This document shows positions 1-27,446 of a stretch of DNA of 27,446 nucleotides, piece after piece. The stretch spans positions 1 to 27,446 of the forward strand of contig JASFMS010000001.1 of NCBI GenBank assembly GCA_050117435.1. Direction: 5' to 3'. Origin of the DNA: Ectothiorhodospiraceae bacterium (GTDB lineage Bacteria; Pseudomonadota; Gammaproteobacteria; Nitrococcales; Nitrococcaceae). The notes beneath the pieces were generated by a model. It searched no databases and had not been told where the DNA came from. It saw only the letters and a list, made by a program, of their open reading frames with translations. A program made the translations under genes and the position numbers. The stretch's first letter is position 1; every line of letters starts with the position of its first letter.

Positions 1-142
1 GCTGGTAGCTCGCGTGGAGCTCTATCCGCGACTGCGCGAGCCAGCGGACCGTCGCCACAGCGATCACCACCAGCATGATCATTACGGCGAGCGCCTCGAC
101 CAGCAGAGCCGCGTACTCGATCAGCTCGGACACCAGCTCCAT
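1..142 (-). CDS. DUF1622-like small membrane protein, N-terminal part (runs off the window start)
   Basis: Not in the ORF track. ATG at 142 with AGGAAG SD about 8 nt upstream. Reads MELVSELIEYAALLVEALAVMIMLVVIAVATVRWLAQSRIELHASYQ, a hydrophobic helix resembling DUF1622 N-termini. Codon usage is GC3-rich. Confidence 0.65.
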   Translation of the reverse strand, partial: MELVSELIEYAALLVEALAVMIMLVVIAVATVRWLAQSRIELHASYQ

Positions 143-368
143 GGGCCGCCCTTCCTAAGTGCCGCATCAGGGGATCCGTATACGCCAGCCCGCTCCCCAC
201 CGGTCGCCAATCCACCACGGGGGCGAACGCGCCACCCTTGACCGCGGCCACCGGGAAAAGGCGGGGTCTGCAACACGCGCATCCGTCATACACCTCGGCC
301 CCGGACGGTGGATGGACCGCACCGCGGACGGCCTGGTCTCATCCGCCGCCGGGAAAGACAGCCTGGGG

Positions 369-1859
369 TCAGTGGTTGGCACCGCCACTGGCGTCCTTGA
401 GGTGATCGAGGACCCCGTCCAGGTTGAACGATGCCGGTTTCTGGCGCGGCGGAAACTGCCGGAACGACTCGATCTGGTCCGCCACAAGCCCCTGCATGCC
501 GTATATCAGATAAGCGTGGGAGATCAGCCAGTCCCAGTAGGTGTTCGAGTTCTCGTCCGCGCGTTCGAAGGGGTCGCGGCGCAGATTGAACATCTTGGGC
601 AGGCGCAGCGGTACGAAGGGCTCCGCCCAGCACTGCATCGTTTTCGCCCGCTGCTCCATCAGCACGACCTTCCAGTCGTTGTGGCGGATCGCGAGAATGT
701 CGCCGTCGTCGCTTATGTAGAAGAACGACTGGCGCGGGCTCTCGCTCGTCTCGCCGCTGAAATACGGCAGCATGTTGAAGCCGTCGATATGGACTTTGAA
801 GGTCTTGTCACCAGCCTTGTGGCCGGCCAGCAGCTTCTCGGTGATATCCGTTTCACCGGCTGCCGCCAGCAACGTCGGCAGCCAGTCCTGATGCGAAACG
901 ATCCCGTTCAGGACGGTTCCGTCAGGGAAGTGGCCCGGCCAGCGAACGAATGCCGGAACGCGCCAGCCGCCTTCCCAGTTGGTGTTCTTCTCGGCCCGGA
1001 ACGGCGTGATGCCCGCATCCGGCCAGCTGTTGTAATGCGGGCCGTTGTCCGTGGAGTACATGACGATGGTGTCGTCGGTGATGCCCAGCTCGTCGAGCTT
1101 GTCCAGCATCTGGCCGATATGCTCGTCGTGGGCGACCATCATGTCGTTGTAGAAGCCCTGCCCGCTCTTGCCGGCATGCTTGTCCGGGCAATGGGTGCGG
1201 AAATGCATTCCCGTCGTGTTGTACCAGAGGAAGAACGGCTGGCCGGAATTGTGTGCCTGCTCGATGAACCGCAGCGCCTTCTCCGTCACCTCGTCGTCGA
1301 TCGTCTCCATCCGCTTGCGGGTGAGAGGGCCGGTATCTTCCACGGTCTGCCCGCCGTTGCCGTCGGCACGGCAGTGCAGCACGCCGCGGGGGCCATAGCG
1401 CTTCTTGAATTCGGGGTCCTTCGGGTAATCCGGGTCTTCCGGCTCTTCTTCGGCGTTCAGGTGATAGAGATTGCCGAAGAACTCGTCGAAGCCGTGCATG
1501 GTCGGCAGGAACTCGTCCTTGTCGCCCAGGTGGTTCTTGCCGAACTGGCCGGTGGCATACCCGTGGGGCTTCAGCAGCTCCGCGATGGTCGGGTCCTGGT
1601 CGGGCATGCCGATGTCGGCGCCGGGAACGCCGACCTTGGTCAGGCCGGTTCGCACGGGATTCTGACCGGTGATGAAGGCGGCACGGCCTGCCGTGCAGCT
1701 CTGCTGGGCGTAGTAGTCGGTGAACGCGACGCCCTCGTTCGCCACCCGATCGATATTCGGGGTCCGGTAGCCCATCTGGCCGCGATTGTTATAGCTGATA
1801 TTCCACCAGCCGATATCGTCGCCCCAGAGAATCAGAATGTTGGGTTTCCTGTCGGCCAT
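369..1859 (-). CDS. Arylsulfatase / sulfatase family S1 (Cys-type, formylglycine-dependent), no signal peptide
   Basis: KPNILILWGDDIG N-terminal metal motif; SCTAGRAAFITG (CxAxR formylglycine signature, Cys55); GKNHLG; STDNG; GGWRVP. GGAGAG SD upstream. Confidence 0.95.
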   Translation of the reverse strand: MADRKPNILILWGDDIGWWNISYNNRGQMGYRTPNIDRVANEGVAFTDYYAQQSCTAGRAAFITGQNPVRTGLTKVGVPGADIGMPDQDPTIAELLKPHGYATGQFGKNHLGDKDEFLPTMHGFDEFFGNLYHLNAEEEPEDPDYPKDPEFKKRYGPRGVLHCRADGNGGQTVEDTGPLTRKRMETIDDEVTEKALRFIEQAHNSGQPFFLWYNTTGMHFRTHCPDKHAGKSGQGFYNDMMVAHDEHIGQMLDKLDELGITDDTIVMYSTDNGPHYNSWPDAGITPFRAEKNTNWEGGWRVPAFVRWPGHFPDGTVLNGIVSHQDWLPTLLAAAGETDITEKLLAGHKAGDKTFKVHIDGFNMLPYFSGETSESPRQSFFYISDDGDILAIRHNDWKVVLMEQRAKTMQCWAEPFVPLRLPKMFNLRRDPFERADENSNTYWDWLISHAYLIYGMQGLVADQIESFRQFPPRQKPASFNLDGVLDHLKDASGGANH

Positions 1860-2023
1860 TGGGTCTCTCCGTGATCGTTGCCAACGTTTGCACTTAGCCG
1901 TTCGTACCTTGGCTTACCGTTGCCGCTCGTCCCGTCCGCCCCCCGAGTACCGGCCATCCTTTTCGCCTTCGCAGCATCGCGGTCGGACCATTTCGCAGCG
2001 GCGTTCAACCGGCAATATCCGCG

Positions 2024-2069
2024 AGCTTAGGCCCCGGTCACGGCGAGGGAAATTGGACCTTGGTCCCAT
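2024..2069 (-). promoter_or_regulatory. Palindromic operator site 1 (2052-2069) plus -10-like TAAGCT (2029-2024), upstream of the sulfatase
   Basis: ATTGGAC-CTTG-GTCCCAT. Hexamer lies 22 bp away on the minus strand, the same spacing as at the other sites. Confidence 0.75.
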
Positions 2070-2168
2070 TGTCCGGGTGTGACGAACCGACGGCGGATGA
2101 TGCGGGGCGGGCGAATACGCAACCGGGAAGGACGGGCAGATCATCTGTTTTGCCGCCGGGCGCCGCTC

Positions 2169-2204
2169 AAAAAAAATCGGCCGCAGCAATATCTGCTGCG
2201 GCCG
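2169..2204 (-). terminator. Rho-independent terminator of the 2247-2858 gene
   Basis: Perfect 11-bp stem CGGCCGCAGCA/TGCTGCGGCCG (2178-2204) with a 5-nt loop. The A8 run at 2169-2176 reads as a U8 tail on the minus strand. Confidence 0.9.
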
Positions 2205-2246
2205 TAGCCTGCGCCGGTCAGCCGGCAGTAGATCCGGCATGCCCCA

Positions 2247-2858
2247 TCAGCGCCAGATCTTGTTTTCCCTCTTGGTACGCGTCACGTTCACGGCCAGCGC
2301 CTGCTCGATGGCCGCTACCACCTGGTCGCCTTCCTTGACCTGACCGAGATCCACGTCGGGACCGGCGGCCAGTGTGACGGTCCGGTTCGGCCCCTTGAGC
2401 GTGACCATGCGGGTCTCGGGATCGAGCTTCTCAACCACGGCGACGACGGTCGTGTAACGCGTCATCTTGCCGCCCGCGACCTGATCGCCCTTGCCGGCCT
2501 GCTCCGTGAACTTGGAGAACTCCGCCCGTGACGTACCGGTCCCCTCGCGCACGGGGCTCAGGGCCACGGTGAGGCCAATCGTGTACTCCATGGATACTTC
2601 ATCACCCACCTGGAGCTCGTCGAAGTTCTTGGCCTCTTCCGATACCGCGAGGGTGAAGACGTTCCCACTGCTCTCCTTGATCGCGACCTCCCGGGTACCG
2701 CGATCAATTTCCTGGATTACGCCGGTTATGGTGCTTGTCTGCGTCTTGCTGACGATCGGCTGGTCCTCCGCGGCATTGACCACGGCCGGAATCCAGACCA
2801 CCGCCGCCAACCCGAGCACAAGGGCCGTGTAGACGCGCGCCAACGGATGCCTCTTCAT
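2247..2858 (-). CDS. Secreted/periplasmic protein with two internal OB-fold-like beta repeats, function unknown
   Basis: Signal peptide ending VVNA-A. Two similar units: TGVIQEIDRGTREVAIK...LQVGDEV and VAVVEKLDPETRMVTLK...VKEGDQV. Has an SD, its own promoter and a terminator. Confidence 0.8.
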   Translation of the reverse strand: MKRHPLARVYTALVLGLAAVVWIPAVVNAAEDQPIVSKTQTSTITGVIQEIDRGTREVAIKESSGNVFTLAVSEEAKNFDELQVGDEVSMEYTIGLTVALSPVREGTGTSRAEFSKFTEQAGKGDQVAGGKMTRYTTVVAVVEKLDPETRMVTLKGPNRTVTLAAGPDVDLGQVKEGDQVVAAIEQALAVNVTRTKRENKIWR

Positions 2859-2893
2859 GCCTGCCTACCTCTCTCTGGGGTTCACCAGTGAAA

Positions 2894-2939
2894 AAGGTAT
2901 GCCGCTGGGGCGAGCAGCGAAATTGGACTTTGGTCCCAT
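2894..2939 (-). promoter_or_regulatory. Palindromic operator site 2 (2922-2939) plus -10-like TACCTT (2899-2894)
   Basis: ATTGGAC-TTTG-GTCCCAT with a 22-bp spacer to the hexamer. ATG at 2858. Confidence 0.75.
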
Positions 2940-2979
2940 AGCAGGCCGAAAACGGAGGGCGATCCGGTACCGTTGTCGA

Positions 2980-3363
2980 CTATCTCGCCCCGGTAACCCA
3001 GGCGATTGCGTCGAGCAGGGCCCGGTCGTCCACCGGCTTGCCGAGGAAGAGCGTGGCGCCGACGCGGCGCGCAACCACCCGGCTCTCCTTGTCGTCGCTT
3101 GCGGAAACGGCAATCACCGGCATCCGCACGCCCACATCCTGCATCCGTTTCATGAGCTCGAGGCCATTGACATGGGGCATGGTAATGTCGAGCAGAACGC
3201 ATCCGGGGGCGGACGACAATCGCGCGCACCGCAGAAATGCCTCTGCGCTGGCAAAACCCATGGCTTCGTATCCTGCAGCGCGAAGCAGTCGCGTGAGACT
3301 GCGACGCACCGATTCGTCGTCGTCGACCACGAATACCTGTACAGGGGCATCAACAGGGTTCAT
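2980..3363 (-). CDS. Stand-alone receiver-domain response regulator (FixJ-like receiver)
   Basis: VFVVDDD, CVLLDITMP (phosphoacceptor Asp), VSAS, LGKP; no output domain. Start placed at the ATG at 3363 because the predicted promoter at 3435-3390 lies inside the longer ORF call. Confidence 0.88.
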   Translation of the reverse strand: MNPVDAPVQVFVVDDDESVRRSLTRLLRAAGYEAMGFASAEAFLRCARLSSAPGCVLLDITMPHVNGLELMKRMQDVGVRMPVIAVSASDDKESRVVARRVGATLFLGKPVDDRALLDAIAWVTGAR

Positions 3364-3389
3364 CGGGCTATCCCGGCCGCAATCCATTG

Positions 3390-3435
3390 AGCGTAACCGT
3401 GGCCGGGAGGTAGGGGTATTGGACCTTCGTCCGAT
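3390..3435 (-). promoter_or_regulatory. Palindromic operator site 3 (3418-3435) plus -10-like TACGCT (3395-3390)
   Basis: ATTGGAC-CTTC-GTCCGAT with a 22-bp spacer to the hexamer. Confidence 0.7.
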
Positions 3436-3484
3436 GGGCAGCGGGGATTTCTGTTGCGGATGACCGATGATCCGCCAACAGCGT

Positions 3485-3519
3485 GAGGGAGAAGGCACCA
3501 TGCCGGTCCCTCCTCCCTC
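3485..3519. terminator. Purine/pyrimidine-asymmetric hairpin downstream of the YfaZ-like gene (terminator or REP-like)
   Basis: GAGGGAG-A-AGG pairs with CCT-C-CTCCCTC, plus inner ACC/GGT. No clear U-tract. Confidence 0.5.
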
Positions 3520-3532
3520 CCATGAGCCCTCT

Positions 3533-4099
3533 CTAGAAGAGGAAGCGCGCCCCCACGTAGAGACTCTTCACGATGTCGTCCTCGCCTGCGTTCCGATCGA
3601 TATTGAGGCGGCGGTAGCCCACATACCCGTACATCCGCTCTGTCAGGCCGATCTCACCGCGAACGACATTCACGTCGATGATGCGCTGGCCGGCGCCGGA
3701 GGTGATCACAGCGGGGGCATAGAAGATCCCGGTACCCAGATACAGTGGGATTGCATCCAGCGGCAGGCGGATACGCGCGCCGGCGCCGAACGCCAGTCCC
3801 ACCACGTCATCGTCCGGCTCTGTGAGGCCGGCGAAGTAGATTCGCCCGCCGACATTGAGCTGCACCTCGCGTATCTGATCCAGCACGTCCGTCTGGTACG
3901 TGCCGTGGGCAATAATGTTGTTGCTCTCGTTCACCAGCGCGCCGAATCGCAACTGGTCTCCCGGCTGGCCCACCGCCGCGGCGTCACGGGTGTACATGAT
4001 CTCGCCGTAATCGTTGGCGAACGACGCCTCCAGCTCGTCGGCGGATGCGACTTGGGTGAGGGCGAAAAGAAACGGAATAGCCCAGAGGAATTTCTGCAT
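3533..4099 (-). CDS. YfaZ-family outer-membrane beta-barrel protein
   Basis: Signal peptide (MQKFLWAIPFLFALTQVASA), alternating amphipathic strands, FYAPAVITSG and YVGYRRL segments, C-terminal YVGARFLF ending in Phe (BAM signal). GGGAG SD before the ATG at 4099. Confidence 0.75.
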   Translation of the reverse strand: MQKFLWAIPFLFALTQVASADELEASFANDYGEIMYTRDAAAVGQPGDQLRFGALVNESNNIIAHGTYQTDVLDQIREVQLNVGGRIYFAGLTEPDDDVVGLAFGAGARIRLPLDAIPLYLGTGIFYAPAVITSGAGQRIIDVNVVRGEIGLTERMYGYVGYRRLNIDRNAGEDDIVKSLYVGARFLF

Positions 4100-4362
4100 T
4101 TTGCTGCTCCCTAGCAATTACCGACACGCACGAAGAATGTTCGGATTGTCCGTATGACCACCCGGCCCTGAAGACAGGCTCCGCCAGGTTTCCCACAACC
4201 CGCCGTCACTCGGCCGTCGGCCGGCCCACCCCGGTCGGATGGCGGGAATTATCGACGGCGTTCGGGTTGTGGTACCGACTTCGCACGACTCCAGCAACCA
4301 TTCGCGGCAAGTATAGACAGTGCACGCTAGCTGCACGTCAAACGATGCAAACGTGCTGCCGT

Positions 4363-5016
4363 TCACCGGCGTAGCCGAGGCTCGACACCGGCAAAGGCGC
4401 AATGGTGGATCAGCTCAGCCGCCGAACGCACCGCCATCTTCGTCATGATACGGCCCCGGTGGACTTTCACGGTCTTCTCGGCTATCCCCAGTTCCGCGGC
4501 AATCTGTTTGTTCAGATAACCGCCGATGACGAACTCCATGACTTCCCGTTCCCGCACCGAGAGGCTCTCGATGCGCCGGCGCGTCTCCTTCTCCCGCTGC
4601 TGGCGCCGCGCCCGTTCGGACGACTCGTGCAGCGCGGTTTCCAGAGCGCGCAGCAATACGGCTTCGTCCACCGGCTTCTGCAGGAAATCCGAGGCGCCCG
4701 CTTTCAGGGCCCGGACGCTCTCTGGCACCTCTCCATGTCCGGTGAGAAAGACGGTCGTGAGTTCCGGACACCGTTCGGCCAGTCTTTCCTGCAGCACGAG
4801 TCCGCTACAACCGGGCAACTGGAGATCGATGAGGACACAACCGAAGGCGCCCGAATCAAGGTGCGCCAGGATCTCCTGCGCGCTCGGGTAGCTCGCCACC
4901 TGATAACCGGCGGTGCCGAGAAGGCGGGACAGACCTTTGCGTATGGTCGGATCATCGTCCACCACGAATACTGTAGGTTCGGGCTGAACGTCCGCTTTGT
5001 GAATCGTCGCATTCAT
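4363..5016 (-). CDS. FixJ/NodW-type response regulator (REC + LuxR-type HTH)
   Basis: VFVVDDD, CVLIDLQLPG, FLTGHG, FLQKP; HTH LSVREREV...LNKQIAAELGIAEKTVKVHRGRIMTKM. AGAGG SD before the ATG at 5016. Confidence 0.93.
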   Translation of the reverse strand: MNATIHKADVQPEPTVFVVDDDPTIRKGLSRLLGTAGYQVASYPSAQEILAHLDSGAFGCVLIDLQLPGCSGLVLQERLAERCPELTTVFLTGHGEVPESVRALKAGASDFLQKPVDEAVLLRALETALHESSERARRQQREKETRRRIESLSVREREVMEFVIGGYLNKQIAAELGIAEKTVKVHRGRIMTKMAVRSAAELIHHCAFAGVEPRLRR

Positions 5017-6805
5017 CCTCTGTACTCTCCCTGCTACAGGGCAGTGCAACGAAGAACGTCACCCCGGGTTCAGAGTCGTTGCGTTCGGCCCAGATGCGCC
5101 CGCCATGTTCTTCGACAATTGAGCGGCAAATCGCAAGGCCGATACCCATTCCCTCGGACTTGGTGGTATAGAAAGGCTTGAACAGTGACGCGAGGTCCGA
5201 ATCGCGCACGCCACTGCCGCTGTCGCGCACCGAAATCTGCACGGTTTTCCGATCACGGCAGGCAACGCTTATGCGTATCCGACCGTGCACGTCCATGGCC
5301 TGCTCCATGGCCTCCATCGAATTCACCAGCAGGTTCAGCACCACCTGTTGGATCTGCGCCACGTTCACGACGGCATAACAGCCCGTTTCGATGTCGCGTT
5401 GGCACTCGATTCCCCGGGTGACGAATTCGCTGCGCATCATCTTCAATACATCGGCAACGCATTGCCCGACGTCGGTCCGCTCACGCTCCGATTCCCTGCG
5501 ATGAAGCATTCCCCGCAGTCCGCTGATGACGGCGCCCGCCCGTTTGTCATCACGCGCAATGTCTTCAAGGATTTCGCGGATTTCGCCGAGGTCCGGTGGA
5601 TCCCGGTCGAGCAGTCGAACGCCGGCCTGAGCGTTGCTGAGGATGGCGGCCAGCGGCTGCATCAGTTCGTGGGCAATCGACGTGCTTATGGTATTCGTGC
5701 GGGTCACCCGCTCCGCGTGCCACAACTGCCGGCGCAGGTCCCTGGCCTCACTTTCCGCGGCGAGCCTGGCAGTGATGTCGGTGGTCACCTGACCCAATGC
5801 CCAGATGGTGCCGTCGGTGTCGACGATCGGGAAACGCAGGGAACTCCATACCCTGTCGCCACCGTCGAAGACGTCCTCGGTCTCCACTGCTTCCCCGGTC
5901 TGGACCACGCGCTGATCGCTGCGCTGTATCGTATCGGCTTCTTCCGGAAACAGCTCCCGGTCGGTCTTTCCGAGCACATCGGCGAGGGACATAGAGTAGT
6001 GATTCTCGAACCACCTATTCACGAACAGGTACCGTCCGTGCCGATCCTTCAGTGATACGAGACCCGGGACATTATCCATTACCGCCTTCATCCGTTTGCG
6101 GCTCTCTCGCCGATCCCGTGCCAACGCTCTGCTCATCAGCACTACCAGGGGCAACAGACCCAGTTCGGATGCCGACACCAGATTCACGTCAGCGAACTCG
6201 ACCATTGCCTCCAACGCCACAGCCCCGCCGAATAGTGCCATGGCAACCCCGATCTCGACGGCGTCCCTTTTTGTCCCCCGGCGATACTGGTGGACAACGG
6301 TGTAAGCAGCGTAGACGAAAACAAGAGCGAGGCCCCACCAGGCAAGCGCAAACCAGGGGCTCATCGCCGTGTTTCCGAAGTCGAGAATGCGTTCTCCCCA
6401 GGGAAGCACCCGGTAGCTCACTGCGGGCGGGTGGACGAAGCGGATACCGTAGGGCAGCAGCAGGTCTGCAAGGAGCAGCAGCGCGAACAGCCCACTCAGC
6501 AGCGTGGGGGTAATGCGGGATCGCAAACCCGCATACGCACGCAGGAACCACGGCAGGAGCATGAGCGTGACCATGGCGAACGACAGGTCCAGGCGGTGCA
6601 ACGCCACCAACTCCCCCGGCGTTTCGGCCTGAAACGTGTAGGACTTTGCCACCACATACAGACCGGTCGCCAGGCAAAGAGCCGCGAACAAGGCGAACCG
6701 CCAGTCCGTCGGCCGTTTCAGCGCCAGGACGCCGTGGTGGACGCATGCATACAGGCAGACGCCCGCCATGACCTGAAGACCTGTCAGGAAATACCCGCTT
6801 TCCAA
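4952..6805 (-). CDS. Membrane sensor histidine kinase (multi-TM N-terminus, PAS, HisKA, HATPase; FixL/NodV-like kinase core)
   Basis: About 6-7 hydrophobic helices; PAS VSLKDRHGRYLFVNR; H-box SIAHELMQPL; N-box QQVVLNLLVNSMEAM; G1 VRDSGSG; F FKPFYTTK; G2 GMGIGLAICRSIVEEHGG. TTG start uncertain (alternative ATG at 6769). Confidence 0.92.
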   Translation of the reverse strand: MESGYFLTGLQVMAGVCLYACVHHGVLALKRPTDWRFALFAALCLATGLYVVAKSYTFQAETPGELVALHRLDLSFAMVTLMLLPWFLRAYAGLRSRITPTLLSGLFALLLLADLLLPYGIRFVHPPAVSYRVLPWGERILDFGNTAMSPWFALAWWGLALVFVYAAYTVVHQYRRGTKRDAVEIGVAMALFGGAVALEAMVEFADVNLVSASELGLLPLVVLMSRALARDRRESRKRMKAVMDNVPGLVSLKDRHGRYLFVNRWFENHYSMSLADVLGKTDRELFPEEADTIQRSDQRVVQTGEAVETEDVFDGGDRVWSSLRFPIVDTDGTIWALGQVTTDITARLAAESEARDLRRQLWHAERVTRTNTISTSIAHELMQPLAAILSNAQAGVRLLDRDPPDLGEIREILEDIARDDKRAGAVISGLRGMLHRRESERERTDVGQCVADVLKMMRSEFVTRGIECQRDIETGCYAVVNVAQIQQVVLNLLVNSMEAMEQAMDVHGRIRISVACRDRKTVQISVRDSGSGVRDSDLASLFKPFYTTKSEGMGIGLAICRSIVEEHGGRIWAERNDSEPGVTFFVALPCSRESTEDECDDSQSGRSARTYSIRGGR

Positions 6806-6968
6806 GTGCGCCTGTCCCTATGGCTGCCTTACTCGGAATACAGAAACGAAAAGTCTGACAAATATAGTACAAAACCGAGATTGGCCACGCGGCCTCCCGG
6901 CCGGATACAGGTAACGCACCGCCCGATAGGACTCGCGTAACCGGTTGCCACGCTCCGAAACGATTCCG

Positions 6969-6995
6969 TTGCACCGGCCCCTGTAAGCATATAAT
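6969..6995 (+). promoter_or_regulatory. Possible sigma70 promoter for the MscS gene
   Basis: TTGCAC (6969-6974) and a perfect TATAAT (6990-6995). The spacer is 15 bp, which is short. Confidence 0.35.
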
Positions 6996-7089
6996 CCAAA
7001 CAGGAAGCCGGCGCCGCCGGGAATCATCCCGACACCCGGACTTTTCAAAACAGGGATTGGTATCCGTATCACGCCAGGGAACTAGCGGC

Positions 7090-8748
7090 ATGAACCACAG
7101 CAGGTCAGTCCGGCCCCCGCCATCGCAGTTTGTCGTCTGGGCACTGGCGCTCCTGCTTTCCCTCTGCGCGCCTGGGACGACGGTTGCCGCCGACGACGCG
7201 AAACCCGACGTCGCCCCCGCCAGATCGCCAAGCACAGCGCCCGTGATCATCGACGGTACCACTCTGTTTCGAGTGCGCGGCGTTACCGCGTACCCTGCGG
7301 CCGCGCGCGCCAGGGCCATTGAAGAACGAATCCGCACTGTCGCGGCAGACCCTGACATCGATACCTCGGCGATCAGGGTGACTGAGTCGGCGGAAGGTTT
7401 ACGCGTAGAGGCCGGCAGCCAGGCCCTATTGCTCGTTGTCGACGCCGATGCCGCCCTGGAACAGGTGGACCGAAAGACGCTGGCGGCAGTGTATGCGGGG
7501 CGCATCGGGGCGGCCATTGCCTCCTATCGCCGGGAGCGCACAACCGAGTATCTCCTGAGAGCCGGCTTCTCTGCGGTGGCCGCGACGCTGGCGTTGGCAG
7601 CCTTCCTATGGCTCGGCAGTCGCGGGCTCCGCCGCCTTGACGCCGCGCTCGACACACGCCTGAAAGTGAAGCTGAGGGGCGTCGAGAAACAGGCCTTCCG
7701 CGTTATCACCGCCTCGGATATGTGGAGGGCTCTCCACGGTGCCCGCCGGCTTCTCTGGTCGCTGGTAATTTTCGTCGCGGTGGTCCTCTGCCTGTATTTC
7801 GTGCTGCAGCAGTTCCCCTGGACACGTCTGGTCGCCTACCGCCTTATCGAGCTCCTGTTGAATCCCGTCCATACCATGGGTCGACAACTGTTGGCCGTGG
7901 CGCCGGATCTCGTCTTTCTGGCCCTGATCTTCGTCGTGACCCGCTTTGCCCTGAAAACCATTCGCGTATTCTTCGCGGGAATGGCCCGGGGCGTGATCAC
8001 GCTCGGCTCTTTCGAACAGGAGTGGGCCTGGCCGACCTATCGCCTGCTACGCGTACTCGTGATCATTTTTGCGCTGGTGCTGGCCTACCCGTATATCCCC
8101 GGCTCGCAGACCGAAGCCTTCAAGGGCATTTCCATCCTTTTGGGCATCATCGTCTCTATTGGCTCCACGTCTTTCATCAGCAACGTGATCGCCGGCTACT
8201 CACTGATCTACCGCCGGGCCTTCCGCATCGGTGACCGCGTGCGGATCGAGGGATACGTGGGTGATGTCGTGGAATCACGGCTGCTGGTCACGCATCTGCG
8301 CACCCCCAAGAACGAGGAAGTCGTAATCCCCAACTCACTGATTCTCACCAGCAATGTTGTGAACTACAGCGCCACCGCCCGCGAAGGGCGTCTGATACTG
8401 CATACGACGGTGGGGATCGGTTACGAGACGCCCTGGCGGCAGGTCGAGGCCATGCTCCTGCAGGCCGCCTCGCGCACGAGTGGTGCGGTGACCGAGCCAC
8501 GGCCGTTCGTGCTGCAGCAGAAGCTCGGTGACTTCTGTGTCGTGTACGAACTGAATGTCTGCTGTGACAACGCCCACGCCATGGACCGTCTCTACAACCA
8601 CCTGCACCAGAACATACTGGACGTGTTCAACGAATACGGCGTGCAGATCATGACGCCCGCCTACGAGGCGGACCCCGAGCAACCCAAGATCGTGCCCGGT
8701 GACCAGTGGTATGCGCCGCCGGCAAAACCGTCGACGCCGGCGGAGTGA
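7090..8748 (+). CDS. MscS-family mechanosensitive channel with an N-terminal exported domain
   Basis: Signal-like N-terminus (ending TTVA-A), several TM helices, ISNVIAGYSLIYRRAFRIGDRVRIEGYVGDV, TPKNEEVVIPNS, VGIGYETPWRQVE. Start placed at the ATG at 7090. Confidence 0.9.
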   Translation: MNHSRSVRPPPSQFVVWALALLLSLCAPGTTVAADDAKPDVAPARSPSTAPVIIDGTTLFRVRGVTAYPAAARARAIEERIRTVAADPDIDTSAIRVTESAEGLRVEAGSQALLLVVDADAALEQVDRKTLAAVYAGRIGAAIASYRRERTTEYLLRAGFSAVAATLALAAFLWLGSRGLRRLDAALDTRLKVKLRGVEKQAFRVITASDMWRALHGARRLLWSLVIFVAVVLCLYFVLQQFPWTRLVAYRLIELLLNPVHTMGRQLLAVAPDLVFLALIFVVTRFALKTIRVFFAGMARGVITLGSFEQEWAWPTYRLLRVLVIIFALVLAYPYIPGSQTEAFKGISILLGIIVSIGSTSFISNVIAGYSLIYRRAFRIGDRVRIEGYVGDVVESRLLVTHLRTPKNEEVVIPNSLILTSNVVNYSATAREGRLILHTTVGIGYETPWRQVEAMLLQAASRTSGAVTEPRPFVLQQKLGDFCVVYELNVCCDNAHAMDRLYNHLHQNILDVFNEYGVQIMTPAYEADPEQPKIVPGDQWYAPPAKPSTPAE

Positions 8749-8769
8749 CCCGCTCCCCCACGCCGCCGG

Positions 8770-9747
8770 TCAGAAGGAAGCCTTCCCGTTCCCTGTGGGG
8801 GCTGTCTCCTCAACCAGGCGCAACAATTCCTGCCCCTCGCGTTCCAGGTAGGGCTCATTCACCCGGCGGGCCAGCGTCACGGCGGAGCGAATCCATTCAT
8901 CGGCCCGTAGCGCCTCCGGCGACTGCCGCGGTCCCGCAAGCGCGCTTCGGGCGGCCCGCAAGTAGAGGTCCGCGGCACGCTGCAGAGTTCCCGCGGCCCG
9001 GGCATTCTCCGCTGCCAGTGCCAGATTCCTCGCCACCCCGTCGGTGTCGCCGCTGTCGCGGCGCCCTTCCACCGCGCGCAGGAAGCGCTCACTCGCTCGC
9101 GCGTGATCCCCTCGCAGAGCGAGCAGCCGCGCCGTCAACTCATCGGTGTCCGCCGCCGTCACGGGGTCCTCGGGCGGCGGAAGTGCCGCTATCAGCTTCT
9201 GCAGCGCGTCCGCGTCCTGCCGGTCCGCCGCAATGAACGCGGCCAGAACCGTGGCCCGAAGCGCTACCGGCTGAGCATCGGCTCGATCGCCGCGCACCCC
9301 TCCCAACCCCCGTGCGAGTTCAAGAGCCCGATCGACATCGCCGCTTTGGTAGAGAGCCCAGGCCTGCACCAACCGGACGTCGTCCCGCTCCGGCAGACCG
9401 CGGCGTTGCAGCCGTGCATTCGTGCTCTCGGCAAGATCGACCGCCCTGCGGTAGCGGTAGCGACGATACTCGGTAAGCGCCAGCTCATAGCCGACCGCGG
9501 CCTGGGCCGTGGCGTCGTCGGAGGCATACGCCCGCGACAGCGCGCGCTGGTAAAGCAGTACCGCCTGGTCGAAACGCTTTCGCTGGAATGCGTCCCTCGC
9601 CAACGCTACCGCGTCGGCGATTCGAGGATCCCGTTGCAGTGGGTCGGCCGGCGGCGGGACGCTGGCGCAGGCGACGATCCCCGTCAGAATCAACGCCACC
9701 CAGGGCAAGCGGCCCGGAAGCTTCCAGCGGGGCCCGGTCAGCGCCAT
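8770..9747 (-). CDS. TPR-like alpha-helical lipoprotein
   Basis: Lipobox IVA-C27 followed by A,S (no +2 Asp, so outer-membrane sorting predicted). Ala/Arg-rich helical repeats with TPR-like patterns (AVLLYQRAL, AADLYLRAA). Overlaps the mlaD-like stop by 10 bp. Confidence 0.75.
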   Translation of the reverse strand: MALTGPRWKLPGRLPWVALILTGIVACASVPPPADPLQRDPRIADAVALARDAFQRKRFDQAVLLYQRALSRAYASDDATAQAAVGYELALTEYRRYRYRRAVDLAESTNARLQRRGLPERDDVRLVQAWALYQSGDVDRALELARGLGGVRGDRADAQPVALRATVLAAFIAADRQDADALQKLIAALPPPEDPVTAADTDELTARLLALRGDHARASERFLRAVEGRRDSGDTDGVARNLALAAENARAAGTLQRAADLYLRAARSALAGPRQSPEALRADEWIRSAVTLARRVNEPYLEREGQELLRLVEETAPTGNGKASF

Positions 9748-10703
9748 AGCCTGTTGGCTCCCGGGCGCTCACCCAGCTCCGGACCGGCATCCCCGCCGAT
9801 CAGCCAGTTGTTCTGCAGCGTCTCCAGCAGGCGTTCCAGCTCCCTGAGGGTCACCTGCGTCTGGGTCACCAGCTGGGGCAGTTCATCGCCCACGCCGACG
9901 CTCTGCCGGGTCAATTTACGCACATCCGCGGCAGACGACCGCAGGTCCAGCAGTGCGGAATTCACCGATGAAAGCATCGCCGGCAAGCCGTCCCTGTCAT
10001 CCGCGAGTGCGCTGCTGAGACGCTCGATCTCCGCCGACGAGCGGTTCAGGCTCTGCAACAGCTCGGCCGCCTCGGCGGTGCGTCGCCGGGCCTCTTCCGT
10101 GGTTGCCGCCAGTTCCCGATATAATCGATCGTCGGTCATCAGTTGCCCGGCCGTTCCCCTTCCCTGCTGCATGCCGTCCGCGAGCGTGGCGGTCACCGCC
10201 AGGAGCCGGTTGGTCTGATCGATTACGGGGAAGACCCGGGCGCGCAAATCGTCGATGAGTTCGCCGACGTTATCGGTGGTGCCGCGCTCGGAGCGCGCGC
10301 TCAACACAGCGTAGTCCCAATCCAGCGGTGCGCCTTTTCCCTGTGCGATTTCAAGATAGGCGGCTCCGGCGATACCGAACTGGCGCTTGATCAGCGCAAC
10401 GGAGTCCCGGCGCAGGAAATCGGCCATGCCGTCGTCGATGTCCACAACCGCGTGGAAGTGCTGATCGGGACTAACCACTATCTGTCTCACCCGTCCCGCG
10501 GGCGTTCCCAGAATTTCTACTCCGGCGCCCCGTGAGAGCCCGGAAACACCACTTTCCGGGAGCAGCACGTGCAGCTTCTTGGCCGGAAAGACAAGATCCT
10601 GAACCAGGTTGCTCTGAAGCAGCGTGACCACTACCAGCGCCACCGCCACGAGAACCAGAAGACCGGCACGCCGGCTACCGCGGATACCAGGGGACCCATT
10701 CAT
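9738..10703 (-). CDS. MlaD/MCE-domain protein with a long C-terminal coiled coil
   Basis: N-terminal TM anchor; MCE motifs SGLSRGAGVEILGTPAGRV and FGIAGAAYLEIAQG; heptad-rich C-terminal half. Confidence 0.9.
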   Translation of the reverse strand: MNGSPGIRGSRRAGLLVLVAVALVVVTLLQSNLVQDLVFPAKKLHVLLPESGVSGLSRGAGVEILGTPAGRVRQIVVSPDQHFHAVVDIDDGMADFLRRDSVALIKRQFGIAGAAYLEIAQGKGAPLDWDYAVLSARSERGTTDNVGELIDDLRARVFPVIDQTNRLLAVTATLADGMQQGRGTAGQLMTDDRLYRELAATTEEARRRTAEAAELLQSLNRSSAEIERLSSALADDRDGLPAMLSSVNSALLDLRSSAADVRKLTRQSVGVGDELPQLVTQTQVTLRELERLLETLQNNWLIGGDAGPELGERPGANRLWR

Positions 10704-10742
10704 CGCATTCTGCCTCCCACGACCCCGCCGGTCGTACGGGTT

Positions 10743-11384
10743 TTAGGGAAACGCTGGACAGCTCCCGCGTGGATTCAGCACGAGAACCGCGGCGCCGGCG
10801 GCTCTGGCCCGAAACGCCAGATCGAATACTGCCGGGCGGAGACCCGCTGGCAGGCCGCGAAGCAGTACCAGCGCCGGCGCCCCCAGGAAACAGCTCACGA
10901 ATCCGGCACGCCGCAGATCCTCGGCGTCAGTATCCGCGGGCCTCGAGGCGGGAAGCCCGGGCATCCCGAGTGACCGCGCCAGCATCACCGCCTCCCGCCT
11001 GATCGCATCGACGGGCCTGCCCGTGTGGAAGCGTTCGGCCAGGATGACGTTATCCGCGACTGTAATGCCGGGAAGCCACTCTTCGGGTCCGAGTGGGTAC
11101 CCGATTCGGCCGCGCAGCGCGTCGGCGAATTCCCGCTTCAGGGCTTGCCAGTCGTATCCCAGAAAGCGAACTCGTCCGGATTGGGGCGGACGCAGCCCGT
11201 CCAGGGTCTCCACCAACGGCTCCTCCAGGCCAGCACTCGGAACGTCCAGGAACCGCATTTGGCCCGCTGCCAGCTCGATGTCCGCCGACCAGCCCTCGGC
11301 GCAGCGGCCCCCCCATGAGGGCCGCATGGCCTCCAGCCGCAGAACGGGTTCGGCTGTGGGCCGCGGGCGTGCCGGCGCACTCAC
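10743..11384 (-). CDS. Degenerate ABC-ATPase-fold protein (MlaF-like position; Walker A, signature and Walker B absent)
   Basis: ABC scaffold retained: GLRPPQSGRVRFLG, LRGRIGY, LPGITVADNVIL. GTG at 11384 overlaps the mlaE-like TGA (GTGA). Catalytic motifs are replaced (see findings). Confidence 0.8.
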   Translation of the reverse strand: MSAPARPRPTAEPVLRLEAMRPSWGGRCAEGWSADIELAAGQMRFLDVPSAGLEEPLVETLDGLRPPQSGRVRFLGYDWQALKREFADALRGRIGYPLGPEEWLPGITVADNVILAERFHTGRPVDAIRREAVMLARSLGMPGLPASRPADTDAEDLRRAGFVSCFLGAPALVLLRGLPAGLRPAVFDLAFRARAAGAAVLVLNPRGSCPAFP

Positions 11385-12205
11385 AGGGCGATCACCATGC
11401 TTATCAGTCCGTTCACGACGAGCACACCCAGTAGAGTCCGAAAGAATCCCCGCGACAGCACCTCGCCGCGCTCGTGGCCCGCTCCGACCGAGCGCGCAGC
11501 CGTGGTCAACACCACCACGGCGACGACGCCCCCAAGAACCAGGGCCTTCGCCAACGCCCAATGGGGCCCGCTGTCAGCCAGCGTTTTCAGTATGCCGACA
11601 AGGGCGCCGCGGGTTCCGAGCTCGGACAGTCCGAGCAACTCCGCGGCGAGGAACCCCGAGCTGATCGACGCCGCCACGAACACGGCGGTGAGACACGCGC
11701 TCGCCACCGCGAATGCCGCGAACATGGGAACCGCCAAATAGACCAGCGCGTCCACGCCCCTTCGTTCGAGAGCACGCAGCGCCCCGGAAGCCCAGAGTTT
11801 GTGAGCACTGCCCAGCCACGTCAGGCCGGAGCGCCCGATCAGGACGACGGCCACGGCAATGGGCGCGAATTGCTGCAGAACCAGGGCAAGCAGAATCCGG
11901 CGAACGGAATCCGGTTGTCCCAGTTCCTTGAGCCAGAATATGGCCTGGGAGACAAGCACCAGCCCGGTCAGTACCGCGATGATCAGCACGGCGCGGAGGG
12001 CCCCCACACCGTCGCGTTCGAGAGTGTCCAGGAATTGCTCGCGCACCAGGCGGCGCCAGGTGGAGGGACGGATCGCACTCCCGATTATCGTGATGCCCAG
12101 GGCGACGGCATCCACGATCCACAGGCCGCCCCGGTCGCTGCGGCGCATCCCCGGCCCCGCTTGCCGCCGTGAAACCTGCTGCGAAAGCGCTGATGGCGCC
12201 TTCAT
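11381..12205 (-). CDS. MlaE-like ABC permease (divergent)
   Basis: About 5-6 TM helices. QQFAPIAVAVVLIGRSG matches MlaE ELGPxxxxxxxxGRxG; ALERRGVDALVYLAVP matches DALxxMGxDPxxYLVxP. Confidence 0.85.
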   Translation of the reverse strand: MKAPSALSQQVSRRQAGPGMRRSDRGGLWIVDAVALGITIIGSAIRPSTWRRLVREQFLDTLERDGVGALRAVLIIAVLTGLVLVSQAIFWLKELGQPDSVRRILLALVLQQFAPIAVAVVLIGRSGLTWLGSAHKLWASGALRALERRGVDALVYLAVPMFAAFAVASACLTAVFVAASISSGFLAAELLGLSELGTRGALVGILKTLADSGPHWALAKALVLGGVVAVVVLTTAARSVGAGHERGEVLSRGFFRTLLGVLVVNGLISMVIAL

Positions 12206-12208
12206 CGT

Positions 12209-14602
12209 TCAGATCTCGCCCTGCAGTAGGTACGTTTGCACTTCGCCGACGCCCTCCTCGTAATACAGCCCCCTGAACCGAATCGCGAAGTCCTCTCGAA
12301 GCGCATCGCTAGCGGACTCGCCGAGTTGGATGCCGCCGTCGGGGGCGCTGTTCGCCAGCGTCTCCGCCCGATTCAGCGACTCGCCCCAGAGATTGCCGGC
12401 CGGAGCGCCGGTCCCGGACTCGACGCATTGGAGCGGACCAACTGCTATCCCCGCCCGACAGGCCGCACTCAGATCGTGCCGCGCGAACACGGCCTCGCAC
12501 TCGGCGCGTGTGGTCAGTGCAGCGCGCCCGATGGCGCGCACGGCGTCCGCAAGCGGGCGGTCCAGGCCGTCCGCCAGAACGCCGTGCTCCCCGAGCAATC
12601 GGACAAGGGGGATTCCAAGTTCTGAAGCGACGGCTCGCACTCGCTCCGCGAACTCCACCCGCGCGGGCATCCACGCGGCCGCAGCCCCCGAGAGCGCTGG
12701 GCTGCGCACTTCGGAAATCCTGAACCAGAGCACCGCCGCGTTCGGATAAACCGTCGTACCAGAAGCCCCTGTGTCGCCCCAGCGCCGCCGGACTCTTTCC
12801 ACCAGCGGCGGGGCTGGCGCCTCGGTCGCGGACCGCACGCCGCGCCGCCGTTTCGTCGCCGGCGGCGCATTGTTCGCCGCCCCCGCGGCGGTTTCGCCGG
12901 CCTCCATGGCTCCGACATCGCGCCTGTCGCCGCTCAATGCGGGCCGTATAATCCCGGCCGCGTAGCCGGCAACGCCAATCACGTCGCTCTCGCTCAAGGG
13001 TGGCGCGGCGGTCGCGTCCTCCACCCATAACGCGCCCATCAACCGTCGCTTCCGCAGGACGGGCACCGCGGCCAGGGAGCCGGCCCCGACGGCCTGAAGA
13101 TAATTCCGGTACAGCGCCTGCGTGCGGCTGTCGGACTCAGCCTCGGGGACGTAAAGTGGCTCGCCGCTTTCCAGGGCCTCGAACAGATGTGGATATGCGG
13201 ACCGCCCCAATACCGCGGCATCCGTGTGCCCGCCGTGTTCGCGGTCGTAACAGTCCATACACACGAGGGCCTCATCCACGTCCCTGTAGGACCACACTGA
13301 TACGCGCCGGGCCGCGACCGCCTGAGCCACGCTCTCCGTGACCCGGCGCACGGTGCCCCTGCTCAGCTGTGACTCGGTGGAGGCGATGCCGGAGAGCGCC
13401 GACAGTTCCGCACCGAGTCGGTTCATCGCCGCACGCCGATAAAGCAGGTCGCGCTCGCGCCGCTGGACGGATACCCGAAGGGCGACAAGCAAGCCCACGA
13501 GGGGGAGTGACAACAGAACGAGCAGCCCCGAAGCCAGTATCACGTTGCGGCTGTTGCGATCCAGAAAACTCGTGAAGCTCGCCTCCGGCGCAGAAATGAT
13601 CAGCCACAACGGGCGGTTGAGAACCCTCTCCAGGGAAGACGCGGCCACGACGTAACGCTCCGACCCGAGGCCGACGACACGGTGGATATCCCGTTGCACG
13701 CGTACGCGGTCGAATATGCCCCGAAGAACGGGATCCGCCAGGTCCTCGATCCGTGCCGGCCTCAGTCCGTCGCCGTCCCGCACCACCGCATCGGCGGGAT
13801 TCGGCGTCGCGAACACCTGACCGTCGGACTCCATGATTACGGCCTTGCCGTTCCGGCCGATTTCCAGATCGTTAAGGAATCTGCTCAGCTGGGCCAGCTC
13901 GATATCCACACCGACCACATACGCGACTTCTCCGCCCGGAACCCGGACCGCCAGGGCCGCTGTAATCCCCGGCTGCTGACTGGAGAAGAAGACGTAGAGG
14001 TTGCTCCAGAAGACATCCTTCGACTCGACCGCCCCCTGGAACCAGGGGCGCGAAGTGGCCTGAAAGCGGTCGCTCGGATCCGATTCCGTGCCCAGGACGC
14101 CGCCACCCGGGCCCCTGCGAATTACGGTCACCGTCCGCTGCCCACCGTCAACTGCTATGCGTTTGGTATCCAGCCAGCCCTTGTCGTTCCGACGCACCAT
14201 CGTGAAGCGACCGTCCGGATCCGCCACATAGAAGGCAGCCAGGGACGCGTTGCTCCGCATCATGGCGAGTGCGAAACGTTCGAATACGGCGTCCACCTGA
14301 GACCAGTCCAGACGCTGCCGGCCGGCCAGCTCACCCGTAAGGCGAACAGCCTGCTCCGCCGGGCGCATGAAAACCTCGACCTCGCTGCGCACACGTTGAT
14401 CCAGCGAGCGCACCACGTCCTCCGTGAGCCCCAGCACATCCCGGCGGTTGGCGTCACGGTCATAGAATGTGAGCCCGAGGAATCCGCCCAGCACCAGGAA
14501 CAGCACGACAACGGGCGCCGCAACCATCAGGAGATCCCGAACGCGGCCCCTCGAGGCATACCCCGGCTCCGAATCGGGACGGATATCGGGTTTGTCGGTC
14601 AC
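12209..14602 (-). CDS. Membrane sensor: TM-dCache-TM-GAF-class III nucleotidyl cyclase-like domain (probably catalytically inactive)
   Basis: Cache motifs TSRPWFQGAV, WSNLYVFFSSQQPGIT, VVGVDIELAQLSRFL; GAF ARRVSVW...SLAAVPV...GALWVED; cyclase fold CRAGIAVGP, LWGESLN, GGIQLGES, GEVQTYLL. GTG start with GAGG SD. Confidence 0.85.
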   Translation of the reverse strand: MTDKPDIRPDSEPGYASRGRVRDLLMVAAPVVVLFLVLGGFLGLTFYDRDANRRDVLGLTEDVVRSLDQRVRSEVEVFMRPAEQAVRLTGELAGRQRLDWSQVDAVFERFALAMMRSNASLAAFYVADPDGRFTMVRRNDKGWLDTKRIAVDGGQRTVTVIRRGPGGGVLGTESDPSDRFQATSRPWFQGAVESKDVFWSNLYVFFSSQQPGITAALAVRVPGGEVAYVVGVDIELAQLSRFLNDLEIGRNGKAVIMESDGQVFATPNPADAVVRDGDGLRPARIEDLADPVLRGIFDRVRVQRDIHRVVGLGSERYVVAASSLERVLNRPLWLIISAPEASFTSFLDRNSRNVILASGLLVLLSLPLVGLLVALRVSVQRRERDLLYRRAAMNRLGAELSALSGIASTESQLSRGTVRRVTESVAQAVAARRVSVWSYRDVDEALVCMDCYDREHGGHTDAAVLGRSAYPHLFEALESGEPLYVPEAESDSRTQALYRNYLQAVGAGSLAAVPVLRKRRLMGALWVEDATAAPPLSESDVIGVAGYAAGIIRPALSGDRRDVGAMEAGETAAGAANNAPPATKRRRGVRSATEAPAPPLVERVRRRWGDTGASGTTVYPNAAVLWFRISEVRSPALSGAAAAWMPARVEFAERVRAVASELGIPLVRLLGEHGVLADGLDRPLADAVRAIGRAALTTRAECEAVFARHDLSAACRAGIAVGPLQCVESGTGAPAGNLWGESLNRAETLANSAPDGGIQLGESASDALREDFAIRFRGLYYEEGVGEVQTYLLQGEI

Positions 14603-14719
14603 GACGAATCCTCACGTCACGAAGCGCGTCGATCCAACGCCCCGTGACCGCAGCGCTTTTCGACCCCGTTGCGAACCTCCGTCCGAAACGAAGCCATGCC
14701 ACCGGGCGCCGGCCCGCCC

Positions 14720-15310
14720 CTACTCGGCCTCAACCGGGCGCCCAACACGTGCCTGACGGGCGAGATAGACGATGGCCAGTCCCTCACTGACAAGCTGCAC
14801 TCCAAGCAGCAAGCCGAGTAGCCAGATGGCCGACGTGGGCAACAGCGACAGCAGCAGGATCGACAGGGCGACACCAAGGACCCCGCTTGCCAGCAACCAG
14901 TGCCAGTTGGGGAAGGGGCGGATCGTCAGGGCGAACACGACCTTGGACATCCCCTCCACCATGAGGAAGACGATCAGTAGCAATGCCAGCGTGGCGACAC
15001 CCTCTCGCGGGTGGAGAAGAAACAGCCAGCCGATCATTACGGACAGAACCACGGAAATGAGCTGAATCCAGAAATGGGGCACGTTTCGGGCGCCCATCAG
15101 ACTCACGCCCTGGGCCAGACCGCTGATGATCAGCACCCACCCCATGAGGCTGGCCACGGCCAGCGAGGAAATCACCGGATAGATCAGGGCCAGAACACCA
15201 CCGATCACCATCAGCCCACCCTGAATCAGAAACCATACGGAGTGCCGCCTGACGGTGTCCCGCATGGCGTCGCGCATTGCCTCGGCAGCGGCGTCAAGGG
15301 TCATGCTCAT
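14720..15310 (-). CDS. HdeD/DUF308 family membrane protein (paralogue 1)
   Basis: Six hydrophobic helices with WFLIQGGLMVIGG and WHWLLASGVLGV repeats. GAGGAGG SD. Confidence 0.85.
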   Translation of the reverse strand: MSMTLDAAAEAMRDAMRDTVRRHSVWFLIQGGLMVIGGVLALIYPVISSLAVASLMGWVLIISGLAQGVSLMGARNVPHFWIQLISVVLSVMIGWLFLLHPREGVATLALLLIVFLMVEGMSKVVFALTIRPFPNWHWLLASGVLGVALSILLLSLLPTSAIWLLGLLLGVQLVSEGLAIVYLARQARVGRPVEAE

Positions 15311-15345
15311 GGGTCTCCATCCTCCTCGGGTGGCGGCCTGGTGAT

Positions 15346-15375
15346 GCTCGGTAGCCGAGGGCTCGGTAGCCGAGG
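15346..15375. repeat. Exact 2x15-bp tandem repeat; each unit is a mini-hairpin
   Basis: GCTCGGTAGCCGAGG at 15346-15360 and 15361-15375. Each contains CTCGG-TAG-CCGAG. Confidence 0.9.
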
Positions 15376-15382
15376 GCGTTCG

Positions 15383-15928
15383 TCAGGGCGACATCCGAAC
15401 ATCGTCACCAACAACGAGATTCGTGGACCAACCCGCCGAAGCGCCACCCTTTTCCTGAAAGTAAAGCAGGTAGACGTTGGTGTTTGCCGGTCCGCTGAAC
15501 GCGGTGGCACGGCCCGTCTGCATGGTCTTCTCGGCGGCGGTCCAGGCGGGTCCGAGACAGTCGGCGACCACTGGCACGTACTCTTCGTAAAGGCGCCTCG
15601 CCGTGGATTCGTCGGCGTGTTTCCAGGTGCAGACGTAGTTCGTCCTGTCAGCGGCCCACTCCCAGATCAGGCATTCTCCGGAGGCGAACACCGGACGCGC
15701 CTCCCAGAGAGTTGCCATGCGGGTACTGGTCTTGTGTTCCCTGATGTCGCGGAAACCGACCGATTCCTGGTCGATGACCAGACGCAGGTTGTCGCAGGTC
15801 CTGCCGGACCGGGAGTTCGACGACCCGGCCGTATCCGGGCCGTCGGGCATGACCGAGGTGGCGCACCCTGCCAGCATCGCGGCCGCAAGGAGGGATGTGA
15901 CTTGCGCAATCCCCTGCACCGAGCTCAT
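15383..15928 (-). CDS. Hypothetical lipoprotein with four additional Cys residues
   Basis: GGGGAG SD before the ATG at 15928. Lipobox LAG-C22. Mature part has TCDNL, GECLI, YVCTW, ADCLG (possible disulfides). Confidence 0.75.
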   Translation of the reverse strand: MSSVQGIAQVTSLLAAAMLAGCATSVMPDGPDTAGSSNSRSGRTCDNLRLVIDQESVGFRDIREHKTSTRMATLWEARPVFASGECLIWEWAADRTNYVCTWKHADESTARRLYEEYVPVVADCLGPAWTAAEKTMQTGRATAFSGPANTNVYLLYFQEKGGASAGWSTNLVVGDDVRMSP

Positions 15929-15969
15929 GAATCTCCCCGCTCCCTGGAGGCGTGACTCCACATCCTGAC

Positions 15970-16043
15970 GTTATACGCCCGTATCCGGGGGACGTGGATG
16001 GGACCAAAGTCCAATGCCCTCTCCCAACACACCGCGCTAGTCT
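15970..16043. promoter_or_regulatory. Palindromic operator site 4 (15998-16015) with -10-like hexamers on both sides (bidirectional promoter)
   Basis: ATGGGAC-CAAA-GTCCAAT. TAGTCT at 16038-16043 (+) and TATAAC at 15975-15970 (-), each 22 bp from the site. Confidence 0.75.
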
Positions 16044-16117
16044 CGAACTCAGTGATACCGCCGGCCGTCCCGTCGCGCGGCCGGCCATTTCAGCCCCTAA
16101 CTTCAGGAGTAGCGCAT

Positions 16118-16711
16118 ATGACCACGACCGCGGCGCCGGCGGGATTCGAAGACCGCCCCCTGCTGAAAGGCCTGATCAGGAACTGGTGGGCGTTGCTGCT
16201 CCGCGGAATCGCCGCGGTCGTCTTCGGCATTCTCGCCCTGCTATGGCCGGGGCTGACCCTGCTGACCCTGACGTTCCTCTGGGGCGCTTATGTGCTGATC
16301 GATGGTGTCTTCGCGCTCTGGGGGGCCATTGTCGGCAAGGTTGAGGGCGTCGGCGCACGATGGTGGCTTGGGGTCGTGGGAGCGCTCGGCATTCTCGTCG
16401 GCCTCATGGCGCTGGCCGCGCCCGCCTATACCGCAGGCGTGCTGCTTACGGTCATCGCCGCCTGGGCGATTGTCATAGGCGTCCTGCAGATACTCGGGGC
16501 CGTGCGTCTCCGCAAGGAGATCGAGGGTGAGTGGTTCCTGATCGTGAGTGGAATCGTGTCCGTCCTCTTCGGCCTGGCAGTTGTGTTCCAGCCGGTGGCC
16601 GGCGCGCTCGCGGTTGTCTGGATGATCAGCCTTTTCGCGATCCTGTTCGGTGTCGCCCTGATCGCACTGGCACTGAAGCTGCGGAGCGCGGCAACACGTT
16701 TTCTGCGCTGA
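16118..16711 (+). CDS. HdeD/DUF308 family membrane protein (paralogue 2)
   Basis: RNWWALLLRGIAAVVFGILALLWPG and IEGEWFLIVSGIVSVLFG. CAGGAG SD before the ATG at 16118. Confidence 0.9.
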   Translation: MTTTAAPAGFEDRPLLKGLIRNWWALLLRGIAAVVFGILALLWPGLTLLTLTFLWGAYVLIDGVFALWGAIVGKVEGVGARWWLGVVGALGILVGLMALAAPAYTAGVLLTVIAAWAIVIGVLQILGAVRLRKEIEGEWFLIVSGIVSVLFGLAVVFQPVAGALAVVWMISLFAILFGVALIALALKLRSAATRFLR

Positions 16712-16787
16712 ACCGGTTCGCCCACGAATGCGATGGCGGACCGCGTCGCAACGGCATTCTCAACACTGCAGCTCGAAGTGAAATGTC

Positions 16788-17630
16788 ATGCGTACCATCA
16801 GAAATTTCCTCGGCGAACCTCTGCTACAGTTCCTCGTCCTGGGCGGGTTGCTGTTCGCGATCCACGCTGCCGTGACGCCGGAGGAACCCGGTGGAGACAA
16901 GCTGACAATCCATGTCACTCCCGAGCGAATCGCCCAGCTCGACAAGAGGTTCCAGCAGGTCTGGCGCCGCGCGCCGTCCGAGGCGGAGGCCAAGGGCCTT
17001 CTCCAGAACTACATCCGCGAGGAAGTCCTCTATCGGGAAGCGCTCGCCCTTGGGCTCGACCGCAACGACCCGGTCGTACGTAACCGCCTGCGCCTGAAGC
17101 TCGAATTCCTGGCGGACAGCGGCGCCCAGCTATTGGATCCGGGGGACGAGGCACTCCAGGCGTTCCTCGACGCGAGGACGGAAGACTATCTGGTTCCGGC
17201 GCGTCTCGCCTTTCGCCAACTCTACCTGGGGAGCGATCCCAGCCGGGAGCAGATCGCCGCCGTCAGATCGGCGGCCCTGAAAACGGGCAGCGGCACACCT
17301 GCCGATTCCCTCGGCAACCCAAGCATCCTCCCGACGGATATTCCTCTCGCGACTGCCCGATCTGTGGACGGGCAGTTCGGCAAGGGATTCTTCGCCGCAG
17401 TGAGCGATCTGCCAAAGGGGCAGTGGACGGGGCCCGTCCGCTCCGCGTACGGAGAACACCTCATACGCGTCGAGCGCAGCGAACCCGCCCGGCTGCCGGA
17501 GCTCGCCGAAATCCGTCAGCGCGTGCTCCGGGACTGGCGCGTCCGCCGAGCCGAGGAACTGCGCGATGAGCAGTACCGATCGATGCGCGCCCGATATCGA
17601 GTCGTCATTGATGAGGAGATGCCCCAATGA
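16788..17630 (+). CDS. PpiC/parvulin-like (Rotamase_2) membrane-anchored peptidyl-prolyl isomerase family protein
   Basis: EPLLQFLVLGGLLF anchor; EEVLYREALALGLDRNDPVVRNRL; FGKGFF; WTGPVRSAYGEHLIRV. Confidence 0.85.
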   Translation: MRTIRNFLGEPLLQFLVLGGLLFAIHAAVTPEEPGGDKLTIHVTPERIAQLDKRFQQVWRRAPSEAEAKGLLQNYIREEVLYREALALGLDRNDPVVRNRLRLKLEFLADSGAQLLDPGDEALQAFLDARTEDYLVPARLAFRQLYLGSDPSREQIAAVRSAALKTGSGTPADSLGNPSILPTDIPLATARSVDGQFGKGFFAAVSDLPKGQWTGPVRSAYGEHLIRVERSEPARLPELAEIRQRVLRDWRVRRAEELRDEQYRSMRARYRVVIDEEMPQ

Positions 17631-18637
17631 AGGGGGCACACCGGCTGGGTTACGTCACCTTTCTGGTCGCTATTCTGTGCGCTCCGGTTGGAAACGCATT
17701 CGCCCATGCGCTGGATCCGGGCTTTATTGCCGTGCGGGCGCTGAGCGAGAGCACCTACGCCGTGAGCTTCAAGGTTCCGCAGGCAGGGGGGGCTCCCCTG
17801 CCACTGCAGGCACGGCTACCTGAGAACTGCTCCCCACGGCAGCCCGGTAGTCTGACTCCGGCGGGAAACGCTTTCCTTGCCAAGACCGTGACTCACTGCC
17901 CTGGCGGACTGGGAGGCGGTCGTCTGGTTGTGGACGGCCTGCCGGTCACGTCCACCGACGTCCTTGTGCATATCGAGTGGCTGGACGGCACGACCCGCAC
18001 GGACCGTCTCACCCCGGACCAGCCCACCCTCGTTATCGCTGGGCCTCCGACCGCCCTGGAGCAGGTCCGAACCTATCTGCTGTTGGGGATCGAGCACATA
18101 CTCCTAGGCATCGATCATCTGCTGTTCGTGCTCGCGCTGATCCTTCTCGTGCGCGGCGGGATGCGAGTGGTGAAGACGGTCACCGCCTTTACCGTCGCCC
18201 ATTCCATCACCCTCTCCGCGGCCACCCTGGGATACGTCCACGTCCCGGTGCCGCCGGTGGAAGCGGTAATCGCCCTGTCCATACTCTTTGTGGCCGTGGA
18301 GGTTCTCAAAAGGGGTAACGGTCCGATGCGTCTCGCCGAGCGCCAGCCCTGGATGGTGGCCTTCGCCTTCGGCCTCCTGCACGGGTTCGGTTTCGCCGGC
18401 GCCCTGGCGGAAGCCGGCATCCCCGAGCCCGAGATTCCTACGGCGCTGCTGCTCTTCAATGTCGGCGTGGAACTGGGTCAGATCGCCTTTGTTGGCGCCG
18501 TTTTTCTTCTCTGGCGGGGAATCCGTCTCATTCCCGTGCGCTGGCCGGCGCCTGTCCGGGCGTTGCCGGTCTATCTGATCGGGACCCTGGCGGCCTACTG
18601 GACCGTCGAGCGCACGCTTTCCGCCTTCTACGGTTGA
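17627..18637 (+). CDS. HupE/UreJ family membrane protein with an N-terminal exported domain
   Basis: Signal peptide ending AFA-H; LGIEHILLGIDHLLFV, TAFTVAHSITL, VEAVIALSI, FGLLHGFGFA, FNVGVELGQ. ATGA overlap with the PpiC gene. Confidence 0.9.
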   Translation: MKGAHRLGYVTFLVAILCAPVGNAFAHALDPGFIAVRALSESTYAVSFKVPQAGGAPLPLQARLPENCSPRQPGSLTPAGNAFLAKTVTHCPGGLGGGRLVVDGLPVTSTDVLVHIEWLDGTTRTDRLTPDQPTLVIAGPPTALEQVRTYLLLGIEHILLGIDHLLFVLALILLVRGGMRVVKTVTAFTVAHSITLSAATLGYVHVPVPPVEAVIALSILFVAVEVLKRGNGPMRLAERQPWMVAFAFGLLHGFGFAGALAEAGIPEPEIPTALLLFNVGVELGQIAFVGAVFLLWRGIRLIPVRWPAPVRALPVYLIGTLAAYWTVERTLSAFYG

Positions 18638-18680
18638 TTGCCAACGTTGAATCGGGGCCGTCAAAGGCGGGAGGCGCCTG

Positions 18681-19565
18681 TCAGCGGCCTTCCAGACGCG
18701 CACCCTCCTCCTTCAACGCCGCCGCGACGAAGTCCAGCAGCGCCCTGACCCTCGCAACACGGCGCAGGTCGGGATGTGTGAGAAGCCACAGCTGCGTATC
18801 GAGCTCCGGGAGAGGCTCACTCAACCGCGTCAACCCGGGGTCACCGTCGCAGAGATAACACGGCAACGCCGCCACACCCAGTCCCGAACGAACGGCGGCG
18901 TGCATGCCCAACAGCGAGTTAACCCGGTAGCGGCAGCGGTCATCCAGCTTCCGCGCCAGCATCCATTTCTCCAGCGCGTCGTACATCAGGCCTTCGTCCG
19001 GACCTACCCAATCGCACGCCGAAAATTCCGGCGGCTTGTTCCCGTGCCCGTATTCCCCCGAGTCTCCGTATACGGCCTGAGCCAGGGTGGCTACACGACG
19101 TCCCACAAGGGTCTCCGGCGGGGTCCGGGTGGGCCGTATGGCGACCTCCGCCTCGCGCCGGGAAAGGCTGAAGAAATAATTGGAGACAGCGATATCCAGC
19201 TCGATTTCCGGATAACGGCGGCGAAAGTCCCTGAAGATCCGCGAAAGCACCCCATACAACAGGGTATCGGTGGTCGTGATCCGTACCGTACCGAAGGGTC
19301 GAAGATCACGACCCGCCAGCCGGCGCTCAAGGCCCAGGACTTCCGCCTCCACCCGGTTCGCCGCCGCCGCCATGTCCTCACCGGCGGATGTCGGCGCGTA
19401 TCCCTCCCTCGACCGATGGAAAAGCTCGACGCCGAGACGTCGCTCGATCTCCCCGAGCCGGCGAAACACCGTCGCGTGACTGACGCCCAGCTGGCGTTTC
19501 GCGCCCGACAGGGAGCCCGTGCGAGCAATCGCAAGCACCACCTGCAGATCGTTCCAGGGAAGCAT
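18681..19565 (-). CDS. LysR-family transcriptional regulator
   Basis: WNDLQVVLAIARTGSLSGA...LGVSHATVFRRLGEIERRLGVELF HTH; GTVRITT; LSRREAEVAIR; LWLLTHPDLRRVARVRALLDF. Start is 19565 or 19577. Confidence 0.93.
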   Translation of the reverse strand: MLPWNDLQVVLAIARTGSLSGAKRQLGVSHATVFRRLGEIERRLGVELFHRSREGYAPTSAGEDMAAAANRVEAEVLGLERRLAGRDLRPFGTVRITTTDTLLYGVLSRIFRDFRRRYPEIELDIAVSNYFFSLSRREAEVAIRPTRTPPETLVGRRVATLAQAVYGDSGEYGHGNKPPEFSACDWVGPDEGLMYDALEKWMLARKLDDRCRYRVNSLLGMHAAVRSGLGVAALPCYLCDGDPGLTRLSEPLPELDTQLWLLTHPDLRRVARVRALLDFVAAALKEEGARLEGR

Positions 19566-19566
19566 G

Positions 19567-19582
19567 TTTGCAGTCATGCAAA
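19567..19582. promoter_or_regulatory. Candidate LysR operator
   Basis: Palindrome TTTGCA-GTCA-TGCAAA directly upstream of the LysR start, in the divergent intergenic region. Confidence 0.55.
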
Positions 19583-19667
19583 TTTTATTGTCGCTAACGG
19601 GGAATAGTCGTTCTTTATCGCAAAGTCTATCGTCGGTTGGCGTTGACACATACCGAAGGAAGAATCC

Positions 19668-20417
19668 ATGCACGCGCTCATCGTCCATTGCCATCCGGAG
19701 CCAGGTTCATTCAACGGCGCACTGAAGGACATTGCGGTCCGGACTTTTCGTCGCCTCGGTCACTCGGTGGAGGTGTCGGACCTGTACGCCCAACGCTTCG
19801 ACCCCGCGGAAGGGCCGGGCCATTTCCGGGAACGGGCGGACCCCGAATACTTTTCGGCCATGACGGAGCAGCGGCACGGCAGCGAACACGACGGACTCCC
19901 CGAAGACGTCCGTCGGGAGATCAAGCGGCTGGACCGCGCGGACCTGGTGGTATTCCAGTTTCCACTCTGGTGGCATGCCCAGCCGGCCATGCTGAAGGGG
20001 TGGTTCGATCGCGTATTCGTTTACGGCGGCATGTATTCCGGGAGGATGCGCTGGGATCGCGGGCGTTACCACGGCCGCCGAGCCATATGCTCGGTCACCA
20101 CCGGCGGCCCGGCGCCGACCTTCAGCCGCACGGGACGCAGCGGTGCCATCGAGTTACTGATGTGGCCGATTCACTGCTCGCTGTACTACCTGGGTTACAG
20201 CGTGCTGCCACCGTTCATTGCCCACGGCATCCAGGGCGGTGGCCCCGTCTATCAGGCCGAAGAAGCCTTTCGGGCGCAGCTTGAACGGGATAAACAGCGC
20301 TGGGCCCAGCGGCTGGAAGGCCTGGAGGATGCTCAACCCATTCCATTCGCCGGTTGGGTGGACTGGAACGAGCAAGGCCTTCTAAAGGCGGAGAGTCCGG
20401 CCAGTTGGCGGCCGTAG
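19668..20417 (+). CDS. NAD(P)H-dependent quinone oxidoreductase (Flavodoxin_2 / NQO1-like)
   Basis: LIVHCHPEPGSFN, SDLYAQRFDP, ADLVVFQFPLWW...PAMLKGWFDRVF, SVTTGG. Divergent from LysR. Confidence 0.92.
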   Translation: MHALIVHCHPEPGSFNGALKDIAVRTFRRLGHSVEVSDLYAQRFDPAEGPGHFRERADPEYFSAMTEQRHGSEHDGLPEDVRREIKRLDRADLVVFQFPLWWHAQPAMLKGWFDRVFVYGGMYSGRMRWDRGRYHGRRAICSVTTGGPAPTFSRTGRSGAIELLMWPIHCSLYYLGYSVLPPFIAHGIQGGGPVYQAEEAFRAQLERDKQRWAQRLEGLEDAQPIPFAGWVDWNEQGLLKAESPASWRP

Positions 20418-20502
20418 TTCCTACTCCGGAAGCGGGATGCTCCCACTCACGCCCGGTTACGGTGGGTACGGATGGCGGCGAAAGCGCCTACCGTCGCGGA
20501 AT

Positions 20503-20655
20503 CTACAACAGCAGGGTAATCGCGAGCATCCACTCCGGCAGTGGCCGGCCGGTAATTCCATAACCGATCATGACCGCAGTGAAGAGTGCGCCGGCGCTGA
20601 ACGCCGCCAGGCCGATACGCTGCATGCCGGTCAGCTTCTGACTATCGCTGGACAT
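20503..20655 (-). CDS. Putative 50-aa small membrane protein
   Basis: MSSDSQKLTGMQRIGLAAFSAGALFTAVMIGYGITGRPLPEWMLAITLLL. GC3-rich codons, fills an otherwise empty gap, weak SD. Alternative start at 20625. Confidence 0.5.
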   Translation of the reverse strand: MSSDSQKLTGMQRIGLAAFSAGALFTAVMIGYGITGRPLPEWMLAITLLL

Positions 20656-20690
20656 CGTCGTGACTGCTCGTATTCCCGGAAGGCCGCCTA

Positions 20691-20718
20691 TTGTCGCAGG
20701 CTTGGAGCGCGCTATAAA
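20691..20718 (+). promoter_or_regulatory. Possible sigma70 promoter for the OmpR-type gene
   Basis: TTGTCG (20691-20696), 16-bp spacer, TATAAA (20713-20718). GTG start at 20749. Confidence 0.4.
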
Positions 20719-20748
20719 TACTCTGGTACAAACCAGTGGATAGCGCCC

Positions 20749-21462
20749 GTGAACGAAACTTCCCCCCGCGTCCTGGTCGTCGACGACGAAGCGCCCGTGC
20801 GCGAGATGATTGCCGAATACCTCACCCGTTACGGCTTCACCGTGGACGCGGCCGCTGACGGTGGGCAGATGCGCGAGCGATTGTCGGCCGCCCGGCCGGA
20901 CGTGGTGCTGCTGGACATCGCCATGCCGGGCGAGGACGGACTGACTCTGGCCCGCTACCTGCGGGAACACTGCGACGTCGGCATCATAATGGTCACGGCG
21001 TCGGGCGAGGTGGTGGAACGGATCGTCGGGCTCGAGGTCGGCGCCGATGACTACATCGCCAAACCCTTCGACCCGCGGGAACTCCTGGCTCGCGTGCGCA
21101 GCGTACTTCGCCGGCTGAAGGCGACAGCGGCCGCCCCGGCGGAACAGGACACGAACCGGAGGGTACGCGTCGGAAACTGCACGCTGGACCTGGACGCCCG
21201 CCGCCTGTTGGGGGAGGACGGCGAGGACATTCCCATTACCGCCATGGAGTTCGATCTGTTGCAGATCTTCGTGTCCCGCCCGAACCGGGTCCTCAGCCGG
21301 GACGACATCCTGAACCTGACGCAGAACCGCGACTGGGACCCTTTCGACCGCAGCGTCGACATCCGAATCGCGCGCCTGAGAAAGAAGATCGAGCTGGACC
21401 CCGCGAAACCCAGCCTGATCCGGACTATCCGCGGGGCCGGGTACGTTTTCGTGCCGGCATAG
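20749..21462 (+). CDS. OmpR-family response regulator (REC + winged helix)
   Basis: VLVVDDE, VVLLDIAMPGEDG, GLEVGADDYIAKPFDPRELLARVR, FDRSVDIRIARLRKKIE, IRTIRGAGYVF. GTG start at 20749. Confidence 0.94.
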   Translation: MNETSPRVLVVDDEAPVREMIAEYLTRYGFTVDAAADGGQMRERLSAARPDVVLLDIAMPGEDGLTLARYLREHCDVGIIMVTASGEVVERIVGLEVGADDYIAKPFDPRELLARVRSVLRRLKATAAAPAEQDTNRRVRVGNCTLDLDARRLLGEDGEDIPITAMEFDLLQIFVSRPNRVLSRDDILNLTQNRDWDPFDRSVDIRIARLRKKIELDPAKPSLIRTIRGAGYVFVPA

Positions 21463-21506
21463 GGGAACGCTGAGTAATTCCCCCGTGCCTCTGCCCGCCT
21501 CCTTCA

Positions 21507-22376
21507 TTACCGCAATGCCGGCAGCGGCGAAACCTCCGGCGCCATGCCGGTCGCCGGCACGCTGAACCGGATCGTGGCCGGCGTATGGCAAGCGATGAAT
21601 CCCGCAATGACGGGGTTGACCCGTGCCGCGTCCACCACGGGCGCCATGTGGCCCGCACCCACGGGGCCCCGAACCCGGAAACGCCTCAGTCCGCGCCCCA
21701 TGACACTGATGATTTCCCTGACGGGCCGCCGGCACCCGACCCCGAAAAGGCAGAGCACGGGCACCCGGACCTCCCTGAGGTCGGCGAGCGTCGTATCGTC
21801 CGTCATCAGCGAGACGAACGTACGGTAGACGGTCTCCATTCTCGCCACGATTCGGCATTGTTGCTGCCGGTTAAGCCGCTGCCACGACGCCGACCCTGAC
21901 CAGTAGTCGAAGAATCGGTGGGCACCGGGCTCCGGGTCGCCGCGCCGCAGGGACCCGCCGATAGCGTTCTTGACCGCCAGAACCTCAGCCAGTGTTGCCC
22001 TGCCATGGCGGCTGAGCTGCAGGAGCCGGAACGCGACCGGCTCGTACAGAGTGAGGCTGCGAACCGTGTCGGGATACATAACCGCAATCTTCATTGCGAC
22101 GGCCGCGCCGTAGGAGTGCCCCACCAGATGAAGGCGTTCACCCTGGGCTCGAACGACGGGCTCCAGACGGCGGGCTTCCACCGCCAGGCTCGGTGACTCG
22201 TGCCCCCAGTCCTCGCTGGCTCCGTGACCGACCAGGTCAGGGGCCAGCACCCGGTAGCCGCGCTGCAGGTGTTCCATCGCCGACCGCCACTGCCGCGCAC
22301 TGCTGCCGCTGCTGTGCAGCAACATCACAGGCGCACCCTCGCCGGAATCGCTCATGGGGACCCGGGGGTGTGTCAT
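21507..22376 (-). CDS. Alpha/beta-fold hydrolase
   Basis: VMLLHSSG, APDLVGHG, nucleophile elbow GHSYG, LYEPV, C-terminal GAGHMAP (catalytic His). Strong GGAGG SD. Confidence 0.9.
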   Translation of the reverse strand: MTHPRVPMSDSGEGAPVMLLHSSGSSARQWRSAMEHLQRGYRVLAPDLVGHGASEDWGHESPSLAVEARRLEPVVRAQGERLHLVGHSYGAAVAMKIAVMYPDTVRSLTLYEPVAFRLLQLSRHGRATLAEVLAVKNAIGGSLRRGDPEPGAHRFFDYWSGSASWQRLNRQQQCRIVARMETVYRTFVSLMTDDTTLADLREVRVPVLCLFGVGCRRPVREIISVMGRGLRRFRVRGPVGAGHMAPVVDAARVNPVIAGFIACHTPATIRFSVPATGMAPEVSPLPALR

Positions 22377-22606
22377 CGCTCCTCCCTCCTCGTCGCGAAG
22401 ATCCCGCGGCCCATGAAAAGCACGTCCTCGCGCCGGATACCCATGTCCCGCAACTGACGGTCTTCCATCTCCATGAGGATGCGCCGGTCCCTTCTGTTCC
22501 TGGCGCCGCGCGCCACGGCATTCAGGACGGAGCGGAGCCGGTCTGCCGCCGCTCTCGCAAAACCGGAGCCGTAGCCGGCGGTCAATGCTGTGTCGTTTGC
22601 TTTCAT
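22373..22606 (-). CDS. DUF1127 (YjiS-like) small protein
   Basis: RNRRDRRILMEMEDRQLRDMGIRREDV matches the DUF1127 RxxLxxLxDxxLxDIGLxRxD motif. GGAGG SD before the ATG at 22606. ATGA overlap with the hydrolase. Confidence 0.88.
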   Translation of the reverse strand: MKANDTALTAGYGSGFARAAADRLRSVLNAVARGARNRRDRRILMEMEDRQLRDMGIRREDVLFMGRGIFATRREER

Positions 22607-22865
22607 CGGAATTCCTCCATCGAACCCGTCCGCTTGGCGGGCACGTACATGTGGTTGTCTATCCAAGCTTCAGGCTACGGAAGGGAGGTATCCGGGGGAT
22701 TTCGCGGTGCGGTGCGGTTGTCTACCCCTTGTTTCCATGAACGCCAACGGTCCGCAGATTGCTTCGACACCGTTTCATTTGTTTCCGGTACGTATCCAGG
22801 ACAGCGCGCGGGGCGCTCCATGCAACATAATTCCCTTGGGACAACCCACCCCGCGGAGGCCCGCC

Positions 22866-25800
22866 GTGTCACCGACATGCTCTTTCGACAGCGCAACGGG
22901 GACGCCCCCGGAAGGCCCCGTCATCGGGGGACCACTCGAGCAGATCCTGGACCACGGGCACCTGCTGGTGGCGGTAAAGGATTCCCGGCTGCGATACGTC
23001 AGCGCGAGTCGGCCGCTGCGGGAGATGTTCCGGCACTTCGGCTGCGACGACCCGGTTGGCAAGACGGTCGCGGAGATTCTGCCCGATTCCTACGCCGGCG
23101 AGATGGATCGCCAGGACCGGCTGGTCATCACGTCCGGCCTACCCTCGGAGAACGAGGGCCAGTTGGAAGTGGACGGCAGCGTCCGAACCTATCTTTTCGC
23201 GCGTACTCCCCTTTTCGATGCGGAGGGTGCACCTTCGGGCCTGTGCACCATTGCCACCGAGATCACCGTGCGAAAACGCACGGAAGATGCCTTGCGCGAC
23301 GTGGCACTCGGGGTTTCCGCCAGTGGCGGTGAGCAGATCCACCGGCAGATCGTGCGTTTTCTGGCAAAGACGCTGAACGTGGATGTCGCGATGATCGGGG
23401 TGCTGGACGGTGAAGACTCGGACCGGATCCGGACACTCGCCATCTGGCACTCGCGAAACTTTATCCCGAACGTCACTTACGAGCTCATGGGCACGCCCTG
23501 CGAGTACGTCGTGGGCCGGGCCTTCGAATTTGTTCCGCGTCGCCTCCAGGAGCTGTTCCCGGAGGACGGCATGATGCGCACCTTCGACCTGCAGAGCTAC
23601 GCCGCCTACCCGCTTTTCGACTCCCAGCAGAAGCCCCTGGGGCTGATCAGCGTCGCCGATCGGAAACCGTTGACGGACCGGGCGATCACGGAATCCATCC
23701 TCAAGATCTTCTCGGTGCGTGCCGCATCGGAGGTGGAACGGGCGCGTACCGAGCGGGAAAAGCGCATATCCACAGCAAGTTATCGCAACATCTTCGAAGC
23801 CACTGAAGACTGCATTTTCATCCACGACTTCGATACCGGTCGGTTCGTGGATATGAACCCCAGGGCATGCGAGACGTACGGCTATACCCGCGAGGAGCTA
23901 CTCGGGCTGGACGTCGGCCAGATCAGCTCCGGCGAACCTCCCTACACCCTGGAAACCGCCAAGGAGTACATGGACCGCGCGCGCGCGGGTGAGACGGTGC
24001 GTGCCGAATGGCACCGGCGCAACAAGGACGGAAGCCTTCATTGGGACGAAGTTGTCCTGAAGACCGCGGTTCTGGCCGGACGGAAGCGGGTGTTGGCCGT
24101 GACCCGGGACATTACCGAACGAAAGCGCGCGGAAGCGGCATTGCGTTCGCGAGAGGAACAGTACCGGGCCATTTTCAATGCCTCAGTCGACGGCATGGCG
24201 CTGTGGAGCACGGACGGGCGGATCGTCGACGTCAACCCGGCCTTCGCCGCCATGCACGGCTATTCCCGGGATGAGATGCTCGTGCAGGACCCCTATACCT
24301 TCGTGCATCCGGATTCCTACGAACAACTCGCGCGCTTTTTCGACACCTTTGCCACGGGACAGCCGTTCCATACCGAAGCCCGCGATATAAGACGCGACGG
24401 CACCGTTCTCGACGTGGAGGTCAGCGGCGTGTTGATGGACTACCTGGGCGAGCCCCATCTCCTGTCCATTGTTCGCGACATCACCGAACGCCGCCGGGCG
24501 GAAGAGCGTCTCCGTGCCAGCGAGGAACAGTATCGCGCCATCTTCGACGCCTCCGCGGACGCCATGGTGCTCTATAACGCCGACGGCCACATTGTTGACG
24601 TAAACCCTGCTTTTGTAACGCTTTACGGATACACGCGCGAACAGATTCTCGAAATGCCGCCGCAGCAACGCTTCCATTCCGACGCGCTTCCGGTGCTGCA
24701 GCGTTTTCTCGATCGCGTGCGCACGGGCTGGTTCCACGAGGGCGAGCGTGCCAATCGGCCGTTGAAGGAAGAAACCCGCGAAACCACGCGGGACGGGCGC
24801 AATCTCGACCTGGAAGCCCACCTGGTGGCCATGTACTACCAGAGTCGCCCTCACGTGCTGTGCATCAAACGGGACATCACCGAGCGTAAGGAGCGCGAGG
24901 CCGCGCTCCACAAGAGCGAAGACCGGCTGCGTGCCACGGTGGAGGCGGCTCTGGACTGCATCGTAAGCATGGACGCCGAGGGGAACATCATCGAGTTCAA
25001 CCCGGCCGCGGAGCGCTGCTTCGGTTACCGGCGCGCGGAAGCGCTGGGACAGCCTCTTGCCGAGCTGCTGATACCCGAAAGGGACCGGGAAGCTCACCGT
25101 CAGGGGCTGGCACGCTACCTGACCCGGAAGGAAGGTCCCTACCTGGGCCGACGCATGCAGGTTACGGCACTTCGCCGCGACGGCACGGAGTTTCCCGCGG
25201 AACTGGCCATTGCCGTGGCACAGGGAGCCGACGGAGACATCTTCATCGGCTACCTTCGGGACATTACCGAGCAGCGTCAGGCGGACCGGGCACGCGTCGA
25301 GCTCGAGCGCCAGCTGCGCCAGGCGCAGAAAATGGAGGCCATAGGGCACCTTACCGGCGGAATCGCACACGATTTCAACAACATTCTCACCAGCGTTCTC
25401 GGCTATACCCTGCTCGCCCGAGAGTCCGCAGCCGGCCAAGAAAAGCTGTTGCGCTATCTGGACCAGGTGCAGACCGCCGGCGAACGTGCCAGGGACCTGA
25501 TCCGACAGATGCTCACCTTCAGCCGCGGCGAACGCGGCGAGCCCCGTTTCATGCGATTGTCCACACTGGTGACCGAAGCGGTCCGCCTTTTCGGATCGAC
25601 CTTTCCCTCCAGCGTCGAATTCCGCACCGAGCCGGATCCCAACGCCCCGGGGGTGCGCGCCGATCCCGTTCTCGTGGAGCAGGTTCTGATGAACCTGTGC
25701 ATCAACGCGCGTGACGCCATGAATGGCGAAGGAACAATCCGCATCACCGTCGATTACCATCCCGCGCTTGCGGGTGTGTGCGCGTCGTGCCGGCAGTCCG

Positions 25801-26474
25801 TGAACGGCGCGTTCGTGGAGCTCGCGGTCAGCGACACGGGCAGCGGGATCGACGCCGGGGTACTGGAACGGATGTTCGAACCCTTCTTCACCACCAAAGA
25901 CGTGGGAAGGGGCAGCGGGATGGGCCTTTCCACCGTCCACGGCGTCATTCACGAGCACCGCGGCCACCTGCTGGTCGATACACGTCGCGGCGCCGGCACG
26001 ACTTTTCGGGTGTTGTTTCCGCCCGCGGCCAGCGAGTCCGAAGCTCCAATGCAGCCGGACACCGCCGCTGACAGCGATTCCCTGACCGAGACCCCGAACA
26101 GTGCACGGCTGCTGGTTGTGGACGATGAAGTCTCGGTCCGCGAGTTCCTGCGGGATCTGCTGGAAAATCGCGGGTTCAACGTGACCACCGCGGCCGACGG
26201 ACGCGAGGCCCTGTCCCTGCTGACGCAGGCGCCGGAACGCTTCGATCTCGTCATCAGCGACCAGATCATGCCCCGCCTCACCGGCGTCGGGATGACGCGG
26301 CAGCTGCGGGAGCGCGGCATACTTACTCCCGTGCTGCTGTGCACCGGTTTCAGCGAGGGCATCAGCGAGACCCAGGCCCGGGAGGCAGGGGTTGAGTCGA
26401 TTCTGAGAAAGCCACTGGAACCTGCTGAATTATTCGGCGAAATTAACGATTTGACTGAAGGACTGAAGGACTGA
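22866..26474 (+). CDS. Cytoplasmic hybrid histidine kinase: PAS-GAF-PAS-PAS-PAS-PAS-HisKA-HATPase-REC
   Basis: Five PAS units ending in (R/E)(D/E)IT; GAF YELMGTPC; H-box GIAHDFNNIL; N-box QVLMNLCINARDAM; VSDTGSG; FEPFFTTK; GSGMGLSTV; REC LVVDDE, ISDQIMP, LRKP. No TM segments. GTG at 22866 with GGAGG SD. Confidence 0.93.
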   Translation: MSPTCSFDSATGTPPEGPVIGGPLEQILDHGHLLVAVKDSRLRYVSASRPLREMFRHFGCDDPVGKTVAEILPDSYAGEMDRQDRLVITSGLPSENEGQLEVDGSVRTYLFARTPLFDAEGAPSGLCTIATEITVRKRTEDALRDVALGVSASGGEQIHRQIVRFLAKTLNVDVAMIGVLDGEDSDRIRTLAIWHSRNFIPNVTYELMGTPCEYVVGRAFEFVPRRLQELFPEDGMMRTFDLQSYAAYPLFDSQQKPLGLISVADRKPLTDRAITESILKIFSVRAASEVERARTEREKRISTASYRNIFEATEDCIFIHDFDTGRFVDMNPRACETYGYTREELLGLDVGQISSGEPPYTLETAKEYMDRARAGETVRAEWHRRNKDGSLHWDEVVLKTAVLAGRKRVLAVTRDITERKRAEAALRSREEQYRAIFNASVDGMALWSTDGRIVDVNPAFAAMHGYSRDEMLVQDPYTFVHPDSYEQLARFFDTFATGQPFHTEARDIRRDGTVLDVEVSGVLMDYLGEPHLLSIVRDITERRRAEERLRASEEQYRAIFDASADAMVLYNADGHIVDVNPAFVTLYGYTREQILEMPPQQRFHSDALPVLQRFLDRVRTGWFHEGERANRPLKEETRETTRDGRNLDLEAHLVAMYYQSRPHVLCIKRDITERKEREAALHKSEDRLRATVEAALDCIVSMDAEGNIIEFNPAAERCFGYRRAEALGQPLAELLIPERDREAHRQGLARYLTRKEGPYLGRRMQVTALRRDGTEFPAELAIAVAQGADGDIFIGYLRDITEQRQADRARVELERQLRQAQKMEAIGHLTGGIAHDFNNILTSVLGYTLLARESAAGQEKLLRYLDQVQTAGERARDLIRQMLTFSRGERGEPRFMRLSTLVTEAVRLFGSTFPSSVEFRTEPDPNAPGVRADPVLVEQVLMNLCINARDAMNGEGTIRITVDYHPALAGVCASCRQSVNGAFVELAVSDTGSGIDAGVLERMFEPFFTTKDVGRGSGMGLSTVHGVIHEHRGHLLVDTRRGAGTTFRVLFPPAASESEAPMQPDTAADSDSLTETPNSARLLVVDDEVSVREFLRDLLENRGFNVTTAADGREALSLLTQAPERFDLVISDQIMPRLTGVGMTRQLRERGILTPVLLCTGFSEGISETQAREAGVESILRKPLEPAELFGEINDLTEGLKD

Positions 26475-26476
26475 AG
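26453..26476 (+). repeat. Three exact tandem copies of GACTGAAG spanning the kinase stop codon
   Basis: GACTGAAG at 26453, 26461 and 26469. TGA at 26472-26474. Confidence 0.9.
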
Positions 26477-26592
26477 GCGGGATTGTGGAAGTCGGCGAGT
26501 TGTCGCGAAATTTTGGGACCGCCAGGCGGAGAAGTTTCACGAGGGCTGCGGTGGTGCCCCGTCTGTCAGTCCACATTGCACAGTCCTCAGTT

Positions 26593-26618
26593 GGGACTGC
26601 CCCCGCAGGGGCAGCCCC
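26593..26618. terminator. GC-rich hairpin between convergent genes (probable terminator)
   Basis: GGGACTGCCCC-CGCA-GGGGCAGCCCC, 10 of 11 pairs, 11 nt past the ferritin-like gene stop. No strong U-tract. Confidence 0.55.
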
Positions 26619-26629
26619 ATCGTCGTCCC

Positions 26630-27446
26630 TTAAAGAATCGGCGCCAGCGCCTCGCCAATCCGCTGCATCTGCGCATCGGTGGTGAGACGTCCGATCACCC
26701 CCTGAAAACGCGGGTCGGTAACGCCGGAGACGATGTACTGCCAGCGGTAGGCCTTGAGCACGCCATCCCGGATCGCCTGGGCCTCCTCGGCGGTGAAGGC
26801 ACGGCCGGCGATAGCGACGAAGTAGTCGGCGTCCGCCCTGGACTGGGCCTGGAGGATACCGTCAACCGCTCCGACGAGAGCAATGAGATCGTCCACGGCC
26901 CTGTCGCGCTCCTCCGCCGTCAGACGGTCGTGCTCTCGCTGCCACTCGATCTCGTCCAGAATCGCGTGCTGGGACTCCTCGCGCCAGTGGTAGAGGAACA
27001 CGTCCTTGTACAGATCCGAAAGCGCCTCGTCCGGCTCAATGCTCTGGCGATAGTGGGCCTGGGTGAAGAGCTCGATATGGCAGGTCAGCCCCAGCACCGC
27101 CCAGGTGGACTTGCTCAGGACGGCCTGCGCCACGGCGTCGGGGTCCGCCGTCTGGACGTAGCCCTCCGGCATTCCGTCGGCGATCATGGCCTCGATGCGC
27201 CGGAACATTTCCTGATGCTTGATCTCCTCGTCGCTGAAACGCACCAGCGCCTCCAGGGCCTTCTGGTTGCCCAGCCAGTGATCCCGGCTCACCTCCAGCA
27301 CCTTGGCGTTGATGAACCGCTCCACCAGACCGAAGATGTACGCGTAGGTGCGCCCCTGGACCTGGCTCAACAGGCGCTTTTCCCCATCCGAAAGGAATTC
27401 CAGCTCATTGACGCGGGACAGCCCGTCGGGCAGGAACTTCCGGCTG
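26630..27446 (-). CDS. Ferritin-like di-iron protein (AurF-like), N-terminus outside the window
   Basis: Frame is open to the window end (SRKFLPDGLSRVNELEFLS...). Four-helix ligand pattern: LVERF, SDEEIKH, HIELFT, WREESQH. Confidence 0.75.
   Translation of the reverse strand, partial: SRKFLPDGLSRVNELEFLSDGEKRLLSQVQGRTYAYIFGLVERFINAKVLEVSRDHWLGNQKALEALVRFSDEEIKHQEMFRRIEAMIADGMPEGYVQTADPDAVAQAVLSKSTWAVLGLTCHIELFTQAHYRQSIEPDEALSDLYKDVFLYHWREESQHAILDEIEWQREHDRLTAEERDRAVDDLIALVGAVDGILQAQSRADADYFVAIAGRAFTAEEAQAIRDGVLKAYRWQYIVSGVTDPRFQGVIGRLTTDAQMQRIGEALAPIL

What the first reader, a model, noticed from the sequence alone, without database searches (positions are those of the whole stretch)
2024..16043. 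18-bp palindrome ATNGGAC-N4-GTCCNAT at four intergenic sites, always exactly 22 bp from a -10-like hexamer: a regulon readable from sequence
Seen, read in the sense of the downstream gene: ATGGGAC-CAAG-GTCCAAT (2069-2052), ATGGGAC-CAAA-GTCCAAT (2939-2922), ATCGGAC-GAAG-GTCCAAT (3435-3418) and ATGGGAC-CAAA-GTCCAAT (15998-16015). The last is identical to site 2, 13 kb away. Exactly 22 bp later come TAAGCT, TACCTT, TACGCT and TAGTCT (all TANNNT), plus TATAAC on the other side of site 4. That geometry centres the site near -43 overlapping the -35 region, as in class II activator-dependent sigma70 promoters. Established: a GGGAC-N4-GTCCC core resembles the box bound by mycobacterial DosR/DevR, a NarL/FixJ-family HTH protein. 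Inference: the local FixJ-type regulator (4363-5016), phosphorylated by the 4952-6805 kinase, activates the sulfatase, secreted OB-fold protein, stand-alone receiver, lipoprotein and HdeD genes.
Basis: partly seen in the sequence, partly recalled or inferred. Interest (0 to 1): 0.8.

Follow-up and report, generated by a model that had tools for sequence, protein, structure and literature searches.

The report
Operator boxes of a FixJ-like regulator
An 18-base palindrome in front of about a dozen envelope and hydrolase genes of an uncultured wetland bacterium is very probably the docking site of the two-component regulator encoded beside it; the switch is an ordinary kind, but this regulator family and its regulon are undescribed.

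Summary
ATNGGAC-N4-GTCCNAT occurs four times in the window (0 expected). The whole 2.4-Mb, 68%-complete MAG has 11 high-scoring sites, all intergenic. Only the 18-mer and a TANNNT hexamer 22-23 bp downstream are conserved. This puts the box centre near -43.5, over a missing -35, which is the geometry of a class II activator.

- The local REC+GerE regulator is StyR/FixJ-like, with recognition helix AEKTVKVHRG. It shares two of DosR's three base-reading residues (the two lysines, KTVK).
- It has nearly the same helix as EL222, whose published consensus RGNCYWWRGNCY fits 8 of the 11 cores exactly.
- In genomes of five phyla, regulators with an E[KRH]T[VI]K helix carry this box just after their stop codon (8 of 11 loci). 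Homologues with other helices do not (0 of 57).
- The gene behind the box is usually a stand-alone receiver, as at site 3 here. Sulfatases recur as targets in three genomes.

The system works like DosR or EL222 at the DNA level but belongs to neither. No binding, transcription start or signal has been measured. Earlier agents of this scan reported the same box and regulator type in several other genomes. Verdict: a real, conventional mechanism and a new member of a known kind.

The parts
2052..2069 (-). Operator site 1, ATGGGACCAAGGTCCAAT in gene sense, upstream of the sulfatase gene
   Evidence: Exact pattern match; PWM 29.6 bits
2024..2029 (-). -10-like hexamer TAAGCT, 22 bp from site 1 (predicted TSS near 2017)
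   Evidence: Sequence; offset table
369..1859 (-). Sulfatase gene (496 aa), target of site 1
   Evidence: Pfam Sulfatase 3e-54. RNA-library contigs cover 231-1886. Sulfatases also follow the box in L048 and L027
2922..2939 (-). Operator site 2, ATGGGACCAAAGTCCAAT
   Evidence: 29.5 bits
2894..2899 (-). -10-like hexamer TACCTT, 22 bp from site 2 (predicted TSS near 2887)
   Evidence: The RNA contig over this gene ends at 2863, inside the predicted transcript
2247..2858 (-). Secreted CusF/OB-like protein (203 aa, signal peptide), target of site 2
   Evidence: Pfam CusF_Ec 5e-6, just under its cut-off; signal peptide seen in the translation; highest RNA-contig depth in the 17 kb laid
2178..2204 (-). 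Intrinsic terminator closing the site-2 transcription unit
   Evidence: 12-pair stem followed by a T run; RNA contigs stop at 2214 and 2246
3418..3435 (-). Operator site 3, ATCGGACGAAGGTCCAAT
   Evidence: 24.7 bits
3390..3395 (-). -10-like hexamer TACGCT, 22 bp from site 3 (predicted TSS near 3383)
2980..3363 (-). Stand-alone receiver (127 aa), target of site 3; candidate feedback element
   Evidence: Pfam Response_reg 6e-25. 50-54% identical to the box-preceded receivers of G015 and L043. The same box-then-receiver order is seen in L043, L044, L046, L050 and L076
4363..5016 (-). FixJ/StyR-like response regulator (REC + GerE HTH, recognition helix AEKTVKVHRG); proposed binder of the boxes
   Evidence: Pfam. 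PDB hits: StyR 3e-52, FixJ 7e-41; for the C-terminal domain alone, EL222 5.5e-12. NCBIfam FixJ scores 191 bits, below its cut-off of 255
4952..6805 (-). Sensor histidine kinase (7TMR-DISM 7TM, PAS, HisKA, HATPase_c); presumed partner of the regulator
   Evidence: Pfam. Its 3' end overlaps the regulator gene
15998..16015 (.). Operator site 4, ATGGGACCAAAGTCCAAT, between divergent genes
   Evidence: 29.5 bits
16038..16043 (+). -10-like hexamer TAGTCT, 22 bp from site 4 (predicted TSS near 16050)
15970..15975 (-). -10-like hexamer TATAAC, 22 bp from the other side of site 4 (weaker: no T at position 6)
16118..16711 (+). DUF308/HdeD-family membrane protein, plus-side target of site 4
   Evidence: Pfam DUF308 1e-28
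15383..15929 (-). Lipoprotein (lipobox LAGC; start most likely the ATG at 15929), minus-side target of site 4; followed by a second DUF308 gene at 14720-15310
   Evidence: Translation; Pfam

Best explanation
The 18-bp inverted repeat (consensus ATKGGAC-YWWR-GTCCAAT) is the operator of a two-component regulon.

Proposed mechanism: the local FixJ/StyR-like response regulator (4363-5016) is phosphorylated by the adjacent 7TM-PAS kinase. It then binds the box as a dimer through its GerE helix-turn-helix. The box ends 22 bp upstream of a TANNNT -10 hexamer, which puts its centre near -43.5, and no -35 hexamer is present. The dimer therefore most likely stands in for the -35 contact and recruits sigma70 RNA polymerase, as a class II activator does (compare DosR at hspX and LuxR at luxI).

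Targets: each box heads its own transcription unit. In the window these are the sulfatase, a secreted CusF-like protein, a stand-alone receiver, and a divergent lipoprotein/DUF308 pair. At least seven more sites lie elsewhere in the genome, mostly before envelope proteins and hydrolases. The regulator-induced stand-alone receiver probably feeds back on the kinase or drains phosphate.

Shown: the motif, its genome-wide restriction to promoter regions, the fixed geometry, the regulator's family and helix, and the cross-phylum linkage of regulator, box and receiver.

Inferred: binding, activation rather than repression, the transcription starts, the feedback role and the signal.
For: Motif and geometry
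- 4 sites in the window against 0 expected.
- 11 intergenic sites at 20 bits or more in the genome, with a clear gap to the next score.
- TANNNT at offset 22-23 in 9 of 22 flanks, against a background rate of 0.002 per position.
- Only the box and the -10 carry information.
- No canonical -35/-10 promoter in 1800-3600.
- The same 21-24 bp geometry is seen at sites in G015, G018, G002 and in loci from other phyla.

Regulator
- It is the only FixJ/StyR-type GerE regulator in the assembled genome. The only other GerE response regulator, on C312, has the NarL-type helix SEGTVKVH.
- Its helix, AEKTVKVHRG, is close to EL222's SEKTVKMHRG. EL222's consensus RGNCYWWRGNCY (PMC10521638) fits 8 of 11 cores exactly and the other 3 with one mismatch.
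- DosR reads GGGACT/TGTCCC with K179, K182 and N183 at a box centred at -43.5 (PMC13486717).
- G015 has the closest orthologue (53% identity, helix AEKTVKVHRR) and also has 6 exact boxes. Most genomes of the order have none, and their best homologues carry S.RTVE.HR helices.
- Among 68 homologous loci with an alignable helix, drawn from the 80 loci kept from GTDB species genomes, 8 of 11 with an E[KRH]T[VI]K helix have a box within 300 bp after the regulator gene. None of the 57 with other helices do (Fisher p = 2e-8; about 0.06 hits expected by chance). The 8 come from Verrucomicrobiota, Planctomycetota, Methylomirabilota, Acidobacteriota and Gammaproteobacteria.
- The gene behind the box is a stand-alone receiver in at least 5 of these loci.

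Expression
- RNA-library contigs within the first 17 kb lie almost only on two predicted targets, and none crosses a box.
Against: - There are no binding or transcription-start data. The RNA evidence is assembled contigs of low depth, and such libraries can carry DNA.
- 32% of the genome is unassembled, so a paralogous regulator with the same helix could be the real or an additional binder.
- G018 has four boxes with the right geometry, but no E-K-T-V-K regulator was found in its 95%-complete assembly. G002 is complete and has one box before a sulfatase, also without such a regulator.
- Three homologues with the helix type (L042 at the threshold used, L047, L062) lack a box nearby.
- There is no box upstream of the kinase-regulator operon itself.
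- The PWM was trained on the sites it then scores.
- Related loci (L046, L066 and L076; L042 and L043) are not independent.
Confidence: 0.78

Rival explanations
1. The boxes are a genuine operator, but another protein binds them. Candidates are a paralogous FixJ-like regulator, a receiver-less LuxR-type HTH protein, or a CRP/FNR-type dimer encoded in the unassembled third of the genome. On this reading the local regulator is near three boxes only by chance or shared ancestry.
For: The genome is 68% complete. G018 and G002 carry boxes with correct geometry but no regulator with the E-K-T-V-K helix. A 5-4-5 palindrome near -42 is also typical of FNR/CRP sites (general knowledge).
Against: The box sits directly behind orthologous regulators in five phyla: 8 of 11 loci against 0 of 57. 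The helix matches EL222, whose measured consensus fits the box. The only other GerE response regulator found has a NarL-type helix.
Confidence: 0.12
2. The local regulator does bind the boxes, but as a repressor that occludes the -35 region of otherwise constitutive promoters.
For: The box covers about -52 to -35, where a bound protein can also block polymerase. EL222 represses when its site lies inside a core promoter (PMC5001607, PMC10521638).
Against: No -35-like hexamer exists at 16-18 bp from the -10 elements, and no canonical promoter is found in 1800-3600. The strict 22-bp phasing and the invariant promoter-proximal half-site are what an activator contacting polymerase needs and a repressor does not. 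DosR and LuxR activate from this same position (PMC13486717, PMC5001607).
Confidence: 0.08
3. The palindrome is a dispersed repeat (REP or MITE remnant, or a recombination site) with no regulatory role.
For: It is a short palindrome repeated in intergenic DNA.
Against: The flanks share no similarity. Conservation is limited to 18 bp plus a -10 hexamer at fixed distance. All sites face gene starts. The same box and geometry recur in unrelated phyla next to one regulator family.
Confidence: 0.01

Closest known systems
EL222 (LOV-HTH protein of Erythrobacter litoralis) and its DNA sites
   Same: The GerE-type HTH has an almost identical recognition helix: SEKTVKMHRG in EL222, AEKTVKVHRG here (E = 5.5e-12 over 67 aa). 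The published 12-bp consensus RGNCYWWRGNCY and the C120 operator (PMC10521638) fit the GGAC-YWWR-GTCC core. EL222 activates sigma70 transcription when its site overlaps the -35 (PMC5001607).
   Different: EL222 is a one-component light sensor with a LOV domain instead of a receiver. Here the input is phosphorylation by a membrane kinase. The natural box here is a longer 18-bp palindrome with conserved AT ends.
DosR/DevR and the Dev box of Mycobacterium tuberculosis
   Same: Both have an inverted GGGAC-N4-GTCCC-type core with an A/T-rich centre. Base contacts come from the K-T-V-K part of the recognition helix. The box is centred at -43.5, overlapping a poor -35, and acts by class II-type activation (PMC13486717, PMC4082495, PMC5999986).
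   Different: Sequence similarity to DosR is weak: 6e-15 against 3e-52 for StyR. Asn183 is Val here. The kinase has HisKA plus PAS rather than the GAF-haem HisKA_3 type (the latter from general knowledge). Boxes are single rather than tandem. The regulon contains no dormancy or USP genes.
StyR/TodT and FixJ response regulators
   Same: These are the closest solved structures and family models (1yio at 3e-52, 5xso at 7e-41; NCBIfam FixJ at 191 bits). They share a REC+GerE architecture and are paired with a PAS-HisKA kinase.
   Different: The score is below the FixJ equivalog cut-off of 255 bits. StyR has Val (AEVTVKVH) and FixJ has Arg/Glu (SPRTVEVH) at the specificity positions. FixJ-like homologues in relatives with R-T-V-E helices have no such box.
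FixLJ-FixT feedback in Caulobacter (single-domain receiver inhibiting the kinase)
   Same: A stand-alone receiver is induced by the pathway it belongs to, which suggests negative feedback (general knowledge; not checked in a paper here).
   Different: Here the receiver gene is preceded directly by the regulator's own box, not reached through a FixK intermediate. Its function is untested.

Membership tests
Operator of a NarL/FixJ-family (GerE HTH) response regulator acting from the class II position | Two-fold symmetric site of about 16-20 bp repeated in promoter regions | tested here: met
   18-bp inverted repeat; 11 intergenic sites; enrichment over shuffles
Operator of a NarL/FixJ-family (GerE HTH) response regulator acting from the class II position | Site centred about -41.5 to -43.5, overlapping a weak or absent -35 | tested here: inconclusive
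   The fixed 22-23 bp distance to TANNNT and the absence of a -35 hexamer imply a centre near -43.5. No transcription start was mapped, and the RNA contigs lack the resolution
Operator of a NarL/FixJ-family (GerE HTH) response regulator acting from the class II position | A cognate REC+GerE regulator whose specificity residues and genomic linkage match the site | tested here: met
   Helix AEKTVKVHRG as in EL222. Box adjacent to orthologues in five phyla, 8 of 11 against 0 of 57
Operator of a NarL/FixJ-family (GerE HTH) response regulator acting from the class II position | Physical, phosphorylation-dependent binding and activation | not testable with these tools
   The complex-prediction job with DNA was not folded. 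EMSA, DAP-seq or reporters are needed
DosR/DevR regulon | Regulator orthologous to DosR (KTVKNY helix, DosS/DosT-type kinase) | tested here: not met
   DosR scores E = 6e-15 against 3e-52 for StyR. The helix is KTVKVH. The kinase has HisKA and PAS, with no GAF domain
DosR/DevR regulon | GGGAC-N4-GTCCC-type box at -43.5 | tested here: met
   Core GGAC-YWWR-GTCC with the inferred centre near -43.5, compared with PMC13486717
EL222-type HTH specificity class | Site fits RGNCYWWRGNCY | tested here: met
   8 of 11 cores fit exactly and 3 have one mismatch (sites; consensus from PMC10521638)
EL222-type HTH specificity class | LOV sensor domain fused to the HTH | tested here: not met
   The N-terminal domain is a phospho-receiver
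FixJ (NCBIfam NF006900 equivalog) | Score above the curated cut-off | tested here: not met
   191.3 bits against a cut-off of 255
Dispersed repeat (REP/MITE) | Similarity extending beyond the palindrome; no fixed relation to promoters | tested here: not met
   Flanks are unconserved; the -10 is at a fixed offset

The most novel reading that the evidence does not exclude
The window shows one instance of a portable output module found in many phyla. The module is a FixJ-like regulator subfamily (helix E-K-T-[VI]-K) with a fixed DNA code (GGAC-YWWR-GTCC at -43.5), always wired to induce its own stand-alone receiver as built-in feedback, and plugged onto unrelated sensor kinases (7TM, MASE1, GAF/PAS, beta-propeller). 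If so, the regulons of thousands of uncultured bacteria could be read from sequence with one matrix, and sulfatases or envelope proteins would be a recurrent output.
Probability: 0.5. Interest if true: 0.6.

Novelty: new member of a known kind. Interest (0 to 1): 0.45.

Why it matters
- It gives a concrete regulon to test for an uncharacterised response-regulator subfamily present in at least five phyla of mostly uncultured bacteria. The prediction covers the operator matrix, the promoter geometry, about a dozen targets and a candidate feedback receiver.
- It links a specificity helix shared with EL222, and partly with DosR, to a DNA code. This helps transfer binding-site predictions within the very large LuxR/FixJ family.
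- It suggests natural promoters for the optogenetic EL222 class.
- The mechanism itself is conventional, so the value lies in annotation and in a possible general rule, not in a new principle.

Tried and rejected
- Complex prediction with two copies of the regulator's DNA-binding domain plus site-2 DNA: not folded and no verdict. It is not evidence either way.
- Transcription-start mapping from public metatranscriptomes: only short assembled contigs of low depth were available. They lie on the sulfatase and CusF-like genes and stop short of the boxes, which is compatible with the predicted starts but does not resolve them.
- Rfam scan of the window: no matches.
- Canonical sigma70 promoter scan of 1800-3600: none found.
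- Literature searches for the core sequences and consensus strings: only DosR and EL222 papers came up, with no description of this regulon.
- Search for a regulator inside the G018 island that carries three boxes: none found.
- The 16-mer pattern with one mismatch was too loose, because the reversed-pattern control gave 7-8 hits per genome. Only the exact 18-mer counts, whose control gave 0-1, were used.
- Rejected readings: membership of the DosR family, a FixJ equivalog, a mobile repeat, and an alternative-sigma -35 element. The last fails because a 22-bp spacer is too long and the site is a palindrome.
Full report
**1. The observation**

The pattern ATNGGACNNNNGTCCNAT matches at 2052, 2922, 3418 and 15998, and none of 100 dinucleotide-preserving shuffles gave a match. 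The -10-like hexamers TAAGCT, TACCTT, TACGCT and TAGTCT each start exactly 22 bp after the box. TATAAC lies 22 bp from the other side of site 4.

The window is the whole contig C1 of a 2.43-Mb metagenome-assembled genome. It has 449 contigs, 65.7% G+C and 68% completeness. Public runs place it in wetland and mangrove sediment samples.

**2. Genome-wide picture**

In the whole assembly the strict pattern occurs six times. Allowing up to 4 mismatches to ATGGGACCAAAGTCCAAT, or using a symmetrised PWM, gives 11 sites at 20 bits or more, and the next best site scores 16.6. All 11 are intergenic and face gene starts.

The 4-bp spacer is not free. It reads Y-W-W-R, mostly CAAA or CAAG.

When the sites are aligned towards their -10, information is confined to the 18-mer and to the T, A and T of a hexamer 22-23 bp downstream. 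The flanks are unrelated, so this is not a mobile repeat. The promoter-proximal half, GTCCAAT, is almost invariant, while the distal half tolerates changes.

TANNNT occurs at offset 22 in 6 of the 22 flanks and at offset 22-23 in 9 of 22. The genome rate is 0.0021 per position, so p is about 6e-12 and 2e-16. With a fivefold higher background the values are still 9e-8 and 3e-10.

No canonical -35/-10 promoter is found in 1800-3600. A strong terminator at 2204-2178 on the minus strand separates the site-2 unit from the site-1 unit.

With the hexamer at -12 to -7, the box covers about -52 to -35 and is centred near -43.5.

**3. Targets**

In the window:
- a sulfatase (369-1859);
- a secreted CusF/OB-like protein (2247-2858);
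- a stand-alone receiver (2980-3363);
- a lipoprotein with lipobox LAGC (15383-15929), followed by a DUF308 gene;
- a DUF308/HdeD gene (16118-16711).

Elsewhere in the genome:
- Amidohydro_3 (C121);
- DUF3604 (C17);
- an HAD/LNS2-type phosphatase, with a divergent NADP oxidoreductase (C32);
- OmpA-like barrels (C435, C144);
- DUF4397 (C135);
- a PLD-like gene beside the C144 site;
- an unknown 268-aa protein (C144).

The theme is envelope and secreted proteins plus hydrolases. It does not resemble the DosR dormancy regulon.

**4. The regulator**

The gene at 4363-5016(-) encodes a REC+GerE protein. The gene at 4952-6805(-) encodes a 7TMR-DISM-7TM, PAS, HisKA and HATPase kinase.

The regulator's nearest solved relatives are StyR (3e-52) and FixJ (7e-41). 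DosR is far weaker at 6e-15. It scores 191 bits on NCBIfam's FixJ model, below the cut-off of 255.

Its recognition helix is AEKTVKVHRG. Two published systems bear on what this helix reads:
- DosR reads GGGACT/TGTCCC with K179, K182 and N183 of its helix, with T180 and Y184 on the backbone. It does so from a box centred at -43.5 at hspX (PMC13486717, PMC4082495). The local helix keeps both lysines and has Val for Asn183.
- EL222 has the helix SEKTVKMHRG (aligned). It binds the consensus RGNCYWWRGNCY, for example the C120 operator (PMC10521638). It activates a sigma70 promoter when its site overlaps the -35 (PMC5001607). Eight of the 11 cores here fit that consensus exactly, and three miss by one base.

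StyR (AEVTVKVH), FixJ (SPRTVEVH) and the genome's only other GerE response regulator (C312, SEGTVKVH) differ at these positions.

**5. Comparative evidence**

Within the order, most of 75 genomes have no exact box, and the reversed-pattern control gave 0-1. G015 is the exception with six boxes. It also holds the closest orthologue (53% identity), with helix AEKTVKVHRR. The best homologues in box-less relatives carry S.RTVE.HR helices.

In G015 a box with the same geometry precedes a stand-alone receiver that is 50% identical to the one at 2980-3363.

A scan of GTDB species genomes kept the 80 best homologous loci, and 68 of these had an alignable helix.
- Eleven carry an E[KRH]T[VI]K helix. 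Eight of them have a PWM hit within 300 bp after the regulator's stop codon.
- None of the 57 loci with other helices do (Fisher p = 2e-8; about 0.06 hits expected by chance).
- The eight come from Verrucomicrobiota, Pirellulaceae, Methylomirabilota/Rokubacteria, Thermoanaerobaculia and Arenicellales. Some are kin of one another, so the p-value overstates the case.

In five of these loci, plus one partial case, the gene behind the box is a stand-alone receiver. In the Arenicellales locus it is a sulfatase. A box with 22-bp TAAGCT geometry also precedes a sulfatase in G002.

The upstream kinases share only the PAS-HisKA-HATPase core. Their sensor parts differ: MASE1, GAF, beta-propeller, a periplasmic binding domain, and 7TM here.

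The conserved unit is therefore regulator, box and receiver.

**6. Expression data**

Four wetland metatranscriptome runs, available only as assembled contigs, were laid on 1-17000.
- Contigs lie on the sulfatase gene (231-1886) and on the CusF-like gene (2214-2863, with the highest depth).
- One further contig lies at 5006-5251.
- None crosses box 1 or box 2, and none extends upstream of the predicted starts.

This is compatible with the model but weak: depth is low, 5' ends are not resolved, and DNA carry-over is possible.

**7. Open points**

- G018 has four boxes with correct geometry, one of them near a CusF-like gene. No E-K-T-V-K regulator was found in its 95%-complete assembly.
- G002 is complete and has one box but no such regulator.
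- Three homologues with the helix type (L042, L047, L062) lack a box at the threshold used. L042 has a 13.5-bit variant resembling that of its relative L043.
- A third of this genome is missing, so a paralogue cannot be excluded.
- The signal sensed is unknown.

**8. Comparison and verdict**

At the DNA and promoter level the system works like DosR and EL222, and the protein is FixJ/StyR-like. It fails the membership tests for the DosR family, for the FixJ equivalog and for LOV-HTH proteins.

Text searches found no description of this box or regulon.

Earlier agents of this scan reported the same box and regulator type in other genomes, including its recurrence across phyla. I reached the same reading from my own searches before seeing those notes.

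This is a real, well-defined regulon operator with a conventional mechanism: a new member of a known kind.

Noticed in passing
window 369-1859; L048:6412-8058; L027:4764-7121: A sulfatase gene directly follows the box in three genomes: this MAG, an Arenicellales MAG, and G002 of a sister genus. This hints at a conserved output of the regulon. The window's sulfatase shows no obvious signal peptide, since its Pfam match starts at residue 6.
   Followed up: partly
L026 (G018:C85) 2381 and 3586; L122:1118; L123:3886; L027:4679 (G002): Boxes with correct 22-bp TANNNT geometry occur in two relatives where no regulator with the E-K-T-V-K helix was found. Either the gene is unassembled (G018) or another protein reads the box (G002 is complete).
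   Followed up: partly
L042:10753 and L043:10750: Two Verrucomicrobiota-type homologues with the variant helix AERTVK[VI]FRG carry a variant box, CTAGCAC-N4-GGTCCGAT, at the same place behind the gene. This may be co-variation of helix and half-site.
   Followed up: no
window 2052-2069, 2922-2939, 3418-3435, 15998-16015 and the seven other sites: The box is functionally asymmetric. The promoter-proximal half, GTCCAAT, is nearly invariant, while the distal half varies (ATG/ATC/ATA/GTC-GGAC). All single-promoter sites share this orientation.
   Followed up: partly
window 4952-5016: The 3' end of the kinase ORF and the regulator's ATG at 5016 overlap by about 65 nt. This is unusually long for coupled genes, so either start or stop assignment may need revision.
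   Followed up: no
window 1-17000: In four wetland RNA libraries, assembled contigs within these 17 kb fall almost only on the sulfatase and CusF-like genes, both predicted regulon targets. The MCE/Cache operon and the HdeD genes show none.
   Followed up: partly
window 3533-4117: A YfaZ-like outer-membrane protein gene sits between the regulator and site 3. In other phyla the box and receiver follow the regulator directly, so this gene looks like a lineage-specific insertion into the module.
   Followed up: no
window 20437-21462: A second response regulator, of the OmpR type (REC + Trans_reg_C) with a roughly 110-aa N-terminal extension, lies in the window. It is unrelated to the boxes.
   Followed up: no
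L026:2818-3129 (G018): A bacterial RRM_1 RNA-binding protein gene lies between two boxes in the G018 island.
   Followed up: no

What the first reader, a model, noticed from the sequence alone, without database searches (positions are those of the whole stretch)
8770..14602. Five-gene MCE operon led by a Cache-GAF sensor, with both nucleotide-handling domains apparently dead: candidate envelope-spanning signalling device
Seen: five same-strand genes with tight junctions (3-nt gap, GTGA overlap, 39-nt gap, 10-nt overlap). They encode a TM-dCache-TM-GAF-cyclase-like protein, an MlaE-like permease, an MlaF-like ABC fold, an MlaD/MCE protein with a coiled coil, and a TPR-like outer-membrane lipoprotein. 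Established: Mla/Pqi/Let-type MCE systems move lipids between membranes, the MlaFE type needs an active ABC ATPase, and characterised MCE operons are not headed by a Cache-domain cyclase. Here both the ATPase and the cyclase lack catalytic residues, yet the genes are intact and coupled. Inference: a repurposed MCE complex that works as a passive lipid/ligand conduit or an envelope-state sensor wired to a pseudo-cyclase, rather than as an ATP-driven transporter. I do not know of a description of such a system but cannot rule one out.
Basis: partly seen in the sequence, partly recalled or inferred. Interest (0 to 1): 0.85.

Follow-up and report, generated by a model that had tools for sequence, protein, structure and literature searches.

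The report
ATP-site-less MCE lipid system with dead-cyclase sensor
This five-gene operon encodes an envelope-spanning Mla/MCE-type lipid-transport machine whose "motor" subunit has no ATP-binding site and whose sensor ends in a dead cyclase domain. It belongs to a widespread, selectively maintained family for which I found no published description, so it points to an MCE system that is switched by a signal rather than driven by ATP.

Summary
Five intact minus-strand genes (8770-14602) with the stated junctions encode a TM-dCache-TM-GAF-cyclase-homology sensor, an MlaE permease, an ABC-NBD-fold protein (pNBD), an MlaD/MCE protein with a long helical tail, and a TPR lipoprotein. The pNBD has none of the ATP motifs.

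This is not a recently decayed copy.
- The pNBD defines a family of at least 510 clusters at 50% identity. In 179 members checked, none has a Walker A or signature motif in place.
- All 71 species genomes found with a family motif carry MlaE-pNBD-MCE-TPR in that order.
- In every assessable locus from Desulfobacterota, Alphaproteobacteria, Acidobacteriota and Gammaproteobacteria (45 of 45), a cyclase-homology (CHD) sensor gene sits directly upstream. In 44 it is the dCache-GAF-CHD type, complete or cut by the locus edge, and in one it is GAF-CHD.
- Some Verrucomicrobiota carry a REC-CHD gene instead.
- Every linked CHD lacks catalytic residues.
- dN/dS in 12 close pairs is 0.18 for the pNBD and 0.22 for the CHD, like the membrane parts.

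My best reading is an ATP-independent trans-envelope conduit gated by sensory input through a pseudo-cyclase adaptor. The dCache carries the amino-acid-binding motif.

The window's own copy is the most diverged member, with a truncated pNBD. The scan met this family before on another genome (e1-4129566). I found no paper on it.

The parts
12209..14602 (-). Sensor protein (797 aa): TM1, periplasmic dCache_1, TM2, GAF, cyclase-homology domain. GTG start with a GAGGA ribosome-binding site.
   Evidence: Orthologues at 30-32% identity share the architecture.
13640..14284 (-). dCache_1 periplasmic domain (residues 107-321). It carries the amino-acid-sensor motif positions F180, R185, W187, F188, Y203 and D233.
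   Evidence: Pfam 55 bits. The best solved relative is PctA, 5ltx, E 4e-8, with the motif residues aligned. Motif definition from PMC10589655. The positions are conserved across 32 sensors.
12980..13354 (-). GAF domain (residues 417-541).
   Evidence: Pfam GAF 39 bits and GAF_2 30.5 bits.
12218..12646 (-). Class III cyclase-homology domain, catalytically degenerate (pseudo-cyclase). Asp1 to R, Asp2 to E, Lys to R, Asp to N, transition-state Arg to T; transition-state Asn kept.
   Evidence: Pfam Guanylate_cyc 32 bits. Alignment to Rv1625c-type cyclases. Family-wide site table.
11381..12205 (-). MlaE-type permease (274 aa). It is diverged in the cytoplasmic GRSG...DP segment that matches the canonical MlaE GRAG..E..M..TEQ...DP stretch.
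   Evidence: Pfam MlaE 70.6 bits. Alignments. It keeps only 62% of the family's >=90%-conserved columns.
10743..11384 (-). pNBD (213 aa): ABC nucleotide-binding-domain fold with no ATP-binding or hydrolysis motifs. Compared with the family it lacks about 25 C-terminal residues and 4 residues at the 'LLExP' position.
9738..10703 (-). MCE/MlaD protein (321 aa): N-terminal TM, one MCE domain, then about 170 aa of helical tail (needle-like).
   Evidence: Pfam MlaD 33 bits. TIGR00996 Mtu_fam_mce matches over residues 16-297. Homologues give faint Helical_needle hits.
8770..9747 (-). Lipoprotein (325 aa) with lipobox Cys27 and seven TPR-like helical hairpins. Probably outer-membrane anchored.
   Evidence: A lipobox-type Cys is seen in nearly all orthologues: 44 of 54 match a strict pattern and most of the rest have a variant.

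Best explanation
The operon is a member of a widespread, selectively maintained family of MCE systems.

Shown:
- The family core is MlaE permease, an ABC-fold subunit with no ATP site (pNBD), a single-MCE-domain protein with a helical tail, and a TPR lipoprotein.
- The core is nearly always encoded next to a protein that ends in a catalytically dead class III cyclase-homology domain (CHD). The input modules differ: dCache-GAF here, REC or GAF alone elsewhere.
- Both dead domains are under purifying selection.
- The genome also holds a canonical MlaF/E/D set.

Inferred mechanism:
- MlaE2-pNBD2 with an MCE hexamer and its helical needle, capped or anchored by the TPR lipoprotein, forms a trans-envelope path for lipids or other hydrophobic molecules. 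This path is not powered by ATP.
- The pNBD dimer keeps the mechanical role of an NBD, setting the conformation of MlaE.
- The pNBD dimer is driven or locked by the two-fold symmetric pseudo-CHD dimer instead of by ATP.
- Periplasmic ligand binding at the dCache (probably an amino acid), and whatever the GAF domain binds, would therefore open or close the conduit.

The window's copy is an unusually diverged member of the family.
For: Domain calls and junctions.

pNBD:
- It has the NBD fold at pLDDT 90.5, with TM 0.72-0.77 to FtsE, MlaF, MacB and LolD.
- No ATP motifs are present in the window or in 179 family members.
- The family has at least 510 clusters at E<=1e-30.

Synteny:
- 7 of 7 metagenomic or genomic contexts and 71 of 71 GTDB species loci have MlaE-pNBD-MCE-TPR.
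- A CHD sensor gene lies directly upstream in all 45 assessable loci outside the PVC group; one of them, L097, is GAF-CHD.
- The REC-CHD genes in Verrucomicrobiota and the GAF-CHD gene in L097 are also pseudo-cyclases. An unrelated CHASE2 cyclase 1.3 kb away keeps the canonical FSD/GD/NxxxR motifs, which serves as a control.
- CHD sites: the first metal Asp is never present, and the transition-state Arg is present in 1 of about 50.

Selection: dN/dS is 0.18 (pNBD), 0.22 (CHD), 0.26 (MlaE), 0.16 (MCE) and 0.22 (TPR).

Other points:
- The own genome has a canonical MlaE (246 bits), MlaD (84 bits) and an MlaF fragment with LSGGM on contig C250.
- The dCache matches PctA with the AA_motif aligned.
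- The operon contains no enzymatic output domain, so the transport path itself is the only plausible output.
- An AFDB entry that fuses an Mce/MlaD domain to a TPR region resembling gene 5 supports MCE-TPR contact.
Against: - No experiment or complex prediction shows that the CHD touches the pNBD or MlaE. The link rests on gene neighbourhood alone.
- The substrate, the direction of transport and the energy source are unknown. A proton-motive-force or other drive, as proposed for the ATPase-less PqiAB and LetAB, is not excluded.
- Most PVC-group loci have the core with no CHD gene nearby, so the CHD partner is not obligatory.
- The 71 loci were found with one conserved motif, so they are a biased sample.
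- The window's copy keeps only 62% of the family's conserved columns in MlaE and in the pNBD. It lacks the pNBD C-terminus and sits on a very long branch, so this particular copy may have drifted in function.
- Population variants are uninformative: 2 synonymous and 2 non-synonymous.
Confidence: 0.55

Rival explanations
1. Envelope-state sensor. The MCE-TPR bridge does not transport anything. It reports outer-membrane or periplasmic state to the cytoplasm, and the pseudo-cyclase sensor and pNBD pass this on to unknown partners by protein-protein contact.
For: Both nucleotide-handling domains are dead, and the operon is headed by a multi-domain sensor. Signalling genes lie nearby in the window: a 7TMR-DISM kinase, MscS and a PAS hybrid kinase.
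Against: The operon has no output domain and no conserved partner gene. The four-gene core occurs without any sensor in most PVC-group loci. MlaE, the MCE domain and the helical tail are conserved at dN/dS 0.16-0.26, as expected of a working conduit.
Confidence: 0.15
2. The family is functional, but the copy in this window is a decaying or functionally released remnant.
For: The terminal branch is 1.42 against a median of 0.18. The copy keeps 62% of conserved columns in MlaE and the pNBD, against 70-95% for unbiased members, and the sister locus L013 keeps 93-95%. The pNBD lacks about 25 C-terminal residues and the LLExP Glu, with no frameshift remnant. No member was found in 400 sampled genomes of the same class.
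Against: All five ORFs (5.8 kb) are intact, with coupled starts and a ribosome-binding site. GC3 equals that of the neighbours. The pNBD and TPR proteins fold at pLDDT 90.5. The MCE protein keeps 82% of conserved columns. The operon is present in several wetland and mangrove samples.
Confidence: 0.15
3. The system is still ATP-driven. Either an active ATPase is supplied in trans (the canonical MlaF, as one MceG serves several mycobacterial Mce systems), or the pNBD binds nucleotide in a non-canonical way.
For: The genome encodes a canonical MlaF. In the wider family a Glu survives at the Walker-B-like LLExP position.
Against: A pNBD gene sits between MlaE and the MCE gene in 71 of 71 loci, so it occupies the NBD position. 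A heterodimer with MlaF could not form a complete composite site, because the pNBD lacks both the P-loop and the signature motif. The window's copy lacks even the LLExP Glu.
Confidence: 0.1

Closest known systems
MlaFEDB phospholipid ABC transporter (E. coli, A. baumannii, P. aeruginosa; PDB 6xbd, 7ch8, 6z5u)
   Same: An MlaE-family permease, an NBD-fold subunit encoded next to it, and a membrane-anchored MCE protein. The gene order permease / NBD / MCE is similar.
   Different: The NBD has no ATP site. The operon has no MlaB (STAS) and no MlaC or MlaA. The MCE protein has a long helical tail. The lipoprotein is TPR-type, not MlaA. A dCache-GAF-pseudo-cyclase gene heads the operon.
Brucella abortus Mpc (MpcEFDA), the chimeric Mla-Pqi system (PMC12436622)
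   Same: A compact operon of an MlaE-like permease, an MlaF-like subunit, an MCE protein with a coiled-coil needle predicted to span the periplasm, and an outer-membrane lipoprotein as the last gene.
   Different: MpcF is described there as an ABC ATPase homologous to MlaF. MpcE carries a STAS domain, and MpcA is PqiC-like. Here the NBD is dead, the lipoprotein is a TPR solenoid, and the regulator is a pseudo-cyclase sensor.
PqiABC and LetAB (E. coli MCE systems without an ATPase)
   Same: Precedent for trans-envelope MCE tunnels that work without an ABC ATPase. PqiC is an outer-membrane lipoprotein that caps the PqiB needle (as summarised in PMC12436622).
   Different: Their inner-membrane partners (PqiA, LetA) are unrelated to MlaE and have no NBD-fold subunit. 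They carry three to seven MCE domains per chain, and no sensor gene is linked.
Mycobacterial Mce1-4 systems (PDB 8fed)
   Same: The MCE protein matches the Mtu_fam_mce model over its whole length, as MCE domain plus helical needle. YrbE is MlaE-like.
   Different: Mce systems use six different MCE proteins and an active ATPase, MceG. They have no pseudo-NBD, no cyclase-type sensor and no TPR lipoprotein.
Class III adenylyl cyclases of the Rv1625c/Cya type (PDB 7yzi, 1yk9), and pseudo-cyclase halves such as the degenerate site of mammalian adenylyl cyclases
   Same: The CHD fold. The best sequence match is E 7e-10, and the purine-site Lys is kept in most family members.
   Different: The first metal Asp is absent in all members, and the transition-state Asn and Arg are mostly replaced, so cyclase activity is not expected.
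dCache_1AA amino-acid sensors (PctA; PMC10589655)
   Same: The best solved relative is PctA. R126, W128, Y129, Y144 and D173 align with R185, W187, F188, Y203 and D233.
   Different: Y121 is Phe in the window (Tyr in the family consensus). The output here is not a chemoreceptor or kinase module.

Membership tests
ABC transporter ATPase (PF00005 / MlaF) | NBD fold (RecA-like core plus helical subdomain) | tested here: met
   AF2 pLDDT 90.5. Foldseek TM 0.72-0.77 and probability 1.0 to FtsE, MlaF, MacB and LolD.
ABC transporter ATPase (PF00005 / MlaF) | Walker A P-loop GxxGxGK[ST] | tested here: not met
   The window has VPSAGLEEPLVE at that place. 0 of 179 family members have the motif in place.
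ABC transporter ATPase (PF00005 / MlaF) | Q-loop Gln, LSGGQ signature, Walker B D-E, H-loop His | tested here: not met
   The signature is replaced by TDAEDLRRA. Walker B is replaced by VLLRG, where the family has LLExP. The H-loop position reads LNP, where the family has W.T.
ABC transporter ATPase (PF00005 / MlaF) | Score above the Pfam or NCBIfam family cut-off | tested here: not met
   No Pfam hit. NCBIfam hits of 12-25 bits against cut-offs of 265-441.
Class III nucleotidyl cyclase (PF00211) | Domain match above the Pfam cut-off | tested here: met
   32.3 bits against a cut-off of 21.9, covering profile positions 40-183 only.
Class III nucleotidyl cyclase (PF00211) | Two metal-binding Asp, plus transition-state Asn and Arg | tested here: not met
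   The window has R, E, N (kept) and T. Across about 50 linked CHDs, Asp1 is present in none and the transition-state Arg in one.
MlaE permease (PF02405) | Family match over the full domain | tested here: met
   70.6 bits against a cut-off of 22.5, profile positions 2-211 of 212. It is below the NCBIfam equivalog cut-offs, so it is not an orthologue of E. coli MlaE.
MCE / MlaD (PF02470) | MCE domain following an N-terminal TM anchor | tested here: met
   33.4 bits against a cut-off of 25.1. TM at residues 14-30.
Canonical Mla pathway (MlaFEDB with MlaC and MlaA) | MlaB STAS partner, periplasmic MlaC and outer-membrane MlaA | tested here: not met
   None of these is encoded in the operon or in the 27-kb window. 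A separate canonical MlaF/E/D locus lies on contig C250.
PqiC-like or MlaA-like outer-membrane lipoprotein | PqiC or MlaA fold or family match | tested here: not met
   Only TPR-type matches were found by Pfam, PDB and AFDB searches.
dCache_1AA amino-acid sensor | AA_motif Y121, R126, W128, Y129, Y144, D173 (PctA numbering) | tested here: inconclusive
   Four of the six residues are identical in the window, and the two aromatic positions Y121 and Y129 are Phe. The family consensus has Tyr at both positions. This is aligned by phmmer only, and no ligand test was possible.

The most novel reading that the evidence does not exclude
A distinct mechanistic class of MCE machine. An ABC-fold subunit that has lost all nucleotide chemistry serves purely as a mechanical clutch between a pseudo-cyclase dimer and the MlaE permease. 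Lipid flow across the envelope is then opened or closed by a periplasmic signal (amino acids at the dCache) or by phosphorylation (the REC variants), rather than pumped by ATP. It would be the first case of paired pseudo-enzymes (pseudo-NBD plus pseudo-cyclase) co-opted to gate a transporter.
Probability: 0.3. Interest if true: 0.85.

Novelty: new variant of a known kind. Interest (0 to 1): 0.72.

Why it matters
How MCE systems are energised and regulated is an open question. Mla uses ATP, and for Pqi and Let the drive is not known.

Here is a large natural family in which the ABC engine has been kept as a fold while every ATP-handling residue is gone, and it is under purifying selection. It is tied to a second dead enzyme domain that carries sensory inputs. 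This would give a direct handle on two questions:
- what an NBD contributes mechanically, apart from hydrolysis;
- whether lipid traffic between the membranes can be signal-gated.

The family is annotated automatically as 'phospholipid transport system ATP-binding protein', which is misleading.

It can be studied at the bench, because cultured isolates carry the operon: Plastoroseomonas hellenica LMG 31523, Dongia soli D78, Neoroseomonas soli LMG 31231 and Sediminicoccus sp. KRV36.

Tried and rejected
- The search for related loci with two family alignments failed, because no stretch was conserved enough. I replaced it with a DNA pattern for RGRIGRVF-20aa-HHT. That pattern is biased towards conservative members.
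- A profile scan of 400 genomes of the window's class found only ordinary ABC ATPases (at most 98 bits, against 229 for the window's protein), so no close relative is available. The nearest homologue is 41% identical. A dN/dS for the window's own lineage is therefore impossible because dS is saturated, and I measured it on 12 closer pairs inside the family instead.
- Population variants from four sediment metagenomes gave only four listed SNVs in the operon, 2 synonymous and 2 non-synonymous, which is uninformative. The runs are held as contigs, which drop rare variants.
- I looked for a frameshifted remnant of the missing pNBD C-terminus and found none.
- The promoter and terminator scan gave nothing above background.
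- Six literature searches for a description of an ATP-site-less MlaF or of an MCE-cyclase operon found none.
- Considered and rejected: that the two regex hits for Walker A or LSGG in family members were real motifs. They lie in N-terminal extensions.
- Considered and rejected: that the REC-CHD proteins in Verrucomicrobiota are active cyclases because of their high Pfam scores. Their catalytic residues are replaced.
Full report
**What is in the window**

- sensor, 12209-14602;
- a 3-nt gap, then MlaE, 11381-12205;
- a GTGA stop/start overlap, then gene 3, 10743-11384;
- a 39-nt spacer holding a GGGAGG ribosome-binding site, then the MCE gene, 9738-10703;
- a 10-nt overlap, then the lipoprotein gene, 8770-9747.

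Pfam places dCache_1, GAF and Guanylate_cyc in the sensor, MlaE in gene 2 and MlaD in gene 4, all above the curated cut-offs. GC3 of the five genes (0.75-0.79) matches the neighbouring genes. The window is a whole 27-kb contig of a 68%-complete metagenome-assembled genome. The sequence recurs in wetland and mangrove sediment metagenomes.

**The two 'dead' domains**

Gene 3 (pNBD) has no Pfam hit and only sub-threshold NCBIfam hits to DevA, FtsE and MlaF. With a 19-sequence alignment, AlphaFold2 nevertheless gives a confident model (pLDDT 90.5). Its best structural matches are ABC nucleotide-binding domains: FtsE, MlaF, MacB, LolD and the Mce1 ATPase, with TM 0.7-0.77. The sequence lacks the P-loop, the Q-loop Gln, the LSGGQ signature, the Walker B Asp-Glu and the H-loop His.

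The sensor's C-terminal domain is closest to Rv1625c-type class III cyclases (E 7e-10). It differs at the catalytic positions as follows:
- first metal Asp: Arg;
- second metal Asp: Glu;
- adenine-specifying Asp: Asn;
- transition-state Arg: Thr;
- transition-state Asn: kept.

**Is it a recently decayed copy? No.**

A word-indexed search found 33 homologues of the pNBD at 35-50% identity. Most have no PF00005 hit, and sources label them 'phospholipid transport system ATP-binding protein' or 'P-loop NTPase family protein'. A profile search of 1.84 billion cluster representatives found 510 clusters at E<=1e-30, and the best 150 score 221-290 bits.

I inspected 179 members. None has a Walker A or signature motif at the right place; the only two regex hits lie in N-terminal extensions. 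The family instead has its own conserved motifs: RGRIGRVF, HHTRR, GLPGLP, DLRRA, LLExP and VLW.T.

**Conserved gene order**

Six contigs that encode family members all show MlaE-pNBD-MCE, and five of the six are followed by a TPR-like or unannotated 290-340-aa gene. Three of them carry a dCache-GAF-Guanylate_cyc gene directly upstream, as in the window. One of these three is the complete genome of Sediminicoccus sp. KRV36.

A DNA pattern for RGRIGRVF-20aa-HHT found 71 loci among GTDB species representatives. I scored them with HMMs built from the orthologues. All 71 have the order MlaE-pNBD-MCE-TPR.

Where the upstream DNA is available, a cyclase-homology (CHD) sensor gene lies directly upstream in every non-PVC locus:

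| Group | Loci with the upstream sensor |
|---|---|
| Desulfobacterota | 20 of 20 |
| Alphaproteobacteria | 22 of 22 |
| Acidobacteriota | 2 of 2 |
| Gammaproteobacteria | 1 of 1 |

This is the dCache-GAF-CHD sensor, complete or cut by the locus edge, in 44 of the 45. The remaining locus, L097 (Desulfobacterota), has a soluble GAF-CHD gene instead. The 45 include cultured isolates: Plastoroseomonas hellenica LMG 31523 and Dongia soli D78.

Verrucomicrobiota, Lentisphaerota and Kiritimatiellia (the PVC group) mostly have the four-gene core alone. In three verrucomicrobial loci, however, a REC-CHD gene follows the TPR gene.

**All linked cyclase domains are dead**

Across about 50 linked CHDs the site residues are as follows:
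- first metal Asp: never present (Arg 22, Gln 9, His 6 and others);
- transition-state Arg: present once;
- transition-state Asn: mostly Arg;
- purine-site Lys: kept in 41;
- its partner Asp: Asn in 44.

The REC-CHD and GAF-CHD variants score high against Pfam (130-177 bits), yet their motifs are also replaced. They read FAEL and VAEI for FxDI, VGN, VGH and MGV for xGD, and VEVALEL for VNxAxR. A CHASE2 cyclase 1.3 kb from one locus keeps FSDLQGFS, GDA and NLASR, which shows that the alignment reads the sites correctly.

The common denominator is therefore a pseudo-cyclase domain with interchangeable input modules, sitting next to the ATP-less core.

**Selection**

Nei-Gojobori estimates were made on 12 close pairs of family loci with dS 0.05-2.1:

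| Part | Median dN/dS | Maximum |
|---|---|---|
| pNBD | 0.18 | 0.26 |
| pseudo-CHD | 0.22 | 0.39 |
| MlaE | 0.26 | not recorded |
| MCE | 0.16 | not recorded |
| TPR protein | 0.22 | not recorded |
| dCache | 0.20 | not recorded |
| GAF | 0.24 | not recorded |

Some loci are used twice, so the pairs are not fully independent. Both dead domains are conserved as strongly as the membrane parts.

**The other parts**

- The MCE protein has an N-terminal anchor, one MCE domain and about 170 residues of helix. It matches the mycobacterial Mce model over its whole length, and homologues give faint 'Helical_needle' hits. It is therefore of the needle type, as in Mce1, PqiB and Brucella MpcD.
- Gene 5 has a lipobox (IVAC). 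A lipobox-type Cys is seen in nearly all orthologues.
- Gene 5 folds at pLDDT 90.5 into seven TPR-like hairpins.
- Structural matches to gene 5 are generic TPR proteins only, not PqiC or MlaA.
- One AFDB cluster hit is a 564-aa 'Mce/MlaD domain-containing protein' whose TPR part resembles gene 5. This fusion suggests that the MCE and TPR proteins touch.
- The dCache's best solved relative is the amino-acid chemoreceptor PctA. The AA_motif positions defined in PMC10589655 align with F180, R185, W187, F188, Y203 and D233, and they are conserved across the sensors.
- The genome separately encodes a canonical MlaE (246 bits), MlaD (84 bits) and an MlaF fragment with LSGGM. The operon is therefore an extra system, not the housekeeping Mla.

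**How it most likely works**

Shown:
- a conserved core of an MlaE-type permease, an NBD-fold subunit that cannot bind ATP in the canonical way, a needle-type MCE protein and a lipoprotein;
- a linked sensor whose only cytoplasmic 'output' is a dead cyclase domain.

Inferred: the operon has no enzymatic output and the core exists without the sensor, so the output must be the conduit itself. In ABC transporters, opening and closing of the NBD dimer sets the conformation of the membrane domains. Here that movement cannot be driven by ATP. I propose that the two-fold symmetric pseudo-CHD dimer docks on the pNBD dimer, much as the STAS protein MlaB docks on MlaF, and transmits the state of the dCache, GAF or REC input. 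This would gate an ATP-independent passage of lipid or another hydrophobic ligand between the membranes.

I put about 0.55 on this overall picture and about 0.3 on the specific clutch mechanism. The rivals are:
- a pure envelope sensor (0.15);
- decay of this particular copy (0.15);
- hidden ATP drive in trans or by non-canonical binding (0.1).

**The window's copy is an outlier**

- On a concatenated MlaE+pNBD+MCE tree it has a terminal branch of 1.42 against a median of 0.18.
- It keeps 62% of the family's >=90%-conserved columns in MlaE and in the pNBD. Members not selected by the search motif keep 70-95%, and its nearest relative L013 keeps 93-95%.
- It keeps 82% of those columns in the MCE protein and 73% in the sensor.
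- Its pNBD lacks about 25 C-terminal residues and the LLExP Glu, with no frameshift remnant.
- Several conserved charged residues of MlaE's cytoplasmic segment are replaced. This agrees with the scan's separate note on concerted change of the ATPase and the coupling helix.
- No member was found in 400 sampled genomes of the same class.

The genes are intact and fold confidently, so I regard the copy as functional but diverged. I could not measure selection in its own lineage.

**Comparison with what is known**

The closest characterised architecture is Brucella Mpc: an MlaE-like permease, an MlaF-like ATPase, a needle MCE protein and a PqiC-like lipoprotein (PMC12436622). Others are MlaFEDB, the ATPase-less PqiABC and LetAB, and mycobacterial Mce. 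None of these has a pseudo-NBD, a TPR lipoprotein or a cyclase-type sensor.

Six full-text searches found no description of such a system. The library lacks most subscription journals, so I cannot exclude one.

An earlier follow-up in this scan (e1-4129566) reached the same family from another genome. My results agree, with one correction: the sensor is not always present.

**Verdict**

This is a new variant of a known kind (MCE/ABC-type envelope transporters) that appears undescribed, and it can be tested experimentally in cultured hosts.

Noticed in passing
window 369-1859 (-) and 7057-8748 (+); L013:1-2003: A sulfatase and an MscS-type mechanosensitive channel flank the operon in the window. 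An MscS gene and a sulfatase gene also lie just upstream of the sensor in the nearest homologous locus, L013, so synteny with that unknown relative extends beyond the five genes.
   Followed up: partly
window 14720-15310 (-) and 15998-16711 (+): Two DUF308 (HdeD-like) paralogues lie upstream of the operon, one on each strand, with an unannotated 192-aa ORF (15383-15961, -) between them. The minus-strand DUF308 gene ends 117 nt before the sensor's start, so co-transcription is possible. No sigma-70-like promoter or terminator above background was found in 8600-15500.
   Followed up: partly
AFDB cluster A0A349GWE6 (hit to the gene-5 model, residues 60-314): A 564-aa 'Mce/MlaD domain-containing protein' contains a TPR region that resembles the lipoprotein (TM 0.61, 23% identity). 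It is a natural MCE-TPR fusion.
   Followed up: no
L095 versus L106: A contig binned as Verrucomicrobiia (L095) carries a proteobacterial-type operon with an upstream CHD. On the tree it is almost identical to an alphaproteobacterial locus (L106). This is either mis-binning or recent transfer.
   Followed up: no
L097:3959-5146: In a Desulfobacterium genome the sensor is replaced by a soluble GAF-pseudo-CHD protein, preceded by a TPR-methyltransferase gene.
   Followed up: partly
window 15346: One sediment run (X7) carries a 15-nt deletion in the intergenic stretch between the DUF308 gene and the 192-aa ORF.
   Followed up: no
window 4952-6805 (-), 20437-21462 (+), 22590-26474 (+): The contig is rich in signalling genes: a 7TMR-DISM histidine kinase, an OmpR-type regulator, and a 1294-aa hybrid kinase with multiple PAS domains and a GAF domain.
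   Followed up: no
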